This document shows positions 1-64,000 of a DNA stretch of 64,000 nucleotides, in pieces (positions within the stretch are counted from its first letter, which is position 1; every line of letters begins with the position of its first letter). The DNA lies in the NCBI GenBank assembly GCA_037200965.1, contig JBBCGK010000001.1, positions 32,001 through 96,000 on the forward strand, given 5' to 3'. Made by a program: the position numbers and the translations under genes. The notes beneath the pieces are model-generated. The model made no database searches and had not been told where the DNA came from. It saw only the letters and a program-made list of their open reading frames with translations. Source of the DNA: a bacterium (GTDB lineage: Bacteria; Patescibacteriota; Minisyncoccia; Phycocordibacterales; Phycocordibacteraceae).

Positions 1-668
1 TGGCTGACCTTGTCGAGGCACTCCTTGACCCACTCGTCTCTCCAGAGGTGATCGCACACCTTCTCGACATATCGCACGAGACGATATACGCGTGGCTATA
101 TCGCACCCGTCCTGATCTGTTGGCTCGTCTGCCGCAGCGAGGAAGGAAGCGCCGCCGATATGGCTCAAAGCGTACGCAGAAACAAGGATGGACCAAGAAC
201 GTGCGTTCCATTGAGGAGCGCACAGAACCTGGCTGGGAGGGCGATACCGTCAAAGGCGCAGGTCGTGAACGCATCCTCACCCACGTGCACCAGAGCTTGT
301 ATCTCGTTGCCGACCTAATCCCGAACGGCACGGCAGATGTCGTGCATGCGGTACTGAAGTCGCATCAGAAAGTCACCGGGACCATCACGTACGACCGCGG
401 GAGCGAGTTCGCACTCTGGCAGTTCATTGAACGTGATACCGATGCCACCGTGTACTTCGCACACGCACACCATCCGTGGGAGCGCGGGAAGAACGAGAAT
501 ACCAATGGCCGCCTGCGGCGACCATTCCCCAAACGGCTGAACCTGGGTACCATATCCAAAGACGACCTTGCGGACGTGGTGGACCTCATGAACCACACGC
601 CGCGGAAGTCTCTCTCCTGGCAGACCTCGTGCGTGCGCTTTGGGAAGGCGTGTTGCGTTTCAGATTAG
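1..668 (+). CDS. IS30-family DDE transposase, C-terminal 206 aa (partial at window edge)
   Basis: ORF 48..668 is identical in protein to the C-terminal part of ORF 43518..44423 (HTH plus DDE integrase-core transposase). The frame is open back to nt 3. Confidence 0.8.
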   Translation, partial: ADLVEALLDPLVSPEVIAHLLDISHETIYAWLYRTRPDLLARLPQRGRKRRRYGSKRTQKQGWTKNVRSIEERTEPGWEGDTVKGAGRERILTHVHQSLYLVADLIPNGTADVVHAVLKSHQKVTGTITYDRGSEFALWQFIERDTDATVYFAHAHHPWERGKNENTNGRLRRPFPKRLNLGTISKDDLADVVDLMNHTPRKSLSWQTSCVRFGKACCVSD

Positions 669-675
669 AATTCAA
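1..675 (+). mobile_element. IS30-family insertion sequence, copy 1 (left part cut off by window start)
   Basis: nt 1-675 are identical to the right-hand ~675 bp of the complete copy at 43426..44430 and end in the same terminal repeat (...GTTGCGTTTCAGATTAGAATTCAAG). Flanking sequence diverges after 675. Confidence 0.8.
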
Positions 676-766
676 GCTGGTATGAGCCTGCTGAATAACC
701 CCTAAACGCCAAAAGGCGTCCGGTATTCTGGTTGTGTTGGCAACCTAATACTGAACGCCTCGTGGT

Positions 767-1621
767 ATGGAAAAGTGTATACCCACATACGCCCGCTTTC
801 AATGGATCAATCATCCTCTGGTACGTACCGTTCTCGCTCCTTTCTTCCCGTACGCCGGTACCGGAAGGCGCGGATACGACAAGGTCACGCTCTTCCTCTG
901 GCTCGCATACAAGCAGCTCCATGGCTGCACGTATCGAGACCTCGAAAGCATGAGCGGCATCGACCAGACCACGTTCGTGAAGTTCAGGGGACGACTCAAG
1001 CAGTCCCGTGGATTTGAACACTTGTTCGGGTGCCTGACGCAGCGCGTGCTTGCGCACCTCCCCGCACTCAACCTCATACTCGACTCCTCTTTCGTCAAGA
1101 CATACTCGGGACACGACGAGGAGGGTTCGGCATATTCCGGACACAAGAAAGCCAACGGGTACAAGACCCACGAAATCATTGATCGGGACACCAGACTTCC
1201 GGTATTTCAAAGCGTCACGCCCGGTGCAGTGGCGGACATCACGGAGGGCAGGCGACTCGTGTCGAGAGCGCCCCCTGATCTTCCGGTCGCTTCGTTTGCC
1301 GCCGACAAGGGATACGACAGCGAGTCGTTCGTCTTTGACCTTGCGCGCAAGTGGAGTATCGAACCGGCGATACCACTCCGACGCATGAAGAAAGACGGCA
1401 ACCGAACGAATTGAACCCTTCGGGGAGCCCGTCGTTCGAGCGATCCTGCCGAATATCGCGCCCGAACCGGCGTCGAGCGACATTTCTCCCGCAAGAAAGG
1501 CGTCTTCAATCTTGGTGAAGAACGCACTCGGCATCTCGAGAATTTTCGAGCCAACGCATACTTCGTATCCGGCCTGCAGATTCTCGAGTGGCTGAGCACA
1601 AATGAAACCGTACCGGCCTAG
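767..1621 (+). pseudogene. IS5/IS4-like DDE transposase, frameshifted
   Basis: ORF 767..1414 has a transposase DDE-domain-like sequence (DSSFVKTY...GYKTHEIID...DKGYDS). The typical IS5 C-terminal tail (ERHFSRKKGVFNLGEERTRHLENFRANAYFVSGLQILEWL) continues in another frame to the TAG at 1619-1621. Confidence 0.5.
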
Positions 1622-1652
1622 CGGCTGTATGGGAGGGTTTTTCAGCGGGCTC

Positions 1653-1661
1653 TGGTATAAT
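1653..1661 (+). promoter_or_regulatory. extended -10 promoter element TGgTATAAT upstream of uvrB
   Basis: CTGGTATAAT at 1652-1661, about 75 nt upstream of the uvrB start. The same motif recurs at 46750-46758. Confidence 0.4.
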
Positions 1662-1736
1662 GTCCAACTCCAATCCCCCTAAGGGAAAAGTGTATCGCGC
1701 CTACGTAATAAACGTGAAATTTGGTAAAATGGAAGA

Positions 1737-3797
1737 ATGACGTTTAAGCTTCACTCCCCGTTTCTTCCCGCGGGCGACCAGCCAAAGGCCATCGAGGCGC
1801 TCACCAAGGGCGTCGAGGAGGGGCTGCGCCATCAGACGCTTCTCGGCGTCACCGGCTCCGGAAAGACATTTACGGTCGCGAACGTGATAAGCAGGATAGG
1901 GAAGCCGACCTTAGTGATGGCGCACAACAAGACGCTCGCTGCGCAGCTCGCCCAGGAGTACCGGGAATTCTTCCCGGAGAACGCGGTCCACTACTTCGTC
2001 TCCTACTATGACTATTACCAGCCCGAAGCCTATATCGCGCACTCGGATACCTATATCGAGAAGGAGGCGCAGATAAACGCGGAGATTGACCGGCTTCGCC
2101 ATGCGGCGACCCAGGCCCTCCTTACAAGAAAGGACGTGATCATCGTCGCTTCCGTCTCCGCTATCTACGGCCTCGGCTCTCCCGAAAACTATGAGAAGGT
2201 GCATGTGAAGCTCCAGAAGGGCGCACCGGAGAACCGCTCCGCGCTCATACGGAAGCTCGTCGGCATCTATTTCGAGCGGACGAACGCCGATCTGCTTCCC
2301 GGGCAGCTCCGGGCCGTCGGAAACGCGGTCGAGTTCATGCCGGTCAACGAGCGCGCGATATACCGGATCACGTTCGACGGCGAAAACACCGGGCATATCG
2401 AGCTTCTCGATCCCGTTTCGCGCGCGAAGACCGGAGAGCCCGATTCCGTGTTCGTCTTCCCTGCCAAGCACTTCGTGACGGACGAGGCGGAGCGTAACCG
2501 GGCAGCGGAAGATATCAGGCTCGAACTTGAGGAACGCCTCGCGCAGCTTAAAAGAGAAGAAAAGCCGCTTGAAGCCGAGCGCCTCAAGCGCCGGACGCTC
2601 CACGATCTCGCGCTTATCCGCGAGATGGGATATACGAGCGGCATCGAGAACTATTCGCGGCATTTTGACGGGCGGGCTCCCGGGGAGCCGCCGCACACGC
2701 TCCTTTCATACTTCCCGCACAAGTCGGACGGCTCTCCCGACTTCCTTACGGTCGTCGATGAGTCGCATGTGACGCTTTCCCAGATCGGCGGCATGTATGC
2801 GGGCGATAAATCCCGCAAAGATACGCTTATCGAGTTCGGCTTCCGGCTTCCTTCCGCACGCGACAACCGTCCGCTCCGGTTCGAGGAGTTCGAGGAGCGT
2901 ACGGGACAGATGATCTATACGTCCGCGACGCCGGGGAAATACGAGCAGGAGCATTCGGTCGCGCCTCTTGGCCAGGTGGTCGAGCAGATCATCCGCCCGA
3001 CGGGCCTTGTCGATCCCGAGCTCATCGTCCGTCCGGTCGTCGAAGGCGAAGGGTACAAGGGCCAGATAGCAGATTTCATCGACGAGTCGGAAAAGGTGAT
3101 CAGGGGAGGCGGGCGCGTGCTCGCGACGACCCTTACCAAGCAGATGGCGGAAGACCTCTCGGCGTTTCTTCGCGAGCGCGGCGTGAAGGCCGAATATCTC
3201 CACTCGGACATAAAGACGATCGACCGCATCACCATCCTCACCGAATTCCGCCAGGGAAAGTTCGATATCCTGGTCGGTGTGAACCTGCTTCGCGAGGGTC
3301 TCGACCTGCCGGAAGTGGAGCTGGTCGGCATCCTTGACGCAGACAAGGAAGGGTTTTTGCGCTCCGAAGTTTCCCTTATACAAACCATCGGGCGCGCGGC
3401 GCGAAACATCCTCGGCCGCGTGATTCTCTATGCGGACGTGATGACCGGCTCGCTTACGCGCGCCATAGGCGAGACGAACCGGCGGCGCGCCATCCAGCTT
3501 GCGTACAACGAAAAGCACGGCATCACGCCGCTTTCAATCAAAAAGGAAATCAGGGACATCGCGGAAAGCATGCGGAGCGAGCACCAGAAGACCGTCGATT
3601 CGCTCCTTACGCTCGATGCCCGGCTTTATAAGGAGGATCCGGAGGGATTCATCAAGGAGAAGCGCAGGCAGATGGCCGACGCGGTCGAGGCGCTTGATTT
3701 CGAGACGGCCGCGATCATCCGCGACGAGATTTACACGCTTGAGGGAGTCGAGAATCCCAACAAAGCGAAACCGAACCGCAGGAGGAGGCGCGGATAG
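1737..3797 (+). CDS. uvrB: excinuclease ABC subunit B
   Basis: 686 aa. Walker A GVTGSGKT, helicase motifs and a C-terminal UvrB/UvrC interaction region (DFETAAIIRDEI). Confidence 0.95.
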   Translation: MTFKLHSPFLPAGDQPKAIEALTKGVEEGLRHQTLLGVTGSGKTFTVANVISRIGKPTLVMAHNKTLAAQLAQEYREFFPENAVHYFVSYYDYYQPEAYIAHSDTYIEKEAQINAEIDRLRHAATQALLTRKDVIIVASVSAIYGLGSPENYEKVHVKLQKGAPENRSALIRKLVGIYFERTNADLLPGQLRAVGNAVEFMPVNERAIYRITFDGENTGHIELLDPVSRAKTGEPDSVFVFPAKHFVTDEAERNRAAEDIRLELEERLAQLKREEKPLEAERLKRRTLHDLALIREMGYTSGIENYSRHFDGRAPGEPPHTLLSYFPHKSDGSPDFLTVVDESHVTLSQIGGMYAGDKSRKDTLIEFGFRLPSARDNRPLRFEEFEERTGQMIYTSATPGKYEQEHSVAPLGQVVEQIIRPTGLVDPELIVRPVVEGEGYKGQIADFIDESEKVIRGGGRVLATTLTKQMAEDLSAFLRERGVKAEYLHSDIKTIDRITILTEFRQGKFDILVGVNLLREGLDLPEVELVGILDADKEGFLRSEVSLIQTIGRAARNILGRVILYADVMTGSLTRAIGETNRRRAIQLAYNEKHGITPLSIKKEIRDIAESMRSEHQKTVDSLLTLDARLYKEDPEGFIKEKRRQMADAVEALDFETAAIIRDEIYTLEGVENPNKAKPNRRRRRG

Positions 3798-3813
3798 ATG
3801 CTAGTATTACCGC

Positions 3814-4884
3814 ATGAGCCTTCGTTCGCTCCTGGCGTGCGTATTCGTCTTTCTCGTTGCCGCAGGCGCGGGCCTGCTCTGGTTTTTTAACGCCTCGGTG
3901 CTCGCGCAGCTTCCGGACCCCGTTACCCGCGACTTCGTTCTCGTCGCGGCCGCACTGTTCCTCAGTGCCTTCCTGGTCGTTATCGCGCTTGCCCTCTGGT
4001 TTATCGCCGGACGGCTCGCCCGCCCGCTTCGCCACCTTGCCCATGCGCTTGACGTGTTCGCCGAGCGCGGGGAGCGCGCGCCGCTCACGTCTTCCTCGAT
4101 GAGCCCGCGGGAAGTAAGGGTGCTCGAGCATTCTTTTACCGACCTCGCGGACAAGGTCGAGGCGGCGCACGCGCGCGATGCGCAGGTCTCGCGGGTCAAG
4201 TCCGATTTCATCACGACTGCCGCGCATCAGCTCCGTACCCCGCTCACGGGCATCCGCTGGGCGCTCGAGGCGCTCCAGCAGACGAGCCTCGGCGGGGACC
4301 AAAAGCAGCTTGTCGAGAACGCAACCACCAAGAGCAAGGAGCTTGTCGCCATCGTGAAGACCCTGCTTGACATCTCGTCGATCGAGTCCGGCAAATATAA
4401 CTACAAGGTCGAACGGGTTGATCTCGCGGCCCTCGTCGACGAAGTGGTGCGGGATTTCGCGCAGCTTTCCCTGGAGAAGAAGGTGCCGCTCCTGTATGAA
4501 GGGAGCGGGGAACAGGTGCCCCCGGTCGTCGCCGACCGCGAGCGCATCAAATGGGTCCTTACGAACCTCGTCGAGAATGCGATCCGCTACACTCCCGAAG
4601 GAGGAAGCGTGCGGCTCTTAACCGACGAGGTCCCGGGCCTCGTCCGCATTCTCGTGCGCGATACCGGCATCGGCATTCTTCCAAAGGACCGGGAGAATAT
4701 TTTCGAGCGGTTCTTCAGGGGCGGAAACGCGCTTGCCAAGGAAAACGAGGGCAACGGTCTCGGGCTCTATATCGCGCGCACCATCGCGACCGACCACGGC
4801 GGCGACCTCGCGTTTGAGGAGAACAAGGACGGGCCCGGCACCACCTTTATCTTCTCGCTTCCGATTGCGGAGGCTTCTTCATAG
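3814..4884 (+). CDS. sensor histidine kinase (TM, HisKA, HATPase_c)
   Basis: Two N-terminal TM helices, an H-box (TAAHQLRTPLTGIRW) and N/G boxes (NLVENAIRYT, DTGIGI, GNGLGL). Confidence 0.85.
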   Translation: MSLRSLLACVFVFLVAAGAGLLWFFNASVLAQLPDPVTRDFVLVAAALFLSAFLVVIALALWFIAGRLARPLRHLAHALDVFAERGERAPLTSSSMSPREVRVLEHSFTDLADKVEAAHARDAQVSRVKSDFITTAAHQLRTPLTGIRWALEALQQTSLGGDQKQLVENATTKSKELVAIVKTLLDISSIESGKYNYKVERVDLAALVDEVVRDFAQLSLEKKVPLLYEGSGEQVPPVVADRERIKWVLTNLVENAIRYTPEGGSVRLLTDEVPGLVRILVRDTGIGILPKDRENIFERFFRGGNALAKENEGNGLGLYIARTIATDHGGDLAFEENKDGPGTTFIFSLPIAEASS

Positions 4885-4899
4885 GCTATACTGAACGTT

Positions 4900-5277
4900 A
4901 TGGCAGATACCAAGCTCGTGCTCGTCGTCGAAGACGACCCGATCCTCAAGAACCTCCTGGGGCATACCTTCGCGGGCAAATACCAGACGCTCTATGCCTC
5001 CGACGGCAACGAAGCGCTTTCGCTTCTCGCAGAGTACAAGCCTTCGCTCATTCTCCTCGATCTTCTCCTTCCCACCATGGGCGGCTTCGAAGTGCTTGAG
5101 AAAATCCGCGCACGGACCGACGAGCTTAAAGGGACCCCGGTTATCGTCGTTTCGAACCTCGGGCAGGAAAAGGACAAGGAGCGGGCCAGGGAACTCGGTG
5201 CGAACGATTATCTCGTAAAGGCGGAGGTGTCGGTCGAAGAGATCATAGGGAAGGTCGAGGGAGTGCTGGGGAAGTAA
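4900..5277 (+). CDS. response regulator, receiver domain only (CheY-like)
   Basis: 125 aa with DD...D...K receiver motifs (VVEDDP, LLDLLLP, VIVVSNL...K). It lies 16 nt downstream of the kinase. Confidence 0.85.
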   Translation: MADTKLVLVVEDDPILKNLLGHTFAGKYQTLYASDGNEALSLLAEYKPSLILLDLLLPTMGGFEVLEKIRARTDELKGTPVIVVSNLGQEKDKERARELGANDYLVKAEVSVEEIIGKVEGVLGK

Positions 5278-5385
5278 ATTTCAAACGCACGACAGGGTGG
5301 GGTACTTGACAACGAATCAAGTCCGTTTATAGTCTGCGCAGGCCACAGCATGTATCGCGCCCCAGGCAAAGAAAGGAGCTCTCCC

Positions 5386-5517
5386 ATGAGTCATGACCGG
5401 ATTATCGCACTCTTGGCTATATTTATCTCGGTCGTGAGTATAGCACTCACGTGCTATACCGCCGTGTACGAGTACTGCAGCGAGAATTCCTGTCCATGGA
5501 ATCTGCAGCACAAGTAA
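5386..5517 (+). CDS. small hydrophobic protein (43 aa), hypothetical
   Basis: ATG preceded by AAAGGAG. The protein [43 protein letters not shown] has one TM helix. It is followed by a terminator. Confidence 0.3.
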
Positions 5518-5562
5518 ATACAGCCCAGTCTGCTTTTCTGACTTCACTGCAGACGAGAGAAA

Positions 5563-5590
5563 GGTCCGCCTCATCAGCGGACCTTTTATG
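5563..5590 (+). terminator. rho-independent terminator
   Basis: GGTCCGC-CTCATCA-GCGGACC followed by TTTT. Confidence 0.5.
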
Positions 5591-5635
5591 CTATACTGAT
5601 CCCGTACCTGCCCCGCCTCGGGCGGGGACTCACCT

Positions 5636-8320
5636 ATGGCCACCAACCCAAAAAAGAAGCACGCGCAATTCGAAGGAGCTGACAAGCTCGTGGTGAAAGG
5701 CGCACGCACGCATAACCTCAAGGACATCGACGTGACGATGCCGCGCGGTGCGATGACGGTTATCACGGGCCTCTCGGGCTCCGGAAAGTCCTCGCTCGCT
5801 TTCGATACAATTTTCGCCGAAGGGCAGCGCCGCTATGTGGAAAGCCTTTCCGCCTATGCCCGCCAATTCCTCAACCAGATGCAGAAGCCGGACGTGGACG
5901 AGATAACCGGCCTCTCGCCCGCCATCTCCATAGACCAGAAGAGCCGTTCCAATAACCCGCGTTCGACGGTCGCGACCGTGACCGAAATATACGACTACCT
6001 GCGCGTCCTCTATGCCCGCGCGGGGCAGCCGTACTGCATCCATCACGACGTACCTATCTCGAAGCTTTCCAAGGAGGAGATGATCAAACTTATCCTTTCC
6101 CGCGCCGAAGCGCGCTCGGGATCCGCAAAAGAGGGCAAAGGAAGCGAAGTGCTCGGGGTCGCGGTTGATAAGCGGGCGATCACGATCTATGCGCCCGTCG
6201 TCGTCGGCCGCAAGGGCGAATACTATCAGCTCCTCTACGATCTTCTCGGGAAGGGATACGAGAAGGCGGTGATCGACGGCAAGACGCATTCGCTCCGGGA
6301 AAAGGTGGTGCTCGACCGCAATAAGCGCCACGACGTCGATGCGCTCGTCGACAGCATCTTCCTTACGGAGTTCATGCGAAACGGGACGGCAGCCCGCGAG
6401 CGCCTCTCCGAGGCCCTCGAGCTCGCGCTTAAGGAGAGCGACGGGCTCGTGAAGATAAAACATGCGGACGGGACGATAGAGACGCTTTCCTCGAAGTTCA
6501 TCTGTCCCGAGGACGGCGCGTCCTTCCCCGAGGTCGAGCCGCGCCTCTTCTCGTTCAACAGCCCGTATGGCGCATGTCCGAATTGTAACGGGCTGGGTAC
6601 GGCCTCGCTCTTCTCCGAAGAGCTTTGTCCGGTCTGCGAAGGGAAGCGGCTTCGTCCCGAAGCGCTTCGCGTCTATCTCTCGGGCAGGAAGAATCCGAAG
6701 ATAAACAACGGGCTCGGCATGAATGTCGTCGACTTCACGAACTTTTCGATACGCGAAGCCAAGGAATTCATGGACCACCTCGAGCTTTCCGAGATGCGCA
6801 TGGAGATCGCGCGGCCAATTATCCGCGAGATCACGAGCCGCCTCGAATTCATGTTGAACGTGGGGCTCGACTACCTTACTTTGAACCGCTCCGCGGCAAC
6901 GCTCTCGGGAGGGGAGGCCCAGCGCATCCGCCTGGCTTCCCAGCTTGGTACGGGGCTCGTGGGCGCGCTTTACGTGCTTGACGAACCCACCATCGGCCTT
7001 CACCAGCGAGATAACGACCGGCTTATTTCGACTCTGATATCGCTCAAGGAGCTCGGCAACACCATTCTTGTGGTCGAGCACGACGAAGATACGATCTTCG
7101 CTGCCGACTATATCGTCGATATCGGCCCGGGCGCCGGAGTCCATGGAGGCGACGTGGTCGTCTCCGGCTGGCTCGAGGACCTGCTTACGGCCAAGGACAA
7201 CCCGAGCGGTTCCCTGACCCTCGCCTATCTTCGCGGGGAGAAGGAGGTCGCCGTGCCCGAGGAGCGCCGCACGTCGGAGAAAGGCAAGCTCCAGATACGC
7301 GGGGCGACGCTCCATAATCTCGTGAACCAGAACGTGGACATCCCGCTCGGGAAGCTCGTCTGCATCACGGGAGTGTCCGGTTCCGGAAAGTCGACCTTCC
7401 TGTACGACATCCTTCATAAGAATCTTGCAGCGCGGCAGGCAAAGCGCGAAGCGAAGCTTTCGCATATTTCCTCGATGGCCGGAACCGAATATGTCGGCCG
7501 CACGGTTTTGATCGACCAGTCGCCGATCGGCCGGACGCCAAGAAGCAATCCGGCCACCTATACCGGCGCCTTCACCCATATCCGCGACCTCTTCTCGGCG
7601 ACCTCGGAAGCGAGGGCCAGGGGCTGGAAGCCCGGCCGCTTCTCTTTTAACGTCGCGGGCGGGCGCTGCGAGGCCTGCCAGGGGAACGGCATGATCGCGG
7701 TCGAGATGCACTTCCTTCCTACCGTATACGTCGTCTGCGACGTGTGCGAAGGGAAGCGCTTTATGAAAGAGACGCTTGAAGTGACATTCCGGGGAAAGAA
7801 TATCTACGAAGTCCTCCAGCTCACGGTCGAAGAAGCCGAAAAGTTCTTTAACGATATCCCCGCTATCGCCGACCGACTCGCTTCGCTCAATTCGACGGGG
7901 CTCGAATATCTCACGCTCGGCCAAAGCGCGACCACGCTCTCGGGGGGAGAAGCCCAGCGCGTGAAGATCGCCTCCGAGCTCTACCGGCCGATCACGATGA
8001 AGACCATCTATCTTCTCGACGAGCCCACCGTCGGCCTCCACTATGAAGACGTTCGCAAACTGATTGAAATACTCCAGGAACTCGTCCGGAGGGGGAATAC
8101 GGTGGTCGTGATCGAGCACAATCTCGATGTCATAAAATCCGCAGATTACATCATCGACTTCGGGCCGGAAGGAGGGACGGGAGGGGGGAAAGTGGTGGCG
8201 AAGGGGACGCCGGAGGAAGTCGCGGAGGCGAAGGGCTCGCATACCGGGCACTATCTTGCGAGGCTTCTGGAGAGGCATAGGAAGCAAAAGAAGAAAGACC
8301 AGGGTTCATTCCTAGTCTAA
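5636..8320 (+). CDS. uvrA: excinuclease ABC subunit A
   Basis: 894 aa. Two ABC ATPase modules ([10 protein letters not shown] and GVSGSGKST), zinc-finger Cys clusters and LSGGEAQR signatures. Confidence 0.95.
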
Positions 8321-8330
8321 TGAAAACTAA

Positions 8331-8374
8331 CGGGCGGGGAGGAAGCGTCTGCTTCCTCCCCGTTACCTTTATTT
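8331..8374. terminator. bidirectional rho-independent terminator
   Basis: GGGCGGGGAGGAAGC-GTCT-GCTTCCTCCCCG followed by TTACCTTTATTT. It sits between uvrA and a convergent small ORF. Confidence 0.6.
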
Positions 8375-8524
8375 GAAGGGGCCGTACAGAATGACGTATC
8401 CCAGGCTAAGCAGCCCGAGTATAGTGATAATAGGAGGCGCGAAGATAAGCGTAGCTCCAAATCTTGCACGCTCCTTCTTGTGGCGTAGATCCCTCTCCCT
8501 CTCAGGAGTTACTCCTGGTTTCAT
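8368..8524 (-). CDS. small membrane protein (52 aa), hypothetical
   Basis: Minus-strand ORF MKPGVTPERERDLRHKKERARFGATLIFAPPIITILGLLSLGYVILYGPFK with one TM helix. It ends at the shared terminator. Weak RBS. Confidence 0.25.
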
Positions 8525-8615
8525 GGCACTATCCGGCGTTACCGCCGGCTCCCTATTTCACCCGACGCTTTCGGGCTCCGAAATTTATATACTATAGTAT
8601 GATACAATAGTCAAT

Positions 8616-9875
8616 ATGCAGCGCGAAGACCTGAAAAAATACGAGCTTCCCGACGTCCCCGGCGTCTATCTCTTCACCCGCGGCAAGGGCAGGTCGAAGA
8701 AGATACTCTATGTCGGCAAGGCCTCGTCGCTACGCGACCGCGTACGCTCCTATTTCGACGACGACCTGATCGCGACCAGAGGCCCCAAGCTCGTCGATAT
8801 GATTACGAGGGCCGACGGGCTCATGCACGAACCCACCCCCACGGTTCTCGAGGCGCTCGTCCGCGAGGCTGCCCTCATCCGCCACTATGATCCGCCCGCG
8901 AACACCGAAGGCAAGGACGGCAAGTCCTTCCTCTATGCCGTCATCACGGACGAGGAAACTCCCCGCGTGCTTGCGGTCCGCGGGAAGGATATCGACTTCG
9001 AAAAGCTTGTCGCGAACGGCCAGAAGCTCCGCGAGGCATACGGCCCGTTCCCATCGGGAGCACAACTTCGGGAAGCGCTCCGGCTCATCGGCCGCATCTT
9101 CCCGTTTTTCGATACCGAGCGGCCTGTTACCAGCACGGGGAAGCAGACAAGGGCGAATATCGAATTCAATACGCAGATCGGGCGCTATCCGCGCGGCATG
9201 GACCGCGCGAGCTATCTGCGCTCCATCAGGAACGTCTGCCTCTTCCTTTCGGGACGCGTGAAAACACTCAAGAAGACGCTTGAGAAGGATATGCGGCAGG
9301 CGGCGAAAGAAGAGCGGTTCGAAGATGCGGCCGTGATGCGCGGCCAGCTCTACGCGATCGATCATGTGCAGGATGTCTCGCTCATAAAGCCCGGGACCGA
9401 ATGGGTGCCGGGAACGACGAAAGCGGTCGATTCGGGACCGCGCATCGAAGCGTACGATACGGCGCATATCTCGGGGACGAACGCGATCGGCGTCCTTGTC
9501 GCGGTCGAGGGGGGTCTTCCGATAAAGAAGGACTATCGCACCTTCAAGATACGCACGGCGCGAAACGACGATATCGCCTCGCTTAAGGAAGTGCTCGGAA
9601 GGAGGCTCGGGCACCCCGAGTGGCCGCTTCCGCGGGCGATCGTGGTTGACGGCGGAAAGACGCACAAGAAAGCGGCGGAGGAGCTTTTAAAGGAAGTCGG
9701 AGTCATGATTCCGGTCGTGGCAGTGGTGAAGGACGAGAAGCACCGTCCGCGGGAGGTGCTCGGGGCGCTTCGCGCGGGCATTTCGGAAGCCGATGCGGTG
9801 CTTGCGAATTCCGAAGCGCACCGCTTTTCGCTCAACCGGCACCGGAGAGCGCGTTCCGCCGCGATGCGGAGATAG
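8616..9875 (+). CDS. uvrC: excinuclease ABC subunit C (short form)
   Basis: 419 aa. N-terminal GIY-YIG (GVYLF...ILYVGKA), UvrBC-binding region and endonuclease V-like domain. Confidence 0.85.
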   Translation: MQREDLKKYELPDVPGVYLFTRGKGRSKKILYVGKASSLRDRVRSYFDDDLIATRGPKLVDMITRADGLMHEPTPTVLEALVREAALIRHYDPPANTEGKDGKSFLYAVITDEETPRVLAVRGKDIDFEKLVANGQKLREAYGPFPSGAQLREALRLIGRIFPFFDTERPVTSTGKQTRANIEFNTQIGRYPRGMDRASYLRSIRNVCLFLSGRVKTLKKTLEKDMRQAAKEERFEDAAVMRGQLYAIDHVQDVSLIKPGTEWVPGTTKAVDSGPRIEAYDTAHISGTNAIGVLVAVEGGLPIKKDYRTFKIRTARNDDIASLKEVLGRRLGHPEWPLPRAIVVDGGKTHKKAAEELLKEVGVMIPVVAVVKDEKHRPREVLGALRAGISEADAVLANSEAHRFSLNRHRRARSAAMRR

Positions 9876-9919
9876 CCCTCGCATCTTTTTGCGGCCCGCA
9901 GCTGCTATACTTTCCCCAT

Positions 9920-10888
9920 ATGCAAGGCACAGTCGTCGGAGTGCTCCGGGGAGGGCCATCAAGGGAGCATCACGTATCCCTTCGCACGGGGCACACGCTC
10001 CTTTCGAGCCTTCCTTCCGCCCGCTTTTCGGTACGCGATATCTATATCGATGTGAAGGGAGTGTGGCATGAACGAGGACGGGCCATTTCTCCCGCGGACG
10101 CGCTTCGTACGCTCGATGTTGCGCTCATAGGGCTCCACGGCGAATACGGAGAGGACGGGGAAGTGCAGCGGCTTCTCGAGCGCGCGGGCGTCCCGTATAC
10201 GGGCTCCGACGCGCTTTCTTCATTCACGGCCATGCACAAGGCGCTTTCCAAGGAGCGCGCGAAAGACATGGGGCTGCGCACTCCCGACTATCGCTATATC
10301 GAGCGGATGGAAGATATCGAGCCTATGGCGAAGGATGCCGTGCGCACGTTCATGCAGCCGGTCGTCATAAAGCCGGTGCGGTGGGGTTCGTCGATCGGCG
10401 TTTCCCTCGCGAGCGGGTATCAGGAGATTCATACGGCCGCGTCCGAGCTCTTCGGTCTCGGGGCCGACGGCGTGCTTATCGAGGAATACATCCGCGGAAC
10501 CGAAGCGACCGCGGGCGTTCTCGAAGGGCTTCGGGGCGAGCCGCTCTATGCGCTTCCTCCGGTCGAGGTCGTTCTCCCGCGCCCCGAAAGGCTCTTTTCG
10601 TTCAATACGAAATACTCCGGGGCGGCGCAGGAAACGGTTCCGGCGCGCTTCTCCAAAGCGGTTAGGGACGCGCTCGGGGACGCGGCCCGCACGGCGCACC
10701 GGGCGCTCGGGCTCCGGCATTATTCCCGCTCCGATTTCATCGTTACGCCCCGCAACATCTACTACCTCGAGACCAATTCGCTTCCCGCGATAGCGGAGGA
10801 ATCGCTCTTCGCGAAGTCGCTCAAGGCGGTCGGGGTTTCGCTTTCGGAGTTCGCGTCGCACCTGGTCGGGCTTGCTCTGAAGCGTTAG
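9920..10888 (+). CDS. ddl: D-alanine--D-alanine ligase
   Basis: 322 aa ATP-grasp protein (ALIGLHGEYGEDGEVQ, KPVRWGSSIGVS...EEYIRGTE). Confidence 0.85.
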   Translation: MQGTVVGVLRGGPSREHHVSLRTGHTLLSSLPSARFSVRDIYIDVKGVWHERGRAISPADALRTLDVALIGLHGEYGEDGEVQRLLERAGVPYTGSDALSSFTAMHKALSKERAKDMGLRTPDYRYIERMEDIEPMAKDAVRTFMQPVVIKPVRWGSSIGVSLASGYQEIHTAASELFGLGADGVLIEEYIRGTEATAGVLEGLRGEPLYALPPVEVVLPRPERLFSFNTKYSGAAQETVPARFSKAVRDALGDAARTAHRALGLRHYSRSDFIVTPRNIYYLETNSLPAIAEESLFAKSLKAVGVSLSEFASHLVGLALKR

Positions 10889-10908
10889 AAACGGTACAGT
10901 CTTTCGAC

Positions 10909-10984
10909 GGGCCGTTAGCTCAGTTGGTAGAGCACCTCATTTGCAATGAGGGGGTCGCAGGTTCGAATCCTGTACGGTCCACCA
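10909..10984 (+). tRNA. tRNA-Ala (anticodon UGC), CCA encoded
   Basis: GGGCCGTTAGCTCAGTTGGTAGAGC...TTTGCAA anticodon loop...GGTTCGAATCC...GGTCCACCA. G3:U70 Ala identity pair. Confidence 0.85.
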
Positions 10985-12515
10985 AATCTGATTTTTCAGC
11001 AACAACCTGCTGATTTATCTCGTAAATCCAACCTAATTTCGCGGTTCCAAAACCTGTATTTTTATCGTATCTAATTCCTTCGGGAAGGACGAGTTTTTGG
11101 AACCGCTTTTGGGCGTCTACCCCGATGCTGCTCCATGTGCGGGGCAGGTCTGAAATAAACGTGGTAGCGTAGGCTATTGCTGCTTCTATGTCGAGCTTAT
11201 CGAGGTTGTTTTCTCGAATGGTGATTTGCTTTGCGGCAATCTCATTGTCGGTCTTCTCGATAATCTCCTTGCCGAAGTCCTCGCTGACCGTGCCTTTGCG
11301 AATCATCTCTGCGTACTCGAACTTCTTTTGGCGCAGCTCCTCAAGTTCGGTTTGCTGCTGCTTGATAATATCGTCGAGTAATGAGGCATTGCTGCGCCAT
11401 ACTTCTACGACAATCTCGCTGAACAGCGCGAGGAACCCTTGCTTTGGAGTGATAGTGCCAAGCCATGCAAGAAAGTCTGTGTGCATCTTTTCTTGCGAAA
11501 TGTTCTTGGCATACATGGGGCACTGCTTATTGTGGCAATGGTAGTAAGAATAAACGCCGCCGTTGCCGCGCGGATGACTGCCACTCAACCCGATACTGCA
11601 AGCGGCGCAGCGTACGTCCCTTGTGAGCGGGAAATCGGGGTGATTCTTGAGCTTCTTGATGACCTTCGGAACCTTTCCTTTGCGGATAAGCTGTACCTGG
11701 ATAAACTCCTCGGGCGTAATCATCGCCTGGTGCTTACCCTCGACTTCTTTGCCCGTGAACGGATTGAGGATGATGCCCGCATAGAACTTATTGGAAAGAA
11801 TCTCGTCAATCTTCTGCGGATAGATTTTGCGGCCTCGCAGCGTCGTGAGACCCCATTGGTTTGCGAGCTTTGCCAGCTCGACGTTGCCACTCACTTTCTT
11901 CTCAAGACAGGCACGGAAAAGCGCCTGAATTATCGGGAAGCGCTTTGGGTCTGGGTCATCGGCTTCCGTCTTTTTCATGCCGCGCCTCTTGAATTGCTTG
12001 CAGGTATAGCCAAGCGGCGACTTCCAGGGATAGATACCCTGATTTATCTTCTCGCTCATACCATCAGAGCACTGCTGCTTCCTGATAGCGTTCTCATAGT
12101 CCGCTGATGCGGCCGCAACCGTCTCGACTAGTTTCTCAATCGGCTTATTGCCGATAGGTTCGGTAACGGAAAGAAGTGTCGTCCCATAACCGGACAACTT
12201 CTTTCTTATAAAGAAATGGTCTTCTGTGCTGCGAGAAAATCTGTTGACACGAAGCACTAGGAACGCATGAATCTGGCCGTTGTGCTTGCGGCAGAACTCG
12301 ATGGCTCTCAAGAACTCTTTTCGATTATTGAGCGATAGGTCTTTTGCTGATTGCCCTTCCTCTCGGAATACTTCGACGACTTCATAGCTGTTGCGCTCGC
12401 AATACCTCCTGCACTCTGCCTCCTGAAACTCCAAGCTCGTACCGTCAACCTGCTCGTCGGATGAGACGCGCACGTAGATGATTGCTTTTCTTGTTGTGGA
12501 AGTTTTCATGCTCAT
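10920..12515 (-). CDS. large serine recombinase (resolvase domain, recombinase domain, zinc ribbon)
   Basis: N-terminus KAIIYVRVSSDEQ carries the catalytic Ser motif. Zinc ribbon CAACS...YYHCHNKQC. The open frame reads through the 3' half of tRNA-Ala on the opposite strand (C-terminus TGFEPATP), which is typical of tRNA-integrating elements. Confidence 0.85.
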   Translation of the reverse strand: MSMKTSTTRKAIIYVRVSSDEQVDGTSLEFQEAECRRYCERNSYEVVEVFREEGQSAKDLSLNNRKEFLRAIEFCRKHNGQIHAFLVLRVNRFSRSTEDHFFIRKKLSGYGTTLLSVTEPIGNKPIEKLVETVAAASADYENAIRKQQCSDGMSEKINQGIYPWKSPLGYTCKQFKRRGMKKTEADDPDPKRFPIIQALFRACLEKKVSGNVELAKLANQWGLTTLRGRKIYPQKIDEILSNKFYAGIILNPFTGKEVEGKHQAMITPEEFIQVQLIRKGKVPKVIKKLKNHPDFPLTRDVRCAACSIGLSGSHPRGNGGVYSYYHCHNKQCPMYAKNISQEKMHTDFLAWLGTITPKQGFLALFSEIVVEVWRSNASLLDDIIKQQQTELEELRQKKFEYAEMIRKGTVSEDFGKEIIEKTDNEIAAKQITIRENNLDKLDIEAAIAYATTFISDLPRTWSSIGVDAQKRFQKLVLPEGIRYDKNTGFGTAKLGWIYEINQQVVAEKSDLVDRTGFEPATPSLQMRCSTN

Positions 12516-12520
12516 GTGTT

Positions 12521-13417
12521 TTATGTTAGGCGGTTCACTGCATCGCGGAGACCAGCATCGCTGACGTGCAGATAGCGGCTCGTGGTCTCCAGCTTTGAGT
12601 GGCCGAGAAGATTCTTGATAGCAAAGAGGTCAACACCGTTGGTCAAAAGCGAAACACTGAACGTATGACGCAGCGAGTGAACACCTACGTGCTCCTTCTT
12701 GATACCTGCTTTCTTGATGTAGTGCTTGATAAGGTGGTATACGCTGCCGGTGCTCAATCCATTGCCAAGCCGACTGATAAAGAGATATGGCACATCGGTC
12801 TCCGGCCGCTTTTCGAGATGCTTGCGCAATACCTCGACTACCACGCAGTTGAGCGGGATAGTGCGTTCTTTATCTCCCTTACCGCGCACCTTGATGGTGG
12901 GCTGCGCCGAATCAAGACTGACGCTGGTGAGCTTGAGCCCTACCAACTCGGAGAGACGGACACCCGTATTGAGGAATGTGATGACAATGGCGAGGTCGCG
13001 TGCAAGGTAAAACGGTGTTGCGGTGCGCTTTACGGCAGCAATCAGCGCTTCGTATTCTTCTTTGGTCAAATAGCTCGGCTCCTTGTGCGGTAGCTTCGGA
13101 GTCTCAACTTCGGCGGCAGGATTTATCGTAAGAGCATCAAACTGCACCAGGTATTTGAAAAAGGATTTTATTGAGGAGAGCTTGCGGGCGCGGGTTACGG
13201 CGCTGTTCGGCTTCTTGATGCCGTTATGCGTGAGTTCCGAGAGGAAGGCGCGGACATCATCACGCGATACTTTCTTGATATTGCTTTTGCCGCGCGACTC
13301 CAAAAACTCGGTGAACTTTTCCAAGTCAAGTCGATATGCAGCCATCGTACGCACCGATGCGTTTTTGTCGCTGTGAAGGTAATTGATGAATTGTGAGATA
13401 TAATTCTGCATAATCAT
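12521..13417 (-). CDS. tyrosine recombinase/integrase (XerC/XerD-like)
   Basis: 298 aa. N-terminal SAM-like domain, catalytic HSLRHTF and LGHSKLETTSRYLH (R-H-R-Y). It lies 5 nt upstream of the serine recombinase. Confidence 0.85.
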   Translation of the reverse strand: MIMQNYISQFINYLHSDKNASVRTMAAYRLDLEKFTEFLESRGKSNIKKVSRDDVRAFLSELTHNGIKKPNSAVTRARKLSSIKSFFKYLVQFDALTINPAAEVETPKLPHKEPSYLTKEEYEALIAAVKRTATPFYLARDLAIVITFLNTGVRLSELVGLKLTSVSLDSAQPTIKVRGKGDKERTIPLNCVVVEVLRKHLEKRPETDVPYLFISRLGNGLSTGSVYHLIKHYIKKAGIKKEHVGVHSLRHTFSVSLLTNGVDLFAIKNLLGHSKLETTSRYLHVSDAGLRDAVNRLT

Positions 13418-13737
13418 TTTTGAGGCGGAAACTGCTCGACAAGAGCTGCGGGCAAGCGTTCGACCAACTCCTTCCGTACCAAAAGCGCATCTTCATCACC
13501 GCGCGAATCAACGCCAAGCGTAATGCTCGTGCCGAAGCAGTGCACGCCACGCTGATTTATGCAGACGAATCCTGCGGCGAGCGCTAATGCTGGCGACTCG
13601 ACCACGCTGCTGTGCAATATTTCACTGTCGAACACGAGAGCTTTCCCTGCGGTAGTGACGACGTACTTCATGGGGATGCGTCCAGCGATGAAGTCCTCCC
13701 ATTCTTTTGTTTTTGATGTGTCGTATTCCATAGTCAT
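13414..13737 (-). CDS. hypothetical protein (107 aa), island operon
   Basis: Overlaps the integrase start and the upstream gene's stop by 4 nt each (coupled). No recognisable motif. Confidence 0.4.
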   Translation of the reverse strand: MTMEYDTSKTKEWEDFIAGRIPMKYVVTTAGKALVFDSEILHSSVVESPALALAAGFVCINQRGVHCFGTSITLGVDSRGDEDALLVRKELVERLPAALVEQFPPQK

Positions 13738-14000
13738 TTCTTGGGTAGCTTGCTATCGAGGTACAAGCCGGTGAGTCCTACGAGAGCAATGATGAGCGCC
13801 GCAAGCCATTCTTGGTCGAATCCCGATAGAAGCTCATCGAGATGCAGCCAGAGGAAGACAATCGCTCCGATGATGAACAGTGCTTTGCCCGTGTTCCAAA
13901 CTTCTCGCCAGGTTATCTTCGACCTTGTAGGGATACCGGCATCGGCCGTATTTTCCGCTAGCTTTTGCGTCCGTTTTCCAATGTGATTTTCGTTGCTCAT
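13734..14000 (-). CDS. small membrane protein (2 TM), hypothetical
   Basis: 88 aa. Hydrophobic segments LFIIGAIVFLWL and LAALIIALVGLTGLYL. Confidence 0.4.
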   Translation of the reverse strand: MSNENHIGKRTQKLAENTADAGIPTRSKITWREVWNTGKALFIIGAIVFLWLHLDELLSGFDQEWLAALIIALVGLTGLYLDSKLPKK

Positions 14001-14188
14001 AAAATATTTTTGCTATTGCTGATAAATGCTTCGTACTCCTCACGTCGAATGAGCCATTTATTTCCAATGCGAAAGAAGCCTGGGATTTTTCCGGCTTCAA
14101 TCCATCGAAGTACCGTTGCGCGCGATACGTTCAAATCGGCAGCGACTTCAGATACATTTATCGTTTTACTTTGGATTTCTTCGCTCAT
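13997..14188 (-). CDS. excisionase/AlpA-family HTH DNA-binding protein
   Basis: 63 aa. LNVSRATVLRWIEAGKIPGFFRIGNKWLIRREE is a classic Xis/MerR-like winged-helix. First gene of the recombinase operon. Confidence 0.6.
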   Translation of the reverse strand: MSEEIQSKTINVSEVAADLNVSRATVLRWIEAGKIPGFFRIGNKWLIRREEYEAFISNSKNIL

Positions 14189-14245
14189 AACATTTAGTAG
14201 ATATTTACTTCGATACGATGATTCGTTTGTACGTGTTTGTTATCC

Positions 14246-14275
14246 ACTTGACCTGCAACACGCACTTGGTATGAT
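14246..14275 (+). promoter_or_regulatory. sigma70-like promoter TTGACC-16 nt-TATGAT
   Basis: TTGACCTGCAACACGCACTTGGTATGAT. It faces away from the excisionase gene. A short hairpin-T terminator lies about 70 nt downstream (14346-14365). Confidence 0.35.
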
Positions 14276-14593
14276 TTACTTGTAGTCGGATGCTGCTATT
14301 TGCATCATTTGAACGGCTGCTAATATCTATTTAGTGCCATTGCCCCGTGAGGGGTCTTTTTCGTTCTAGGCTTTCCATGTTGCTGCTCTGTTTCTTTCCA
14401 CGGGTATGGCACCTCACTTCCTCTCAATGACCTCTGCAAGTGGTGCATGGGTATGCAAGTGTCATAAAGAATGAACTCGCAGGGGTGTCATCTACTCCAT
14501 GCCCGCCGGATTCTGTGAAAACAAAAATCCGGTGGTGGTAGTTGTCGGTTTGTCCCTCGCACTGTGGGCGGGGACACCCTCACCATGTGGAAG

Positions 14594-14857
14594 TTATTTT
14601 GTCGAAACTTCCTTCTTGGGATTCAGGTAGCCCTCGACAATTTCATCAAGCAGCTCTGACATTGCCATTTCTTCTTCTGCTGCTCGCAGCTTCAACTTTT
14701 GTGCGTTTGATACTGACATACGAACTTGCCGTGTAATGCGCTTTTTACGTGCTTGCCAGCCACGCTTCATCGCATTACTCATCTGCTGCTGATAGTGCTG
14801 GTGCATTGCATCCTCTATTTGCTTCGTGAAATCTATTTTTTGTACCTTTGTCGACAT
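14594..14857 (-). CDS. ribbon-helix-helix-like small DNA-binding protein, hypothetical
   Basis: 87 aa. KKRITRQVRMSVSNAQKLKLRAAEEEMAMSELLDEIVEGYL fits a beta-strand plus two-helix RHH pattern. Confidence 0.35.
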   Translation of the reverse strand: MSTKVQKIDFTKQIEDAMHQHYQQQMSNAMKRGWQARKKRITRQVRMSVSNAQKLKLRAAEEEMAMSELLDEIVEGYLNPKKEVSTK

Positions 14858-15177
14858 AGATTAGTTATTACGACTCTTATATCCTTCATCTCCCCGAAGA
14901 TGCCGGAATCTGAAACCTAGTAATGAACTCATAGCATCCGTCCAAACCTTCAATCAGTCGGGCTTTCACCTTCAGCATCGCCTCATCACGGCGACACTTT
15001 CCCGAACGTTTGTCTGACAAGGCTAGACGGCCAGTTATCGTTTGATGTGCAGGTGAAGTCCCCCGTCGCAGAGTCGTCAGGCGGAGCGGGGACTGGTATC
15101 TGCACACCAATCCGATTATTCGGCCGGTTTTTTATCGAGGACTCGCCGACGACCTCGTGCTTTGAGCTTGTAGAGAG

Positions 15178-15390
15178 CTACGCCTGCATTTCGGCTGGCG
15201 CGGGCAGCGTACTCACAAAGGGTGATGGCATTGCCTTGTCCTTTGCAGATACGAGACCTTTCTTTTGCCAACTATCAAATGCGAGATTTGCAGCGATGTA
15301 GAGTTCATCACGGACAGCCTCAACAGCCTCATCGGAGAGGAGGTTTGCTTCGTTGCCTAGAACTTTTTTGCATTGCGCGATGCTCAACAT
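15178..15390 (-). CDS. hypothetical small protein (70 aa)
   Basis: ORF only. Sits in an AT-rich island intergenic region. Confidence 0.2.
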   Translation of the reverse strand: MLSIAQCKKVLGNEANLLSDEAVEAVRDELYIAANLAFDSWQKKGLVSAKDKAMPSPFVSTLPAPAEMQA

Positions 15391-15767
15391 AAGGGTTGGC
15401 GTCGGCGCGTTGTGAGCAGTTTCTAATTTGTGGAGCTGTTCAAAAGAAAAGACCCGCAGAAGAATCAGAAAACCACTGTGTAAACAGTGTCTTACTAGTT
15501 CCTATGCGGGGCGGAGTTGGTGCCTGGCTATCGAGAAGTCTCGATGTGCTCTGCGGCTAAAAAATTTGCCCTTGCCGTATTAGTTGACGTTGATATGCAA
15601 CGTGCTGACTGGGTACAGTTTAGTGCTGTAGACAATGAGACGCAAGCGTTTTTCAACAATGCTTGTGGAGAGCGACCATGTCAATATGACAGTTTAGTCA
15701 ATTTTGTCATAGTTTGATATACTATGACCATCGGCGTGAGGGATTATTATTAGACCGCCGCTTCAAT

Positions 15768-15968
15768 ATGGCTTCAAAGGACAAAAACTACCTGACGATT
15801 CAAGAAGTCGCCAAAAAATTGGAGGAGCGGCACTTCGACATCACCGAGCGAACGGTGTATCGCTATGTCCAAAAAGGAAAGATACGGGCAATCAAAATCG
15901 GCGGCTGGCGTATCGAGAAAAAAGATTTTGAAAAGTTCCTCGAAGAAAGCTCAAACACCAAGAAATAA
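15768..15968 (+). CDS. excisionase-family HTH protein, first gene of the R-M operon (possible controller)
   Basis: MASKDKNYLTIQEVAKKLEERHFDITERTVYRYVQKGKIRAIKIGGWRIEKKDFEKFLEE. Its stop codon lies 4 nt before the mod ATG. The upstream region is palindrome-rich. Confidence 0.55.
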   Translation: MASKDKNYLTIQEVAKKLEERHFDITERTVYRYVQKGKIRAIKIGGWRIEKKDFEKFLEESSNTKK

Positions 15969-15972
15969 TTTT

Positions 15973-17769
15973 ATGAAGAACCAGCCAACAAAAGTAAATC
16001 TCGCCTCCGCAAATCTCTCCGAGGAGAAGCTGTTTGAGTTGCGGCGTATCCTTCCCGAAGCGTTCAGCGAAAACAAAATTGACTGGGAGAAGCTCCGCAC
16101 GGTTCTTGGCGACGCGGTGGATGCTCATATCGAGAAGTTCGGCTTTACCTGGGCGGGCAAGGGCAACGCCATCAAGAATGTTTTGATACCGAGCAAGGCC
16201 ACGCTCAACCCCGCTCCCGACGAGAGTGTGATGTTCGACGAGAGCCAGAATCTTTTTATCGAGGGCGACAACCTCGAAGTCTTGAAGCTTTTGCAAAAGG
16301 CGTACTTTGAGAAGGTGAAGATGATTTATATAGACCCGCCGTACAACACCGGCGGCGACTTCGTGTACAAGGACAACTTTACCGCACCGCTTGATAACTA
16401 CCTCCATCAGACCGGCCAGAAGAACGGCAACGGCGAGCATCTCACGACAAACAAGGAAACCAACGGCCGCTTCCACAGCGATTGGCTCTCAATGATGTAT
16501 CCGCGTCTCAAGCTCGCGTGGAATCTTTTGCGCGACGACGGCGTTATCTTCATCAGCATTGATGATAACGAGGTGCATCATCTCCGCATATTGCTAAATG
16601 AAGTGTTTGGCGAAGAAAACTTTATTGGTGAGTTTATCGTCGTACGTGCAGAAGGGGGTGGTTTAGCACATCAGTATGTGAAAGGACATGATTATCTGCT
16701 TGCATACGCAAAGTCTATTACAGACTTTGAACCACTCCGTCGCCCGAAAGATATTAGAGGCAAAATTATTGAGAAAGACGGCAAGGAATACTGGATAGAA
16801 GAAGACTGGCTCCGCCGAGAGTTCGGTAAGTACGGCACTCTCCTATACGAAGACATTGAGGAAGTGAAGGGGGCTAACAAGAAAGCGGAAATTGACGCTG
16901 GTTTGCAGAGCGGAGAGTATCAACTGATAAAGAAAAATGGCGGCCATATTGTTGGTCGACTTCGCCTAATTGAAGAAGATGGCTCCAAGTTCTACAGCAT
17001 CCTCAAACATCTTTCTGCGAGGGGAAACGATGATTTGCAGGAATTGGAAATGGGCAAACTCTTTGACTTTCCAAAGCCGGTATCTTTGCTGCGCGAACTC
17101 ATTTTGGGAGCCACGTTCTTTAGTAAGAATGACGGCGATATTATTCTCGACTTTTTCGCTGGCTCTGGTACCACGGCTCATGCTGTAATGGCACAAAATG
17201 CGGAAGATGGAGGCAATCGAAAGTGGATTGCTGTTCAACTACCGGAGAAGACCGAGAGCGATAGCGAAGCGTTCAAAGCCGGATACAAAACTATTGCCGA
17301 CCTTACTAAAGAACGTATACGCCGCGCCGCAAAGAAGCTAGAAAATACTGATGGCTTCAAAATCTTCAAGCTCGCAGCATCAAACTACCCCGAGAACGCT
17401 TTTGAGTTCGACCCAGATAAAACAGAAGACGAGAACAAAGCCGCCTTCGAGGACTACTTGAAGCACGCAAAGCGCGCCAAGCTTATTGACGACCTAGACG
17501 AGACGAGCGTCATCTACGAAAACATCGTCAAGGAAGGATTCTCGCTCAACTCCAAGATTCAGGAAGGCGTGCCAGGAAACAACAAGGTCTACACCATCAC
17601 CGACGGCGACCGGCAGTTTTCTATCTGCCTCGACCGTTCGATTGATGACACGACCGTAAAGAACATCACGGAGTGGGCTAAAGGAGCGACCTTTATCTGC
17701 TTCGATAATGCGCTCTCTGACAGCCAGAAAGCAAACCTCGGCCTCCACGTGGAGCTGAAAACGATATAA
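15973..17769 (+). CDS. mod: Type III restriction-modification Mod subunit (N6-adenine DNA methyltransferase)
   Basis: Motif IV IDPPYNTGGDF precedes motif I DFFAGSGTTAHA (beta-class order). ATG at 15973. The track ORF starts earlier in an overlapping frame. Confidence 0.9.
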   Translation: MKNQPTKVNLASANLSEEKLFELRRILPEAFSENKIDWEKLRTVLGDAVDAHIEKFGFTWAGKGNAIKNVLIPSKATLNPAPDESVMFDESQNLFIEGDNLEVLKLLQKAYFEKVKMIYIDPPYNTGGDFVYKDNFTAPLDNYLHQTGQKNGNGEHLTTNKETNGRFHSDWLSMMYPRLKLAWNLLRDDGVIFISIDDNEVHHLRILLNEVFGEENFIGEFIVVRAEGGGLAHQYVKGHDYLLAYAKSITDFEPLRRPKDIRGKIIEKDGKEYWIEEDWLRREFGKYGTLLYEDIEEVKGANKKAEIDAGLQSGEYQLIKKNGGHIVGRLRLIEEDGSKFYSILKHLSARGNDDLQELEMGKLFDFPKPVSLLRELILGATFFSKNDGDIILDFFAGSGTTAHAVMAQNAEDGGNRKWIAVQLPEKTESDSEAFKAGYKTIADLTKERIRRAAKKLENTDGFKIFKLAASNYPENAFEFDPDKTEDENKAAFEDYLKHAKRAKLIDDLDETSVIYENIVKEGFSLNSKIQEGVPGNNKVYTITDGDRQFSICLDRSIDDTTVKNITEWAKGATFICFDNALSDSQKANLGLHVELKTI

Positions 17770-17771
17770 CT

Positions 17772-20402
17772 ATGAAGTTCAAGTTTGACGCAAACCAAGA
17801 TTTTCAAATAAACGCAGTCAACGCCATCGTTGGCGTCTTTGAAGGTCAGCCGAAGCGTCAAAGTGTGGTAGTAAATGTGCCCGCACTTTCCGTTTCCGGC
17901 TCATTGCCGCTCCAAACTACATACGGCATCTATCCGAACGAGCTGACGCTTTCCGACGAGGAGGTGTTTGCCAACGTCTGGAAGATTCAAGAGCAAAACA
18001 AAATCGGCAATGGCGGCACGGTTGAGGAGTACGACTTTTCTATCGAGATGGAGACGGGTACGGGTAAGACGTATGTGTACCTTCGTACCGTCTTTGAACT
18101 CAACAAGCAATACGGATGGAAGAAGTTTATCGTTCTCGTGCCGTCCGTCGCCATCCGCGAGGGCGTCATCAAGACGCTCCAAATCACCAAAGACCACTTC
18201 GCCGAGCTGTACGACAACGTGCCGTACCGCTTCTACGAGTACCAGTCCAAGAACATCTCGCAGGTGAAGCGCTTTGCGGAATCCAGCAACCTGGAGATTA
18301 TGGTGATGACGGTAGGTGCGTTCAACAAGGACGCGAACGTGCTCTATGCCGCCCGCGACCAGATGCAGGGCGAGCAGCCTATCAGCTACATCCAGCGCAG
18401 CAACCCCGTCCTCATCCTCGACGAGCCGCAGAATATGGAAGGTGAAGCGACGAAGGAGGCGCTCAAGAACTTCAACGCGCTTGCACGCCTGCGATACTCC
18501 GCGACGCATCGCAATCCGTACAACCTCATGTACCAGCTCACGCCGTTCGATGCGTATCAGCTCGGCCTCGTAAAGAAGATTGAGGTGTATTCCGTTACGG
18601 ATGACGACACCGGCATCTCGCGCCCGTCGCTCAACCTCATCTCCGTTGAATCCGGCAAGGCGCTCAAGGCAAAGTTAGAGGCCATCGTGAAAGATGCCGA
18701 CGGCGCATTGAAGCGCAAGAAGCTCACCGTCAAACAGAACGACGACCTCGCGCAGAAGACCGGCAACGACGTATACGCCGGCTATATCGTGGACGAGCTT
18801 GACGCCGATGCGCCAGACCTCGGGCAGATTGGTAGGATTCGCTTTCGCAACAACGTGGAGATTCGCCAGGGTGAAGGCGTAGCAAACAACAACGAGCAAG
18901 TGATGCGCGAGCAGATTGAGCAGACCATCCGCCGCCACTTCGAGAAACGCAACCAGCTCCGCGATATGGGCATCAAGGTGCTCTCCCTCTTTTTCATAGA
19001 CAAGGTAGACAACTACGTTCAATCAGACGGGTTTATCCGCTCTGCGTTCATAGCCGAGTTCAATCGCCTCAAGAAAGACTATGGCGCTGACGGCATGGAC
19101 GTGGATACCGTCCACAAGGGATATTTCGCCAAGCGCGGCGAGGAGTATTTGGAGCGAGAGTCCAGCATCGCCGAGAACCAGGAAGCATACGAGCTGATTA
19201 TGAAGGACAAGGAGCGCCTGCTTTCCTTCGATGAGCCGACGGAGTTCATCTTCTCGCACTCCGCACTCAAGGAAGGATGGGACAACCCAAACATTTTCAA
19301 TATCTGCACCCTGCGCGAGACCGTTTCAGTCATCCGCAAGCGCCAGGAGATTGGCCGAGGTATGCGCCTCTGCGTCAATCAGGACGGAGAGCGTATTTTC
19401 TTGCGCAGCGTCAACCTGCTCTCCGTGATTGCAAACGAGAGCTATACGGAATACGTCTCATCGCTCCAGGGCGAATACGAGGAGGACGGTATCTACAAGT
19501 CTGCGCCGTTGCCGAACAATGCCAAGCGAAAGACCACGGTGAAGCTCAAGAAAGATTTTGATAAGGACACGGACTTTGCTGGTATCTGGGAACGCATCTC
19601 GAAGAAGACCCGCTATGTCGTGCAGGTTGATAGCGAGCGCGTCATCGAAGCGTCCGCAAAGCAGATTGCGAAGCTCCATCTCGCAAAGCCCAAGATGCGC
19701 GTCGAGCGCGCGGGCGTGAACATCGCGGCCGAAGGCATCACCGCAAACATCGTAGGCACCCGTGCCGAGGATTTGAGCCAGACCAAACGCACCATTGACC
19801 CTATCGAACTCATCAAAAACGAGACCAAGCTGACGCGCCACACGGTCGCGGAGATTTTGGCGAAAGCGGACAATACCGACTCCTTCCTCAAGAATCCCGA
19901 ACGCTTCTGCTTCGAGGCAACGCGCATCATCAAGGCCGAGCTGGTGAAGGATTACGTTTCCCAGATTCGCTATGAGGTACTGCCGGAGCAGTATGACCTC
20001 AAGCAGTTCGAGGACATCCCGAGCTACAAGGACGCGACGCACAAGGTGAACAACTCCATCTACGACGCCATCGTGTATGACTCCGACGTGGAGAAGAACT
20101 TTGCCGTCGCCCTCGATGCCGACGAGCGCGTGAAGCTCTTTATCAAGATGCCCAACTGGTTCAAGGTGAACACGCCTATCGGCGGCTACAATCCCGACTG
20201 GGCAATCGTAACGGCCAAGCGAGACCTCCAGGGCAACGAGGAGAAGGAGCGCGTGTATTTCGTGATTGAGACGAAGGGCGACATCTCCAACCTGCGCGAG
20301 AGCGAGGGACAAAAAATTGCTTCCGCGAAGAAGCACTTTGAAGTCATCGAGGTGAACTACAAGGAGGTCGAGAACTACGGGCAATTTGCTGAACAACTAT
20401 GA
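17772..20402 (+). CDS. res: Type III restriction enzyme Res subunit (SF2 helicase plus C-terminal PD-(D/E)XK endonuclease)
   Basis: Walker A METGTGKTYV, DEAH-like ILDEPQNMEG, and a C-terminal nuclease motif (YNPDWAIV...YFVIETKG). Starts 2 nt after mod. Confidence 0.9.
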   Translation: MKFKFDANQDFQINAVNAIVGVFEGQPKRQSVVVNVPALSVSGSLPLQTTYGIYPNELTLSDEEVFANVWKIQEQNKIGNGGTVEEYDFSIEMETGTGKTYVYLRTVFELNKQYGWKKFIVLVPSVAIREGVIKTLQITKDHFAELYDNVPYRFYEYQSKNISQVKRFAESSNLEIMVMTVGAFNKDANVLYAARDQMQGEQPISYIQRSNPVLILDEPQNMEGEATKEALKNFNALARLRYSATHRNPYNLMYQLTPFDAYQLGLVKKIEVYSVTDDDTGISRPSLNLISVESGKALKAKLEAIVKDADGALKRKKLTVKQNDDLAQKTGNDVYAGYIVDELDADAPDLGQIGRIRFRNNVEIRQGEGVANNNEQVMREQIEQTIRRHFEKRNQLRDMGIKVLSLFFIDKVDNYVQSDGFIRSAFIAEFNRLKKDYGADGMDVDTVHKGYFAKRGEEYLERESSIAENQEAYELIMKDKERLLSFDEPTEFIFSHSALKEGWDNPNIFNICTLRETVSVIRKRQEIGRGMRLCVNQDGERIFLRSVNLLSVIANESYTEYVSSLQGEYEEDGIYKSAPLPNNAKRKTTVKLKKDFDKDTDFAGIWERISKKTRYVVQVDSERVIEASAKQIAKLHLAKPKMRVERAGVNIAAEGITANIVGTRAEDLSQTKRTIDPIELIKNETKLTRHTVAEILAKADNTDSFLKNPERFCFEATRIIKAELVKDYVSQIRYEVLPEQYDLKQFEDIPSYKDATHKVNNSIYDAIVYDSDVEKNFAVALDADERVKLFIKMPNWFKVNTPIGGYNPDWAIVTAKRDLQGNEEKERVYFVIETKGDISNLRESEGQKIASAKKHFEVIEVNYKEVENYGQFAEQL

Positions 20403-23400
20403 ACTTCTATGGACTCTTTATCGGGATAGACAGATATGCCTCTCCAAGTATCAACTGGTTGAGTTGTGCAAAGCGTGATGCAGTAGCACTTCATGCGCTC
20501 TTTACTGACACACTTGGCGGCAGCACGAAACTACTTACAGATGAACAAGCCACGCGCCCTACCATTGAAGCGGAGTTTGCAGAACTGGCTAAATGCAAAG
20601 AGGATGACGTGGTAGTCATAACCTTCTCTGGACACGGTACTACTACGCACGAGTTAGTTGTCCATGATGCGGACAGAAGTAATTTGCCAGGCATGTGCAT
20701 CCCGCTTTCAGTTGTAAGCGAGTGGGTTGCAAAAATACCAGCAAAAAAGTTGCTGTTTATCTTGGATTGCTGCTTTTCTGGCGGCATGGGTGCGAAAGCT
20801 CTCCAGGTTGATGTTGTCTCACGTGATATAACTTCAGCCGATGATTTGCTCAAACAACTTTCTGGAGATGGACGGTTGATTTTGACCGCATCGCTTGCCA
20901 CAGAACCTGCTTGGGAGAACCAAAAGCTCGGCCACGGCTTTCTCACATATCATCTGCTGACAGCAATGCAGGGTACCGAAGAAGTGAAAAAGGCAGGTAA
21001 GATTACTGCGTACCGCTTACTTGAATACGTAACGGAAAGAGTGGTAGATGACGCAAAAAAGATTGGTAAAGAGCAACATCCAACTCTCCGCGGCACGATG
21101 GACGGCTCGTTGACGTTTCCTGTATTTACTCCTGGCACGCTATACGCCGCCGCGTTTCCAGAGAGAACAAAAGCAAAAGTTAGTGCAGATATTCAATCGC
21201 TTGAACCCTATGGATTCCCCGAGACCATACTAAAAGCATGGGCGGGTGCGATACCATCGCTCAACCAGTTGCAGATAGACGCTATCAACGACTTCGGGCT
21301 ACTTGATAGTGAGCACTTGGTTGTTTCCGCACCAACATCCTCTGGTAAGACAATGGTTGGTGAACTTGCTGCCATCAGTGGCGCACTGAAACGTCGGAGA
21401 GCACTTTTCTTATTTCCTTTGAAGGCGCTTGTAAATGACAAGCTGCGCCATTTCAATAGCACATACGGTGCGTTTGGTCTGAAAACCATCAAAGCAACTG
21501 GCGAGAGTACAAGCGATGACATGCTCCCTTTGATGCGTGGCCAGTATGATATTTGCTTGATGACGTATGAGAAGTTTTCTGCGCTCGTTCTAGGCTACCC
21601 GCATATCCTTGAGCAAATCGGAACCATTGTAGTTGATGAGGTGCAGATGATTGCCGATGAATCACGTGGAGTGAATCTTGAGTTTATCCTTACACTATTG
21701 AGGATGCGACGTAGAGAAGGAGCTGAACCGCAGCTCATTGCTCTTTCTGCCGTAATTGGTGATACCAACGGACTGGAGCGATGGCTTGGCGGCCGACTGC
21801 TGCGCAGAACAGAGCGTCCCGTGCCACTTGATGAAGGAATTATCAAAGCCGACGGCAGCTTCCGCTATATCGAGTCTGACACTGGAACGGAGAAGACCGA
21901 TACGTCTTATATTATCCCTGAATCACGCAAAGGTTCGAGCCAAGACTTGATTATCCCTCTAGTGCGAAAATTGGTCGGTGAAGGTAAAAGCGTGATTGTA
22001 TTCCGTGAGACACGGGGTGAAGCGCGCGGCTGCGCCCTCTACCTCGCAAGCTCTCTTGGATTGCCGGCCGCACAAGTTGCCCTCGATACATTGCCGAATA
22101 GCGACCCGTCCATCTCATCCAACAAGTTGCGAGAGGCACTTGGAGGCGGTATCGCTTTTCATATATCGGATTTGGATACCGAGGAGCGTCTTGTTGTAGA
22201 GGAACAATTTAGAGCCAGACCTACAGCGCTCAAAGTGATAGCCGCGACCACGACTCTTGCAATGGGAGTGAACACCCCTGCGGAGGCGGTTATCATTGCC
22301 GGTCTCACACATCCAGGAGACCATCCGTATTCAGTTGCAGAGTACAAAAACATCATCGGTCGTGCTGGACGACTTGGCTTCTCGCAGCGTGGCACTTCCT
22401 ACGTTGTCGCAATGAATGGTAGCGATGAACACCACATTTGGAATAGCTACGTTCTTGCATCCCCAGAAGACCTGAACTCCCGCTTTTTGGCAGACCATAC
22501 AGACCCGCGCACATTGATTGTGAGAGTTTTGATAGCTGCTGGTCGTGCGGGTTTGCCAGCACAGCAGATAGTTGAGTTCTTGGAGGAGAGCTTTGGCGTG
22601 TTCCAGCAGAAAGCAATAAACGCTAGCTGGAAATGGGATGAGCAACAGCTTCTGCAAGCTCTCGCTGACTTGAATGCGCACGGATTGGTTGAGAAGGATA
22701 AGGATGATGTATACCACCTCACAGAACTCGGAAAGCTGGCGGGTGTTTCTGGCGTTGAGGTGGAGTCAGTCATTCGAGCTGTGAACGCTTTAAGCGGTCT
22801 GCCGACCACAGACATCAACGACCCTGCACTCATTACGCTCTCGCAAGCAACCGCGGAGCTTGACCAGGTATTATTCCCGATGAATAAGAAAAGCACGCAA
22901 AAAGAACCGCAGGCATGGGCTACTGAAATACGAAATCAAAATGTCCCTACTCAAATAACACAGGAACTTGGGCGCAACACCTCGGATACAACGCAACAAA
23001 CATTGCGCGCTAAAAAAGCAGTAGCAAGTCTACTTTGGATAACTGACCGGCCGCTGAATGAAGTAGAGACAACTATGACACAGTTTGGCGGTGGGCTAGA
23101 TGGTGCCGCTGGTGCAATTCGTGGTGTTGCTGCACGAACGTGTGATGTGCTGCCTACGATTGCTCGCATTGCCGAACTGCTGAATCCTGGTTTTGATTTG
23201 AGCAATCGAGTATCACGACTGTTGATACGGCTTGAGATTGGCGTACCGGCCGCTGGTGTTGAACTCGGCTCTCGCATCGGCAGAATACTTACTCGTGGTG
23301 ATTATCTCAACCTTCTCAAAGCAGGCATCTCTACTGCTGAACAATTTGAGACAGCAGACGAGAAAGTCCTTTTGTCGTGCCTCGGAGACAGCACCGATAA

Positions 23401-23491
23401 ACTTGAACAAGCAAAGCTCGCATTAGAAAACACCTCACAGGAAGAACCTGCTCCGATGATGCCACCGATTTTACCAGCCTATGAAGGATAA
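20399..23491 (+). CDS. caspase-like peptidase C14 domain fused to a Hel308/Ski2-like DExH helicase (1030 aa)
   Basis: The N-terminal ~240 aa has a caspase fold, with the His in VVITFSGHG (H79) and the Cys in LFILDCCFSGG (C124/125). SF2 helicase motifs follow: I APTSSGKT, Ia FPLKALVNDK, II VVDEVQMIAD, III SAV, VI IGRAGRLG. The C-terminus has winged-helix and HhH-like regions (Hel308 domains 4-5). The ATG overlaps the res stop (ATGA). Confidence 0.8.
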   Translation: MNFYGLFIGIDRYASPSINWLSCAKRDAVALHALFTDTLGGSTKLLTDEQATRPTIEAEFAELAKCKEDDVVVITFSGHGTTTHELVVHDADRSNLPGMCIPLSVVSEWVAKIPAKKLLFILDCCFSGGMGAKALQVDVVSRDITSADDLLKQLSGDGRLILTASLATEPAWENQKLGHGFLTYHLLTAMQGTEEVKKAGKITAYRLLEYVTERVVDDAKKIGKEQHPTLRGTMDGSLTFPVFTPGTLYAAAFPERTKAKVSADIQSLEPYGFPETILKAWAGAIPSLNQLQIDAINDFGLLDSEHLVVSAPTSSGKTMVGELAAISGALKRRRALFLFPLKALVNDKLRHFNSTYGAFGLKTIKATGESTSDDMLPLMRGQYDICLMTYEKFSALVLGYPHILEQIGTIVVDEVQMIADESRGVNLEFILTLLRMRRREGAEPQLIALSAVIGDTNGLERWLGGRLLRRTERPVPLDEGIIKADGSFRYIESDTGTEKTDTSYIIPESRKGSSQDLIIPLVRKLVGEGKSVIVFRETRGEARGCALYLASSLGLPAAQVALDTLPNSDPSISSNKLREALGGGIAFHISDLDTEERLVVEEQFRARPTALKVIAATTTLAMGVNTPAEAVIIAGLTHPGDHPYSVAEYKNIIGRAGRLGFSQRGTSYVVAMNGSDEHHIWNSYVLASPEDLNSRFLADHTDPRTLIVRVLIAAGRAGLPAQQIVEFLEESFGVFQQKAINASWKWDEQQLLQALADLNAHGLVEKDKDDVYHLTELGKLAGVSGVEVESVIRAVNALSGLPTTDINDPALITLSQATAELDQVLFPMNKKSTQKEPQAWATEIRNQNVPTQITQELGRNTSDTTQQTLRAKKAVASLLWITDRPLNEVETTMTQFGGGLDGAAGAIRGVAARTCDVLPTIARIAELLNPGFDLSNRVSRLLIRLEIGVPAAGVELGSRIGRILTRGDYLNLLKAGISTAEQFETADEKVLLSCLGDSTDKLEQAKLALENTSQEEPAPMMPPILPAYEG

Positions 23492-24320
23492 AAATATGAT
23501 GAAAAAACGAACAGCAGTAATACTCATCGTCGTCGCTATCGTGGCAACATACGCTGTCATCATGTGGGCGTATTACGGAGACCCTTCATGGTCTAGCAGC
23601 AGCGACACCGCAAGCAGCACCGAGATACCGGCAGACTGCAACGTGCTCGCGTTCAACCTCAACGGAGAGATAGCAACATACCTGCCGCAAGATAGTATCA
23701 GTGAGACCGATTCCGTCTCATCGGCCGATATTCTCGATGGTCTCAAGCTGGCGAAGGAGAACCCGCAAATAAAGGCGGTGCTGCTTTCGGTTGATTCCGG
23801 CGGCGGGAGCGTCGTAGCCGGTGAGGAGATAGCCAACGGCTTCAAGGCGCTCGGCAAGCCCTCTGCGGCGGTTATCCGCGACCTGGGAGCTTCTGCCGCA
23901 TACTGGGCGGCTACCGGCGCAGGCAGGATATTTGCCTCGAAGGTGTCGGATGTGGGTAGTATCGGCATCACCGCCTCATACCTCGACAATACCGTTGCGA
24001 ACGCAAAGGACGGTCTCACGCCCGTGGCAATCGTCTCTGCGCCGTATAAGAACGAGGGCGACCCCGACTTTCCGCTCACGGCAGCAGGCAAGGCGGACAT
24101 ACTCGCATCTATCAAGAAAGACCATGAGGTTTTCGTGGACGAAGTTGCAGCAAACCGGAAGCTCGACCGCAGCAAGGTAGCAGCGCTTGCAGATGGCCGA
24201 ACGTATGTTGGCACCGACGCCGTGGACAACGGACTGATTGACGGCATCGGCAGCATTCCCGAAGCGACCGACTATCTTACTCAACAGATTGGTGAGTCTG
24301 CGCAGGTGTGCTGGTACTAA
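23481..24320 (+). CDS. membrane-anchored S49 family serine peptidase (SppA-like, ClpP fold)
   Basis: N-terminal TM (TAVILIVVAIVATYAVIMWAYY). S49 core LLSVDSGGGSVVAGEEI, catalytic Ser in DLGASAAYWAATGA and a Lys region downstream. The start overlaps the upstream gene's stop by 11 nt. Confidence 0.75.
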   Translation: MKDKNMMKKRTAVILIVVAIVATYAVIMWAYYGDPSWSSSSDTASSTEIPADCNVLAFNLNGEIATYLPQDSISETDSVSSADILDGLKLAKENPQIKAVLLSVDSGGGSVVAGEEIANGFKALGKPSAAVIRDLGASAAYWAATGAGRIFASKVSDVGSIGITASYLDNTVANAKDGLTPVAIVSAPYKNEGDPDFPLTAAGKADILASIKKDHEVFVDEVAANRKLDRSKVAALADGRTYVGTDAVDNGLIDGIGSIPEATDYLTQQIGESAQVCWY

Positions 24321-24972
24321 CCGACGCGCGCAGCATCGTCATATCTTTCTCGCTCATTTTTCCGGCCATCGCCCGATTGAGAATGTTCATCATAAAAGTT
24401 GCCGTCTCGCGCTTGTCGGCGTTTGATTTGATATTCAGAGACTCCTTGCTGTGCGCAGCGCGCATCACATAGTTGAACACGTTTAGCACGTAGTTGCGGC
24501 GCTTCACGATGATGTCATCGTCGTAGCTGCTTTCATCGTCCTGGTCGCGCTTGAGAATATCCATCGCATCGTTGAGCAGCTCGCCTGCAAGGGTGCTCGC
24601 GCCCATCTCTAGCGTCTGCGCATCCGGCACGATGGCGGCATTTTGCTCATCCCGCACCTTGATGATTTGCCGCAGCTCCCGCTGCTCCTGCTTGTAGCCC
24701 TGCTCGGCGAGCAGCTCCGCGTCCCACTTCTTGCGCCACAGGCGATATTGCTTCTCCCAGGGAAAGAAGGTAAACGGGGCGATGGACTTGTTGAAATCGT
24801 TGATGATACGGATGGCGCTGCGGTCTGGTTCCTTGCGGCGCTCGGCCAGGTAGAAGGCGCGGAAGGACGGGAGAAGCTCCCGAAGCTCACCGACCCTCTG
24901 GTATTTGCCGTCAAAGCCCTCGTAGAAGGAGAAGATGGGCTTGGTATCGTTTTGTGGTGTTGATGTGTCCAT
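24277..24972 (-). CDS. hypothetical protein (about 231 aa, start taken at MDTSTPQ)
   Basis: Minus-strand ORF convergent with the S49 gene (43-nt 3' overlap). No recognisable domain. Track ORF 24277..25080. Confidence 0.4.
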   Translation of the reverse strand: MDTSTPQNDTKPIFSFYEGFDGKYQRVGELRELLPSFRAFYLAERRKEPDRSAIRIINDFNKSIAPFTFFPWEKQYRLWRKKWDAELLAEQGYKQEQRELRQIIKVRDEQNAAIVPDAQTLEMGASTLAGELLNDAMDILKRDQDDESSYDDDIIVKRRNYVLNVFNYVMRAAHSKESLNIKSNADKRETATFMMNILNRAMAGKMSEKDMTMLRASVSTSTPAQTHQSVE

Positions 24973-24988
24973 AGGGGCTATAATGAGG

Positions 24989-26554
24989 CTATATCGCAGC
25001 GTGCTGGGGCTGGAGAATGGCTTGCCACTCCTGCAATCCTTCAAGGACTTGGTTCCAGTTCGCGCGGATGTAGTCCACATCGTCGGAGTTGGTGGTAGCT
25101 AACTCCTCAAACAGCCTGGTTTTACTTAGCTTATTTCCGGTTCTATAACCCTCATTTTTGGCATACTCCAATTTGCGCTCAAAGAGGAAGAAAAAGAGCC
25201 GGTGCTGACCATGCACATCGAACAAATCCCAAGTAGATACGGGGCTTTTTAGCATTCCCATACTCTTATCAAGGGCGGTTCTATAAGGTATTCCTAAGTC
25301 CTTGCTGATGAGGGTCGTGCCCTCCATTTTCTCAAGCTCGCGTGCGCTGTCTTCTATCTGAGCTTCATACGTGCGCACTACAGCCTCAGAATTGGCCTTA
25401 CGCGCCATCTCTGACAGCTCCTTGAGCTTCTTCTTCAACTCCTCCTTTCGCTGCTCCTGAAGGTAATCCTGCCATTCAAATATTCTTGACTCCTGTGCCC
25501 ATATTTTATCGAACACGCTAGAAGCAACACCAGTAACGGCAGGCTTGAGTCGGTTGCGTGCGAGCACCTTCTTGAAATCATCCTCGACATCCTTCTTCCG
25601 AAGGGTCTTGAAGTAGAGCTCACACTTCCTGTTCTGGCAGAAGTAGTATTCGTACTTCTTCTTGCTGCGGCTCGTTGATGGAGCTGCTGAAAGATGGCCA
25701 TCACATAGGGCGCAGGTAATGAGGCCACGCAGTGGGAATTGGTCTGAGGTGTCTTTGCGAGGCTTGGCCTTTGCTTCGTCCTTTCCAAGCCGTGCCTGAA
25801 TGCGAAGGAAGGTGTCAGGTTTAATAAGACCTGTGTGCTGTCCGTCTCTTCGAGACACGCCCCAGGGGAGGTATTCAATGAATCCTGCAAAGAAAGGGTC
25901 TTCAAGCATTCCTGAAACATGGTCTAAGCATCGAACAGGCTCCTTACCAGCCCACATACCTCGCTCCACCATAAAGTTGGCGACATCAATCTTTCTTGGC
26001 AAATTGCCGCTCGCGAATCCTTCAAGAGCAGGCTTGATTACCTCGTAGCCAAGCTTATTCGGCTGCGCAACCTTTCCACGGCCAAGAATGAACACCATGT
26101 CATACCCGCGCTTCTTACTGAATGGCCAGTAGCCTGCGAGCAGCCGAGCTTCCATCTTGTTGATTACCTGTTCCGCGTTCTGCTCACGGTCGAGTTCAGC
26201 CTGCGCTGCGAGTACACGCTCAACGAATCTTCCCGAAGGGGAGTCCTCGAAGTTGAAGTTAAGGCAGAGCGGAATAATGTCGCACTCAGTGAACGCTTCC
26301 ATCAGCGCCATATGAAACTTCAGGTCGCGTGCAAAGCGTTTGAGGTCGTCGAAGACAACAACGAACTTCTTATCGCGGTTTGCACGAACATACGCCAATA
26401 ACTCTCGCATGCTTGGACGGCGCATGAAGTCGCCACCTCCTGTGTACGTGTCTATGAAGGACCGGTCATAGGGTATACCAAGCTCTGTAAGTCGAATCTT
26501 GCATCGCGTCTCCTGACTTGATTGGCCACTGCCATTCAGCTCCTGGCTCGAGTT
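24989..26554 (-). pseudogene. large serine recombinase, N-terminally truncated (catalytic serine segment missing)
   Basis: Zinc ribbon CALCDGH...YYFCQNRKC, recombinase domain and coiled coil are present. The frame is open upstream only to a stop at 26555-26557. The upstream part (…SGQSSQETRCKIRLTELGIPYDRSFIDTYTGGGDF) lacks the Y-x-R-x-S-x-x-x-Q nucleophile motif and has no start codon. Confidence 0.6.
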
Positions 26555-26894
26555 TTAAATATTTTAAGGATCTAGACGCCTTTAGAAAATATGCACGGAA
26601 TATTGAAAGCATTGATCGTATTGATAAAGAACTTGAGGATAAAGTAGAAAAAGTAACCAAAGAGATAAAAGCTCGAGTTAAGCAGCAGCATCCTGATATG
26701 TAATTGAATCTTGATATGAATTTTTACGACAAATACATCCTCCCTAAATACCTCAATTGGACGATGAGAAAGAAGGATTTCGCGGTGATGTGATTCACCA
26801 CAATAAACCGTCCAGGGCTGGCACGAAGACGAGCAATCGTCCGAATGCCAGCCCTTTCCCATTTCTGATAGAATATCACTCAACCAACTCCAAT

Positions 26895-27311
26895 ATGACA
26901 ATTGTTGAAAAAGTTAAAGAACTTAACTTGCCGTTCGGACAATACGTCGTTATCGGGAGCGGCCTCTTGGAAGCTCTCGGTATCCGCAAAGCGCAGGATA
27001 TCGATGTTGCCGTCCTGCCCAACCTGTATGACCGGTTGCGCGCGAGCGGGGAATGGGGAGAGGAAGAGAAATACGGCAAGATCTTTCTCGTGCGGGAAGG
27101 CATCGAGATAAGTCCGAAGACTTCCTGGGATGAATACACGACCACTACGGAGGAAGCCATAGCTTCGGCGATGATAATCGACGGCGTTCCCTTTATGAGC
27201 CCTAAGGAGCTTATAAAATTTAAGACGGCTATGGGGCGCGAGCTGGATTTCAGGGATATCGATTTATTGAACGAGTATCTCGAGAAGCATAGGGATCAGG
27301 AGCCTTCATAG
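26895..27311 (+). CDS. minimal nucleotidyltransferase-fold protein (possible antibiotic or TA-type NTase)
   Basis: GQYVVIGSGLLEALGIRKAQDIDVAV is a GS...DxD nucleotidyltransferase motif. It lies just right of an AT-rich segment. Confidence 0.4.
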   Translation: MTIVEKVKELNLPFGQYVVIGSGLLEALGIRKAQDIDVAVLPNLYDRLRASGEWGEEEKYGKIFLVREGIEISPKTSWDEYTTTTEEAIASAMIIDGVPFMSPKELIKFKTAMGRELDFRDIDLLNEYLEKHRDQEPS

Positions 27312-27384
27312 GCGGTCTTTCTCCGAGGAAGAATATGCGGTAGTATTGCCATAGGCAGCAGCGTATTGTGCCAAGGAGGCGCAC

Positions 27385-27627
27385 ATGACTCGTCAAGAAA
27401 CTTCGGAGGCTGAACATGCTCAAGCAAAGAAGGCGAGACGCGAATTCTATCTATACAGCGTCCTGCCGTGCTTGGCGGTATTTGCTCTCTCAACGCTCTT
27501 CGCGCACGTGAACTTGTTTGGCGGACGCGATCTGTGGGGAGTCCTCTCGGTCCTTTCGGGCGCCCTGGGATTGGCGTGGGCGACGTTTCCGCTTTGGTTT
27601 CGTGCCGCATCAGGCATGAGCCGGTAG
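27385..27627 (+). CDS. small membrane protein (2 TM), hypothetical
   Basis: Strong RBS AAGGAGG 7 nt upstream. Hydrophobic helices. Confidence 0.4.
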   Translation: MTRQETSEAEHAQAKKARREFYLYSVLPCLAVFALSTLFAHVNLFGGRDLWGVLSVLSGALGLAWATFPLWFRAASGMSR

Positions 27628-27636
27628 AAAAGCAGG

Positions 27637-27665
27637 GCCGTGCGGGATATTCCCCGCACGGCCTA
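27637..27665. terminator. hairpin terminator between convergent genes
   Basis: GGCCGTGCGGG-ATATTCC-CCGCACGGCC, a perfect 11-bp stem. Confidence 0.5.
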
Positions 27666-27682
27666 TCGCGTTCGAGCTCCAC

Positions 27683-28801
27683 TTATTTCCCCTGCCCGTA
27701 ATACTTCTTCAAAAGCGCCACGTGCTCGGCATAGGTGGCGCTGCAGTGGAAGTCCCCGTACTTGTCGTGGAAATAAAAGAGGCACGGCGTATTCACGGGA
27801 TTGAGCGCCGCAAGCACCGCCGCGACCGAAGGGCTCGCGATCGGCGTCGGAGGAAGGCCCCGATTCGCATACGTGTTGTACGGTGATTTTATGTATTTAT
27901 CCTTCGGCACGACCGTCGGCCACCAGCTATTCGCGGTTTTTGCCTTCGCATACTGGAGCGTGGCGTCGATCTGGAGGTTCATGCCGGTAAAGAGGCGGTT
28001 CCAGATGATGCCCGAGATAAGGCGCATATCGTCGAGCCCGCCGGTCTCGCGCTCGATGAGCGAGGCGATTGTGAGCGCCTGGTCAAGCGGGACGATCTCG
28101 GCGGTCGTTGTGCCGTAGCGGGAGACGATATCCTTGTTGAATTTCTCGTTGACGAGCGCCTGGGCCATGGACGGGGTGGCTGCGGCGTCGACGAGATAGA
28201 TGCCCGGCGCGAAGGATCCTTCGGGGAGCGGGAGATTCGAATATTTTCGCGCGGTCATGAATTCGCTCCGCCCGGCTGCGGTCCATCCGAGCGCCTTCCC
28301 GAAACTTGCAGCCACCTGCTCCTTGCGGAGCCCGGGCGTAATGGTGACGAAGCGGGTATCCGCGGCGGCGATGCTCTGATACCAAGGGGTATCGGAAATC
28401 GCGATAGCAACCGCCTGGAAAAGGTGTTCGAAGATATCCGCCGCGCCTCCCGCAGCGGCTTCGGCCCGGAGCGGGGAATCGGGGTTTTCGAACAAGGCAT
28501 TCACCTGCGCGTTTTCGACGATGCTCTTGCTTCGGGGATTGACCGTAACGGGAAACTGCTCGGGTATCGAAGGCGAGTGCGCCTCTTGCTGCCGTATGGA
28601 AACTTCGAGGATGGAAGGCAGGGACAGCACGATTCCTCCGGCAAGAACGGCTCCGGCCGCGAGAACCACTAAGATCGGCGAGACGTACGGTATCCAGCGG
28701 CCCTTCTTCGGCCGCGCTGCATAGGGGATGAGCTTCACGAAGATATTGTAGCGCAAAACGGCCGCACGGGCGGCCGTTTTGCTCGAACAGTTTGCCCCCA
28801 T
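27683..28801 (-). CDS. mltG: endolytic murein transglycosylase MltG/YceG-like (paralog 1)
   Basis: YceG-family C-terminal half (NTYANRGLPPTPIASPS...YFHDKYGDFHCSATYAEH). The track N-terminus runs up to the tRNA gene, so the true start is probably internal. Confidence 0.7.
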   Translation of the reverse strand: MGANCSSKTAARAAVLRYNIFVKLIPYAARPKKGRWIPYVSPILVVLAAGAVLAGGIVLSLPSILEVSIRQQEAHSPSIPEQFPVTVNPRSKSIVENAQVNALFENPDSPLRAEAAAGGAADIFEHLFQAVAIAISDTPWYQSIAAADTRFVTITPGLRKEQVAASFGKALGWTAAGRSEFMTARKYSNLPLPEGSFAPGIYLVDAAATPSMAQALVNEKFNKDIVSRYGTTTAEIVPLDQALTIASLIERETGGLDDMRLISGIIWNRLFTGMNLQIDATLQYAKAKTANSWWPTVVPKDKYIKSPYNTYANRGLPPTPIASPSVAAVLAALNPVNTPCLFYFHDKYGDFHCSATYAEHVALLKKYYGQGK

Positions 28802-28871
28802 CGGGCCGCCGGGAATCGAACCCGGTCTACATCCACCCCATGGACGCGTACTACCGGTATACTACGGCCCG
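28801..28871 (-). tRNA. tRNA-Pro (anticodon GGG)
   Basis: Reverse-complement cloverleaf: T-arm GGTTCGATTCC, anticodon loop ATGGGGT. Confidence 0.7.
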
Positions 28872-28896
28872 TTTCGTTCGCTGGTCCTGTGTCCTG

Positions 28897-28967
28897 TCGG
28901 GCCGCCGGGAATCGAACCCGGTCTTTACGCACCCGAAGCGCACGTACTACCGGTATACTACGGCCCG
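28897..28967 (-). tRNA. tRNA-Pro (anticodon CGG), tandem paralog
   Basis: Near-identical to the neighbouring tRNA-Pro outside the anticodon arm. Anticodon loop TTCGGGT. Confidence 0.7.
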
Positions 28968-28984
28968 ACACGACACACGACCTG

Positions 28985-29057
28985 TGGACCCTAGGGAATT
29001 CGAATCCCTGACCTCGTCAATGCGAATGACGCGCTCTACCAGCTGAGCTAAGGGCCC
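28985..29057 (-). tRNA. tRNA-Ala (anticodon CGC)
   Basis: GGGCCCTTAGCTCAGCTGGTAGAGC...TTCGCAT loop...GGGATTCGAATTCCC. G3:U70. CCA not encoded. Confidence 0.75.
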
Positions 29058-29086
29058 GTTCGGAAGAATATAGCACGAGGAACCGG

Positions 29087-29299
29087 CTATTTGGAGTCTT
29101 CTTCCCGCTTCCTGAAGAGGCCATAGAGGCGCTCATAGTATGCGAGGGCTTTCCCTTGGAGAAGAAGGCGCGCGCCGACCATCTCGGCGCCGACGAACAC
29201 GAGCCAGGAGCCGGGCGTGAACGGGGTTACGAGCGCGAGAAGGCCGATGACGATCAGCGCTACCCCGATGATTTTCTTCCATGGCAGGTTCATAGGCAT
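29087..29299 (-). CDS. small membrane protein, hypothetical
   Basis: 70 aa. IIGVALIVIGLLALVTPFTPGSWLVFVGAEMVGARLLL. Confidence 0.35.
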   Translation of the reverse strand: MPMNLPWKKIIGVALIVIGLLALVTPFTPGSWLVFVGAEMVGARLLLQGKALAYYERLYGLFRKREEDSK

Positions 29300-29348
29300 T
29301 CATCATAGCCTTTTCGAGCTCCCTTTGATATCGTGAGCGGGCAATCGA

Positions 29349-29422
29349 GGGCGATTAGCTCAGTTGGTTAGAGCGTCCGCCTCACACGCGGAAGGTCACA
29401 AGTTCGAGTCTTGTATCGCCCA
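29349..29422 (+). tRNA. tRNA-Val (anticodon CAC)
   Basis: GGGCGATTAGCTCAGTTGGTTAGAGC...CTCACAC loop...GTTCGAGTC...ATCGCCCA. Confidence 0.8.
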
Positions 29423-29574
29423 CTTTCAACTAAGGCCAGTCAGCATACTGCCCTCATGCGCAGCTACTCGAGGAAGTTGACAAACTTTATAGTTTCGATA
29501 TAAAGTCACCACAACGGACGCATTGAGTCCGTTTGTACATCTCACCCAGCTCGGCTCTAGGAGGGCCTACGGAA

Positions 29575-30192
29575 ATGCTTACCAGCAATCTGTTCTACCG
29601 GACCAAGGAAGGTCGTGGGGGGATTCGCTTCGCGAGCCCTTTCTCCATCCTACTTTCTGGCCTATACACCTGGGTCCCGCTCGCCAGTGCCGTCGGCTAC
29701 TTTCTCGTCGAGAAGGGCCATTTCGGAGCGGATTTCACCATCCTAGCTCCGGCCTCGGTCTGTGTCGGCGATCACCACGCGCTGATGTGCGCTGGGCCCT
29801 TACAGTTCAACACCTTCGTTCTCGCCGAGTTCGTGGCGGCCGGGGTGATGGCTTCCTATATCGTGAAGACGGCGCTGCGGTTCATCGGCAACATCGAATA
29901 TGCGCCGTCGACCCGCAACAACGAGCGGCTCTCGCCGCTGCTGTTCATCGTCCTGGCGATCATCGTCGGAGTCGTGGGCGGAATGAACCAAGCCGTTCCT
30001 TTCGCCGCCGTTTCGGTCGCATCAATCGTGCTGGCGAAAGCTCTGATCAGGCAGCCCATCCTGTATCTCGCGAAGAGCTTGGCCTATCTGAACGTCGCGG
30101 GCGCCAAAGCCTTCCTCGAGATCGTGGATTGGAACACCAATGTGTGGCCGCTGCGGAGCAGCATCGAACCGCAGCTGGAAGAAGTGGGCTGA
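29575..30192 (+). CDS. integral membrane protein, hypothetical (start uncertain)
   Basis: Hydrophobic 219-aa frame of ORF 29533..30192. The overlapping Arg-rich 413-aa ORF in another frame is an artefact upstream of 30288. Confidence 0.4.
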   Translation: MLTSNLFYRTKEGRGGIRFASPFSILLSGLYTWVPLASAVGYFLVEKGHFGADFTILAPASVCVGDHHALMCAGPLQFNTFVLAEFVAAGVMASYIVKTALRFIGNIEYAPSTRNNERLSPLLFIVLAIIVGVVGGMNQAVPFAAVSVASIVLAKALIRQPILYLAKSLAYLNVAGAKAFLEIVDWNTNVWPLRSSIEPQLEEVG

Positions 30193-30287
30193 CCGCTTCC
30201 TCACAATCTAGTACGCAGCGCCGGAGCCTTTCCGGCGCTGTTCATTTTCCCTGGCGCCCTCTTTTTCTTTCTGCCATACTCGGTCAT

Positions 30288-30764
30288 ATGAGTCCGAAGC
30301 CAAGAAAAGAACCCGAGATATTCGAGCACGTCACGACCTGGATCGGCTCGACGCTTTCCTTTACGCTCCACACACTCGCTTTCCTCTGTGCATTCCTCAT
30401 CGGCCTTTCCGGCATCGCATCCTGGAACACCGTCCTCCTCGTCCTTACGACCGTCGTCTCGCTCGAGGCGATCTATCTTTCCATTTTCATCCAGATGACG
30501 GTAAACCGGCAATCGGAGGAGCTTGCGGAGGTGAGCGAGGACGTCGAGGATATCCAGGAAGACATCGACGAAATCCAGGAGGATATGGATGAAGTCCAGA
30601 AGGATGTGGACGAAATACAAGGAGACATCGGCGAAATCCAGGAAGACGTCGAAGACTTTACCGAAGAAAAGGCTCCCGCACCGGAAGTCGTGACCCTCGA
30701 ACAGCTTACGATCGACGTCCGGCGCGTCCTTGCCGATCTTGAGGCACTAAAGGAAGGGCGATAA
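30288..30764 (+). CDS. DUF1003-like membrane protein with acidic tandem-repeat tail
   Basis: N-terminal two TM helices and IQMTVNRQ, then repeats DVEDIQEDIDEIQEDMDEVQKDVDEIQGDIGEIQEDVED. Confidence 0.5.
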   Translation: MSPKPRKEPEIFEHVTTWIGSTLSFTLHTLAFLCAFLIGLSGIASWNTVLLVLTTVVSLEAIYLSIFIQMTVNRQSEELAEVSEDVEDIQEDIDEIQEDMDEVQKDVDEIQGDIGEIQEDVEDFTEEKAPAPEVVTLEQLTIDVRRVLADLEALKEGR

Positions 30765-30834
30765 CAGACTGCGTGTCTTTACTTTTAAATTGAGGGTGAT
30801 ATAATAAGGCCAGGCTATTGAGGAGGACATTCCA

Positions 30835-31611
30835 ATGCCAAAACAGGAACTCGTACGGTTTGGCGAGCTGCTAACCCGCGCGCGCGAGAATCAAAAACCG
30901 CGCATGAACCAGACGCAGGCGGCGTCGAGGCTAACTGCTTTGACCGGAAAAACCTTCACTCAGAGCCGGGTGGCTCTGCTTGAAGGCGGGAAGATAACCG
31001 ATCCGAAACCGGAACTCATCCGGGCGCTCGTTACCGTGTATGGAATTCCGTTCCGGGATTTCATCAAGATTCTCGCCGAGGAGAAGTACGGTCTTACGCC
31101 CGGGCAGGCGCAGATCGCCGCGATGTCGAGACTTGACGCCGAAGGCCTTTCCGCATGGATGAAGCAGTTGCCTGACGGGCAATCCGTCTGGTTTACCGCT
31201 CCGCGGCTGCTCCGTTCGGCATACGACTCAGTACTCGCTGGCATCAGCTCCGTTCTCGAGCGGGGCGGCGAGGTCGTCGTCTGGGTCAGTGAGTCCGATT
31301 CGGGCGCGAAAAGCAATACCCACCGCTTCCTGCTCATGCTTCGGTACCGCCATAAATATGACGGGACTGTGCTCCGCACGGCGCTCATCGACGACTTGGA
31401 GGTGGCGCTTCTGACCGACTACGTCATAGCGAACCCGCTTGGCGTTTTGACCGGCACGGGAAACTCGGAGGGGTGGCTCGCGTTTGTGCGGCAGGAAGGT
31501 CTGCTGTGCCTTGAAATGCCCAAGGATATGCTCGAAGAACAAGTGATAAAGACCGAGGCACTGGTCAGGACACGCGCGAAGCCGGTGGATATCTCGCTCA
31601 TACCGAGATAA
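30835..31611 (+). CDS. XRE-family HTH protein with uncharacterised C-terminal domain
   Basis: N-terminal HTH_XRE (LLTRARENQKPRMNQTQAASRLTALTGKTFTQSRVALLEGG). RBS GAGGAGG. Confidence 0.6.
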   Translation: MPKQELVRFGELLTRARENQKPRMNQTQAASRLTALTGKTFTQSRVALLEGGKITDPKPELIRALVTVYGIPFRDFIKILAEEKYGLTPGQAQIAAMSRLDAEGLSAWMKQLPDGQSVWFTAPRLLRSAYDSVLAGISSVLERGGEVVVWVSESDSGAKSNTHRFLLMLRYRHKYDGTVLRTALIDDLEVALLTDYVIANPLGVLTGTGNSEGWLAFVRQEGLLCLEMPKDMLEEQVIKTEALVRTRAKPVDISLIPR

Positions 31612-31632
31612 GCATCAGATCAACTTACCGAA

Positions 31633-31668
31633 GGGCCCGGAGAAGTCTCCGGGCCCTTTTCTTTATTT
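31633..31668 (+). terminator. rho-independent terminator
   Basis: GGGCCCGGAGAAGTCTCCGGGCCC followed by TTTTCTTTATTT. Confidence 0.65.
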
Positions 31669-31738
31669 ACCGCAAACGTAAAGGCGCATTTTACTCTTGA
31701 GACGTTTAAGGAAAGACGATAAGATTTCACCCACACAA

Positions 31739-31811
31739 GGGCCCGTAGCTCACTTGGTAGAGCGCCGCGATGGCATTGCGGAGGTAAGGGGTTCGATCCC
31801 CCTCGGGTCCA
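31739..31811 (+). tRNA. tRNA-Ala (anticodon GGC)
   Basis: GGGCCCGTAGCTCACTTGGTAGAGC...ATGGCAT loop...GGGGTTCGATCCCC...GGGTCCA. G3:U70. Confidence 0.8.
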
Positions 31812-31923
31812 CAAAATTAGGCATCGCTTTACAAGGTCTACCATCTGTCGTACGTTTATCCTGGATTCATTCGAGTCCGCGCATCCTTGCGGATGCCTTG
31901 ACACTATAAAGGGATAATAAGCG

Positions 31924-33075
31924 ATGAAATCGAGAACCATTGAACGGGGCGCCCTGACATCGGGCGACCTGCTTTCGGTGACTGCCGGAGGCCGCAACTA
32001 CGGTCTTGCTGAACTCACGACAAACGCTATGTACGAACAATCCGTTTCGAATGGCTTCCAGCCGATGCTCGATGAGATCAATTCGAGCCTTGAGCTCATG
32101 AAGCTCGGTGAAGCCGCGAACCGCGACCGCATCTATGCCGCCTACGCCCATGACATCGAGCTGCTCAATGAGTATCGCAGCGGCTTCGAGAAAATGGTCA
32201 AAGCGGCGGTGAAGTACTCGATCCTTCCGGGCAATACCTACGGCAGGTCGGATCAGGAATGGGGATTCATCTCCGGCTCCATGCCTGTGCTTGCGCGGGA
32301 AGCGTTCTTCGACTTCAGGGCCGAAGTCGCGGCTCTTCCAGCGCGGGAGCTGCTCCAGCATCTGAAAGGTCAGGCTGAAGCGGCGGTGCCGAAGCTATTC
32401 GCTCTCGTGAGTTTCTGGCTCGACGCGCTGGTCGCCCGCGAATTCGTCGGCCTCTTGATGGTCGCGAGCGACGACGCGGCCCGATATCACTACTTCCGTC
32501 CTTTCAGGACCGAAACGGTGCTTGAGGACAACTACAAGCCGCCCAAGGCAATCGAAGTCGACGAGACCTTGCCGTTCGGTCAGCGCACCCTCTATCAGCG
32601 GTCGTTGGGGAAACTGACTCGGATCGACCATGACATCGAGCGGCATGATCACGACATTGTTGGCATGAGGGTGCATACGGTCGAGCAATATCCCGATCGG
32701 ATGCCTCCCCGGGTTGTGGGCTTTCTCGAACAGGTGCCGCCGATCATTTTGCGGCATCTCCGCATCGTGTCCGGTGTCATCGTTCGGGAACAGATCCTCA
32801 AGCGTACCGTCGCGACGGAAGTCACCGACACGCGCCATACGAGCACCTGGCGTGATTCCCCGGCGATCGTCATCGGCGACATCTATGTACCCGTCGGCTG
32901 GAGCGATAAAGATATGGGAAACGCAGCATTCTTCTCCGGGCAGCTCGCATGCCCGCCTCCGCCGACCAGGCTCGTGAAGTTCATAACCTGGCCGCGACGG
33001 CATCCAGTGTTGGCTACGATCGCCTGCACGACGCTTGCGGTGCTTTCAGGGGCCACCTGGAGGTTCTTCGGGTAA
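31924..33075 (+). CDS. hypothetical protein (383 aa)
   Basis: Long ORF with coding-like composition and no recognised motif. A terminator follows. Confidence 0.5.
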   Translation: MKSRTIERGALTSGDLLSVTAGGRNYGLAELTTNAMYEQSVSNGFQPMLDEINSSLELMKLGEAANRDRIYAAYAHDIELLNEYRSGFEKMVKAAVKYSILPGNTYGRSDQEWGFISGSMPVLAREAFFDFRAEVAALPARELLQHLKGQAEAAVPKLFALVSFWLDALVAREFVGLLMVASDDAARYHYFRPFRTETVLEDNYKPPKAIEVDETLPFGQRTLYQRSLGKLTRIDHDIERHDHDIVGMRVHTVEQYPDRMPPRVVGFLEQVPPIILRHLRIVSGVIVREQILKRTVATEVTDTRHTSTWRDSPAIVIGDIYVPVGWSDKDMGNAAFFSGQLACPPPPTRLVKFITWPRRHPVLATIACTTLAVLSGATWRFFG

Positions 33076-33099
33076 TTCGAAGCTGCCTTCATCAAACTT

Positions 33100-33130
33100 C
33101 AGCGGGGGTCTCGGCCCCCGCTTTGTTTTT
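33100..33130 (+). terminator. rho-independent terminator
   Basis: CAGCGGGGGTCTCGGCCCCCGCTTTGTTTTT. Confidence 0.55.
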
Positions 33131-33267
33131 ATTACCACAATCCTGGGCTTAGCTCAGCTGCGCCGAATAAACGTACTCCTCGTGTCCACAATAGGCAAAA
33201 GACCACACGAATTTTTGTTTTTTGAAGCTAATCTGATACTGTTGCGGCAGGTAAGTAGGAGGATTCA

Positions 33268-33579
33268 ATGAACCGCATCAAGCCTACAGATTCTTTCGCA
33301 CAAGCTGACATTGATGCTCTGTGTGGGCAATACAGAAGTTTCATAGAAAAATTGCGGGCAAGGTGGTTACGGTATAACAATCACCGGTTCACAAGATGGG
33401 TACTCTATGAACTGGATGCCGGAGAGCGTCAGAGGGTCGATGGGGTCATCCGTCGTTGGGAGGAATATATCACTCCCATCGCCGAGAAGTGGTGGAAGCG
33501 GTATGGGATCGGCATTCGCTGGCCTGCAAAATCATCCGATCCCTGTCAGTTCTATTGGCTCGAAGGCGCACGCGCCTAG
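33268..33579 (+). CDS. hypothetical protein (103 aa)
   Basis: RBS GGAGGA 6 nt upstream. Two terminators follow, at 33604-33640 and 33664-33693. Confidence 0.45.
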   Translation: MNRIKPTDSFAQADIDALCGQYRSFIEKLRARWLRYNNHRFTRWVLYELDAGERQRVDGVIRRWEEYITPIAEKWWKRYGIGIRWPAKSSDPCQFYWLEGARA

Positions 33580-33603
33580 CTAAGGTTGTCTTCAGCTCAA
33601 GAA

Positions 33604-33693
33604 GGCGCCCACGATTTCCCGTGGGCGCTCTTTTCTATATCTCTACCCAAAAGCTTTGATCACAAAAGGTCCGCCAAACGGCGGACCTTTTGT
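33604..33693. terminator. pair of hairpin terminators (the second serves the convergent SWIB gene)
   Basis: GCGCCCACGATTTCCCGTGGGCGC followed by TCTTTT, then AAAAGGTCCGCCAAACGGCGGACCTTTTGT. Confidence 0.5.
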
Positions 33694-33711
33694 GATTCTA
33701 GCGGCTTAAAA

Positions 33712-33969
33712 CTAGGAAAGGTGCGCCGAGACGAGCTTGGTCATCTCGAACATGGTCACTTCCTTCTTTCCCCCGAAGATCGGGAGGAGAAGGTCGTCCG
33801 CGAAGATGTTCCGCTTATTGGCCGGGTTCTGGAGGTTCTTGTCCTTGATATAGACCCAGATCTGCTTGACGACTTCGCCGCGCGACATCGGGCCCTTGCC
33901 GACGACCGCCTCAAGCTCGGGCGTGAGGTTCATGGGCTTCAAAAGGGCCGGGTTTGCTTTTCTAACCAT
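33712..33969 (-). CDS. SWIB/MDM2 domain protein
   Basis: 85 aa. LTPELEAVVGKGPMSRGEVVKQIWVYIKDKNLQNP...VTMFEMTKLVSAHL matches the SWIB consensus. Confidence 0.6.
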   Translation of the reverse strand: MVRKANPALLKPMNLTPELEAVVGKGPMSRGEVVKQIWVYIKDKNLQNPANKRNIFADDLLLPIFGGKKEVTMFEMTKLVSAHLS

Positions 33970-34156
33970 AGATGGTGAATGTAAATTCGATTATCGATAA
34001 TAAGGACCTTGACTGGCCAATAGTACCCCAGGCGCCCGTATTTGTCCCCAGGCTGTCCCCAGGGCCTTGCGCCCGGGTTTTGAAGCCCTATACTCCCCAA
34101 AGTCTCGTCGGCGCCTGCGGGCGCATTTCATTCGTTCCGAACCAAGGGAGGCATGC

Positions 34157-34480
34157 GTGAAGAAACATCAGTTCGTCGCCGCCTTCCATGGTTGCAGGGG
34201 GCGCATCCGGCTTGACCCGCCGACACTGCTTGCGGCGGTACAGCGTATCGGAGGCGACATCGGGCTCTCGGTCGGGCCCGGCTCTCCGGGTTCGCATCCG
34301 AATCTTTTCCTCGATTTCGAGGAAAGAACCCGTACGGTCCGTATCGACTTTCGTTTCCGCTATGAGAATGAGGAGGAATTCCGCATTCCGCGGCTTCTTA
34401 TAGAGGGAATCAAAGCCCTCTTGGTGCCAGCGAGCATGGAATCGGAAGAGAAGCCCTTCAAAAAAAGGCGCCAGCGATGA
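34157..34480 (+). CDS. hypothetical protein upstream of the atp operon (GTG start)
   Basis: RBS AAGGGAGG precedes the GTG. The protein is not hydrophobic, so it is not AtpI-like. Confidence 0.3.
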   Translation: MKKHQFVAAFHGCRGRIRLDPPTLLAAVQRIGGDIGLSVGPGSPGSHPNLFLDFEERTRTVRIDFRFRYENEEEFRIPRLLIEGIKALLVPASMESEEKPFKKRRQR

Positions 34481-34529
34481 GCGGCGCCTTTTGCTTTGGC
34501 CGGGCGGGGAGTCGTGATAAAATCAGTCC

Positions 34530-35375
34530 ATGCATGAGGGGATCGCAATCCACCTGGCGCCTTTGGCGCTTTTTCATATCGGGTCGTTCGCAGTGACGAA
34601 CACGCTCTTCACGACGCTCCTGGTATCCCTCCTCCTCATAGTCTTCGCGTATTTCGCCGGGCGCTCCTTGAAGCTCAAGCCCGGCAAGTTCCAGGCGGTC
34701 CTCGAGCTCATCATCGTGTTCCCGTATACTTTCGTGCGGGATACCCTCGAGGACGAGAAGGCAGCGGAGAAGCTCTTCCCGATCGTGATGACCATCTTCC
34801 TCCTCGTTCTCACGGTCAACTGGTTCGGGCTTTTGCCGATAGGCGAGGGGATAGGGTTCGGAGGAGAGCACGGTTTCGTGCCGCTCTTCCATGCGAGCTC
34901 CACCGACCTCAACTTCACCCTCGCGCTCGCGCTCGTCGCCTTCTTCACGATCGAGATATTCGGCATCGCGGCCCTGGGCGCGTTTAAGTATGGAAAGAAA
35001 TTCATCACCTTTGCGTCGCCTATCGCTTTCGTAGTAGGCTTGATAGAACTCGTCTCCGAAGTGGCGCGGCTGATCTCGTTCTCCTTCCGCCTCTTCGGAA
35101 ACGTGTTCGCGGGCAAGGTACTCATACTCGTGCTCGCGTCGTTCGTGCCGCTTCTCCTGCCCGTACCGTTCCTGGCGTTCGAGCTCTTCGTGGGCTTCAT
35201 CCAGGCGGCGATCTTCGCCCTCCTCACGCTCTTCTTCACGAAGATCGCGATCTCGGGACACGCGGAGCACGAGCATGCGGACGGCCACGACGGCGCGGAG
35301 CACGGCCTTGCGCATGCGGTGGTCGACGAGCGCGACCTGCCGCACGGCATTACAAAAACAACCATCACCACCTAA
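34530..35375 (+). CDS. atpB: F0F1 ATP synthase subunit a
   Basis: 281 aa polytopic membrane protein. LISFSFRLFGNVFAGKVLIL is a conserved R-containing helix. Confidence 0.9.
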   Translation: MHEGIAIHLAPLALFHIGSFAVTNTLFTTLLVSLLLIVFAYFAGRSLKLKPGKFQAVLELIIVFPYTFVRDTLEDEKAAEKLFPIVMTIFLLVLTVNWFGLLPIGEGIGFGGEHGFVPLFHASSTDLNFTLALALVAFFTIEIFGIAALGAFKYGKKFITFASPIAFVVGLIELVSEVARLISFSFRLFGNVFAGKVLILVLASFVPLLLPVPFLAFELFVGFIQAAIFALLTLFFTKIAISGHAEHEHADGHDGAEHGLAHAVVDERDLPHGITKTTITT

Positions 35376-35609
<234 letters not shown>

Positions 35610-35621
35610 TTCCTGCTATCC

Positions 35622-36065
35622 ATGGAAGCCCTCATCACCACCTTCGGCGTCGACTGGCGAAGCCTCGCGCTTGAGGTGGTGAACTTCGGCATCCTGGTCG
35701 CGCTTTTGACCTGGCTTTTGTATAAGCCGGTCCTCAAGATGGTGAAGGAGCGGGAACAGGTCGTCGCCAAGGGCGTCGAGGACGCCGAGGAAGCGGCAAA
35801 GAAGCTCTCGGAGGCGGACGCGAAGGCCCTCGAACGCTCGAAAGCGGCCGAGAAGGAAGCAGAAGAGACCGTGCAGACGGCGCGCGGGGAGGCTTCCGGG
35901 GAGAAGGCGCGGCTCCTTGCAGAAGCGCAGGCGAGGGCTGCCGCGGTCGAGCGCGATGCGGAAGCGCGGGCAAAGGAATCGGCGGAACGCGCGAAGCGGG
36001 AAAGCGAGAAGGACATCGCACGCGTCGCGCTTCTTGCCGCCGAGAAGCTCATGAAGACCAAATGA
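35622..36065 (+). CDS. atpF: F0F1 ATP synthase subunit b
   Basis: N-terminal TM then a long charged helix. Confidence 0.8.
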   Translation: MEALITTFGVDWRSLALEVVNFGILVALLTWLLYKPVLKMVKEREQVVAKGVEDAEEAAKKLSEADAKALERSKAAEKEAEETVQTARGEASGEKARLLAEAQARAAAVERDAEARAKESAERAKRESEKDIARVALLAAEKLMKTK

Positions 36066-36301
36066 CCTACGAAACCCTCGTCGAGCACTTGAAGCGCACC
36101 GGCCGGATGAAGCTCCTGCCGAGAATTTTGAGGGAACTCAAGATGAAGGAAGCGCGAGCGCGGAAGCTCGCGCCCCGGAAGGAGACGGCGGAAGAAAGTC
36201 CCGCGCTCATCAGCGGCTCTCGCTCGATAGAGAACGGCATCCTCACGGACACCACGGGAAAGCGGGCGCTCCTTGAGATTTATAAGAAAGTCACGGCCTA
36301 A
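36062..36301 (+). CDS. atpH: very short ATP synthase delta(OSCP)-like subunit (79 aa)
   Basis: Sits in the delta slot between b and alpha, with a 4-nt overlap. Only the C-terminal-like segment is present. Confidence 0.5.
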   Translation: MTYETLVEHLKRTGRMKLLPRILRELKMKEARARKLAPRKETAEESPALISGSRSIENGILTDTTGKRALLEIYKKVTA

Positions 36302-36303
36302 GC

Positions 36304-37851
36304 ATGCAAAATATCATCGAGAAAATAGAGCGCGAGATCGCGGCCTGGAAGCCGGAGGGAGGCTCCGAGGAGGTCGGCATCGTCCGCACGACGGGCGATG
36401 GCATCGCCGAGATCGACGGACTCTCAGGAGCCGTGATGACGGAAATGGTGCTGTTCGACCCGACCTTCGACCGCTCGCTTGAGGACGCGCTCAAAGATCC
36501 TTCGCCCGTATACGGCCTTGTCCTCAACCTCGAAGAGGACAGCGTGCGCGCCGTCATTCTCGGAGATTCTTCGAAGGTGTATGAAGGCATGCTCGTCCGG
36601 AAGCTCGGGCGTAGGCTCTCGATTCCCGTGGGCGATGCGCTCGTGGGCCGCGTGGTTAATGCGCTTGGAGAGCCGGTCGACGGCAAGGGTCCGGTCAAAG
36701 AGACGAAAGACCTTCCGATCGAGCGCGAGGCATACGGCGTCATCGACCGCGCTCCCGTGAACGTGCCTTTGCATACCGGCATAAAGGCTATCGACGCCAT
36801 GATCCCGATCGGCCGCGGCCAGCGCGAGCTCATCATCGGGGATCGCGGCGTCGGGAAGACCGTGATCGCGATCGACACCATTTTGAACCAGCTCTCCGAG
36901 CCCGAAGCGTCCCGTCCCGTCTGCATCTATGTCGCCATCGGCCAGAAGGAGTCGAAGACCGCGAAGCTCGTCGCGGAGCTCGAGGAGAAAGGCGCGATGG
37001 CGTACTCGATCGTCGTTACCGCTCCCGCTTCGAGTCCCGCCGCGCTTCAGTATCTCGCCCCGTTTGCAGGCGCGACGATCGGCGAGCATTTCATGGAACA
37101 AGGCAAGGACGCGCTCGTCGTATATGACGACCTCTCGAAACAGGCAGTCGCGTATCGCCAAATGTCGCTCCTTCTTCGCCGCCCGCCGGGCCGCGAAGCA
37201 TATCCGGGCGACATCTTCTATCTCCACTCGCGCCTTCTCGAGCGCGCGGCGAAGCTTTCCAAAGAGAAGGGCGGCGGCTCCCTCACGGCGCTTCCTATCA
37301 TCGAAACCCAGGAAGGCGACGTGTCGGCATACATCCCGACGAACGTGATCTCGATCACGGACGGCCAGATATTCCTCGAAGCGAACCTCTTCAACCAGGG
37401 GCTTCGCCCGGCCATTAACGTCGGCATCTCGGTCTCGCGCGTGGGCAGCAATGCGCAGACCAAGGCGATGAAGAAGGTCTCGGGGAAGATCAAGCTTGAA
37501 CTTGCCCAGTTCCGCGAGCTTGAAGCCTTCATGCAGTTCTCTTCGGATCTCGACGCCGAGACCAAGAAGCGCATCGACTCCGGCCGCCGCCTTACGGAAG
37601 TCCTCAAGCAGAATAAGGGAGAGCCTCTGCCGTTTGAGATGGAGGCAGCTGTCATCTATGCCGCGACGAATGGGTACTTCGATCGCTTCGCTCCGGAAGA
37701 GGCGAGCCAGGCAGAAGCGAAGCTTAGGGACTTCCTGCTTCGCGAAGGAAAAGATGCTCTCTCGGCTATCCGCGAAGGCAAGCAGATCGATGAGGAGACG
37801 GAAGGGAAGCTCAAGAAGGTTCTCGATACGTTTGCGGCACACGTGAGCTAA
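36304..37851 (+). CDS. atpA: F0F1 ATP synthase subunit alpha
   Basis: 515 aa. Walker A GDRGVGKT. Confidence 0.95.
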   Translation: MQNIIEKIEREIAAWKPEGGSEEVGIVRTTGDGIAEIDGLSGAVMTEMVLFDPTFDRSLEDALKDPSPVYGLVLNLEEDSVRAVILGDSSKVYEGMLVRKLGRRLSIPVGDALVGRVVNALGEPVDGKGPVKETKDLPIEREAYGVIDRAPVNVPLHTGIKAIDAMIPIGRGQRELIIGDRGVGKTVIAIDTILNQLSEPEASRPVCIYVAIGQKESKTAKLVAELEEKGAMAYSIVVTAPASSPAALQYLAPFAGATIGEHFMEQGKDALVVYDDLSKQAVAYRQMSLLLRRPPGREAYPGDIFYLHSRLLERAAKLSKEKGGGSLTALPIIETQEGDVSAYIPTNVISITDGQIFLEANLFNQGLRPAINVGISVSRVGSNAQTKAMKKVSGKIKLELAQFRELEAFMQFSSDLDAETKKRIDSGRRLTEVLKQNKGEPLPFEMEAAVIYAATNGYFDRFAPEEASQAEAKLRDFLLREGKDALSAIREGKQIDEETEGKLKKVLDTFAAHVS

Positions 37852-37854
37852 AGC

Positions 37855-38763
37855 ATGGCCCTCAAGGACATCAAATCGAAGATAAAGGCGACGCAGCGGA
37901 CCAACAAGGTCACGCACGCGATGGAGGCTGTCTCTGCCGTGAAGATGAGAAAGACCCAAGGATCGGCGCTCGCAGGACGCCCGTATGCGAGAGCCGCACT
38001 CGCAATTCTTGCACGGCTTTCGGGGAGTAGCGATCTCGCGCGCCATCCGCTCGCGACACTTCGGCCCGTGAAGAAGACTGCCTTCGTCGTGATTACGAGC
38101 GACAAGGGGCTTGCAGGTGCCTTGAATGCAAACGTACTCAAAGCCGCGGCGCAGGCGCTTGAGGGGAAAGCGCAAGAGAGCATCACCATCTTCGCGTACG
38201 GCCGCAAGGGTTCGGAGTATTTCTCACGCCGCAGCTACCGTATCAAGAAGACTTTCGAGAACAAGAGCGATACTATCGAGCTTTCCGGCATGGAAGAGCT
38301 CTCGCTGGAACTCTCGGCAGGATTCCTTGCCGGGGAATTCGACGAAGTCCTTGCGGTCTATAGCAACTTCAAGAGCACGTTCGAGCAGGCGCCGACGGTA
38401 CGGAAACTCCTCCCGCTTTCCCTTTCCGCCGTGTCGGAGCTGGTTTCCGACATCGCTCCGGAGAAAGGGAAGTTCGCGGAGACCGCTCCGATCAAGGCAC
38501 CTCCGGCCTACACTATCGAGCCCTCGGCCGGGGAAGTGCTCGGCGTGCTTATCCCGAAGCTCGTCGCCGTCTCCCTCTATCACATGCTCCTTGAGGCGAA
38601 GGCGTCCGAGCATTCGGCGCGGATGATCGCCATGAAGAACGCGTCGGAGAAGTCGGAGGAGGTGGCGCACGACCTCACGCGCCTCTTCAACAAGATCCGT
38701 CAGGCGGCGATCACGCGGGAGGTGTCGGAGATCGTTGGCGGGCGGGAGGCGCTTGCTTCATGA
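37855..38763 (+). CDS. atpG: F0F1 ATP synthase subunit gamma
   Basis: 302 aa. N-terminal MALKDIKSKIKATQRTNKVTHAME and a C-terminal helix. Confidence 0.9.
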   Translation: MALKDIKSKIKATQRTNKVTHAMEAVSAVKMRKTQGSALAGRPYARAALAILARLSGSSDLARHPLATLRPVKKTAFVVITSDKGLAGALNANVLKAAAQALEGKAQESITIFAYGRKGSEYFSRRSYRIKKTFENKSDTIELSGMEELSLELSAGFLAGEFDEVLAVYSNFKSTFEQAPTVRKLLPLSLSAVSELVSDIAPEKGKFAETAPIKAPPAYTIEPSAGEVLGVLIPKLVAVSLYHMLLEAKASEHSARMIAMKNASEKSEEVAHDLTRLFNKIRQAAITREVSEIVGGREALAS

Positions 38764-38766
38764 CGC

Positions 38767-39156
38767 ATGCCGAAAGACTATACGAAATGGCACGAGGTCA
38801 AGTCCGCGATCGAAGAACACAGGAATCCCCCGTTCTTCAACGAGCGCGAGGTATGGTGGAGCTCGCTCGGCGCGAATATCGGAACGGAACAGGACGGGAA
38901 GAACGCCCGGTTTGAGCGTCCGGTAATCATCGTGCGCAAATTCAATAAGGACTTGTTCTGGGGCGTACCAGCCACGCTCCAGAGCAAGGATGACGCATTC
39001 CATTTCGGCTTCATGCTTTCGGGAATCGAGCAGCGCGCGATCGTCTCGCAAATCCGCACATTGAGCGCGAAACGGCTCATCCGCCGCATCGGCAAGCTGC
39101 CCGAGCCGAAGTTCGCAGGACTTAAGGAGGCGATCGAATCCTTGATGAGGCGATAA
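38767..39156 (+). CDS. PemK/MazF-family toxin-like protein inserted in the atp operon
   Basis: 129 aa. WHEVKSAIEEH...FFNEREVWWSSLGANIGTEQDGKNARFERPVIIVRKFN...FWGVPATLQSK...AIVSQIRTLSAKRLIRRIGKL matches the roughly 130-aa PemK/MazF-like family pattern. The ATG is 4 nt after the atpG stop. Confidence 0.6.
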   Translation: MPKDYTKWHEVKSAIEEHRNPPFFNEREVWWSSLGANIGTEQDGKNARFERPVIIVRKFNKDLFWGVPATLQSKDDAFHFGFMLSGIEQRAIVSQIRTLSAKRLIRRIGKLPEPKFAGLKEAIESLMRR

Positions 39157-39258
39157 ACGAAGCGAACCCCTTGCGGGGTTCTCGGGTGCCTAACGGCAAT
39201 TTACCCGGTCACTATATCCCCTCGGGGATGAAAAGTCAATTAACGACCGAAGCGAGGC

Positions 39259-39288
39259 TTGTGGACGGCACTCCGCATCGGGTATAAT
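39259..39288 (+). promoter_or_regulatory. internal promoter TTGTGG-18 nt-TATAAT upstream of atpD
   Basis: CTTGTGGACGGCACTCCGCATCGGGTATAAT lies in the 380-nt gap that the MazF-like insertion created. Confidence 0.35.
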
Positions 39289-39444
39289 CGTGTCATACGC
39301 CTGATACACCGGCCGAACCGGAGGGATCAGGCTCGGGCGGACCGGGCGTTATCGGCACTAGCTCGGCCTGCCGACGTCGCGAAAGCGATACCCCGCGTGC
39401 CAAGCCTTCCCGCGAAGTTCGGAAGTAGCGGGGCGGGCGGGTAA

Positions 39445-40907
<1,463 letters not shown>

Positions 40908-40908
<1 letters not shown>

Positions 40909-41156
40909 TGGCAAAGACATTTCATCTGACGATCGCGAAAGTGGGCGAAAATCTCTTCGACGGAGAGGCGGTTTCCACGACGCTCCCGGGACTTTCCGGG
41001 GAGTTCACCGTTCTTGCCGGACACGAGCCGTATGTTTCGGAGCTTAAGGCAGGGACCGCGAGAGTGAAAACCGCGGACGGGCAGACCCGCTCGATTTCCG
41101 TTCCCGCAGGCGGTGTCGCCGAAGTTTCGGGGAATCAGGCGACCATCATTCTATAG
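40908..41156 (+). CDS. atpC: F0F1 ATP synthase subunit epsilon (short, 82 aa)
   Basis: N-terminal beta-sandwich pattern. Overlaps the atpD stop (ATAATGG). Confidence 0.75.
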
Positions 41157-41189
41157 ACTCCGCGATTTCTCTGGTATGATTGCGTCCGG

Positions 41190-41657
41190 TTGGAACAAAC
41201 GGATGCAAGGAGAAAGATAATGGGACCCGAGCTCGACCGCAGACTCTGGCCTGCGGTAATCCGCGCCCAAAATCATGAGTGCGAAGTGATTGCCGTTGCT
41301 ACGCAAACCCGCCAGCATGTGAGTTGCAGCCTGGTGTGCGTGAACGGGAATTTTTGCGTAGTCCGGAACGTGGCCACGAGCAAGCACCATGGTCGTATCT
41401 ATATCAGCGTCCATTTCAGTGCGCAGTTCTGGGAATGTGCCGCTGGCATATTCTCCGTTCGGGAAGGCGCCCGTCCGGACTTCTACGTGATTCCGGTGAA
41501 CGTCTTCGCGTATTGGAGAAATCAGTTGCACGCGACGATGCCATTCCCTGGCAAAGAAAGTAATGAGCCGGAGAACGGCGGGTCAGCCGTCCACTGGCCT
41601 TCCTATAGGGATCGATGGGACTTGCTGAGCAGACAGGAGGTGCGCGGGGGCGCCTAG
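41190..41657 (+). CDS. hypothetical protein (paralog pair, member 1)
   Basis: Cys/His-rich. Shares a ...YVIPVN... theme with the next ORF. A terminator follows at 41643-41670. Confidence 0.35.
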   Translation: MEQTDARRKIMGPELDRRLWPAVIRAQNHECEVIAVATQTRQHVSCSLVCVNGNFCVVRNVATSKHHGRIYISVHFSAQFWECAAGIFSVREGARPDFYVIPVNVFAYWRNQLHATMPFPGKESNEPENGGSAVHWPSYRDRWDLLSRQEVRGGA

Positions 41658-41714
41658 GCGCCCCCGTTTCCGTGCTACATTTGTTCCGGATGCCTAGCAA
41701 GAAGGAAGACCGCC

Positions 41715-42191
41715 ATGCCGATCATCGATACTGGCGCGGATTTCAAAACAAATGTTCGCGAATACGGGATCATGATCGCGGCGCTTCGAAACAATTGCCC
41801 GCAGGTAAGCCCGGCGCGCGGCGATACCCGGCACCACCGCCTCCTCCAGCGTTCGGTCTATGTGGAAGGGCTCCTGTGCAGCCTGCACTTCTGCAGATGC
41901 GCAGCGGCGGTGAGAAAAATCTCAAGTGACAGGATGTACGTTCAGCTGATGTGCCCGCGCGGCGCGGTCCGGAAGCAGGCGGCGTTCATGGCTGGCGGCA
42001 TTTTTGACGGTGACGATTACCGCGGGATGTACATTATTCCGGTCAGGGATCTTGGAGCCCGCACGCACGTTTGGGTCTCAGCCGATCCTGAGGTGGGGAT
42101 CAGCCTCACAAAGCGGAGCTTGGATTTGCGTCGGTATTTCAACAACTTCGCGCTTCTCGCTCCGCCCCGGATTCCGCTTGCCGCGGAATAA
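41715..42191 (+). CDS. hypothetical protein (paralog pair, member 2)
   Basis: 158 aa. ...GMYIIPVRDLG... RBS GGAAGA. Confidence 0.35.
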   Translation: MPIIDTGADFKTNVREYGIMIAALRNNCPQVSPARGDTRHHRLLQRSVYVEGLLCSLHFCRCAAAVRKISSDRMYVQLMCPRGAVRKQAAFMAGGIFDGDDYRGMYIIPVRDLGARTHVWVSADPEVGISLTKRSLDLRRYFNNFALLAPPRIPLAAE

Positions 42192-42290
42192 CTCCCGAGA
42201 AAGGCAGGGGTGCCGCACCCCTGCCTTTTCTTATTCCCCATGCAGGCGTGCTATAGTCTGCATCGGTTTGTAAACCAAACGGAGGAACTT

Positions 42291-42548
42291 ATGGGCGGCG
42301 AGACGCACGACGTTTCGGATTTTCTCGACGGCAACCTGTTCACGCCTTGTTTCGGACGATATGTCGACAACATCGGCGCGAAAGCGCTGGCAGCGTATTT
42401 CCAGGAGCGGAAAACCTCGACCCCTAGAATACGGGATCTGATTGTGCTTGGAAGAAGGAATCTGTCGAAGATACGCTGGTTCGGCAAAGCAAGGGCGAGG
42501 ACCGTGGCGTTCTGGCTGAGCGAGCGAGGCTTCGTGCTCCCCGAGTAG
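42291..42548 (+). CDS. RNA polymerase alpha C-terminal-domain-like HhH protein
   Basis: RBS GGAGGA. IRDLIVLGRRNLSKIRWFGKARARTVAFWLSERGFVL resembles the alpha-CTD helix-hairpin-helix. Confidence 0.45.
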   Translation: MGGETHDVSDFLDGNLFTPCFGRYVDNIGAKALAAYFQERKTSTPRIRDLIVLGRRNLSKIRWFGKARARTVAFWLSERGFVLPE

Positions 42549-42615
42549 TCATAATTGAAATCTCAGCTAAGCGGGCCCTTCATTCAAGGGCCCGCTTCGT
42601 GCTATCATCCCGTAC

Positions 42616-42846
42616 ATGTCGGTCCAAGGATTCCTCCTGAGGCAATATGCGAAATGGAAGATGAAGGGCGTACCCGCCGACAAGCGGGACCAGATGCTCG
42701 CTTTCGTCGAGAAAGATCCCGAGCTGTTCAAGAAGATCGGGGAAGAGGTCGAGCGCCGGAAGAAAGGCGGCGAAAGCGAGATGAAGGCGACGATGGAGGT
42801 GATGAAGAAGTACCGCGCGGAGCTCCAGGGGCTCATGAGCCGCTAG
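42616..42846 (+). CDS. hypothetical charged small protein (76 aa)
   Basis: ORF after a hairpin at 42569-42597. Coupled (4 nt) to the downstream flavoprotein gene. Confidence 0.35.
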
Positions 42847-42847
42847 T

Positions 42848-43423
42848 ATGAAAAAGATTTTCATACTGACGGGCAATCCCGATAGCGTGGAGACGCTCTC
42901 GAACGAGCTTGCCGTTGCCTATGAACAAGCCGCACGGGAAGCAGGACACGAGGTGCGAAAAGCGAATATCGGAGATCTGGCCTTCGACCCGATACTCCAC
43001 AAAGGGTATAAGGTTATCCAGGAACTCGAGCCTGATCTCAAGGTGGTGCAGGAGCACCTGCGCTGGTGCGATCACTTCGTGCTCGTCTATCCGAACTGGT
43101 GGTGCACCATGCCCGCGCTCCTCAAGGGATTCTTCGACCGCGCATGGCTTCCGGGCTTCGCATTCCATTTCCGCAAGAGCGGATGGGGATGGGATCGCCT
43201 GCTCAAAGGCAAGAGTGCGCGCGTCGTCATACTTTCGAAATCGAAGCCGTGGCAGATACGCTTTCTCTTTGGCGACTACACCAATGAGATCTCCCGCGGC
43301 ATCCTCGGCTTCTCGGGGTTCAAAGTCCGGCTTACGAAAATAGGCGGAAGCGAGAATCTTTCGGAACTTCAGAAAAGCCGGTGGCTGGGGCGCATTTCGG
43401 CGCTCGGGGTCCGGGGCACATAG
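42848..43423 (+). CDS. NAD(P)H-dependent FMN reductase / flavodoxin-like fold protein
   Basis: [13 protein letters not shown]...[21 protein letters not shown]. Ends 3 nt before the IS30 left end. Confidence 0.7.
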
Positions 43424-43425
43424 GG

Positions 43426-44430
43426 TTGAATTCTAGCTTGAAACGCAACAACCCGTATTGAAAAGCGCATACCCGCAGGTACGCTAGGAGTGTTGAATCA
43501 CCTAAGCACCAACGGGTATGCATACACACAATACGCGCGACATGCGCGTTTCGCTAGGCGCGCTCCTGCGCGCTGGTGTGAAGAAAGCTGGGATCGCGCG
43601 GCAACTGGGCGTCCACCGCTCGACCATCTCAAGGGAGTTGAAACGGAACGCGAAGAAGAACGGGCGGTATCACGCCACGCACGCGGACGTGCGTGCGAAG
43701 GCACGCCGCATGAAGAGCAAGGAGGCGGGACGCCTCCTTGCAAACAATCAGCAGTTGGCTGACCTTGTCGAGGCACTCCTTGACCCACTCGTCTCTCCAG
43801 AGGTGATCGCACACCTTCTCGACATATCGCACGAGACGATATACGCGTGGCTATATCGCACCCGTCCTGATCTGTTGGCTCGTCTGCCGCAGCGAGGAAG
43901 GAAGCGCCGCCGATATGGCTCAAAGCGTACGCAGAAACAAGGATGGACCAAGAACGTGCGTTCCATTGAGGAGCGCACAGAACCTGGCTGGGAGGGCGAT
44001 ACCGTCAAAGGCGCAGGTCGTGAACGCATCCTCACCCACGTGCACCAGAGCTTGTATCTCGTTGCCGACCTAATCCCGAACGGCACGGCAGATGTCGTGC
44101 ATGCGGTACTGAAGTCGCATCAGAAAGTCACCGGGACCATCACGTACGACCGCGGGAGCGAGTTCGCACTCTGGCAGTTCATTGAACGTGATACCGATGC
44201 CACCGTGTACTTCGCACACGCACACCATCCGTGGGAGCGCGGGAAGAACGAGAATACCAATGGCCGCCTGCGGCGACCATTCCCCAAACGGCTGAACCTG
44301 GGTACCATATCCAAAGACGACCTTGCGGACGTGGTGGACCTCATGAACCACACGCCGCGGAAGTCTCTCTCCTGGCAGACCTCGTGCGTGCGCTTTGGGA
44401 AGGCGTGTTGCGTTTCAGATTAGAATTCAA
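43426..44430 (+). mobile_element. IS30-family insertion sequence, complete copy 2
   Basis: Imperfect terminal inverted repeats TTGAATTCTAGCTTGAAACGCAACAAC (left) and TTGAATTCTAATCTGAAACGCAACACG (right, reverse complement) enclose the transposase. Confidence 0.8.
43518..44423 (+). CDS. IS30-family transposase (HTH plus DDE integrase core)
   Basis: 301 aa. N-terminal HTH (GIARQLGVHRSTISRELKRN) and integrase core (DTVKG...THVHQ...YDRGSEF). The stop codon lies inside the right inverted repeat. Confidence 0.85.
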   Translation: MHTHNTRDMRVSLGALLRAGVKKAGIARQLGVHRSTISRELKRNAKKNGRYHATHADVRAKARRMKSKEAGRLLANNQQLADLVEALLDPLVSPEVIAHLLDISHETIYAWLYRTRPDLLARLPQRGRKRRRYGSKRTQKQGWTKNVRSIEERTEPGWEGDTVKGAGRERILTHVHQSLYLVADLIPNGTADVVHAVLKSHQKVTGTITYDRGSEFALWQFIERDTDATVYFAHAHHPWERGKNENTNGRLRRPFPKRLNLGTISKDDLADVVDLMNHTPRKSLSWQTSCVRFGKACCVSD

Positions 44431-44700
44431 GAGGTTTTCTTGCCAAGAAGGTACTTTGATTCTACTATGGCCTCCGGAAGGCGGCTCCTCGTTTAGGCCC
44501 GCTCGCCCGGTGCCAGATCCTCATCACCTTTGGCCCGGCGACCTGGTCAGCGCAGTCATAGATGCTATGCGACTCCTCGGAATCTTATGTAGTCGTGAGC
44601 CGCCTTCCGTAGCTCCATATAAGGCCTCCCCGGGCCTTATATTTTTTAAAGACAAGGACAGCTGGAAGCCGGGGCGGATTTACGGAGTCCGCCAAAGCAC

Positions 44701-44996
44701 TTGACAAATATTACAAGATAGAACATACTTTACTTCAGAGTGTGTGGGTTCGGCACAATGCGTGTACGCTTGGTGTAGTTTTTATGCGGGCATCAGTGTC
44801 CTCATGAAAGCCGCTCGGTCCAGTGGAAATGGAAATAATGAAGCTGGATACGGCCGAACCCACTATTCTTTAGTTTGCATGGGCGGGACGACACATTCCT
44901 TCGGATCGCGTATGGCCCCCAGTCGCCGCGATGATCGAGGTCGAGTCTGTCGTCCCGCCCCAACAAGTCGCTTCTTCGGAGGCGGCTTTCTTTTTG
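44701..44996 (+). ncRNA. candidate structured RNA or leader (promoter to terminator, about 265 nt), identity unknown
   Basis: TTGACA-17 nt-CATACT promoter at 44701-44729. Long-range helix GGGCGGGACGAC...GTCGTCCCGCCC (about 44880-44962). Terminator CGCTTC-TTCG-GAGGCG followed by GCTTTCTTTTTG at 44969-44996, 25 nt before ychF. The only ORF here (44744..45022) is low-complexity. Confidence 0.3.
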
Positions 44997-45021
44997 TCCT
45001 GGAACCAGGTACTTTTGAATA

Positions 45022-46119
45022 ATGCTCAAGATCGGCATCGTGGGCCTTCCGAACGTCGGCAAGTCGACGCTTTTTAATGCGCTCACCAAGCAGGCGGTAC
45101 CCGCCGAGAATTATCCGTTCTGCACCATCGACCCTTCGGTCGGAATCGTCGGCGTTCCGGACGAGCGCGTTGCCGCCCTCGCCAAATTCTCGGGTTCCGA
45201 GAAAGTGATTCCCGCGGCGATCGAATTCGTCGACATCGCGGGACTCGTGAAAGGGGCGTCGAAAGGAGAGGGACTCGGGAACCAGTTCCTCACGCACATC
45301 CGTGAAGTGGACGCGATACTCGAGGTCGTGCGCTTTTTCGACGATGCCGACGTGCTTCATGTGCACGGGGATGTCGAGCCCGTCCGGGACATGGAAATCA
45401 TCAACCTCGAACTCGTCCTCGCCGACAGCCAGGTCGTCGTCGCCCGTCTTGACCGCCTTACGCGGGACGTAAAGGCGGGGATGAAGGAAGCAGTTGCGGA
45501 AGCTGTAGTGCTCAAGAAGCTCGAGCAGGCCCTTTCCTGCGGCACGTTCGCCAACCATGCCGGACTCACCTTGGAAGAGCTGAAGCTCGTAAAAACGCTC
45601 AACCTCCTTACCTTGAAGCCTGTCCTCTATGCCTTCAACGGCAAGTCGGGCGGGCACAACCTCGACGAGCTCAATGACGGCCGGGCCGAGCGCGCGTTCG
45701 CGTACGTGAAGGAGCAGAAAGCCGGCTATGTGCTCGTCGACGCAGCCACCGAGCGGGAACTCAACGATGTCGCCGATGATGACCGGGAAGGCTTCCGCCG
45801 GGAGCTCGGCGTTCCGGTAGACGGGCTCGGGGAGCTTATCCGCAAAAGCTACGACACCGTCGGCCTCATTTCATACTTTACGACCGGACCCAAGGAAACC
45901 CGCGCGTGGACCGTTTCGAAGGGAAGCACGGCTCCGGTTGCCGGAGCCGCAATTCATACCGATTTCCTCGATAAATTCATCCGCGCGGAAGTTATCGCTG
46001 CCAAGGATCTTCTCCTGGCGGGCTCGTACGCCGCCGCGCGGGAGAAAGGTCTGGTGCGCACGGAAGGGAAGGAATACGTGGTACAGGACGGGGACGTGAT
46101 GGTGTTCCTGCACGGTTGA
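45022..46119 (+). CDS. ychF: ribosome-binding ATPase YchF (Obg-family GTPase)
   Basis: IGIVGLPNVGKSTLFNALT, C-terminal TGS domain. Confidence 0.9.
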   Translation: MLKIGIVGLPNVGKSTLFNALTKQAVPAENYPFCTIDPSVGIVGVPDERVAALAKFSGSEKVIPAAIEFVDIAGLVKGASKGEGLGNQFLTHIREVDAILEVVRFFDDADVLHVHGDVEPVRDMEIINLELVLADSQVVVARLDRLTRDVKAGMKEAVAEAVVLKKLEQALSCGTFANHAGLTLEELKLVKTLNLLTLKPVLYAFNGKSGGHNLDELNDGRAERAFAYVKEQKAGYVLVDAATERELNDVADDDREGFRRELGVPVDGLGELIRKSYDTVGLISYFTTGPKETRAWTVSKGSTAPVAGAAIHTDFLDKFIRAEVIAAKDLLLAGSYAAAREKGLVRTEGKEYVVQDGDVMVFLHG

Positions 46120-46194
46120 CAAAGCGGAGTCCTATGTGTTAGGGTTCCTCCGGCCGTTCACAAGAGCGGTTCTTCCCAACTACAGGAGTTAGTC

Positions 46195-46410
46195 ATGAAA
46201 CTGAGGGGATTGGCCGCGGCGCTTGCCGTCGCGGTAGCGGGTGGCAGTCTCGGAGGCTGCGCGAGTAGCGGGCTCACGCTCATCACGGGCGATCACAATA
46301 CTGTGACGCAGAGCAATGGCATCACTATCACGGCATCCAAGCTGCAGTACCCAGACGCTGACCGGGCACGGCTTTCTCGGCTCATCACGCAGACGAGCGG
46401 GAGCCGGTGA
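46195..46410 (+). CDS. small lipoprotein, hypothetical
   Basis: Signal peptide plus lipobox LGGC. RBS AGGAG. Confidence 0.45.
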   Translation: MKLRGLAAALAVAVAGGSLGGCASSGLTLITGDHNTVTQSNGITITASKLQYPDADRARLSRLITQTSGSR

Positions 46411-46613
46411 TGGAACACATCAATTTCTACGCCATGAGCGGATTCACGATCCTTCTCGTGACCCTCACAACGCTCGCATTCGGATTCGCGCCGGGCCTTC
46501 GCCGGTGGGGATTCCTCGGAGGACTGATCTTCTGGACGGTCTTCGGCATGGTGATTCTTGCAAAGTATTTCCACGCCATTGACCTCATCCGGTATGTCAT
46601 TCCGCACCGATAA
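46407..46613 (+). CDS. small membrane protein (2 TM), coupled to the lipoprotein gene
   Basis: ATGA overlap with the upstream stop. Two hydrophobic helices. Confidence 0.4.
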   Translation: MMEHINFYAMSGFTILLVTLTTLAFGFAPGLRRWGFLGGLIFWTVFGMVILAKYFHAIDLIRYVIPHR

Positions 46614-46768
46614 CAGCAGAGCGGAATCAGGGCTTCTTTGTCGCTTGGAGCATCATCTCTAAGTTTCAGAAAAGGCCCGGGCTGCAGAACGCGCCCTTGA
46701 TTCCCGCCAAGCCACGAGAAAACCTCTCGTGGTTTTCTTGTTTTCACGTATGGTATAATCAGCGTCCT

Positions 46769-47338
46769 ATGGACCACACAACCTTTCCGCCCGTTCCGAA
46801 AGAACATCATCCGAGATTCGTCAAATGGGCCGTCGTTATCGGCATCGTCGTCGTCCTGAATGTTTTCTTCGTCGTCCTTATCTCGCTGGTCCTTCCTTCG
46901 CCCCAGTATGCCGACTTCTGCCCGCAGGCGCAGGTGGTTCCCACATATGATACCGAAGCGTCCTGCACAAAGGCGGGCGGCCAGTGGACCGCGACCCCGA
47001 ACAACCTGACCGAGCCGACGGAAGCGAAGCAGCCGAAAGTAATCGGGTACTGCAACCCCGACTACTCGTGCAATCAGAAGTTCACCGCCGATTCAAGCGA
47101 ACACGAAAGGAACGCCTTCATCGCGCTCGTTGCCCTTGGCGTCGTCGCGCTCATCGCGGGCGTCTTCGTTCCGGGCTCCTCGATCGTATCCTCGGGCCTC
47201 GCCTACGGCGGCGTGCTTTCCTTCGTGATCGCATCTGTGAGCTACTGGGGCGATGCGGGCAGCTGGATACGGCTCGGCATTTCCCTCATCGCGCTTATAG
47301 CCCTTCTCTATATCGGCCTTAAGCGATTCAAGGATTAG
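46769..47338 (+). CDS. membrane protein, hypothetical (leaderless-type start)
   Basis: TGGTATAAT at 46750-46758 lies 10 nt before the ATG at 46769. TM helices at both ends. Confidence 0.4.
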   Translation: MDHTTFPPVPKEHHPRFVKWAVVIGIVVVLNVFFVVLISLVLPSPQYADFCPQAQVVPTYDTEASCTKAGGQWTATPNNLTEPTEAKQPKVIGYCNPDYSCNQKFTADSSEHERNAFIALVALGVVALIAGVFVPGSSIVSSGLAYGGVLSFVIASVSYWGDAGSWIRLGISLIALIALLYIGLKRFKD

Positions 47339-47357
47339 GGATTGAGGCGGCCCCGTT

Positions 47358-50210
<2,853 letters not shown>

Positions 50211-50246
50211 CGCAAAACGGCCCTAGGTGTATAAATAAGACCATAT

Positions 50247-51320
50247 ATGGCAACTAAAACGAAGACGGGCGCGAAAAGCACAAAAGTAGGCGGCGCTGCC
50301 GTCACTTTCGACAATGCGGGACTCGTGAAAAAGCTCCTTGCGGAGGTGCCTGAGCGCGCCCGCGAGGTGCTTATTTTCCGCTTCGGGCTTGGCACGAGCG
50401 CTACCCGCGAGACCCTTGAAGCTATCGGCGACCGCTGGGGCGTCACCCGCGAGCGCGTTCGCCAGATCGAGAACGCGGGCCTTGAAGCGGTACGCGCTTC
50501 GAAGGCGTTCGAAGACGCCGAAGAGTCGTTTTCGCAGCTTGAGGCGTATATCGAGTCGCTTGGCGGCATCGTTCCCGAGGACGAGCTTCTCGGCGGCCTC
50601 GCAAAGGACGAAAAGAGTCGGAACCGGTTCCGCTTCCTTCTCGTCGTCGGCAGCGCCTTCTTCCGCGAGCGCGAGACCGATGATTTCTATGCCCGCTGGC
50701 ACGTCGACCATAAGACGGCCGAGAAAGTGCACGATGCCCTCACGAGCCTCTATTCCTCGCTTGAGGACGAAGACGTGCTTCCGGAAGGAGAACTCCTCTC
50801 GCGCTTTCTCGAGGAACTCAAGGGAGTCAACACCGCATACCAGACCGAATCCATCCTCAAGCGCTGGCTCTCGCTCTCGAAGACCATCGCCTGCAATCCG
50901 CTTTCCGAGTGGGGCCGCGCTTCGTGCTCGTCGGTCCGCACCAAGGGTATCCGCGACTACGCATACCTTGCCGTAAAGCAGGCGGGGAAGCCGCTTCACT
51001 TCAGCGAGGTGGCGAAGGCGATCAGCGATCTCTTCTCGAAGAAGGCGCATGTCGCGACGACCCATAACGAGCTCATCAAGGACGAGCGCTTCGTGCTCGT
51101 CGGCCGCGGCCTCTACGCGCTTAAGGAGTGGGGCTATGCGCCGGGAATCGTGCGCGAAGTCGTCGCAGATGTTCTCAAGAAGAACGGTCCGATGACCAAG
51201 GAGCAAGTGATCGCGGAGGTGAAGAAGAGCCGGTACGTGAAGGACAATACCGTGCTCGTGAACCTCAACGACACCCGCTACTTCAAGCGCCAGAAGAACG
51301 GCACGTACGCGCTCGCGTAA
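50247..51320 (+). CDS. sigma-70 region-4-like HTH plus HARE-HTH domain protein
   Basis: N-terminus REVLIFRFGL...TLEAIGDRWGVTRERVRQIENAGL. C-terminus LHFSEVAKAI...HNELIKDERFVLVGRGLYALKEWGY (HARE-HTH pattern). Confidence 0.5.
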   Translation: MATKTKTGAKSTKVGGAAVTFDNAGLVKKLLAEVPERAREVLIFRFGLGTSATRETLEAIGDRWGVTRERVRQIENAGLEAVRASKAFEDAEESFSQLEAYIESLGGIVPEDELLGGLAKDEKSRNRFRFLLVVGSAFFRERETDDFYARWHVDHKTAEKVHDALTSLYSSLEDEDVLPEGELLSRFLEELKGVNTAYQTESILKRWLSLSKTIACNPLSEWGRASCSSVRTKGIRDYAYLAVKQAGKPLHFSEVAKAISDLFSKKAHVATTHNELIKDERFVLVGRGLYALKEWGYAPGIVREVVADVLKKNGPMTKEQVIAEVKKSRYVKDNTVLVNLNDTRYFKRQKNGTYALA

Positions 51321-51384
51321 CCTTTTCCCGATACAGCGCTTCGACGCGCCCCTTGCGGGGCGCGTCGTGCGTTATACTTAAGAC

Positions 51385-52740
51385 GTGAGCATGCTCCCTT
51401 TCTACGACGCGCTTGAAAAGAAAATTAAGAAATCGAAGGAGCAATCGGGCTTCGGGCTCGCTCCGTGGCCTTTGTTCTTCGCGGGGCTTGCAATGCTCTT
51501 CGCGATACTTGTCGTCGCGCCGTCCATCATCCTGCCCGCGCTTTCCTTGGCCTTTTTCCTCCTGCCTTTGTGGCTTCCGCTCGCGCTTGTGGGTACGGCT
51601 TGGGAGATATGGGTCGACCTTAAGCGTTCGGAGTTCATCGCGTCCCAGGAATACATCCTTCTTGAGATCAAACCCCCGCGCATGATCGAGAAGACGCCGC
51701 TTGCCATGGAGGCCGTGCTCTCAGGCCTCCACCTCTCGCCCGGCGAAGGGACCTGGTATAAGAAGTATATTAAGGGCGCGGTGCGGCCATGGTGGTCGTT
51801 CGAAATCGCGTCGCTTGAGGGCCAGGTGCACTTTTTCGTCTGGACGCGCGCGGGATACCGCCGCATCATCGAGACCCAAATATACGCCCAGTATTCGGGT
51901 GCGCAGGTCGTCGAGGTACAGGACTATACGAGGATGATTAATGCCGACCCCGGCGAATGGGAAATATGGGGCTGCGACTTTACCGAAAGCAAGGCCGGTC
52001 CGTACCCGATCCGCACCTACGTCGACTACGGTCTCGACAAGGTGGCAAAGGAACCCGAGCAAGTGGATCCTCTCTCGAACCTCATCGAGTTCATGGGCTC
52101 AATGGGCAAAGGCGAGTATCTTTGGCTCCAGCTGCCGATACGCGTGCATAAGGGAGAAAAGTACAAGAAGCTCAATAAAGAGGGGAAGTCCTATACTTGG
52201 AAAGACGAGGCGAAAGAAGTTGTCGAAGAGCTCCGGAAGAAGACCGTAACGAAGTTCAAGGATCCGGCGACGGGCGTCTCGATGGAGGGATTCCCGAACC
52301 CGACCAAGGGTCAGATGGAGACGATCGCCGCCATCGAACGGAACGTTTCGAAGCTGCCGTTTGACGTCGGTGCCCGCGGGGTTTACATTTCGCGCCCCGA
52401 GAGCTTTTCACCCACGACGATCGCGGGACTCACCGGCATTTTCAAGCAGTTCAGCTCGGAGGAGTGGAACGGCTTCAAGCCCGCACGCTGGATGACGGCT
52501 TTCAACGATTACCCGTGGGAATTTAATGTCGACCACCGCAAGAATAAGACCCGCAAGGCACTTATCGAAGCCTATCGCCGCCGGAGCTTCTTCTATCAGC
52601 CTTTCAAAGGCGAATACATGACCATGAGCACCGAGGAGCTTGCGACCATTTACCATATCCCGTCGGGCGCTACCGAGACGCCGGGCTTCCAGCGCATCCA
52701 GTCCTCGACGTCGGACGCGCCGGTTAACCTTCCGACCTAA
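51385..52740 (+). CDS. hypothetical membrane protein (451 aa)
   Basis: Two N-terminal TM helices then a large soluble domain with no recognised motif. Confidence 0.5.
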   Translation: MSMLPFYDALEKKIKKSKEQSGFGLAPWPLFFAGLAMLFAILVVAPSIILPALSLAFFLLPLWLPLALVGTAWEIWVDLKRSEFIASQEYILLEIKPPRMIEKTPLAMEAVLSGLHLSPGEGTWYKKYIKGAVRPWWSFEIASLEGQVHFFVWTRAGYRRIIETQIYAQYSGAQVVEVQDYTRMINADPGEWEIWGCDFTESKAGPYPIRTYVDYGLDKVAKEPEQVDPLSNLIEFMGSMGKGEYLWLQLPIRVHKGEKYKKLNKEGKSYTWKDEAKEVVEELRKKTVTKFKDPATGVSMEGFPNPTKGQMETIAAIERNVSKLPFDVGARGVYISRPESFSPTTIAGLTGIFKQFSSEEWNGFKPARWMTAFNDYPWEFNVDHRKNKTRKALIEAYRRRSFFYQPFKGEYMTMSTEELATIYHIPSGATETPGFQRIQSSTSDAPVNLPT

Positions 52741-52743
52741 GGC

Positions 52744-53763
52744 ATGCAGGAAGAATCATCGGGTATGCGGGATGCCGTGTCGTTTGCGGGGACGGCGCTC
52801 GAGCTCCACTTCGCGGGCTATACCCGGGCGCAGGCGCTCGCGCTGCTTGTCGCGCTTGCACTCGTTTTCTCCGGCTATTGGCTCCTTATCCGTCCTCCCT
52901 CCGCATTTCCCACGGGAAGCATCGTCACCGTTCCTTCGGGGCTCGCGGTTTCGGGCGTCGCGAAAGTGCTTGCCGAAGATAACGTTGTCGCATATCCGCG
53001 GCTTCTCTCGGTTATCCTTCGCCTAAGCGGAAACGCCGCGCACGTCCAGGCGGGAGACTACAGCTTAGAGGAACCGCTCGGACTTGCGCATGTCGCATAC
53101 CGGCTCGCAGCGGGCGATTTCGATCTTGATCCCGTGCGTGTCACCTTGCCCGAAGGCCTCACGGCCCGCGAAATGGGTCTCATATACGCAAGGAGTTTCC
53201 CGGAGATAACGGCCGAGAACTTCAGGACAGCGGGGGAGCGGTACGAAGGCTATCTGTTCCCCGATACATATCTGTTTCTTCCGAATGCGAAGGCCGCGGA
53301 CGTCATTGCCACGATGCGGACTAATTTCGATACGAAAGTGGCTAGCGTGACTCCGGAGATCAATGCTTCCGGCCATTCCTTTTCTGACGTGATTATCATG
53401 GCTTCAATCCTCGAGCGGGAAGCGAAGACATCGGAGGATAAGCGCATGGTCGCGAGAATTCTCTGGAACCGCATCAGGATCGGCATGCCGCTCCAGGTCG
53501 ATGCGGTCTTCGGCTATATCCACGGACGCGACACCTACTCTCCGACGTTCGCCGATCTTGAAGTGGATTCCCCGTACAATACCTATCGCAACAAGGGGCT
53601 TCCGCCGGGTCCCATCGGCAATCCGGGCCTTGATTCGATCGAGGCGGCGGCAACCCCCGCAAAAACCGCCGACCTCTACTACCTCACGGGCTTCGACGGG
53701 CAGATGCACTATGCGAAGACGTTTGAGGAGCATAAAGCGAACAGGTCAAAGTACTTACGATAA
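52744..53763 (+). CDS. mltG: endolytic murein transglycosylase MltG/YceG (paralog 2)
   Basis: N-terminal TM, YceG core (LPEGLTAREM...DSPYNTYRNKGLPPGPIGNPG...YYLTGFDGQMHYAKTFEEH). Confidence 0.8.
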   Translation: MQEESSGMRDAVSFAGTALELHFAGYTRAQALALLVALALVFSGYWLLIRPPSAFPTGSIVTVPSGLAVSGVAKVLAEDNVVAYPRLLSVILRLSGNAAHVQAGDYSLEEPLGLAHVAYRLAAGDFDLDPVRVTLPEGLTAREMGLIYARSFPEITAENFRTAGERYEGYLFPDTYLFLPNAKAADVIATMRTNFDTKVASVTPEINASGHSFSDVIIMASILEREAKTSEDKRMVARILWNRIRIGMPLQVDAVFGYIHGRDTYSPTFADLEVDSPYNTYRNKGLPPGPIGNPGLDSIEAAATPAKTADLYYLTGFDGQMHYAKTFEEHKANRSKYLR

Positions 53764-53822
53764 AAAGCGAAGCGCGCGACTCGCACCGGATGGTGTCGTG
53801 TCGCGCGCTTGTCTGTCCTTGC

Positions 53823-54131
53823 CTATGCACGGATGGTGTCCTTCTTGGCGTCGAAGTAGTCTTGGGGCCGCCCGCTGCACACGCAGCGGATGTCGACCAG
53901 TTCGTTGTGCCAGAGTACAAGCCATTCCTCCTTTCGAAGGCCGTAGATATCGTTGTCGAACACAAGAAGCCACGAAACGTCTCCGATCATGCGGACCCGC
54001 ATGGAAAGATTGGTTCCGCTCTCGATGTGTCCCGCCCGCTGTCCGTTCCGCGAATCCTTGAGCCAGATCGTGCCGTAGGTTGTAAGCGTGATTTCAGCCG
54101 CTTCTTCACGCGGCAACTCATGGATACTCAT
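53823..54131 (-). CDS. hypothetical protein (102 aa)
   Basis: Minus-strand ORF with GGAGGG 4 nt before the ATG. Confidence 0.35.
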   Translation of the reverse strand: MSIHELPREEAAEITLTTYGTIWLKDSRNGQRAGHIESGTNLSMRVRMIGDVSWLLVFDNDIYGLRKEEWLVLWHNELVDIRCVCSGRPQDYFDAKKDTIRA

Positions 54132-54211
54132 CTGCCCTCCGTTGCAACAGTCCCTACACGTGGAGACTACGCACGATGGCGGAGATTGTCAAACCATGAT
54201 TTGCTGTCGAC

Positions 54212-55120
54212 ATGCATGTTCAGGGAAAGAAAGTATTCCTCGGTCTCTCCGGAGGCGTCGACTCCGCCGTGTCCGCCGCTCTTTTGAAGGGGCAGGGAGC
54301 GCAGGTGATCGGCGTGTTCATACAAGGCTGGTACCCTCCCGGAATGCCCTGCACCTGGGCGGAGGACAGGCGCGATGCCATGCGGGTGGCAGCGCATCTT
54401 CAAATACCTTTTTTAACGCTCGACGCGAGCTCGGAATACAAGAAAGGAGTTATCGACTATCTGCTTGCCGAATACGCCGCGGGCCGGACTCCGAATCCCG
54501 ATGTGATGTGCAATAAGGAGGTGAAGTTCGGGGTCTTTTATGATTTCGCGATGGCGCACGGTGCCGACTGTATCGCGACCGGACACTATGTCTCCGGAGA
54601 GAAAGATCAGCGATACTTTCTCTGGGCGGTGCCGAAAGAAGTTCTCGGGAAGACGGTCTTTCCGGTCGGAAATATGGAAAAGAGCGACGTGCGGCGGCTT
54701 GCAAAGCAGTTCGGGCTTCCCGTATCCGGGAAGCCCGACAGCCAGGGCGTGTGCTTCCTGGGTTCCGTATCCGTGAAGGAGTTTCTGAGGCAAGAGCTTG
54801 GCGAGGATGCGGCGCTCCTCCATACCGTCGGAGAGCGTGTTGACGGGAAGTTCGTCGTCGGGAAAGAAGGCGGGCATCTCGTGCTTTCAGACACGCCTTG
54901 TGCTATTCCCCATGATATCAGGTTCCGCGACGCAAACTGGTTTCTCGATTCTTCGAAGATAACGAGCGCCCAGGTACGCTATCGCTCCCCTCATATTCCC
55001 GGCAGGGTTTCGGGCAGCACTTTCGTTCCCGCAGAACCTCTTACGGAACCCATAGCGCCGGGCCAGTCCGTCGTTTTCTACGATGGCGGGGAAATGGCGG
55101 GCGGTGGTATCATGGAGTGA
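54212..55120 (+). CDS. mnmA: tRNA-specific 2-thiouridylase
   Basis: PP-loop VFLGLSGGVDSAV and catalytic Cys region. The displayed text appears to carry one extra G near 54301 relative to the frame of the track ORF. Confidence 0.85.
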   Translation: MHVQGKKVFLGLSGGVDSAVSAALLKGQGAQVIGVFIQGWYPPGMPCTWAEDRRDAMRVAAHLQIPFLTLDASSEYKKGVIDYLLAEYAAGRTPNPDVMCNKEVKFGVFYDFAMAHGADCIATGHYVSGEKDQRYFLWAVPKEVLGKTVFPVGNMEKSDVRRLAKQFGLPVSGKPDSQGVCFLGSVSVKEFLRQELGEDAALLHTVGERVDGKFVVGKEGGHLVLSDTPCAIPHDIRFRDANWFLDSSKITSAQVRYRSPHIPGRVSGSTFVPAEPLTEPIAPGQSVVFYDGGEMAGGGIME

Positions 55121-55530
55121 CTATGGGGAAGCTGCATGCCCGGATCGCGATCGGTGCCTTTATCATCGTCAGTATCGCCGTGTTCGCATTTTTCATAGCG
55201 CATACCGAAGACGGCGCGGTGCCGGAGAAAGCGACGGAATCCGGCGCGCCTGCCGCAAGCCTCGTTTCAGTCAAGAAAACCGCCTCGAAAGGAGTGCTTA
55301 CGATAACCGGGAGCGTCCGCACGCCCACTCCCTGCTATACGCTCGATGCGAAGGCGCAGACCGCATCGACCACGCCTCCGAGCATCCGCGTCGATCTCAC
55401 GGTTCCGCCGGATGACGGCATCTGCCTTCAAAAGAGCGCGGACCAGCCGTTCTCCCTTAAGATTTCCGGAGCCGCGACGGCACCGCTGTTCGTCTATCTC
55501 AACGGCGAGACCGCAACGACGACTCCTTAG
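55117..55530 (+). CDS. membrane-anchored secreted protein, hypothetical
   Basis: N-terminal TM, Thr/Pro-rich. Overlaps the mnmA stop (ATGA-like coupling). Confidence 0.4.
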   Translation: MTMGKLHARIAIGAFIIVSIAVFAFFIAHTEDGAVPEKATESGAPAASLVSVKKTASKGVLTITGSVRTPTPCYTLDAKAQTASTTPPSIRVDLTVPPDDGICLQKSADQPFSLKISGAATAPLFVYLNGETATTTP

Positions 55531-55533
55531 CAC

Positions 55534-56454
55534 ATGCCGAACATCCTCAAATCAAACGGTGAGATAGAGGCGTTCGATCCCGCAAAGCTCGTGGCCTCGC
55601 TCATGCGCTCCGGGGCGGGAGAACATACCGCCGAGCGCATCGCCGATACCATCTCGCGCACGGTAACGGAAGGGGCGCGAAGCGACGAGATATACCGGAG
55701 GGCGTTCGCGCTTCTCCGGAAGGAAGCGCGCCCGGCCGCCGCCCGCTATTCGCTCCGGAGGGCGATGCTCGAAATCGGACCGACCGGGTTTCCGTTCGAG
55801 GATTTCGTCTCGCATCTCTTCAAGCACGAGGGCTGGCAGGTGGAAACGAGGAAAATCATGCAGGGTAAGTGCGTGCCGCACGAAGTCGACGTGTATGCGA
55901 CCCGGCCTCTGGCAGGATCTAAGACAGGGGAAGTGGAAACCGTCGCGGCGGAACTCAAATACCATAACGATCCGGGGTATAAGACGGACGTGAAGATCGC
56001 ACTCTACGTGAAAGCGCGGTTCGAGGATATCTGGCACTGCGATCCCAGGGAGCGGACCTGCCCGGTCGACCGCGGCGTCCTCATCACCAATACCAAATTC
56101 ACGAGCCAAGCCATCCAGTACGCCGAATGCGCGGGCCTCGAGCTTGTCGGCTGGAGCTATCCGCTCCACGACAGCCTCTATGAGCGAATGTACCGCGCCC
56201 GCGTCTATCCCGTCACCTCCCTTACGACCCTCAAGGTATCCGAAAAGAAGTTGTTCATGCAGGCGGGCGTCATCGCCTGCGACATGCTCCGGCCCCGCCG
56301 CGAACTCTTCGCCGAGTTCCATATTTCTCCCGCGCGCGTCGGGGAGATACTCGCGGAAGCCGAGGCCCTGTGCTCGCTTCCGTATGCTCCCGACACCATG
56401 GTCCCCGATCCGGATTCGGAAGCGGTGCGGCGAACTACGGAACCCATCGTCTGA
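55534..56454 (+). CDS. ATP-cone domain protein with restriction-endonuclease-like (Mrr-type) C-terminal domain
   Basis: N-terminal ATP-cone pattern (ILKSNGEIEAFDPAKL...). Central region has an Mrr_cat-like fold (DVYATRP...VETVAAELKYH). Confidence 0.5.
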   Translation: MPNILKSNGEIEAFDPAKLVASLMRSGAGEHTAERIADTISRTVTEGARSDEIYRRAFALLRKEARPAAARYSLRRAMLEIGPTGFPFEDFVSHLFKHEGWQVETRKIMQGKCVPHEVDVYATRPLAGSKTGEVETVAAELKYHNDPGYKTDVKIALYVKARFEDIWHCDPRERTCPVDRGVLITNTKFTSQAIQYAECAGLELVGWSYPLHDSLYERMYRARVYPVTSLTTLKVSEKKLFMQAGVIACDMLRPRRELFAEFHISPARVGEILAEAEALCSLPYAPDTMVPDPDSEAVRRTTEPIV

Positions 56455-56456
56455 CC

Positions 56457-57245
56457 ATGGCCGATTTCAAGAAGCAATACAACCCGAACCGGAGCGCCGA
56501 CTGGAACTATGGCGGGGGCAAATGGCGGCTCTCCCGCTCGAAGATAGAGCTGTTCAACGAATGCCCGCGCTGTTTCTATCTCGACAACAAGCTCGGTACC
56601 GGGCGTCCCCGCGGCCCCGCGTTCACGCTCAACATCGCCGTCGACGCGCTCCTCAAGAAGGAGTTCGACGCGCACCGTGCGAACGCGAGCGCGCACCCGC
56701 TCATGGAGCGCTACGGGATAGATGCCGTTCCGTACGCGCATGCCAAGCTCGATACCTGGCGCGAGAATTTCGAAGGCATCGAATATCTCCATGAGCCGAC
56801 GGGCTTCCGGATATCGGGAGCCGTCGACGATATATGGGTCAACTCCAAAGGCGAGCTGATCGTCGTCGACTATAAGGCGACATCGAAGAATGGAACGATC
56901 ACCTCGCTTTCGGATTCCTCCTGGGAAGGGTCATACAAGCGCCAGATGGGCGTGTATCAATGGCTCTTAAAGAACAACGGGTTCTCCGTGTCGAACACCG
57001 GTTATTTCGTGTACGCGAACGCGAGTTCGGACGAGGATGCGTTTGACGGAAAGCTCGAGTTCGAGGTTACCGTCGTGCCCTGCGAAGGCGATACGGCCTG
57101 GATAGACGAAGTGCTGCCGAGGATCAAGGAAACGCTCGACTCGGATGCCATTCCACCCGTCGGAGAGACCTGCGAATACTGCCCGTACCGCGAGCATGCC
57201 GGAAAGAAGCTGTTGGCGCTTCAGAAAAAGGCGAGAGGGAAGTAA
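56457..57245 (+). CDS. Cas4-like PD-(D/E)XK nuclease with four-Cys cluster
   Basis: CPRCFY near the N-terminus. GELIVVDYKATSK, QMGVYQWL, and C-terminal CEYCPY. The ATG is 2 nt after the upstream stop. Confidence 0.6.
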   Translation: MADFKKQYNPNRSADWNYGGGKWRLSRSKIELFNECPRCFYLDNKLGTGRPRGPAFTLNIAVDALLKKEFDAHRANASAHPLMERYGIDAVPYAHAKLDTWRENFEGIEYLHEPTGFRISGAVDDIWVNSKGELIVVDYKATSKNGTITSLSDSSWEGSYKRQMGVYQWLLKNNGFSVSNTGYFVYANASSDEDAFDGKLEFEVTVVPCEGDTAWIDEVLPRIKETLDSDAIPPVGETCEYCPYREHAGKKLLALQKKARGK

Positions 57246-57247
57246 TA

Positions 57248-57517
57248 TTGGGGGATATGAAGAAAGCTGATTTTGCGGAGCGGGTAAGGGCCATCGTGCG
57301 GAAGATTCCGAAAGGGCAGACCCGCACCTATGGGCAAATCGCCGCGGCAGCGGGACGCCCGGGAGCTGCGAGGGCGGTGGGCACCGTGATGTCGAATAAC
57401 TATGATAAGACCGTGCCGTGCCACCGCGTTATCCGCGCGGACGGCAAGATCGGGGAATATAACCGTGGAGGCCCAGCGAAGAAACGCGCGCTTTTGAGGA
57501 CGGAGGGCGCGCTTTAG
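57248..57517 (+). CDS. ogt: methylated-DNA--protein-cysteine methyltransferase DNA-binding domain protein (Ogt-like, 89 aa)
   Basis: Active-site PCHRV. TYGQIAAAAGRPGAARAVG. Confidence 0.65.
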   Translation: MGDMKKADFAERVRAIVRKIPKGQTRTYGQIAAAAGRPGAARAVGTVMSNNYDKTVPCHRVIRADGKIGEYNRGGPAKKRALLRTEGAL

Positions 57518-57633
57518 GAAGCCACAGGTGCATAAGCGATTGACCGCCCGCAAGGCGGTGTTAATCTTCCCTTCGGAGAAAGCACACTCCGTGGCGCAAT
57601 TGGTCCGGTCGGACCGATAGAAGGGAGATTGAC

Positions 57634-58185
57634 ATGCTTATCATCCGTACGGTGCTGTTTTTTGTTGCGTTTATTGCCGTCTCCGCGGATGCAAAAGTCC
57701 GCAGCCCGGCACCTCAGCAACCCGCCCCTGCGGGAGCCCGGGTTGCCGTCCTGTACGCCGCTACGCAAAAACTTCGAGTGTCCGTCATGCAGGCATGTAT
57801 GCGGCGCAACAACTTGAAGAAAGACTGCCATACTCCTGTCACAATCGGCTGCACGTTATTCCAGCCGTACCTTGGAGGAGATATTCCCGTCGCTACGTTC
57901 GCCGGGAGCTTCGGGGAAGACGCCTTCGTACTTGCAGCCGTTTCCGGAACCATCGCCACCGTGTACACGGATGCCAGGCACGATGGAAAACTCGACCATA
58001 TCCAGATCCTCGCTGCCGATACCGGTTCGCCCCGGGAAATGGAAGCTTTGCGGATCCAAACTGTCGAAGTGCTTAAGAGAGACAAGGCCCGCGGCGCGCC
58101 GCTTTCCCAACAAAGTTTCGCGCAGCAGGTCGAGAGTTTCGGATCCTGCATGCGCGAAGCTGTGGAAACCGAAACCCGTCATTAG
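57634..58185 (+). CDS. secreted protein, hypothetical
   Basis: Signal peptide MLIIRTVLFFVAFIAVSADA. Confidence 0.4.
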   Translation: MLIIRTVLFFVAFIAVSADAKVRSPAPQQPAPAGARVAVLYAATQKLRVSVMQACMRRNNLKKDCHTPVTIGCTLFQPYLGGDIPVATFAGSFGEDAFVLAAVSGTIATVYTDARHDGKLDHIQILAADTGSPREMEALRIQTVEVLKRDKARGAPLSQQSFAQQVESFGSCMREAVETETRH

Positions 58186-58246
58186 CATATTCAAGTTCCT
58201 GGCGCGTCCCGTTTCCCGGGGCGCGCTTGCTTGTATACTGCAAGCT

Positions 58247-58915
58247 ATGGAAGTGAAAATCGACCCGTCCTGGAAGGATAAGCTCGCGGGGGAATTCGAC
58301 GAGCCGTACTTCAAGGAGCTTGCCGAATTCGTGCGGGGCGAATACAAAAGCGGGAAGGTCTATCCGCTCCCGAAGAACATCTTCCGCGCGTTCGAGCTGT
58401 GTCCGTTCGGGAAGGTGAAGGTTGTAATTCTCGGCCAGGACCCGTACCACGGGGCGGGACAAGCGAATGGGCTTTCGTTTGCCGTCGAATCGAATATCGC
58501 CGTACCGCCGTCGCTTCAGAATATCTTCAAAGAAATAGAGAACGAATTCGGGAAGCCCCTGGTACACACCGACGGCGACCTTTCGCGCTGGGCAGTGCAG
58601 GGTGTGCTTCTCCTTAACGCCACCCTTACGGTACGCGCGCGGCTCGCGGGCTCGCACCAGGGTAAAGGCTGGGAGAAATTCACCGATGCCGTCGTGCGGG
58701 TCCTTTCCGAGGAACGGGAGCATCTGGTTTTCATGCTCTGGGGCAATTATGCGAAGCAGAAGGGCGCGCATATCGATCGTACGAAGCATCTGGTGCTCGA
58801 GTCGGCGCACCCCTCGCCTTTCTCCGCCGCGAACGGATTTTTTGGGAATGGGCATTTCAAAAAGGCGAATGAATACCTTATCGAACAAGGAGAGGCTCCC
58901 ATAGACTGGCTCTAG
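58247..58915 (+). CDS. ung: uracil-DNA glycosylase, family 1
   Basis: GQDPYH, water-activating region, HPSPFSA. The ATG at 58247 lies within the longer track ORF 57872..58915. Confidence 0.85.
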   Translation: MEVKIDPSWKDKLAGEFDEPYFKELAEFVRGEYKSGKVYPLPKNIFRAFELCPFGKVKVVILGQDPYHGAGQANGLSFAVESNIAVPPSLQNIFKEIENEFGKPLVHTDGDLSRWAVQGVLLLNATLTVRARLAGSHQGKGWEKFTDAVVRVLSEEREHLVFMLWGNYAKQKGAHIDRTKHLVLESAHPSPFSAANGFFGNGHFKKANEYLIEQGEAPIDWL

Positions 58916-58935
58916 TATTTCGATATACTCGGCGC

Positions 58936-59514
58936 ATGAACCACACTCCGGAAATAAAGAAGGCGATACAGTTCGCCGCGCGCAAGCACCACGGGCAGTT
59001 CCGCGCCGAGGCGGAGCCGCTTCCGTACGTGACGCACTTGTTTTCGGTCGCGCTGCTCCTTGCGGAAGGCGGAGCGGGCGATGAGGTCGTGATCGCCGGG
59101 CTTCTCCACGATACGCTTGAGGATACGGATACTACGCCCGAAGAATTGGAGAAGGCGTTCGGGTCACGGGTATTGAGGCTTGTAGAAGCGGTAACGGAAC
59201 CTAAGCTGGGGCTGAATGGCGAGCAACTTTCTTGGCGGGCTATGAAAGAGTTATGTGTCAAACAACTTCAAGACGGGCCGGACGGAGCGCTTATGGTTTC
59301 TGCCGCCGACAAAATCGACAACATAGAATCCAAGGTCGCTGCGTTCGGTCGCGAAGGAGCCGCCCTCCTTGCCCGTTTTTCTCAAAAACCAGAAAGCTAC
59401 CTCTGGTACCACGGCGCGGTGCTTGAAGAGGCGCGGAAGCGCCTTTCGGGGCCGCTCCTTGAGCGTTTCAAGCGTGCGTATGAGCGTGAACGGATAACGT
59501 TCGGAGCCCTTTAA
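58936..59514 (+). CDS. HD-domain phosphohydrolase (small alarmone hydrolase-like)
   Basis: HH...HD motif (AARKHHGQ...LLHDTLEDTD). Confidence 0.65.
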   Translation: MNHTPEIKKAIQFAARKHHGQFRAEAEPLPYVTHLFSVALLLAEGGAGDEVVIAGLLHDTLEDTDTTPEELEKAFGSRVLRLVEAVTEPKLGLNGEQLSWRAMKELCVKQLQDGPDGALMVSAADKIDNIESKVAAFGREGAALLARFSQKPESYLWYHGAVLEEARKRLSGPLLERFKRAYERERITFGAL

Positions 59515-59518
59515 GTGA

Positions 59519-61492
59519 CTACCAGATCCTTGCCCGCTCTTTCGGCTCCCGATAGAGCTTGTCTCCTTTACGCACGCCGAAGGCCTCATAGAACTCCGGA
59601 AGGTTCGAGACGGGACCGTTGATTCGGAATTCTCCCGGAGAGTGGGGATCGGTAAGAACTTGCATCTTTACAAACTCCGGGCGCACAACCTCCCGCTCGA
59701 ACAGTGCGAATCCGAGGAAGAACCGCTGCTCGGGCGTAAAGCCCTGGATAGCCTCGCGCTTCCCGGTACGCGAAAGGGCGGCCTGGTACGCATCGAAGGC
59801 GATGGATGCGCCGCCGAGATCGGCGATATTCTCTCCGAGCGTGAGCTTGCCGTTTACGGGCACGCCGTCCGCGACCCGGTACTGATCAAACTGCTTCTCG
59901 ACAAGCTTCGCCTTTTTCATGAACCGCTTCCGGTCTTCCTTGCTCCACCACGCCCGCATGTTTCCTTTCCCGTCGAACTTCGATCCTTGATCGTCAAAGC
60001 CGTGCGTTATTTCGTGCCCGATGACCGCGCCGATGCAGCCGTAGTTTATGGCATCATCCGCCGAGAGATCGAAGAACGGCGGCTGGAGAATCCCGGCAGG
60101 GAATACGATCTCGTTCATGTTGAAGTTGCAGTACGCGTTCACGGTCTGCGGGTACATACCCCATTCGCTGCGGTCGATCGGACGGCCGAGCTTCTTCATT
60201 TCGCGGCGGTGTTCGAACTTTGCAGAACGCACGAGGTTCCCGAAATAGTCGTCCGTCCGGACGACCAATCCGCGATACGAACGCCACTTATCCGGGTATC
60301 CGATCTTCCGGTTCATCTGGCTGAGCTTCCGTACCGCTTTCTTTTTGGTGTCCGGAGTCATCCAGTCGAGATACTTGATCCGCTTCTCGTATGCTGCAAA
60401 AAGATCGTCCACAAGACCGTTCATGCGAAGTTTCGCTTCGGACGTGAAGTGCTCCTTCACGTATGCTTGCCCGAGAAGCTCTCCAAGGCTTCCGCTGGTT
60501 GCCGCAAGCGAGCGCCGCCACAGCGGTTTAAGCTGCTTGCTGCCCATGAGGGTTTTCCCGTAGAACGCGAATTGCTGCCGTACGAATGCGCGTGAAAGCG
60601 CACCGGCGAAGTCGTTTATAAGGTGCCACCGGAAATAGACCTTCCAATCCGCGAGCGGCACCGTCTTAAGCATGCCGTTTACGGCCTTCAGGAATCCGGG
60701 CTGCGTAACGATGAGGTCGCCGGAACACGCCGCGCCGATGGAATTCAGATATCGCTTCCAGTCGATGCCCGGAGCGATCTTCCGGAGCGCTGACGGAGAA
60801 ACCTTGTGATAGGTTTTCTCAAGGTCGCGGGCAAGTTCCTTTTTCATGGAAGCCCTGGCGAGCATCGTTTCGATACGCATGACGGTTTCGGACGCGGTCG
60901 TACAATCCTTGGGAGAAAGTCCGAGCAGCCTGTGCATGGCTTCGATGTGCCGGACGTATGCGCCGCGCACGCGCTTCGATTCGGCGTCGTCCTTGAGGTA
61001 ATAATCGCGGTCGGGCATGCCGAGTCCGTCCTGTTGGAGATAGAGGGCGTATCGTTCGCTGTTCTTCAGGTCCTGGTCGATCATGCCGCCCCAGAGGACT
61101 CCGATTCCGAGTGTGTGGAATTCCGCGGTGAGAGAAAGGAGGTCTTCCGTGGTTTGAACGCGCCCGATACGGGAGAGCCACGGCGCAAGGGGAGCGGCTC
61201 CCAGCTTCTCCCGTCTCTTTTCATCAAGACCCGAGCGATAGAAGTCGCGGATCATCTGTTCCGGAGAACCGGCAGCATAGCGGCCGCGGGCTATGCGCTC
61301 GACAAGCTTTTTGAGTTGCTTGTCAGTTTCCGCCCGAAGCGTCGAGAAGGTTCCCCAGCGGGACTCGTTCGCCGGGATTTTCGCTTTCCTGAGCCACGTA
61401 CCATGCGCATGGCGGAAGAAGTCGTCTTGCGGGCGAACGTTCGTATCCATGCCCCGCACGTCGAATCCCCAATGCTTTCGTGTTTGTTTCAT
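59519..61492 (-). CDS. M13-family zinc metalloendopeptidase (PepO/neprilysin-like)
   Basis: HEITHGFDDQG zinc motif, 657 aa. Confidence 0.85.
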   Translation of the reverse strand: MKQTRKHWGFDVRGMDTNVRPQDDFFRHAHGTWLRKAKIPANESRWGTFSTLRAETDKQLKKLVERIARGRYAAGSPEQMIRDFYRSGLDEKRREKLGAAPLAPWLSRIGRVQTTEDLLSLTAEFHTLGIGVLWGGMIDQDLKNSERYALYLQQDGLGMPDRDYYLKDDAESKRVRGAYVRHIEAMHRLLGLSPKDCTTASETVMRIETMLARASMKKELARDLEKTYHKVSPSALRKIAPGIDWKRYLNSIGAACSGDLIVTQPGFLKAVNGMLKTVPLADWKVYFRWHLINDFAGALSRAFVRQQFAFYGKTLMGSKQLKPLWRRSLAATSGSLGELLGQAYVKEHFTSEAKLRMNGLVDDLFAAYEKRIKYLDWMTPDTKKKAVRKLSQMNRKIGYPDKWRSYRGLVVRTDDYFGNLVRSAKFEHRREMKKLGRPIDRSEWGMYPQTVNAYCNFNMNEIVFPAGILQPPFFDLSADDAINYGCIGAVIGHEITHGFDDQGSKFDGKGNMRAWWSKEDRKRFMKKAKLVEKQFDQYRVADGVPVNGKLTLGENIADLGGASIAFDAYQAALSRTGKREAIQGFTPEQRFFLGFALFEREVVRPEFVKMQVLTDPHSPGEFRINGPVSNLPEFYEAFGVRKGDKLYREPKERARIW

Positions 61493-61845
61493 GCGGATAT
61501 CTTAGCCGAATGTGTAGGGAATCGCTAAGAGCTTGACAAGATATCAACTTCCAACTACTATATTTACGGTAACCCTGAGGAGGCGCCAGAGTGGCGCAAG
61601 ATCGATGAGGATATTGTTTGCACTGCTCGGTGCACCGGCTACGACAGCGGCATTGCTTTATGCCGTCGAAGGAGGAGGAGCCTTGGGCACTCATTGGTTT
61701 GAGTTGATTGCGGTGTTCGCAGGCACCCTTTCAGCTACGATCGTCTGCGAAGGTTTGCGCAAGTAAACGAGACAATGAAGCCCGCCCCATCTCAATTCAA
61801 CGAGATGTGGGCGGGTTCTTGCATTCATGATATCTTTTCGAGACC

Positions 61846-63750
61846 ATGATCGTTTCCGAAGTGCGAAGCCGATATTTGAAATTCTTCGAGAAGCGCGGAC
61901 ACGCGATCATCCCGAGCGCGCCCATCGTTCCCGGGAACGACCCCACCACCTTGTTTACCAGTAGCGGCATGCAGCCCCTCGTTCCGTACCTTCTCGGCAA
62001 AGACCATCCGGCCGGGAAACGCGTCGCGAATTCCCAGATGAGTTTCCGCGCGGGAGACATCGAGGAAGTGGGTGATAACCGCCACACGACATTCTTCGAA
62101 ATGCTCGGCAACTGGTCGCTCGGCGACTATTTCAAGAAGGAGCAGCTTCCGTGGTTCTTCGAATTCCTCACAAGCGCGGAAGAAGGACTCGGGCTCGATC
62201 CCGCGAAGCTCTATGTCACCGTTTTCGCAGGCGACAAAGAGGCTGGAATGGAGGCCGATATGGAAGCGGTCGGAATATGGAAGGAGCTTTTCAAAACCAA
62301 GGGGATCGATGCGGCGTTCTCGGATATAGGAAGCGAAGAGGCGGGGTATGAAAAAGGAATGGGTCCGAACGACCGTATCTTTGCCTATGACGCGAAGAAA
62401 AATTGGTGGAGCAGGGCGGGGGTTCCGGCGAACATGCCTCCCGGAGAACCCGGCGGCCCGGATTCCGAAGTCTTCTACGACTTCGGGCTTCCTCATGACC
62501 CGAAATGGGGTCCGAACTGCCATCCAAACTGCGACTGCGGTCGTTTCGTCGAGATCGGGAACTCGGTCTTCATGCAGTTTATCAAGAACCCCGACGGATC
62601 GTTCTCGAACCTTCCGAAGCAGAACGTCGACTTCGGCGGGGGCCTCGAGCGGCTCACGTTCGCCACGCTTGGCACCCCGGACGCTTTCCTCATCGATGTC
62701 TTCGACGCGGCGCGGACAGTGCTTGAGTCCAGGACCGGGAAGAAATACGCGGAAGAAGAGAGCGTGACGCGCTCGATGCGCATTATCCTCGATCATATGC
62801 GCGCCGCGTCCTTCATGCTCGCGGAAGGCGTTACCCCTTCGAACACCGAGGCGGGGTACGTACTTCGCCGTCTTATCCGCCGCGCGATACGTGAAGCCGA
62901 CCGGCTCGGAATCAAGGACGCAGTGCTCGCGGATGTAGCTAAAGGATACGGCGAGGCGTATGCGGGACAGTATCCTCATGTGCTCGCCGCAAGCGAGGCG
63001 ATCCGGGATGATCTCGCGAAAGAAGAGGAGCGGTTCCGCAAGACGCTCGCAGGAGGCATGCGGGAGCTTGAGAAGATGGGGAGCGACATCGATGCTTTTA
63101 CCCTCTTCACTTCCTATGGCTTTCCGCTCGAACTCACCGAGGAGATCGCGAAGGAACGCGGCATCGCGCTTGATATGAAGAAAGTGAACGAACAGATGAC
63201 CAAGCATCAGGAAGAATCCCGCGCGGGAGGCGCGCAGCGTTTCGCCGGAGGACTTGCCGACCATTCGGAACAGACGGTCAAATACCACACCGCGCACCAC
63301 CTTCTCCTTGCGGCGCTTCAGAAAGTTCTCGGGCCTGACGTGAAGCAGCGGGGAAGCAATATCACGAGCGAGCGCCTGCGCATCGATTTTTCATACGGAC
63401 AGAAGGTGACGCCGGAGCAGCTTACGGAAGCCGAGGACATTGTGAACGAGATCACCGCGCAGGAACTGCCGGTGACAAGAACGGTGATGCCGAAGGAAGA
63501 GGCCGAGAAGCTCGGCGCACAAATGGAATTCGGGGTGAAATATCCGGATATGGTCTCGGTATATTCCGTGGGGCCAAAAGATGCGACCGAGGCTGACCCG
63601 AAGATCGGCGAAGCATTTTCGCTTGAGTTCTGCGGCGGGCCGCACGTGGCAAACACGAGAGAGCTTGGCGAAGGCGGAAAGCGCTTCAAGATCCAGAAGG
63701 AGGAGGCTTCCTCCGCAGGAGTCCGCCGCATCAAAGCAGTGCTTGCATAA
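61846..63750 (+). CDS. alaS: alanine--tRNA ligase, short form lacking the C-terminal C-Ala domain
   Basis: Class II catalytic core (FTSSGMQP, ...) and editing-domain HTAHHLL motif. Ends after the editing domain at 634 aa. Confidence 0.85.
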   Translation: MIVSEVRSRYLKFFEKRGHAIIPSAPIVPGNDPTTLFTSSGMQPLVPYLLGKDHPAGKRVANSQMSFRAGDIEEVGDNRHTTFFEMLGNWSLGDYFKKEQLPWFFEFLTSAEEGLGLDPAKLYVTVFAGDKEAGMEADMEAVGIWKELFKTKGIDAAFSDIGSEEAGYEKGMGPNDRIFAYDAKKNWWSRAGVPANMPPGEPGGPDSEVFYDFGLPHDPKWGPNCHPNCDCGRFVEIGNSVFMQFIKNPDGSFSNLPKQNVDFGGGLERLTFATLGTPDAFLIDVFDAARTVLESRTGKKYAEEESVTRSMRIILDHMRAASFMLAEGVTPSNTEAGYVLRRLIRRAIREADRLGIKDAVLADVAKGYGEAYAGQYPHVLAASEAIRDDLAKEEERFRKTLAGGMRELEKMGSDIDAFTLFTSYGFPLELTEEIAKERGIALDMKKVNEQMTKHQEESRAGGAQRFAGGLADHSEQTVKYHTAHHLLLAALQKVLGPDVKQRGSNITSERLRIDFSYGQKVTPEQLTEAEDIVNEITAQELPVTRTVMPKEEAEKLGAQMEFGVKYPDMVSVYSVGPKDATEADPKIGEAFSLEFCGGPHVANTRELGEGGKRFKIQKEEASSAGVRRIKAVLA

Positions 63751-63799
63751 CGGGCGTGATATACTTTCAAGCGTTATCTAACGCATAATCATCGTACCT

Positions 63800-64000
63800 A
63801 TGCCGCGAACCCTTAACGACATCATCCCGCCCTCGCGCAGGCGCAAGATGGAAGAGGAAGGCGCGCTTCCCCCGGAAGCTTCATACCGGCAGGCTCCGCC
63901 TCCGCAGCAGCCGATGTACGGCGGCCCGTCCCCGCGCCGCTTCCCGTACGCGACCGCGCTCATCGCGCTCGTCATCATCGCCCTTTCGGTGGGTGCACTC
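63800..64000 (+). CDS. hypothetical protein, 5' partial (runs off the window end)
   Basis: ATG at 63800. Pro/Ala-rich then a hydrophobic segment. No stop before 64000. Confidence 0.25.
   Translation, partial: MPRTLNDIIPPSRRRKMEEEGALPPEASYRQAPPPQQPMYGGPSPRRFPYATALIALVIIALSVGAL

What the first reader, a model, noticed from the sequence alone, without database searches (positions are those of the whole stretch)
10909..26900. Roughly 16-kb integrative island at tRNA-Ala(UGC) with lower GC than the flanks
The large serine recombinase gene starts immediately 3' of tRNA-Ala, and its reading frame even runs through the tRNA 3' half. It is followed by a tyrosine integrase, small coupled genes and an excisionase-type HTH protein. 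Codon composition through 11-27 kb is visibly more AT-rich than in the flanking uvr and atp genes; for example the mod gene is full of AAA/GAA/ATT codons. The island ends near a truncated second recombinase and a strongly AT-rich 350-bp stretch (26555-26900). I could not find a direct repeat of the tRNA 3' end to define attR, so the right boundary is approximate.
Basis: partly seen in the sequence, partly recalled or inferred. Interest (0 to 1): 0.6.

Follow-up and report, generated by a model that had tools for sequence, protein, structure and literature searches.

The report
Serine-recombinase island splitting its own gene
A 14-kb mobile island carrying phage-defence genes sits at the end of a tRNA-Ala gene in a Patescibacteria genome; it was inserted by a serine recombinase whose crossover site lies inside its own gene, so integration swaps the enzyme's last 27 amino acids for a peptide read from the antisense strand of the tRNA.

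Summary
tRNA-Ala(UGC) lies at 10909-10984. A large serine recombinase ORF (LSR1, 10920-12515, minus strand) ends inside it. GC falls from 0.58-0.59 to about 0.51, and no repeat of the tRNA 3' end exists.

The boundaries and the mechanism need revising. The foreign DNA is two things:
- An intact 14,096-bp island (10983-25078).
- A decayed remnant of an older element (25079 to about 27311) that begins with an N-truncated LSR2.

The island is bounded by a 6-bp core, GTCCAC, which is the tRNA's discriminator and first C of CCA. This core lies inside the LSR reading frame, at the codons V-D.

Integration replaced LSR1's native tail (YIRANWNQVLEGLQEWQAILQPQHAAI) with 18 tRNA-antisense-encoded residues. 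The native tail now sits at the far end of the island, fused in frame to LSR2.

A sister island in another genome has the same backbone but a Type I instead of a Type III R-M cargo. It carries an 81%-identical orphan tail, and homology to the window stops exactly at 25078.

The pattern is family-wide. In 42 of 77 metagenomic loci the LSR 3' end overlaps an antisense tRNA. Twenty-two keep the native tail, 14 have orphan tails 8-11 kb upstream, and one locus is a circular contig.

I found no description of this in the papers searched. Whether the tail swap controls directionality is an inference, not a result.

The parts
10909..10984 (+). tRNA-Ala(UGC), the integration target. It is intact. Its last two bases (CA of CCA, 10983-10984) are supplied by the island.
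   Evidence: ARAGORN. Island-free relatives mostly end ..GGTCCAC|A without an encoded CCA. The window and L088 end GGTCCAC|CAAATCTGATTTTTCAGCAACAA.
10977..10982 (.). attL core GTCCAC: last acceptor-stem bases, discriminator A and C74 of the tRNA. On the minus strand it reads GTGGAC, the codons V-D of LSR1.
   Evidence: Sequence. The same core is shared by attL/attR pairs in other loci. The only bases common to all pairs are G-T of the Val codon, which is A73-C74 of the tRNA.
10920..12515 (-). LSR1, a large serine recombinase in its integrated form (531 aa). The body is 10983-12515. The last 18 residues (RTGFEPATPSLQMRCSTN) are encoded by the antisense strand of the tRNA.
   Evidence: Pfam Resolvase 1.2e-25 and Recombinase 7e-9. 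Catalytic R16/S18 and four Cys are invariant in the family. There are at least 389 homologues, and their tails fall into classes.
12521..13417 (-). Xer-like tyrosine recombinase (298 aa), 5 nt upstream of LSR1. It is a backbone gene of the Patescibacteria sub-clade only.
   Evidence: Pfam Phage_integrase 1.5e-36. NCBIfam XerC 237 bits, below the cut-off of 335. Present at 52-68% identity in L088/L174, L094 and L095, and at 23-34% identity in four other loci (L142, L139, L156, L149), 8 loci in all; no match in the remaining loci.
13414..14000 (-). Two translationally coupled small ORFs (105 and 88 aa) at the head of the s88-s105-Tyr-LSR1 operon. Function unknown.
   Evidence: No family hits.
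14594..14806 (-). 70-aa ribbon-helix-helix (Arc-like) protein, a probable regulator.
   Evidence: Weak matches only: RHH_10 3.6e-4; PHROG Arc-like repressor 0.005.
15178..15390 (-). u70, a 70-aa helical protein. It is the most widely conserved companion of this LSR family and a candidate directionality factor or regulator.
   Evidence: tblastn hits in 23 LSR loci, on the LSR strand and usually just upstream of the LSR. No Pfam family.
15768..15968 (+). 66-aa HTH_17/excisionase-family DNA-binding protein directly upstream of mod.
   Evidence: Pfam HTH_17 1.8e-14. TIGR01764 'excise' 39.2 bits, above its cut-off. MADS1-like 32.9 bits, below its cut-off.
15973..20402 (+). Cargo: Type III restriction-modification system. 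Mod is 15973-17769 and Res is 17772-20402.
   Evidence: PADLOC MTase_III 547 bits and REase_III 799 bits. Pfam N6_N4_Mtase, ResIII and RE_endonuc. NCBIfam type III endonuclease.
20399..23491 (+). Cargo: fusion of a caspase-like peptidase C14 and a Hel308/Ski2-like helicase (1030 aa). Its start overlaps the res stop. It is a candidate single-gene defence module.
   Evidence: Pfam Peptidase_C14, DEAD and Helicase_C. PADLOC HamB-like and 'caspase'. NCBIfam Hel308-like and caspase_w_EACC1. It stands alone in other genomes.
23481..24320 (+). Membrane-anchored S49/SppA-like peptidase. It is a backbone gene of the island rather than cargo.
   Evidence: Pfam Peptidase_S49 2e-28. A 54-58%-identical homologue sits in the same position after HsdR in the sister island L174.
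24277..24972 (-). u231, a backbone protein of unknown function. In the circular form it would lie immediately downstream of the LSR tail.
   Evidence: 75% identical to the 236-aa protein at the same position in L174. No family hits.
24989..25072 (-). Native C-terminal tail of LSR1 (YIRANWNQVLEGLQEWQAILQPQHAAI plus stop). Integration separated it from LSR1, and it is now fused in frame to LSR2.
   Evidence: This is the only tail-HMM hit in the window, E 8.6e-11. It is 22/27 identical to the ORPHAN tail of the sister island L174. Rejoining it to the LSR1 body is in frame and gives 540 aa. It is predicted to be a helix.
25073..25078 (.). attR core GTCCAC, the right end of the island.
   Evidence: Sequence. 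blastn homology to L174 ends at window 25078. Homology of LSR2 to tRNA-joined LSR2-like remnants in relatives ends at the same residue.
25079..26554 (-). LSR2 body, the remnant of an older element that had integrated at the same tRNA-Ala. It is 5'-truncated, with no start codon before 26425 and no catalytic-serine strand, so it is inactive.
   Evidence: Pfam Resolvase match starts at profile position 48. Alignment with the L005 recombinase. LSR2-like genes in L056, L008 and L010 end ..NVD|RTGFEPATLSLQMRCSTN at the same tRNA.
26555..27311 (.). Remainder of the low-GC DNA: a 346-bp AT-rich stretch (GC 0.38) and a 138-aa ORF (26895-27311, +). It is probably a leftover of the older element. Its right boundary is undetermined, set only by the GC shift at about 27312.
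   Evidence: GC values. The ORF matches phrog_12854 at 4e-8. There is no homologue at this position in relatives, and no second tail or core junction was found.

Best explanation
The window comes from a Patescibacteria (Parcubacteria/Kaiserbacteria-like) chromosome. Between ddl/tRNA-Ala(UGC) and yceG it carries two successive insertions at one tRNA.

**First insertion.** An LSR2-type element integrated at the 3' end of tRNA-Ala and later decayed.

**Second insertion.** The present 14,096-bp island (10983-25078) then integrated at the same core, between the tRNA and LSR2.

**Shown (from sequence comparison)**
- The island's integrase is LSR1, a large serine recombinase.
- Its attachment site lies inside its own gene, about 27 codons before the stop.
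- The core GTGGAC encodes V-D and mimics the antisense of the tRNA end GTCCAC(CA).
- Recombination at this core leaves the tRNA intact. It joins the LSR1 body to tRNA-antisense codons, giving 18 new residues. It carries the 27-codon native tail to the other end of the island, where it is now fused in frame to LSR2.
- The backbone is LSR1, a Xer-like recombinase, small DNA-binding proteins, an S49 peptidase, u231 and the tail.
- The middle is exchangeable defence cargo. Here it is an HTH protein, a Type III R-M system and a caspase-helicase fusion.

**Inferred**
- Excision would restore a 540-aa LSR1 with its native tail and an LSR2-tRNA junction.
- The crossover dinucleotide lies at the discriminator/C74 position.
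- The native tail is an amphipathic helix under protein-level selection. It matters for the integrative reaction or its control, so the tail swap biases or marks directionality.
- The small conserved protein u70 is the likeliest accessory factor.

The confidence given applies to the structural account (two insertions, LSR1 as integrase, attachment site inside its gene, tail exchange, boundaries). The functional inference about directionality is rated separately at about 0.3-0.4.
For: **Insertion and composition**
- Relatives show conserved synteny with as little as 0.6-2 kb between the tRNA and yceG; other relatives have up to about 9 kb there, some with recombinase genes or remnants.
- GC is 0.51 in the island against 0.58-0.59 in the flanks.

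**Junction inside the gene**
- LSR1 and LSR2 align up to ..SDLVD / ..SDDVD. They then diverge into a tRNA-antisense peptide and a WNQ tail.
- Both reciprocal rejoinings are in frame.

**Decisive sister island**
- L088/L174 has a 75%-identical LSR at the same tRNA-Ala(UGC), with the same Tyr, S49 and u231 backbone but Type I R-M cargo.
- It ends with an orphan tail ..LVD|YIRVNWNQILEGLQEWQAILQPQYAVV that is 22/27 identical to the window's tail, with no LSR body upstream of it.
- blastn homology with the window ends at 25078.

**LSR2 history**
- LSR2-like genes or remnants in L056, L008 and L010 are joined to the same tRNA at the same residue.

**Family-wide pattern**
- 38 of 120 homologues end in the conserved native tail. 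Most of the rest end in tRNA-antisense peptides after the same KSxLVD junction.
- In 77 metagenomic loci with a complete LSR 3' end, 42 overlap an antisense tRNA: Ala-UGC 21, Glu-CUC 7, Ala-GGC 5, plus Lys, Ala-CGC, Leu, Arg and Tyr. Twenty-two keep the native tail.
- 14 loci have a tail 8.2-11.4 kb upstream on the same strand: 13 are orphan mini-ORFs starting at the junction, and in L133 it is attached to a second LSR body.
- attL/attR pairs share only 4-10 bp at the core.
- L109 is a circular 7,239-bp contig (127-bp terminal overlap) with an intact native-tail LSR.
- L133 is a tandem arrangement like the window.
- L177 shows another LSR ending in tRNA-Ser.

**Selection on the tail**
- Entropy by codon position is 0.90/0.57/1.12 over the tail core. 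Hydrophobic positions keep the second base while the first and third bases vary.
- AlphaFold2 predicts a helix at 519-539.

**Not a phage or a known plasmid family**
- Only 3 weak hits were found in 2.9 M viral contigs.
- Identity to any phage or plasmid record is at most 29%.
Against: - There is no direct evidence that this copy is still mobile. The predicted 540-aa excised-form LSR1 is not in the 15-billion-protein collection. All contigs with identical flanking genes carry the island.
- The 6-bp core alone is not significant. About 30 copies are expected in 64 kb. The boundary rests on homology breakpoints, not on the repeat.
- The older element's own far end and tail were not found. Its history is therefore reconstructed, not observed.
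- No recombination activity, directionality effect or role for the tail has been measured. The structure model is only moderate (pLDDT 75.6, pTM 0.36) and says nothing about what the tail contacts.
- Thirteen loci have neither tail type. Some of them do have orphan tails, so non-tRNA targets also exist.
Confidence: 0.85

Rival explanations
1. One composite island. LSR2's WNQ tail is its own, so LSR2 sits in an unrecombined, attP-like configuration. The element would then run from 10983 to beyond 26554 and carry two serine recombinases, with its true right end near 26.9-27.3 kb.
For: Low GC continues to about 27311. LSR2 plus tail forms one uninterrupted ORF.
Against: The tail is 81% identical to the orphan tail of the LSR1-type sister island, which has no LSR2. 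DNA homology to that island stops at 25078. LSR2 homology to the tRNA-joined LSR2-like genes of relatives stops at the same residue. No second, LSR1-type orphan tail exists to the right of LSR2.
Confidence: 0.06
2. A classical tRNA island. The tyrosine recombinase (12521-13417) integrated the island into the tRNA 3' end, and the attR direct repeat has since decayed or been deleted. The LSR would be a resolvase or invertase passenger, and its overlap with the tRNA would be accidental.
For: Tyrosine integrases are the usual tRNA-targeting enzymes (PMC7192596). An intact Xer-like gene is present.
Against: The tyrosine recombinase is absent from most islands of the family, yet these show the same tRNA junction. 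The junction falls at one conserved codon pair of the LSR in dozens of loci with different tRNAs. Orphan LSR tails mark the far ends. No tRNA repeat exists.
Confidence: 0.03
3. The structure is as described, but the tail swap is functionally neutral. It would be a tolerated by-product of an attachment site that drifted into the end of the gene. The tail's conservation would reflect its double duty as the recombinase-binding arm of attP.
For: The TGGAACCA (W-N-Q) motif lies about 20 bp from the core, where LSR zinc-ribbon domains bind attP arms (own knowledge of the LSR literature). Integrated-form LSRs with very different tRNA-encoded tails all look intact.
Against: Conservation extends to about 60 bp from the core, beyond a typical half-site. 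It also has codon periodicity: the second base is fixed at hydrophobic positions while the first and third vary, and most window-versus-L174 differences in the core are synonymous.
Confidence: 0.4
4. The region is not an insertion. It is an ancestral, compositionally odd part of the chromosome.
For: None beyond its presence in every contig that shares identical flanking genes.
Against: The region is absent from relatives with conserved flanks. The same site in a relative holds different cargo. There is a GC drop of 7-8 points, and recombinases lie at the junctions.
Confidence: 0.01

Closest known systems
Large serine recombinases / serine integrases of phages and integrative elements (phiC31, Bxb1, A118, SPbeta SprA, SCCmec Ccr, XisF)
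   Same: Same domain plan: a resolvase catalytic domain with a serine nucleophile, a recombinase domain, and a zinc ribbon with a long coiled coil. Short att sites with only a few shared core bases and no long direct repeats. The gene sits at one end of the element.
   Different: At most 29% identical to any phage or plasmid record. It targets the extreme 3' end of tRNA genes. A 2020 survey stated that use of a t(m)RNA gene by a serine integrase had not been reported, and found only 14 of 297 candidate cases (PMC7192596). The core lies inside the recombinase ORF, so integration exchanges the C-terminal 27 residues.
SSV-type (self-splitting, 'suicidal') tyrosine integrases of archaeal viruses and plasmids
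   Same: The attachment site lies within the integrase ORF, the target is a tRNA gene, and integration partitions the integrase gene (PMC7253208).
   Different: It is an unrelated enzyme family (serine, not tyrosine) from bacteria, not archaea. Only the last 5% of the protein is detached, and the remaining ORF stays full-length with a new short tail. The enzyme is therefore not obviously inactivated.
Classical tRNA-linked genomic islands with tyrosine integrases
   Same: A low-GC island next to a tRNA gene with the integrase gene at the tRNA-proximal end. The tRNA is kept intact and the cargo is accessory (defence) genes.
   Different: There is no 15-50-nt direct repeat of the tRNA 3' end. The crossover is at the discriminator/CCA position, not in the anticodon or T loop. 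The integrase is a serine recombinase.
Integration-dependent immunity of mycobacteriophages (own knowledge: Broussard et al. 2013)
   Same: attP lies inside a coding region, so integration changes the C-terminus of the encoded protein. This gives integrated and free forms different protein products.
   Different: There the split gene is the repressor, the integrase is a tyrosine recombinase, and the removed tail is a degradation tag. Here the split gene is the recombinase itself, and no function for the tail has been shown.
Mobile restriction-modification / defence islands
   Same: A conserved integration backbone carries interchangeable R-M cargo: Type III here and Type I in L174.
   Different: The host is a reduced-genome Patescibacteria lineage. 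The backbone also includes an S49 peptidase and an unknown 231-aa protein. No transfer or replication genes were recognised.

Membership tests
Large serine recombinase (serine integrase) | N-terminal resolvase-type catalytic domain with the serine nucleophile and conserved arginines | tested here: met
   PF00239 at 1.2e-25 over residues 11-160. R16, S18, R92 and R95 are invariant in a 30-sequence family alignment.
Large serine recombinase (serine integrase) | Large C-terminal part with a recombinase domain and a zinc ribbon interrupted by a coiled coil | tested here: met
   PF07508 at 7e-9. C303, C306, C327 and C332 are invariant. PF13408 is recorded for many homologues. AlphaFold2 predicts long helices at 359-407 and 412-436.
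Large serine recombinase (serine integrase) | Short att sites with a very short shared core and no long direct repeats | tested here: met
   attL/attR pairs share 4-10 bp, and 6 bp in the window. No longer repeat was found.
Large serine recombinase (serine integrase) | Demonstrated attP x attB recombination and RDF-dependent excision | not testable with these tools
   This needs biochemical or genetic assays. The only indirect support is one circular contig from a related element (L109).
Classical tyrosine-integrase tRNA island | Direct repeat of the tRNA 3' segment at the distal end (attR) | tested here: not met
   No repeat above shuffle level in 11.2-29.5 kb. The best non-tRNA score was 23-24, against a shuffle mean of 21.7 and maximum of 29.
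Classical tyrosine-integrase tRNA island | A tyrosine integrase is the element's conserved integrase | tested here: not met
   The Xer-like gene is found only in the closest sub-clade and a few other loci (8 loci). The tRNA junction is tied to the LSR everywhere.
SSV-type self-splitting integrase elements | attP inside the integrase ORF, so that integration partitions the gene | tested here: met
   The junction falls at the V-D codons, 27 codons before the native stop. Orphan tails lie at the far ends of the islands.
SSV-type self-splitting integrase elements | Tyrosine recombinase fold and catalysis | tested here: not met
   The split gene is a serine recombinase.
Prophage | Virion structural, packaging or lysis genes, or relatives among viral contigs | tested here: not met
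   No such Pfam or PHROG hits in the island. Only 3 weak LSR matches in IMG/VR.
Integrative conjugative or mobilizable element | Relaxase, coupling protein, type IV secretion genes or oriT | tested here: not met
   None detected by Pfam or NCBIfam. There is only a marginal NikA-like match, E 0.023, for the 70-aa RHH protein. oriT was not searched.
Type III restriction-modification system (cargo) | Mod methyltransferase plus Res helicase-nuclease in one operon | tested here: met
   PADLOC MTase_III 547 bits and REase_III 799 bits. The genes are 2 nt apart.

The most novel reading that the evidence does not exclude
The C-terminal tail exchange is a built-in directionality or state switch for a large, previously unrecognised family of tRNA-targeting serine integrases. 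In this reading, the free (circular) form makes a recombinase with the WNQ..EWQ helix, which is competent or licensed for integration. The integrated form makes a tail-swapped enzyme with different activity, for example excision-competent with the small u70 partner, or held quiet by convergent tRNA transcription. The same att logic would let recombinase-less mini-cassettes pile up in integron-like arrays, as in L156 and L160.
Probability: 0.3. Interest if true: 0.88.

Novelty: new variant of a known kind. Interest (0 to 1): 0.72.

Why it matters
Serine integrases are prized genome-engineering tools. They are textbook examples of enzymes whose direction is set by a separate accessory protein, and they were thought not to use tRNA genes as targets.

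This window led to a family of at least 389 homologues spread over several uncultivated bacterial phyla, with three unusual properties:
- It integrates at the extreme 3' end of many different tRNA genes.
- It carries its attachment site inside its own coding sequence.
- It therefore makes different proteins in the free and integrated states.

That gives a directly testable hypothesis for self-encoded control of directionality. It also offers a new set of integrases aimed at highly conserved targets.

The finding explains why such islands escape repeat-based island finders. It also shows how reduced-genome Patescibacteria exchange restriction and other defence modules on a compact backbone.

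Tried and rejected
- **Repeat of the tRNA 3' end.** Seeded repeat search and local alignment with a shuffle control found nothing. The LSR mechanism later explained why.
- **Empty-site strain variants.** Exact-protein look-ups with Ddl and YceG found only island-bearing contigs.
- **Second orphan tail or core junction for the older element.** None was found in 26.5-28 kb with the tail HMM at E up to 10 or by GTCCA scans. A faint 'SYWSWLSDILSEM' resemblance at 26.9 kb was judged not convincing.
- **Viral origin.** The IMG/VR scan gave 3 weak hits. Phage and plasmid tblastn gave at most 29% identity.
- **Excised-form protein.** An exact look-up found it absent.
- **Link between the caspase-helicase or S49 peptidase and the Type III system.** Rejected. 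The fusion stands alone elsewhere, and S49 is a backbone gene.
- **MADS membership for the HTH protein.** The match is below the curated cut-off, so it is not claimed.
- **Rfam match for the tRNA-like inverted/direct repeat element downstream of tRNA-Ala in relatives.** None at gathering threshold.
- **Structure model.** It gives only secondary structure and confidence, so what the tail docks onto could not be examined.

Full report
**Observation**

ARAGORN places tRNA-Ala(UGC) at 10909-10984 on the + strand. GC falls from 0.61 to about 0.50 at 11 kb and recovers between 27 and 28 kb. By segment:
- 10983-25078: 0.510
- 25079-26554: 0.506
- 26555-26900: 0.382
- 26895-27311: 0.501
- 27312-27682: 0.577
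- flanks: 0.593 (left) and 0.582 (right)

No 14.1-kb window in the right flank falls below 0.580.

The genes, in order:
- On the minus strand: a 531-aa large serine recombinase (LSR1, 10920-12515), a Xer-like tyrosine recombinase (12521-13417), two coupled small ORFs, a 70-aa RHH protein and a 70-aa unknown protein.
- On the plus strand: an HTH_17/excisionase-type protein, Type III Mod and Res, a 1030-aa caspase-helicase fusion and an S49 peptidase.
- On the minus strand again: a 231-aa unknown protein and a second serine recombinase (LSR2, 24989-26425). The Pfam match of LSR2 starts at profile position 48.

LSR1 is on the minus strand. Its stop codon, not its start, therefore lies in the tRNA, and the ORF overlaps 65 nt of it. 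No repeat of the tRNA 3' end exists.

**Host and synteny**

The Ddl protein finds its best relatives (up to 65% identity) in Parcubacteria/Kaiserbacteria/Paceibacterota MAGs. The source record appears to be a 960-kb contig of GCA_037975565.1.

In these relatives the order uvrA-uvrC-ddl-tRNA-Ala(UGC)...yceG is conserved. The tRNA-yceG distance is as short as 0.6-2 kb in some of them. Other relatives have several kb there, some with recombinase genes or remnants. The window has 16.8 kb between ddl and yceG. The DNA is therefore inserted, and the site is a recurrent target.

**The key lead**

LSR1 has at least 389 homologues at E below 1e-20. Their C-termini fall into classes after a common junction, KSxLVD:
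- 38 of the best 120 continue with a conserved tail, xxRxSWNQIIEELKEWQxL...
- Most of the others continue with peptides such as RTGFEPATPSLQMRCSTN or LRGIEPRPHPCHGRVIPIYYGP. These are antisense translations of tRNA T-arms and acceptor stems.

The codons L-V-D (TTG GTG GAC) are the antisense of the tRNA end GTCCACCAA. LSR2 in the window ends ..SDDVD|YIRANWNQVLEGLQEWQAILQPQHAAI, which is the conserved tail.

This suggested three things. The attachment site lies inside the recombinase gene. Integration swaps the tail. The detached tail should mark the far end of each island.

**Test across the family**

A metagenome scan returned 80 loci. Of the 77 with a complete LSR 3' end:

| Class | Loci |
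|---|---|
| LSR overlaps a tRNA gene on the opposite strand | 42 |
| LSR keeps the native tail | 22 |
| Other tails | 13 |

The targeted tRNAs among the 42 are Ala-UGC (21), Glu-CUC (7), Ala-GGC (5), Lys-UUU (2) and Ala-CGC (2), plus single cases of Leu, Arg, Tyr and others.

Further points from the same scan:
- Fourteen loci with enough upstream DNA carry a tail 8.2-11.4 kb upstream on the LSR strand: 13 are orphan tail mini-ORFs starting at the (L)VD junction, and in L133 it is attached to a second LSR body (tail HMM E from 0.014 down to 1e-14).
- attL and attR share only 4-10 bp. The bases common to all pairs are G-T of the Val codon, corresponding to the discriminator and C74 of the tRNA.
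- L109 is a 7,366-bp contig with an exact 127-bp terminal overlap. It is therefore a 7,239-bp circle, and it encodes an intact native-tail LSR.
- L133 is a tandem arrangement like the window.
- An unrelated look-up turned up another Patescibacteria LSR ending in tRNA-Ser(GGA).

**Test in the window**

The core GTCCAC occurs at 10977-10982 (in the tRNA end) and at 25073-25078 (in the V-D codons of LSR2). A 6-mer alone is not significant, so four other results carry the weight:
1. The tail HMM hits the window only once, at 24992 onward.
2. Both reciprocal rejoinings are in frame. They give a 540-aa LSR1 with the native tail and an LSR2 ending ..DDVD|RTGFEPATPSLQMRCSTN.
3. LSR2-like genes or remnants in relatives L056, L008 and L010 end exactly that way at the same tRNA. 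Their homology to LSR2 stops at the junction residue.
4. The decisive result is the sister island, described next.

The closest LSR on a long contig is P0003, 75% identical, from GCA_964618905.1. It sits at the same tRNA-Ala(UGC) with the same overlapping Tyr-LSR pair. Walking along that contig shows a Type I R-M cargo, followed by the same S49 peptidase (54-58% aa identity) and u231 homologue (75%). It ends with an orphan tail ..GNTLVD|YIRVNWNQILEGLQEWQAILQPQYAVV. That tail is 22/27 identical to the window's tail and has no LSR body upstream of it.

blastn between the two islands gives three blocks. The last is 74% identical and ends at window 25078.

The tail at 24989-25072 therefore belongs to LSR1, and the island is 10983-25078 (14,096 bp). 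LSR2 is the flank: the remnant of an earlier element into whose tRNA junction the present island inserted.

On the left, island-free relatives mostly end GGTCCAC|A... The window and the sister island both continue GGTCCAC|CAAATCTGATTTTTCAGCAACAA.

**State of the older element**

LSR2's reading frame opens at 26554, and its first start codon is at 26425. The strand carrying the conserved arginine and catalytic serine is missing, so LSR2 cannot be active.

The AT-rich 346 bp and a 138-aa ORF (weak PHROG match) follow, and GC returns to host level at about 27312. I found no tail or core junction for this older element. Its right end is therefore unknown.

**Is the tail a protein feature or only a DNA site?**

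I compared 43 distinct tail sequences, 22 attached to an LSR and 21 orphan. Mean entropy by codon position over the conserved core is 0.90/0.57/1.12. At the hydrophobic positions the second base is nearly fixed while the first and third vary. Between the window and L174, changes in the core are mostly synonymous. Conservation also runs to about 60 bp from the core.

This points to selection on the peptide, which AlphaFold2 predicts to be a helix (residues 519-539, pLDDT about 65-78). What the helix does is not shown.

My preferred inference is that it matters for, or regulates, the integrative reaction, so the free and integrated forms differ in activity. The neutral by-product reading remains about as likely.

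**Backbone, cargo and mobility**

- u70 (15178-15390) is the most widely conserved companion of the LSR, found in 23 loci and usually just upstream. It has no known family. It is the best candidate for an accessory or directionality factor.
- The Xer-like recombinase is restricted to the closest sub-clade and a few other loci.
- The cargo differs between sister islands: Type III R-M plus caspase-helicase here, Type I R-M there.
- The caspase-Hel308-like fusion is a stand-alone gene of about 1030 aa. It is at least 59% identical across several phyla and sits in defence-type neighbourhoods.
- No phage, conjugation or replication genes were recognised.
- The family is nearly absent from viral contigs and from sequenced phages and plasmids, at no more than 29% identity.
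- How the island moves between cells is unknown.

**Comparison with what is known**

The enzyme meets the sequence-level definition of a large serine recombinase. A 2020 survey of integrative elements stated that serine integrases were not known to target tRNA genes, and found only 14 candidate cases among 297 (PMC7192596). Further searches of the held literature found no description of tRNA-targeting or self-splitting serine integrases.

The nearest functional analogue is the SSV-type tyrosine integrase of archaea, whose attP lies in its own ORF and which is split on integration (PMC7253208). That is a different enzyme family, and the split there is much more disruptive.

**Limits**

- Nothing here shows that this particular copy still excises. 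The excised-form protein is not in the protein collection.
- All conclusions about recombination are drawn from sequence comparison.

**Verdict**

- The finding leads to a new variant of serine-integrase biology that is worth experimental follow-up.

Noticed in passing
L160 11300-17500 and L156 7600-11800 (metagenome loci, not the window): An array of 4-5 repeated units follows a native-tail LSR, with spacing of 0.96-1.47 kb. Each unit has a conserved block of about 300 nt, an orphan LSR tail/att copy, and one variable ORF on the opposite strand (95-225 aa). It looks like an integron-like cassette array built at the LSR att site.
   Followed up: partly
L023 7370-7560; also L002, L017, L036, L038, L045, L046, L053 just downstream of tRNA-Ala(UGC): Island-free relatives carry a four-part feature after the tRNA: a terminator hairpin, an inverted copy of the tRNA 3' end (GGGCCGTACAGGATTCGAA, reminiscent of a tmRNA 5' end), about 100 nt of GC-rich sequence with lineage-specific hairpin insertions, and a second direct copy of the tRNA 3' end. 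ARAGORN and Rfam (gathering threshold) call nothing there. The window lacks the feature.
   Followed up: partly
window 20399-23491: The caspase-like (C14) and Hel308-like helicase fusion is a stand-alone gene at least 59% identical across Elusimicrobiota, Omnitrophota, Jorgensenbacteria, Proteobacteria and Acidobacteriota. It sits next to other defence-type genes. It matches HamB-like and 'caspase' PADLOC models but no complete known system.
   Followed up: partly
window 23481-24972 and L174 13165-14816: An S49/SppA-like membrane peptidase and a 231-236-aa unknown protein are conserved at the tail end of both sister islands, whatever the cargo. The peptidase start overlaps the last cargo gene in both. 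Their role in the element is unknown.
   Followed up: partly
window 15178-15390: A 70-aa helical protein with no family assignment accompanies this LSR family in 23 loci, usually immediately upstream of the recombinase.
   Followed up: partly
L042 20614-20691 (minus strand): An orphan LSR tail (VD|LNEADWNQIINEIRLLAGLAGQF) is preceded by the GTGGAC core, about 1.4 kb from tRNA-Ala(GGC). ORFs that may be recombinase remnants lie between them. It is probably a decayed mini-island.
   Followed up: no
window 48-1414: An HTH protein and a DDE_Tnp_1 transposase (767-1414) lie at the start of the window, upstream of uvrB. This is an insertion sequence unrelated to the island.
   Followed up: no
window 28801-29423 and 31739-31812: A cluster of tRNA genes (Pro-GGG, Pro-CGG, Ala-CGC, Val-CAC, then Ala-GGC) lies immediately beyond yceG. 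The order and orientation of these tRNAs vary among relatives.
   Followed up: no
window about 38.77-39.2 kb: A PemK-family toxin gene abuts the ATP synthase operon, according to the precomputed gene table of the source contig.
   Followed up: no
L005 and L007 (Parcubacteria C7867-008 and -007): No tRNA-Ala(UGC) is detected after ddl. In L005 an LSR2-like recombinase (40% identical) with a shortened C-terminus lies directly next to ddl. This suggests a deletion that removed the tRNA and the junction.
   Followed up: no

What the first reader, a model, noticed from the sequence alone, without database searches (positions are those of the whole stretch)
15768..24320. Five-gene coupled operon: HTH protein, Type III Mod, Type III Res, caspase-helicase fusion and membrane S49 protease
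All five genes are on one strand with start/stop overlaps or gaps of 4 nt or less. The gaps are: HTH to mod 4 nt, mod to res 2 nt, res to caspase-helicase an ATGA overlap, and caspase-helicase to S49 an 11-nt overlap. This argues for co-translation and functional linkage. Mod and Res alone make a complete Type III R-M, so the two extra protease-containing genes are surplus to restriction. A caspase-like protease, an SF2 helicase and a ClpP-fold serine protease together look like an abortive-infection or effector module. I know of no named system with this composition (BREX, DISARM, Hachiman, Gabija, Druantia, Zorya and others do not match).
Basis: partly seen in the sequence, partly recalled or inferred. 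Interest (0 to 1): 0.9.

Follow-up and report, generated by a model that had tools for sequence, protein, structure and literature searches.

The report
Stacked defence genes on mobile element
The five tightly packed genes are real, but they are best read as separately mobile defence modules stacked in the cargo slot of a small integrative element in a Patescibacteria genome: a regulator, a complete Type III restriction system, a widespread but unnamed caspase-helicase fusion, and a membrane protease.

Summary
Window 15768-24320 holds five co-directional genes with gaps or overlaps of 4 nt or less: HTH_17, Type III Mod, Type III Res, a 1030-aa caspase(C14)+Hel308-like helicase (CH), and an SppA-like S49 peptidase. 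The S49 gene probably starts at 23496, not 23481.

The genes lie in a low-GC island of about 16 kb next to tRNA-Ala, flanked by recombinase genes. The host is a Patescibacteria MAG.

CH is a large family that usually stands alone. Among 127 non-identical loci, a restriction-modification (R-M) operon sits directly upstream only in a shallow clade with at least 74% identity (4/4 other loci plus the window). Below 74% identity the figure is 1/92. S49 follows CH only in the window and two relatives. No partner is conserved across the family.

S49 travels separately. Its closest relative (78-80%) ends a Type I R-M operon that has no CH. Other relatives sit in other defence-like operons.

Best reading: a co-transcribed stack of autonomous modules. 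These are R-M as the first line, CH as a candidate DNA-sensing proteolytic suicide protein, and an extracytoplasmic S49 of unknown role.

Two things are new. The caspase-Hel308 fusion matched no family-specific defence model or paper here. S49 recurs at the 3' side of restriction operons.

The parts
10909..10984 (+). tRNA-Ala(UGC); probable integration site at the left edge of the low-GC island
   Evidence: ARAGORN. GC falls from about 0.60 to 0.45-0.55 between roughly 11 and 27 kb. No att repeat of the tRNA 3' end was found.
10920..12515 (-). Large serine recombinase (531 aa), element backbone
   Evidence: Pfam Resolvase 1.2e-25 plus Recombinase. Homologues occur in related elements L083 and L086.
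12521..13417 (-). Tyrosine integrase (298 aa), element backbone
   Evidence: Pfam Phage_integrase 1.5e-36. It is 53-56% identical in L083, L086 and L091.
15768..15968 (+). HTH_17 / excisionase-family DNA-binding protein (66 aa) that heads the cargo operon
   Evidence: Pfam HTH_17 1.8e-14. TIGR01764 'excise' 6.7e-10. The MADS mad1 hit is far below its cut-off. An HTH_17 gene heads the cargo whatever the cargo is: L173, L175, L066 and L087.
15973..17769 (+). Type III methyltransferase Mod (598 aa)
   Evidence: N6_N4_Mtase 5.1e-30 and PADLOC MTase_III 1.9e-164. The IDPPY and FAGSGTT motifs are visible in the translation.
17772..20402 (+). Type III restriction subunit Res (876 aa): SF2 motor plus C-terminal endonuclease
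   Evidence: ResIII 3.6e-15, RE_endonuc 7.8e-34 and PADLOC REase_III 2.5e-240. TGTGKT, LDEPQ and PD...ETK motifs are in the translation.
20399..23491 (+). Caspase (C14, about aa 1-235) fused to a five-domain Hel308-like SF2 DNA helicase (about aa 284-1001)
   Evidence: Pfam C14 1.6e-13, DEAD 9e-23 and Helicase_C. NCBIfam Hel308-type PRK02362 7.7e-81 over residues 284-1001, and caspase NF047832 2.8e-25. Best PDB sequence hits are Hel308 at 7e-49, against HamB at 9e-22. AF2 model pLDDT is 75.6; Foldseek versus Hel308/Hjm gives TM(target) 0.80-0.82. The H79/C125 dyad and the ATPase motifs are invariant.
23496..24320 (+). SppA-like S49 serine peptidase (274 aa; alternative start 23481) with one N-terminal transmembrane helix
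   Evidence: Peptidase_S49 2.2e-28. TIGR00706 SppA_dom 2.5e-39. In PDB alignments the Ser of GASAAY aligns with the MAASGGY serine motif of B. subtilis SppA, and the Lys of APYKNEGDP aligns with GTYKSAVEP of E. coli SppA. The basic N-terminus followed by a hydrophobic stretch predicts N-in/C-out (read from the sequence).
24277..24972 (-). 231-aa protein of unknown function, conserved element backbone at the right end of the cargo
   Evidence: It is 67-78% identical in L083, L170 and L175, which carry different cargo. No Pfam family.
24989..26425 (-). Second serine recombinase (478 aa), element backbone
   Evidence: Resolvase 7.7e-11 plus Zn_ribbon_recom.

Best explanation
The five genes are the cargo operon of an integrative element of about 16 kb. 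The element lies next to tRNA-Ala in a Patescibacteria (CPR) genome.

The operon stacks modules that move independently:
1. A leader HTH_17 gene that belongs to the cargo slot rather than to any one system.
2. A complete Type III R-M system that cuts unmodified incoming DNA (first line).
3. A self-contained caspase-Hel308-like helicase (CH).
4. An optional SppA-like S49 peptidase.

Inferred mechanism for CH. The Hel308-type motor loads on abnormal DNA, such as 3' tails, forks, or broken or replicating phage DNA. ATP-driven engagement or clustering on DNA then activates the N-terminal caspase. The caspase cleaves host or phage proteins and aborts the infection. This follows the sensor-helicase logic of Hachiman and the protease-sensor fusions of other defence systems, but in a single polypeptide.

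S49 is predicted to have its catalytic domain outside the cytoplasm, so it is unlikely to act on Res or CH. Its role is unknown.

Shown here: gene content, conserved catalytic motifs, fold, mobile-element context, and independent distribution of the modules. Inferred: the defence function of CH, its trigger, and its targets.
For: Mobile-element context:
- Low-GC island, tRNA-Ala, two serine recombinases and a tyrosine integrase.
- The same backbone carries other cargo. The 231-aa protein is 67-78% identical, and the integrase, HTH_17 leader and small terminal ORFs are shared. Other cargo includes Type I R-M plus S49 (L170, L175), a Type IIG system plus CH (L087), and unknown genes plus S49 (L173).
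- The host is Patescibacteria by UvrA.

CH is autonomous:
- 217 genome-collection stretches in many phyla encode a relative.
- More than 70 clusters at 50% identity share the full-length architecture.
- 17 full-length copies lie on plasmids, annotated only as 'DEAD/DEAH box helicase'.
- No neighbour family is shared beyond near-identical copies of one element.
- Immediate neighbours are a defence-island mix: TIR, HamA, CHAT, PLD, ApeA-HEPN, Schlafen, Mrr, BsuBI and ThiF. No family is present in more than 3 of 52-54 loci.
- One copy sits alone between a sigma-factor gene and a phosphoribosyltransferase gene (L089).

R-M adjacency is confined to one clade:
- 4/4 other loci plus the window at 74% identity or more, against 1/92 below.
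- In the tree, the R-M-linked copies fall in one 10-leaf clade of 104 sequences, interleaved with solo copies.

S49 moves on its own.

CH has an intact caspase dyad and ATPase motifs and a full Hel308 fold.

Literature precedent:
- HamB acts as a Hel308-like genome-integrity sensor (PMC12278908).
- Caspase-like proteases fused to sensors occur in defence, and a caspase with no partner effector protected E. coli from phages (PMC12642450).
Against: Within the clade at 74% identity or more, every locus with readable upstream sequence has an R-M operon directly upstream of CH, even after a change of R-M type.

Res and CH have diverged in step: 78-81% and 75-79% identity. The Res/CH ATGA overlap is kept in L083.

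L177 has an analogous layout with a non-homologous large ATPase: Type III-like MTase and REase, then an ABC ATPase, then S49.

These points fit some functional cooperation, which sequence analysis cannot exclude. No experiment shows that CH defends against anything.
Confidence: 0.6

Rival explanations
1. Two-tier cooperative system. In this clade, R-M and the caspase-helicase are functionally coupled. DNA ends or 3' tails produced when Type III (or Type IIG) restriction cuts invading DNA are the signal that loads the Hel308-like motor. Failed or overwhelmed restriction is thereby turned into caspase-driven abortive infection.
For: R-M lies directly upstream of CH in all 5 distinct cassettes at 74% identity or more, including a Type III to Type IIG swap. 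The translational overlap is conserved. Res and CH have similar divergence. Hachiman's helicase senses damaged DNA (PMC12278908). L177 shows an analogous R-M plus large NTPase plus S49 layout.
Against: More than 90% of distinct CH loci have no R-M beside them, and solo copies (L088, L089, L092) are nested within the same clade. The same cargo slot holds R-M without CH. Adjacency can therefore be explained by a shared slot and co-transfer.
Confidence: 0.2
2. Obligate five-component system. HTH, Mod, Res, caspase-helicase and S49 work as one machine, with caspase, helicase and S49 forming its effector module.
For: Tight coupling of all five genes. The same five-gene order is found in L086 and L091. 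S49 lies next to CH, but in the opposite order, in L085.
Against: Each part occurs without the others: CH without S49 or R-M, S49 with Type I R-M and no CH, R-M plus CH with an unrelated 229-aa fifth gene, and HTH plus CH without R-M (L066). S49 history is incongruent with CH history: the window's S49 is 80% identical to a Type I-linked copy but only 53-55% to CH-linked copies. The S49 catalytic domain is predicted to face outside the cytoplasm.
Confidence: 0.06
3. S49 is a dedicated regulator of restriction enzymes. For example, it could be an element-encoded protease that tempers Res/HsdR activity when the element enters an unmethylated host, analogous to ClpXP-dependent restriction alleviation. 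On this view S49 is linked to R-M, not to the caspase-helicase.
For: S49 is the tightly coupled gene after HsdR in two different Type I operons, after Type III plus CH in three, and within a Type III-like operon in L177. A ClpP-like gene sits inside the Type I operon of L170. ClpXP control of HsdR in E. coli is stated from my own knowledge and was not checked here.
Against: The basic N-terminus and single transmembrane helix predict an extracytoplasmic catalytic domain, as known for B. subtilis SppA. It also occurs with operons that have no recognisable R-M gene directly beside it (L173) and in a phage-like region (L178). Only eight contexts were examined.
Confidence: 0.08
4. The caspase-helicase is a DNA-repair or housekeeping helicase that happens to sit next to defence genes, not a defence protein.
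For: The helicase part is closest to the repair helicases Hel308 and Pol theta. One copy is flanked by housekeeping genes.
Against: Distribution is patchy across unrelated phyla at high identity. Copies lie on plasmids and integrative elements. Neighbours are defence-island genes. The fusion is to a caspase with a conserved catalytic dyad of the conflict-system type.
Confidence: 0.05

Closest known systems
Type III restriction-modification (EcoP15I-like Mod/Res)
   Same: The mod-res gene order, the N6-adenine MTase motifs, and the SF2 motor plus C-terminal PD-(D/E)xK endonuclease all match. Full-length matches to the PADLOC Type III models are very strong.
   Different: Nothing unusual in the R-M genes themselves. 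The HTH_17 leader and the two extra genes are additions.
Hachiman (HamA nuclease + HamB Ski2/Hel308-like sensor helicase)
   Same: A Ski2/Hel308-like SF2 helicase is coupled to a destructive effector, and the PADLOC HamB models are the top defence hits. The likely logic is a DNA-state sensor controlling an effector (PMC12278908).
   Different: There is no HamA/DUF1837 partner. The effector is a caspase fused in cis. The helicase is much closer to archaeal Hel308 (7e-49) than to HamB (9e-22), and the HamB model scores are only 117 bits or less.
Protease-sensor fusions with latent effectors (caspase or trypsin fused to STAND/Avs or Hachiman, plus EACC1, Pepco, MBL or hydrolase partners; HamMAB; Canu)
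   Same: A caspase-like protease domain of the 'EACC1-associated' type (NF047832, 2.8e-25) is fused to an NTPase sensor. The concept is described in PMC12642450 and PMC13434031.
   Different: No conserved adjacent substrate or effector gene exists across the family. The sensor is a Hel308-like helicase, a combination I found in no paper searched. It most resembles the 'effector-independent caspase' noted in PMC12642450.
Archaeal Hel308/Hjm and the Pol theta helicase domain
   Same: Full five-domain fold, with TM 0.80-0.82 normalised to the target. The sequence match spans residues 284-1001.
   Different: It is bacterial and mobile, scores far below the orthologue cut-offs (272 against 887 bits), and carries an N-terminal caspase.
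Signal peptide peptidase SppA (S49), short Gram-positive type
   Same: S49 domain, aligned Ser and Lys catalytic residues, and a single N-terminal membrane anchor. Close relatives are annotated SppA in Parcubacteria.
   Different: It is encoded at the 3' side of restriction or defence operons on mobile elements. It scores below the TIGR00706 cut-off (135 against 155 bits).
Defence-cargo hotspots of mobile elements (P2/P4 hotspots, SXT ICE hotspots)
   Same: A conserved backbone carries a variable slot filled with different R-M and candidate defence genes. The comparison with P2/P4 and SXT hotspots comes from my own knowledge.
   Different: The element family is different: Patescibacteria-type, with tyrosine integrase plus serine recombinases and an HTH_17-led slot.

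Membership tests
Type III R-M | Mod: N6/N4 DNA methyltransferase with DPPY and FxGxG motifs | tested here: met
   PF01555 5.1e-30 and PADLOC MTase_III 1.9e-164 over residues 6-593. IDPPY and FAGSGTT are in the translation.
Type III R-M | Res: SF2 ATPase motor plus C-terminal PD-(D/E)xK endonuclease, encoded just downstream of mod | tested here: met
   ResIII, DEAD and RE_endonuc 7.8e-34, and PADLOC REase_III 2.5e-240. The mod-res gap is 2 nt.
Type III R-M | Methylation and ATP-dependent cleavage activity | not testable with these tools
   Needs biochemistry or methylome data.
Hachiman | HamA (DUF1837) nuclease partner next to the helicase | tested here: not met
   None of the five genes hits HamA. 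HamA is next to a CH homologue in only 1 of 54 loci.
Hachiman | Helicase belongs to the HamB family | tested here: not met
   Best HamB model scores 117 bits with partial coverage. PDB HamB is 9.3e-22, against Hel308 at 7.4e-49.
Hel308 (orthologous DNA-repair helicase) | Five-domain Hel308 fold (two RecA domains, winged helix, ratchet, helix-hairpin-helix) | tested here: met
   Foldseek to 2zj8, 2va8, 9b15 and 2p6r gives TM(target) 0.79-0.82. NCBIfam alignment covers residues 284-1001.
Hel308 (orthologous DNA-repair helicase) | Score above the curated equivalog cut-off | tested here: not met
   272.5 bits against 887 for PRK02362, and 217 against 1200 for NF040935.
Caspase / Peptidase C14 | C14 fold with a His-Cys catalytic dyad | tested here: met
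   PF00656 scores 51.3 bits (cut-off 21.4) over residues 6-232. H79 and C125 are invariant in 22 sequences.
Protease-effector defence modules (EACC1, Pepco, MBL, hydrolase) | A dedicated latent effector gene conserved next to the protease | tested here: not met
   No neighbour family occurs in more than 3 of 52-54 dereplicated loci. Clustering finds none beyond copies of one element.
SppA / S49 peptidase | S49 domain with a Ser/Lys dyad and a membrane anchor | tested here: met
   PF01343 scores 99.6 bits. Ser and Lys align with the catalytic-motif positions of B. subtilis and E. coli SppA. The N-terminal hydrophobic helix is read directly from the sequence.
SppA / S49 peptidase | Score above the NCBIfam SppA cut-off (equivalog) | tested here: not met
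   TIGR00706 scores 135.1 against a cut-off of 155.45.
MADS (methylation-associated defence system) | MAD1 HTH above cut-off, plus the other mad genes | tested here: not met
   The MAD1 hit is 32.9 bits against a cut-off of 80. No other mad model hits the operon genes.
BREX / DISARM / Druantia / Zorya / Gabija | Signature proteins (PglZ/BrxC, DrmB/DrmC, DruE, ZorAB, GajA) | tested here: not met
   In the displayed hits, PADLOC gives only weak BrxHI/II helicase-core matches of 71 bits or less and no signature proteins; for Mod and CH only the best 25 families were shown.

The most novel reading that the evidence does not exclude
Two undescribed things may be present.

(a) The caspase-Hel308 fusion may be a new, widespread single-protein immune sensor. 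It would convert abnormal DNA into proteolytic cell suicide. In this clade it may be wired to use the DNA ends made by the adjacent restriction enzyme as its trigger.

(b) SppA-like S49 (and ClpP-like) proteases may be dedicated accessory components of restriction and defence operons on Patescibacteria mobile elements. That would be a protease layer of R-M biology with no described counterpart.
Probability: 0.2. Interest if true: 0.75.

Novelty: new variant of a known kind. Interest (0 to 1): 0.5.

Why it matters
A family with more than 70 clusters at 50% identity is present in many phyla and on plasmids. Every plasmid-borne copy examined is annotated only as 'DEAD/DEAH box helicase'. The family joins a conserved caspase active site to a complete Hel308-type DNA helicase.

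If it defends cells, it links two current themes in one testable polypeptide: helicases as genome-integrity sensors, and caspase-like proteases as bacterial death effectors. It would also give a bacterial role to a Hel308-type helicase, which PMC12278908 describes as absent from bacteria.

The recurring S49 protease at the end of different restriction operons is an unexplained association and merits a systematic survey. The locus also shows how defence cargo is exchanged on integrative elements of Patescibacteria, which have small genomes.

Tried and rejected
- **Conserved partner of the caspase-helicase.** All-against-all clustering of flank ORFs and Pfam scans of immediate neighbours found none.
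- **att repeat of the tRNA-Ala 3' end.** None within 3 mismatches. General repeat search gave only chance-level short repeats.
- **Promoters and terminators inside the operon.** Not above shuffled expectation.
- **Literature on a caspase-helicase or Hel308 defence fusion.** Nothing found. For S49 with R-M, nothing found either.
- **Phage origin.** Only 1 viral contig carries a CH relative, and none carries a close S49 relative.
- **The alternative fifth gene (229 aa in L083/L001).** No significant family. There is only a sub-threshold HEPN hint (E=0.012) and no PADLOC hit. It is unrelated to S49 by tblastn.
- **Filing CH under Hachiman, the HTH under MADS, or the operon under BREX/DISARM.** Rejected; see the membership tests.
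- **The antisense 312-aa ORF at 19458-20396.** It lies inside res on the opposite strand. I treated it as spurious and did not test it.
- **Strict monophyly of the R-M-linked copies.** Not found. Solo copies are interleaved with them.

Full report
**1. Observation**

The ORF table and sequence confirm five co-directional genes:
- HTH, 15768-15968.
- Mod, 15973-17769, after a 4-nt gap.
- Res, 17772-20402, after a 2-nt gap.
- A 1030-aa protein, 20399-23491, with an ATGA overlap onto Res.
- An S49 peptidase ending at 24320.

ATG 23496 is more likely. It has a GAAGGA Shine-Dalgarno-like sequence about 7 nt upstream and is the start used in the public annotation. That gives a 4-nt gap. Consensus scans give no support above chance for internal promoters or terminators.

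**2. Domain content**

- Pfam, PADLOC and NCBIfam confirm all five assignments.
- Mod and Res are a textbook Type III pair. PADLOC MTase_III scores 1.9e-164 and REase_III 2.5e-240. The DPPY, FxGxG, Walker A, DEPQ and PD...ETK motifs are visible.
- The 1030-aa protein (CH) has a Peptidase_C14 domain at residues 6-232.
- Its helicase part aligns over residues 284-1001 to Hel308-type helicases (PRK02362, 7.7e-81).
- Its best solved relatives by sequence are archaeal Hel308/Hjm (7e-49). Next come the Pol theta helicase domain, ASCC3 and Brr2. HamB of Hachiman is far weaker at 9e-22.
- An AlphaFold2 model has mean pLDDT 75.6. It superposes on full-length Hel308/Hjm with TM 0.79-0.82 normalised to the target.
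- In 22 homologues of 60-79% identity, H79, C125, GKT316-318 and D413/E414/Q416 of the DEVQ box are invariant.
- The S49 protein aligns with SppA structures. The Ser of GASAAY falls on the MAASGGY serine motif of B. subtilis SppA. The Lys of APYKNEGDP falls on GTYKSAVEP of E. coli SppA.
- The S49 N-terminus is basic (MKDKNMMKKR) and is followed by a hydrophobic helix. This predicts an N-in/C-out orientation, with the protease domain outside the cytoplasm. That is an inference from the sequence, consistent with what I know of B. subtilis SppA.

**3. Genomic setting**

The operon lies in a low-GC island: about 0.45-0.55 against about 0.58-0.62 in the flanks. The island begins at tRNA-Ala(UGC), 10909-10984. 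On the left it carries a serine recombinase and a tyrosine integrase, and on the right a second serine recombinase.

The window is part of a 960-kb contig of a MAG labelled only 'bacterium'. The best named relatives of its UvrA are Patescibacteria, Parcubacteria and Paceibacterota, at 82-86% identity.

**4. Neighbourhoods of the caspase-helicase**

CH is a large family:
- 1973 proteins with E of 1e-3 or better among the 8000 scored candidates. The top 120 are all about 1030 aa with at least 59% identity.
- More than 70 clusters at 50% identity with the same full-length architecture, down to about 31% identity.
- 217 confirmed stretches in the species-representative genome collection, spanning CPR, Elusimicrobiota, Proteobacteria, Bacteroidota, Cyanobacteria, Actinomycetota, Acidobacteriota, Planctomycetota and others.
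- 17 full-length copies on plasmids, all annotated only as 'DEAD/DEAH box helicase' or 'superfamily II helicase'.
- Only one copy in 2.9 million viral contigs.

In the 80 genome loci, only the closest one (L001, 79%) has HTH-Mod-Res upstream. None has S49 next to CH. Clustering of flank ORFs finds no family shared beyond about 15 near-identical copies of one alphaproteobacterial element.

Pfam scans of the immediate upstream (52) and downstream (54) neighbours of dereplicated loci show a typical defence-island mixture. It includes ThiF, other caspases, Schlafen/AlbA, BsuBI/PstI, Eco57I-type MTase, Mrr, ApeA-HEPN, Fic, TIR, HamA, CHAT, PLD and Tle1-like lipase. No family is present in more than three loci.

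After adding 80 metagenomic loci, I binned 127 non-identical loci by identity:

| CH identity to window | R-M operon directly upstream, same strand | S49 directly downstream |
|---|---|---|
| 74% or more | 4/4 other loci plus the window | window, L086, L091 |
| Below 74% | 1/92 | 0/94 |

In an NJ tree, the R-M-linked copies fall in one 10-leaf clade out of 104 distinct sequences. Solo copies are interleaved with them: L088 in a defence island, L089 between a sigma-factor gene and a phosphoribosyltransferase gene, and L092.

**5. The R-M-linked clade**

| Locus | CH identity | Gene order |
|---|---|---|
| L083, L084, L001 | 79% | HTH - Mod - Res - CH - unrelated 229-aa protein |
| L086, L091 | 75-76% | HTH - Mod - Res - CH - S49 (the full five-gene order) |
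| L087 | 75% | HTH - Eco57I-like Type IIG enzyme (992 aa) - Eco57I-type MTase (534 aa) - CH |
| L085 | 89% | S49 homologue directly upstream of CH; contig cut further upstream |
| L066 group | 67% | HTH_17 directly upstream of CH, no R-M |

- In L083, the Res/CH ATGA overlap is preserved. The 229-aa fifth gene has only a sub-threshold HEPN hint.
- In L086, the backbone again consists of a serine recombinase and a tyrosine integrase.
- Res (78-81%) and CH (75-79%) have diverged to a similar degree between the Type III cassettes.
- Mod (53-56%) and HTH (45-56%) have diverged more.

This pattern fits long co-residence of R-M and CH in one cargo slot. It is also the main evidence for possible functional cooperation.

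**6. S49 goes its own way**

Contexts of the closest S49 relatives:

| S49 relative | Identity to window S49 | Context |
|---|---|---|
| P0122 (L170-172) | 78-80% | Last gene of a Type I operon: HsdM - ClpP-like 181 aa - HsdS - 268 aa - HsdR - S49. No CH. |
| P0126 (L175/176) | 56% | Ends a second Type I operon |
| P0125 (L173/174) | 55% | HTH_17 - 257 aa - S49 - 437 aa - 419 aa - DUF2726 |
| P0130 (L177) | 55% | Type III-like MTase - Type III-like REase - 1011-aa ABC ATPase (Ppl/AriA/mad3-like) - S49 - DUF2726 |
| P0147 (L178) | 52% | Next to a terminase gene |

More distant relatives are annotated as SppA of Parcubacteria.

The S49 identity matrix disagrees with the CH tree. The window's S49 is 80% identical to the Type I-linked copy but only 53-55% identical to the CH-linked copies. 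The L085 S49 is 87% identical to that of L177.

The minus-strand 231-aa gene that follows S49 in the window is 67-78% identical in elements with quite different cargo: L083, L170 and L175. A family of small ORFs of 60-83 aa also marks the end of the cargo. So HTH_17 marks the head of a variable slot in a conserved element backbone, and the small ORFs plus the 231-aa gene mark its tail. S49 is an optional gene near the tail.

**7. Interpretation**

The best-supported reading is a co-transcribed stack of separable modules on a mobile element.
- The Type III R-M is complete.
- CH has everything needed for a sensor-effector in one chain and is usually found alone. I therefore treat it as an autonomous candidate abortive-infection protein.
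- By analogy with HamB, whose helicase reports DNA damage and releases an effector (PMC12278908), I infer that DNA engagement by the Hel308-like motor activates the caspase. The caspase-like proteases fused to sensors in other defence systems point the same way. So does the caspase with no partner effector that protects E. coli (PMC12642450).
- Activation most plausibly works by bringing caspase domains together. None of this is shown.
- The two-tier rival remains open, at about 0.2. It proposes that restriction products trigger CH.
- The obligate five-gene machine and the 'caspase+helicase+S49 module' are not supported.
- S49's recurrent position after restriction genes is real but unexplained. 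Its predicted extracytoplasmic catalytic domain argues against direct action on Res or CH.

**8. Comparison with known systems and novelty**

The R-M part is ordinary. CH works like a Hachiman-type or protease-sensor system but fails the membership tests for both:
- It has no HamA partner.
- Its helicase is not HamB-type.
- It has no conserved effector partner.

PADLOC v2 (2023) has no specific model for it. The full-text searches returned no paper describing this fusion. Caspase-less relatives keep the same helicase core with other C-terminal additions, one of them a GHKL ATPase. This is consistent with a modular sensor.

I rate the finding as a new variant of a known kind and of moderate interest. 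It is not low, because the caspase-Hel308 family and the S49-restriction association both appear undescribed, and both can be tested directly.

Noticed in passing
L170 1645-2190 (also L171): A 181-aa ClpP-like protease gene (PF00574, 2.2e-17) sits between hsdM and hsdS of a Type I R-M operon that also ends with the S49 gene. That puts two ClpP-fold proteases in one restriction operon.
   Followed up: partly
L177 880-9541: The operon reads Type III-like MTase, a 713-aa Type III REase-like protein, a 1011-aa ABC ATPase (Ppl/AriA/mad3-like), S49, then DUF2726/DUF559. The layout is analogous to the window, but a non-homologous large NTPase takes the place of the caspase-helicase.
   Followed up: partly
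L173 4512-9951: HTH_17, a 257-aa protein (weak PDC-S48/TerB-like), S49, 437 aa, 419 aa, DUF2726 and 197 aa form an uncharacterised, tightly packed operon in the same kind of element. A C5-MTase/R.HinP1I/Vsr module lies about 0.6 kb beyond its last gene.
   Followed up: no
window 24277-24972 (-): A 231-aa protein with no Pfam, NCBIfam or PADLOC hit is 67-78% identical across elements with different cargo. It is better conserved than S49, Mod and the HTH leader, so it is probably a core function of the element.
   Followed up: partly
window 15683-15723: A palindromic ATGACA...TGTCAT region with overlapping promoter-like hexamers on both strands lies about 50-85 nt upstream of the HTH_17 start. 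It could be the operator or promoter of the cargo operon.
   Followed up: no
P0343-P0378 (representative search): Relatives of about 900-1070 aa align from query residue ~265 onwards. They have the same Hel308-like core without the caspase, but with about 200 extra C-terminal residues. In P0368 the extra region is a GHKL/HATPase_c domain. This suggests that effector or partner domains are swappable.
   Followed up: partly
L083 13129-13818 (also L001, L084, L122, L136): A 229-aa protein occupies the S49 position after the caspase-helicase. Its only hit is a sub-threshold RiboL-PSP-HEPN match (E=0.012).
   Followed up: partly
window 28801-29423 and 31739-31812: A cluster of tRNA genes (Pro-GGG, Pro-CGG, Ala-CGC, Val-CAC, and Ala-GGC further on) lies just right of the island, after a YceG-like gene at 27683-28801.
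   Followed up: no
window 5636-8320: The best named relatives of UvrA are Patescibacteria, Parcubacteria and Paceibacterota at 82-86% identity. The 960-kb contig is therefore probably most of a CPR genome, with an unusually high GC content of about 58-60%.
   Followed up: partly
L088 329-6384: A caspase-helicase homologue (73% identity) lies in an island with CTD6, MC2 and SLFN-g3 helicase genes. Those are the conflict-system domains of Kaur et al. 2020. An Mrr-like gene and a ParE/PhD toxin-antitoxin pair are also present.
   Followed up: no

What the first reader, a model, noticed from the sequence alone, without database searches (positions are those of the whole stretch)
20399..23491. 1030-aa protein fusing a caspase (C14) catalytic domain to a complete Hel308/Ski2-like DExH helicase
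The N-terminal 240 residues show the caspase His-Cys dyad contexts (VVITFSGHG and LFILDCCFSGG) and the typical start GLFIGIDRY. Residues about 290-700 carry SF2 motifs I, Ia, II (DEVQ), III and VI (IGRAGRLG). The tail has the winged-helix and HhH-like segments of Hel308 domains 4-5. Protease-helicase fusions are unusual. Helicases in defence systems usually partner with nucleases, so a nucleic-acid-sensing helicase coupled to a proteolytic effector would be a distinct mechanism.
Basis: seen in the sequence. Interest (0 to 1): 0.85.

Follow-up and report, generated by a model that had tools for sequence, protein, structure and literature searches.

The report
Caspase fused to Hel308-type helicase
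This gene really does encode one protein joining a caspase-like protease to a complete Hel308-type DNA helicase; it belongs to a widespread, horizontally spread, uncharacterised family that sits in bacterial defence islands and probably works as a one-protein antiviral system in which the helicase senses foreign nucleic acid and switches on the protease.

Summary

The fusion is an old, widespread family. Relatives occur in up to 276 species across more than 15 phyla, with 59-89% identity between phyla, and it is almost absent from viral contigs. No partner gene is conserved. Neighbours are integrases plus varied defence genes (R-M, DISARM, pAgo, CBASS-like, TIR). In this window it is translationally coupled to a Type III R-M (Mod, Res) and an S49 peptidase on a tRNA-linked island. 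That cassette recurs in only a few close relatives, and S49 is not a family-wide partner.

The best reading is a single-protein defence module with a helicase sensor and a caspase effector. The nearest studied analogue is trypsin-fused Hachiman. I found no functional study of this architecture. Verdict: new variant of a known kind.

The parts
20399..23491 (+). Caspase-Hel308 fusion gene (1030 aa plus stop codon)
   Evidence: ORF list and translation; domain hits; an identical protein, P0001, is in public data on a 960-kb MAG contig.
20414..21094 (+). Caspase/metacaspase-like (C14, clan CD) protease domain, residues 6-232
20633..20635 (+). Codon of the catalytic His79 (SGHG motif)
   Evidence: Invariant in 49/49 homologues and in 60/60 distant cluster representatives; aligns to the SGHG His of T. 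brucei MCA2.
20765..20773 (+). Codons of D123-C124-C125; C125 is the predicted catalytic Cys, and D123 is the metacaspase-type Asp two residues before it
   Evidence: C125 and D123 are invariant in 49/49 and 60/60 sequences, while C124 is variable; the motif aligns to D-C-C213 of MCA2.
20777..20830 (+). Low-confidence but sequence-conserved loop (residues 127-144) directly after the catalytic Cys, at the position of the caspase L2/intersubunit linker; a candidate autoprocessing or regulatory loop (inferred)
   Evidence: pLDDT below 50 in both models; G128 and G131 invariant, A132 and K133 at least 90% conserved.
21248..21808 (+). Helicase RecA-like domain 1 (about residues 284-470) with motifs I (GKT 316-318), II (DEVQ 413-416) and III (SAV 450-452)
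   Evidence: Pfam DEAD at 291-454; motifs invariant; alignment to Hel308 2va8.
21809..22498 (+). Helicase RecA-like domain 2 (about residues 471-700) with motif VI GRAGR at 654-658
   Evidence: Pfam Helicase_C at 576-660; motif invariant; boundaries are approximate, taken from the Hel308 alignment.
22499..23434 (+). Hel308-type accessory domains (winged helix, ratchet, helix-loop-helix), about residues 701-1012
   Evidence: The NCBIfam PRK02362 alignment runs to residue 1001; Foldseek aligns about 760 columns to whole Hel308/Hjm chains with TM 0.81-0.87.
23438..23488 (+). Disordered C-terminal tail with the conserved PILPxYE motif (P1023 and Y1028 invariant in A1)
   Evidence: pLDDT below 50 for residues 1014-1030; conservation; P.YE is present in 64/170 fused members and 0/23 unfused relatives; also present in P0122.
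15865..17769 (+). Type III R-M methyltransferase (Mod); cassette neighbour, not part of the family-wide core
   Evidence: Pfam N6_N4_Mtase; PADLOC MTase_III E 2e-164.
17772..20402 (+). Type III R-M restriction subunit (Res); its stop overlaps the start of the fusion gene by 4 bases
   Evidence: PADLOC REase_III E 2.5e-240; Pfam ResIII plus RE_endonuc; coordinates.
23481..24320 (+). Membrane-anchored S49 (SppA-type) peptidase; its start overlaps the fusion gene's end by 11 bases; an accessory of this cassette lineage only
   Evidence: Pfam Peptidase_S49 E 2e-28; NCBIfam SppA_dom; adjacent to the fusion gene only in the window, L094, L095 and L097.

Best explanation
The gene encodes a self-contained, single-polypeptide conflict (antiviral or anti-mobile-element) module. 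The C-terminal Hel308-type ATP-dependent translocase is the sensor. It loads on nucleic-acid structures produced by an invader or by damage, such as 3'-tailed ssDNA, forks or replication intermediates. DNA binding and ATP turnover then release or activate the N-terminal metacaspase-like protease, by unmasking it, by dimerisation, or by autoprocessing in the 127-144 loop. The protease is predicted to prefer Arg/Lys at P1 because of the metacaspase-type D-x-C motif. It cuts host or phage proteins directly, because no dedicated pro-toxin is encoded beside it, and so causes growth arrest or abortive infection, or blocks phage replication.

What is shown: the two domains, their folds, the strict conservation of both catalytic sites, the lack of any conserved partner, the horizontal spread, and the location on mobile and defence islands. 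What is inferred: the defence role, the ligand, the direction of signalling from helicase to protease, and the substrates.

In this window the module rides in a Mod-Res-CaspHel-S49 cassette on a tRNA-linked island and is probably co-transcribed with the Type III R-M.
For: Both enzymes look active. H79, D123 and C125, together with GKT, DEVQ, SAV and GRAGR, are invariant in 49 homologues. The dyad is kept in 60/60 representatives of 50%-identity clusters, down to about 31% helicase identity. The folds are confirmed.

The module is single-gene. Clustering of 809 neighbouring ORFs from 92 loci (63 lineages at under 90% identity) found no partner shared across the family.

The context is mobile and defensive:
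- Tyr integrase in 19 loci and serine recombinase in 14.
- Flanking genes hit CapP, E1-E2/Bil-like, REase_III, MTase_II, DrmA/DrmD, pAgo, CD-NTase, MADS, HamA, TIR, SAVED-CHAT and AbiU2-HEPN.
- R-M genes of three different types lie directly upstream on the same strand in three independent lineages.

The distribution is patchy and horizontal. Up to 276 of 185,579 species representatives carry a relative, across CPR, Elusimicrobiota, Cyanobacteria, Bacteroidota, Proteobacteria, Actinobacteria and others, at 50-79% identity.

There are precedents. In trypsin-HamAB the helicase senses nucleic acid, hydrolyses ATP and frees the protease (10.1101/2025.09.03.673762; PMC12799240). An effector-less caspase from E. 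coli 27-18K defends against T2, T4 and PhiV-1, and this needs its catalytic Cys (PMC12642450). PADLOC helicase hits are best to HamB (E 1.6e-34) and also include SngC, BrxH and PDC-M23B.

One family member, P0122, keeps the helicase (50% identity) but has an unrelated N-terminal domain, as expected for a sensor with exchangeable effectors.
Against: No experiment bears on this family. Defence is inferred from context, and some copies sit alone among housekeeping genes (L007). Hel308 and PolQ-type helicases are repair enzymes, so a repair role is not excluded. The direction of control (helicase activates protease) is borrowed by analogy. Model coordinates and PAE were not available, so I could not test whether the active site is occluded in the full-length model. 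PADLOC 2.0 has no full-length model for the family, and its matches cover only the RecA core. The Arg/Lys specificity rests on a motif analogy from my own knowledge of metacaspases and was not tested.
Confidence: 0.55

Rival explanations
1. It is a DNA-repair or replication-rescue enzyme. A Hel308-like helicase travels along DNA, and its fused protease removes protein roadblocks or DNA-protein crosslinks, comparable in logic to helicase-assisted SPRTN/Wss1 proteolysis. It would not be an immune system.
For: The closest solved relatives are the repair helicases Hel308/Hjm and the PolQ helicase domain. No partner or toxin is needed. Some copies lie between housekeeping genes (L007).
Against: Only up to 276 of 185,579 species carry it, and identity between distant phyla is 50-79%, which indicates horizontal transfer and not vertical housekeeping. 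It is repeatedly next to integrases, recombinases and defence genes. Caspase-fold enzymes are typically site-specific endopeptidases and not bulk degraders (established knowledge of clan CD).
Confidence: 0.12
2. It is an obligatory subunit of a larger multi-gene system in this locus. The Type III R-M, the fusion protein and the S49 peptidase would act together: for example, the helicase acts on restriction products, and the caspase processes or is processed by S49.
For: Start and stop codons overlap across Mod, Res, CaspHel and S49. The same block recurs in L095 and L097, Mod-Res-CaspHel recurs in L012, and S49 stays adjacent, but upstream, in L094. Other R-M types lie directly upstream in L011 and in L062/L073.
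Against: Type III R-M and S49 are absent from the large majority of the 63 lineages. Only 1 of 80 loci with relatives of this S49 carries a CaspHel. The S49 copies in the cassettes are only 52-56% identical, no closer to each other than to S49 genes elsewhere, whereas Res and CaspHel are 75-89% identical. S49 has an N-terminal membrane anchor with a positively charged N-terminus, which suggests an extracytoplasmic catalytic domain. In L012 the slot is filled by an unrelated 229-aa ORF.
Confidence: 0.1
3. It serves the mobile element and not the host, for example as an addiction or exclusion module, or as a counter-defence factor that proteolyses host immune proteins when the element's DNA is being processed.
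For: It is tightly associated with integrases and recombinases and with plasmids. There are 17 full-length copies on plasmids, many of them conjugative. The same island is shared with a CPR bacterium.
Against: Most defence systems show the same association. It is nearly absent from viral contigs (1 true hit in 2.9 million), where counter-defence genes would be expected. Its neighbours are defence genes and not transfer genes.
Confidence: 0.1
4. The caspase domain is a non-catalytic scaffold or regulatory module of an otherwise ordinary helicase.
Against: His, Cys and the Asp at -2 are conserved in 49/49 and 60/60 sequences across deep divergence. That is not expected for a pseudo-enzyme.
Confidence: 0.03

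Closest known systems
Hachiman with fused trypsin-like protease (trypsin-HamAB plus MBL nuclease)
   Same: An SF2 helicase senses nucleic acid and hydrolyses ATP, and this controls a covalently linked protease (10.1101/2025.09.03.673762; PMC12799240). PADLOC's best helicase hits for this protein are HamB models, and the HamB structure 8vx9 matches at E 9e-22.
   Different: Here the protease is a clan-CD caspase and not a trypsin. There is no HamA/DUF1837 and no MBL pro-nuclease partner. Everything is in one polypeptide. The helicase is much closer to Hel308 (E 7e-49, full length) than to HamB.
Archaeal Hel308/Hjm and the PolQ helicase-like domain (Ski2-like SF2 helicases)
   Same: The same five-domain architecture: two RecA domains, winged helix, ratchet and helix-loop-helix. 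TM is 0.81-0.87 to Hel308 chains, and sequence E-values reach 7e-49.
   Different: The score is far below the Hel308 equivalog cutoffs (272 against 887; 217 against 1200). Motif II is DExQ instead of DExH. It is bacterial, horizontally mobile, and carries an N-terminal protease of about 250 aa.
Sensor-fused caspase-like proteases of prokaryotic immunity (STAND/Avs-caspase with EACC1, SAVED-CHAT, TPR-CHAT/Craspase, Type IV Thoeris caspase, Canu, gasdermin-activating caspases)
   Different: The sensor is a helicase, not a STAND NTPase, a cyclic-nucleotide receptor or a CRISPR complex. No EACC1, gasdermin, MBL or hydrolase substrate gene is linked. The caspase domain forms its own clade, whose nearest relatives are all members or fragments of this fusion family.
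Effector-less defensive caspase from E. coli 27-18K (PMC12642450, Discussion and Supplementary Fig. 13)
   Same: [quoted passage not shown]
   Different: The domain architecture of that protein is not given in the accessible text, so I could not tell whether it contains a helicase or is related to this family.
Metacaspase-helicase architectures in the 2012 census of prokaryotic caspase homologues (PMC3501461)
   Same: That survey counted 12 of 671 bacterial metacaspases with helicase domains, so the bare architecture had been listed.
   Different: It gave no family definition, context analysis, structure or function.

Membership tests
Peptidase family C14 / clan CD (caspase, metacaspase, paracaspase) | Caspase-hemoglobinase fold | tested here: met
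Peptidase family C14 / clan CD (caspase, metacaspase, paracaspase) | His-Cys catalytic dyad at the ends of the two central strands | tested here: met
   H79 (SGHG) and C125 (DCC) align to the MCA2 dyad positions, end strands 71-80 and 117-125, and are invariant in 49/49 and 60/60 sequences. A direct 3-D superposition of side chains was not possible because coordinates are not exposed.
Peptidase family C14 / clan CD (caspase, metacaspase, paracaspase) | Score above the Pfam PF00656 gathering threshold | tested here: met
   51.3 bits against a cutoff of 21.4.
Peptidase family C14 / clan CD (caspase, metacaspase, paracaspase) | Peptidase activity and P1 specificity | not testable with these tools
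   Arg/Lys preference is predicted only from the metacaspase-type D-x-C motif (D123 invariant).
Hel308 (Ski2-like SF2 DNA helicase) | Two RecA domains with SF2 motifs I, Ia, II, III and VI | tested here: met
   Pfam DEAD and Helicase_C; the motifs are invariant.
Hel308 (Ski2-like SF2 DNA helicase) | Winged-helix, ratchet and helix-loop-helix domains after the motor | tested here: met
   The NCBIfam PRK02362 alignment covers residues 284-1001, profile positions 20-697 of 739. Foldseek aligns about 760 columns with TM 0.81-0.87 normalised to whole Hel308/Hjm chains.
Hel308 (Ski2-like SF2 DNA helicase) | Orthology (NCBIfam equivalog cutoffs) and the DExH form of motif II | tested here: not met
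   Scores are 272.5 against a cutoff of 887 (PRK02362) and 217 against 1200 (helicase_Hel308). Motif II is DEVQ. It is Hel308-like in architecture but not a Hel308 orthologue.
Hachiman (HamA + HamB) | HamB-type helicase | tested here: inconclusive
   Many HamB models hit at E 1e-34 to 1e-13, but the matches are mainly confined to the RecA core (the longest covers residues 303-665 of 1030). HamB 8vx9 is a weaker match than Hel308, PolQ or Brr2.
Hachiman (HamA + HamB) | Adjacent HamA (DUF1837) nuclease | tested here: not met
   There is none in the window. Only 1 of 110 nearest neighbours across 63 lineages hits HamA, and no neighbour cluster is conserved.
EACC1-associated caspase systems | Score above the NF047832 cutoff and a linked EACC1 gene | tested here: not met
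   The score is 89.1 bits against a cutoff of 140. No small partner ORF is conserved next to the gene. An explicit EACC1 profile was not run.
Type III restriction-modification (for the cassette neighbours) | Mod methyltransferase plus Res helicase-nuclease | tested here: met
   PADLOC MTase_III E 2e-164 and REase_III E 2.5e-240. This applies to the neighbouring genes; the fusion protein itself is not a known Type III component.

The most novel reading that the evidence does not exclude
A Hel308-type DNA translocase directly gates a caspase within one polypeptide. This would make a 'nucleic-acid-activated caspase' that needs no adaptor, second messenger or pro-toxin. Proteolysis of host or phage proteins would itself be the immune output, possibly fed by DNA ends that the co-transcribed restriction enzymes create.
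Probability: 0.4. Interest if true: 0.8.

Novelty: new variant of a known kind. Interest (0 to 1): 0.62.

Why it matters
Caspase-like proteases are emerging as common outputs of bacterial immunity. The known inputs are STAND NTPases, cyclic-nucleotide sensors, CRISPR complexes and TIR signals. The one studied helicase-gated protease (trypsin-Hachiman) needs a separate pro-nuclease.

A widespread single-gene family joins a complete Hel308-type motor to a conserved, apparently active caspase and has no dedicated substrate gene. If it is a defence system, it would be the simplest known link between nucleic-acid sensing and proteolysis. It would also be a compact system for asking what an 'effector-less' caspase cuts, and a possible DNA- or RNA-triggered protease tool. 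The family is currently annotated only as 'DEAD/DEAH box helicase', so it is invisible to defence-system finders.

Tried and rejected
1. S49 peptidase as a conserved partner or substrate: rejected as a family-wide feature. It is adjacent only in the window, L094, L095 and L097, and only 1 of 80 S49-relative loci has the fusion gene. My first statement that S49 was unique to the window was wrong, and I corrected it.

2. Hachiman membership: no HamA partner.

3. A hidden conserved small partner ORF upstream or downstream: none found.

4. P0122 N-terminal domain as a nucleotidyl cyclase (my guess from its motifs): no Pfam or PDB support. Left as unknown.

5. Phage origin: only one true hit among viral contigs.

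6. A search with the caspase domain alone for other architectures returned only fragments or members of the same family.

7. Island attachment repeats: no convincing repeat.

8. Promoter and terminator scans: at or only slightly above shuffle background and not informative, so the operon inference rests only on overlapping ORFs.

9. Literature: no paper found for 'caspase-helicase', for Hel308 + anti-phage + caspase, or for PDC-M23.

10. Model coordinates are not exposed, so dyad geometry and the domain interface could not be measured.

11. The architecture of the E. coli 27-18K caspase could not be retrieved because no supplement is held.
Full report
OBSERVATION. The window carries an uninterrupted ATG-initiated ORF at 20399-23491 (+) of 1030 codons. 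Pfam finds three domains:
- Peptidase_C14 at residues 6-232 (E 1.6e-13; 51.3 bits against a gathering score of 21.4).
- DEAD at 291-454 (E 9e-23).
- Helicase_C at 576-660 (E 2e-8).

An identical protein (P0001) exists in public data on a 960-kb contig of an unclassified bacterial MAG.

THE CASPASE DOMAIN. I aligned 49 homologues sharing 60-89% identity with the query. H79 (SGHG), D123 and C125 (D-C-C-F-S-G) are invariant, while C124 is not. I then took distant representatives of 50%-identity clusters, recovered with the helicase part alone. Of these, 61 carry an N-terminal extension of more than 200 aa. Sixty of the 61 match a caspase-domain HMM, and all 60 keep H79, D123 and C125. Pfam confirms C14 in members whose helicase is only 31-37% identical.

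All 50 best Foldseek hits are caspase-fold enzymes. A profile of the domain aligns to T. brucei metacaspase MCA2 with SGHG on SGHG and D-C-C on D-C-C(213). H79 and C125 end strands 71-80 and 117-125, which is the canonical topology.

The D-x-C-x-S-G motif is of the metacaspase/orthocaspase type. From established knowledge of metacaspases, the Asp at -2 lines an acidic S1 pocket, so I predict Arg/Lys specificity. This is an inference.

Residues 127-144, directly after the catalytic Cys, are the only long internal low-confidence stretch, yet they are conserved in sequence (G128, G131, A132, K133). This is where caspases carry the L2/intersubunit linker, so the loop is a candidate autoprocessing or regulatory site. 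This too is an inference.

THE HELICASE. NCBIfam aligns residues 284-1001 to positions 20-697 of the 739-position Hel308-type model PRK02362 (E 7.7e-81). The score lies far below the equivalog cutoff, at 272 against 887. The best PDB sequence matches are, in order:
- Hel308 (E 7e-49 to 9e-43).
- The PolQ helicase domain.
- ASCC3, Brr2 and Slh1.
- HamB 8vx9, only at E 9e-22.

The full-length model (pLDDT 83.7, pTM 0.70) superimposes on whole Hel308/Hjm chains with TM 0.81-0.87 over about 760 columns. All five Hel308 domains are therefore present. Motifs I, II, III and VI are invariant. Motif II is DEVQ. The Q is shared by 154 of 170 fused members and by all 23 unfused close relatives. The protein thus belongs to a bacterial DExQ, Hel308-like clade and is not a Hel308 orthologue.

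THE FAMILY. More than 120 full-length proteins of about 1030 aa share 59-89% identity with the query. Those that are named come from Elusimicrobiota, Omnitrophota, CPR, Proteobacteria and Acidobacteriota. A scan of one genome per species found 276 stretches encoding relatives. The best 80 are nearly all full-length and come from more than 15 phyla, including cultured Myxococcus, Bradyrhizobium, Afipia, Nitrobacter, Chryseobacterium, Sphingobacterium, Pedobacter, Streptomyces and Lentzea, and Nostoc MAGs.

Such identity across phyla in about 0.15% of species means horizontal spread. Seventeen plasmids carry full-length copies, all annotated only as 'DEAD/DEAH box helicase'. Only one true hit exists among 2.9 million viral contigs. 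The nearest relatives of the caspase domain alone are all members or fragments of this same family.

One member, P0122, keeps the helicase (50% identity) and the C-terminal tail. It has an unrelated N-terminal region of about 270 aa with no Pfam or PDB match.

CONTEXT. I clustered 809 ORFs lying within 5 kb of the gene in 92 loci, which represent 63 lineages at under 90% identity. No neighbour is shared across the family. The commonest neighbours are a tyrosine integrase (19 loci, mostly one alphaproteobacterial element) and serine recombinases (14 loci).

The nearest large neighbours match a wide range of defence proteins:
- CapP, with an HTH gene directly upstream in L001, L009 and L010.
- E1-E2/Bil-like ubiquitin systems.
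- Type II and Type III R-M.
- DISARM DrmA and DrmD.
- pAgo, a CD-NTase and MADS.
- One HamA.
- TIR, SAVED-CHAT, an AbiU2-like HEPN, Fic, and a UvrD-M78-PDDEXK protein.

The pattern is that of a stand-alone cargo gene of defence and mobile islands.

R-M genes of three types lie directly upstream on the same strand in three independent lineages:
- Type III in the window clade.
- Eco57I-like Type IIG in L011.
- MmeI-like in L062 and L073.

I did not test whether this exceeds what island co-location alone would give.

THIS LOCUS. The gene lies in a low-GC stretch (46-55% against 57-60% outside) that starts at tRNA-Ala (10909-10984). The stretch carries a serine recombinase (10920-12515, -), a tyrosine integrase (12521-13417, -) and a second, apparently N-terminally truncated serine recombinase (24989-26425, -).

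Mod (15865-17769), Res (17772-20402), the fusion gene and an S49 peptidase (23481-24320) are packed without intergenic gaps. Mod and Res are 2 bases apart, and the other two junctions overlap by 4 and 11 bases. Consensus promoter and terminator scans were close to shuffle background. Co-transcription is therefore inferred from the packing only.

The same island skeleton occurs in a Buchananbacteria (CPR) MAG, L012: SerRec, TyrInt, Mod, Res, CaspHel and a homologue of the 267-aa ORF. There the S49 slot is filled by an unrelated 229-aa ORF with a weak HEPN signal.

THE S49 QUESTION. At first S49 appeared unique to the window. That was wrong. L095 and L097 carry the same Mod-Res-CaspHel-S49 block, and in L094 (fusion protein 89% identical) an S49 gene lies immediately upstream instead.

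The link is nevertheless narrow:
- S49 is absent from the other lineages.
- Only 1 of 80 loci with relatives of this S49 has the fusion gene, and 48 of those loci have at least 3.2 kb of flank on one side or more.
- The cassette S49 copies are only 52-56% identical, no closer to each other than to S49 genes elsewhere, whereas Res and CaspHel are 75-89% identical.
- The protein has an N-terminal hydrophobic anchor after a basic N-terminus. As in SppA, this suggests a catalytic domain outside the cytoplasm.

S49 is best seen as an accessory of one cassette lineage. I cannot exclude a local functional link.

MECHANISM. The best-supported reading (confidence 0.55) is a one-protein defence module. 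The Hel308-type motor senses nucleic-acid structures from invaders or damage, and its ATP cycle controls the fused caspase. The caspase then cuts host or phage proteins directly, because no pro-toxin gene is linked.

What is shown: the folds, the conservation of both active sites, the absence of a partner, the mobility, and the defence-island setting. What is inferred: the defence role, the ligand, the direction of control and the targets.

The analogy rests on two studies. In trypsin-HamAB/MBL, the helicase senses nucleic acid, hydrolyses ATP and releases the protease (10.1101/2025.09.03.673762; PMC12799240). An effector-less E. coli caspase defends in a Cys-dependent way (PMC12642450), but its architecture I could not retrieve.

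The rivals are:
- A repair role removing protein roadblocks (0.12).
- An obligatory R-M/S49 multi-gene system (0.10).
- A function serving the mobile element (0.10).
- A non-catalytic caspase domain (0.03).

COMPARISON AND NOVELTY. The protein is a member of family C14/clan CD by fold, dyad and Pfam threshold. It is Hel308-like in architecture but fails the orthologue cutoffs and the DExH motif. It is not Hachiman, because there is no HamA. It is not an EACC1-type caspase system, because it scores below the cutoff and has no partner.

A 2012 census listed 12 metacaspases with helicase domains (PMC3501461). I found no paper that defines, places in context or tests this family. PADLOC 2.0 has no full-length model for it. 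I therefore rate it a new variant of a known kind (sensor-coupled protease effectors), with interest 0.62. It is widespread, single-gene, easy to test, and touches an open question raised in PMC12642450: what do effector-less defensive caspases cut?

Noticed in passing
window 10909-27700: A low-GC island (46-55% against 57-60% outside) starts at tRNA-Ala(TGC). It carries a serine recombinase, a tyrosine integrase and a second serine recombinase that looks N-terminally truncated (its Resolvase domain starts at profile position 48). The same skeleton is present in a CPR (Buchananbacteria) MAG, L012, which implies recent inter-phylum transfer. No att repeat was found.
   Followed up: partly
P0122 (protein), residues 1-270: A family member with the same helicase (50% identity) and the same C-terminal PxYE tail carries an unrelated N-terminal domain in place of the caspase. 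It has no Pfam or PDB sequence match. Motifs such as GDGF and GPGINMTARL reminded me of nucleotidyl cyclases, but this was not confirmed. It would be an effector swap on the same sensor.
   Followed up: partly
window 23438-23488 (residues 1014-1030): The C-terminal tail is predicted disordered but conserved (PILPxYE; P1023 and Y1028 invariant in 49 homologues). P.YE is present in 64/170 fused members and in none of 23 unfused relatives. It could be a docking or autoinhibitory peptide.
   Followed up: partly
window 24277-25080 (-): A 267-aa ORF of unknown function lies convergent with S49 and is conserved at 69% identity in L012. Its only signal is a faint Pfam hit to Effector-associated domain 10 (E 0.047), an adaptor domain of NTPase/caspase conflict systems. 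The hit is too weak to rely on.
   Followed up: partly
L012 13108-13797 (+); L002/L003/L004/L077 13159-13668 (+): In some lineages the slot just downstream of the fusion gene holds small HEPN-like ORFs. In L012 it is a 229-aa ORF with an RNHVVH motif and a weak RiboL-PSP-HEPN hit (E 0.012). In the Jorgensenbacteria loci it is a 169-aa AbiU2-like HEPN. The two are unrelated in sequence.
   Followed up: partly
L001 8767-9956; L009 4713-5898; L010 6118-6861: An HTH gene plus an M78 peptidase (PADLOC CapP, E 7e-59) lies directly upstream of the fusion gene and divergent from a Bil-like ubiquitin operon (Multi_ubiq, E2, E1-JAB, BubE). These DNA-damage-responsive regulators might control either system.
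   Followed up: no
L027, L028, L034, L068 (Nostoc/Komarekiella), e.g. L028 6432-8942 (+): A second, separate caspase-domain protein of 836 aa lies about 300 bp upstream of the fusion gene in cyanobacterial loci, and a conserved 967-aa protein of unknown function lies downstream.
   Followed up: no
proteins P0210-P0263: The closest helicase relatives without the caspase are proteins of 900-1070 aa that start with the helicase, keep the DExQ motif and the archaeal-helicase domain 4, and carry C-terminal extensions of about 200 aa with unknown function (one has a GHKL/HATPase_c domain). Their context was not examined.
   Followed up: no
window 28801-29423 and 31739-31812: A tRNA cluster lies at the right side of the island: two tandem tRNA-Pro genes (GGG and CGG, 87% identical), tRNA-Ala(CGC), tRNA-Val(CAC) and, further on, tRNA-Ala(GGC).
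   Followed up: no
L095 9919-10282; L011 10108-10498: Pairs of small overlapping ORFs (60-73 aa) follow the fusion gene or the S49 gene on the same strand in two close lineages. I did not test whether they are homologous or real genes.
   Followed up: no
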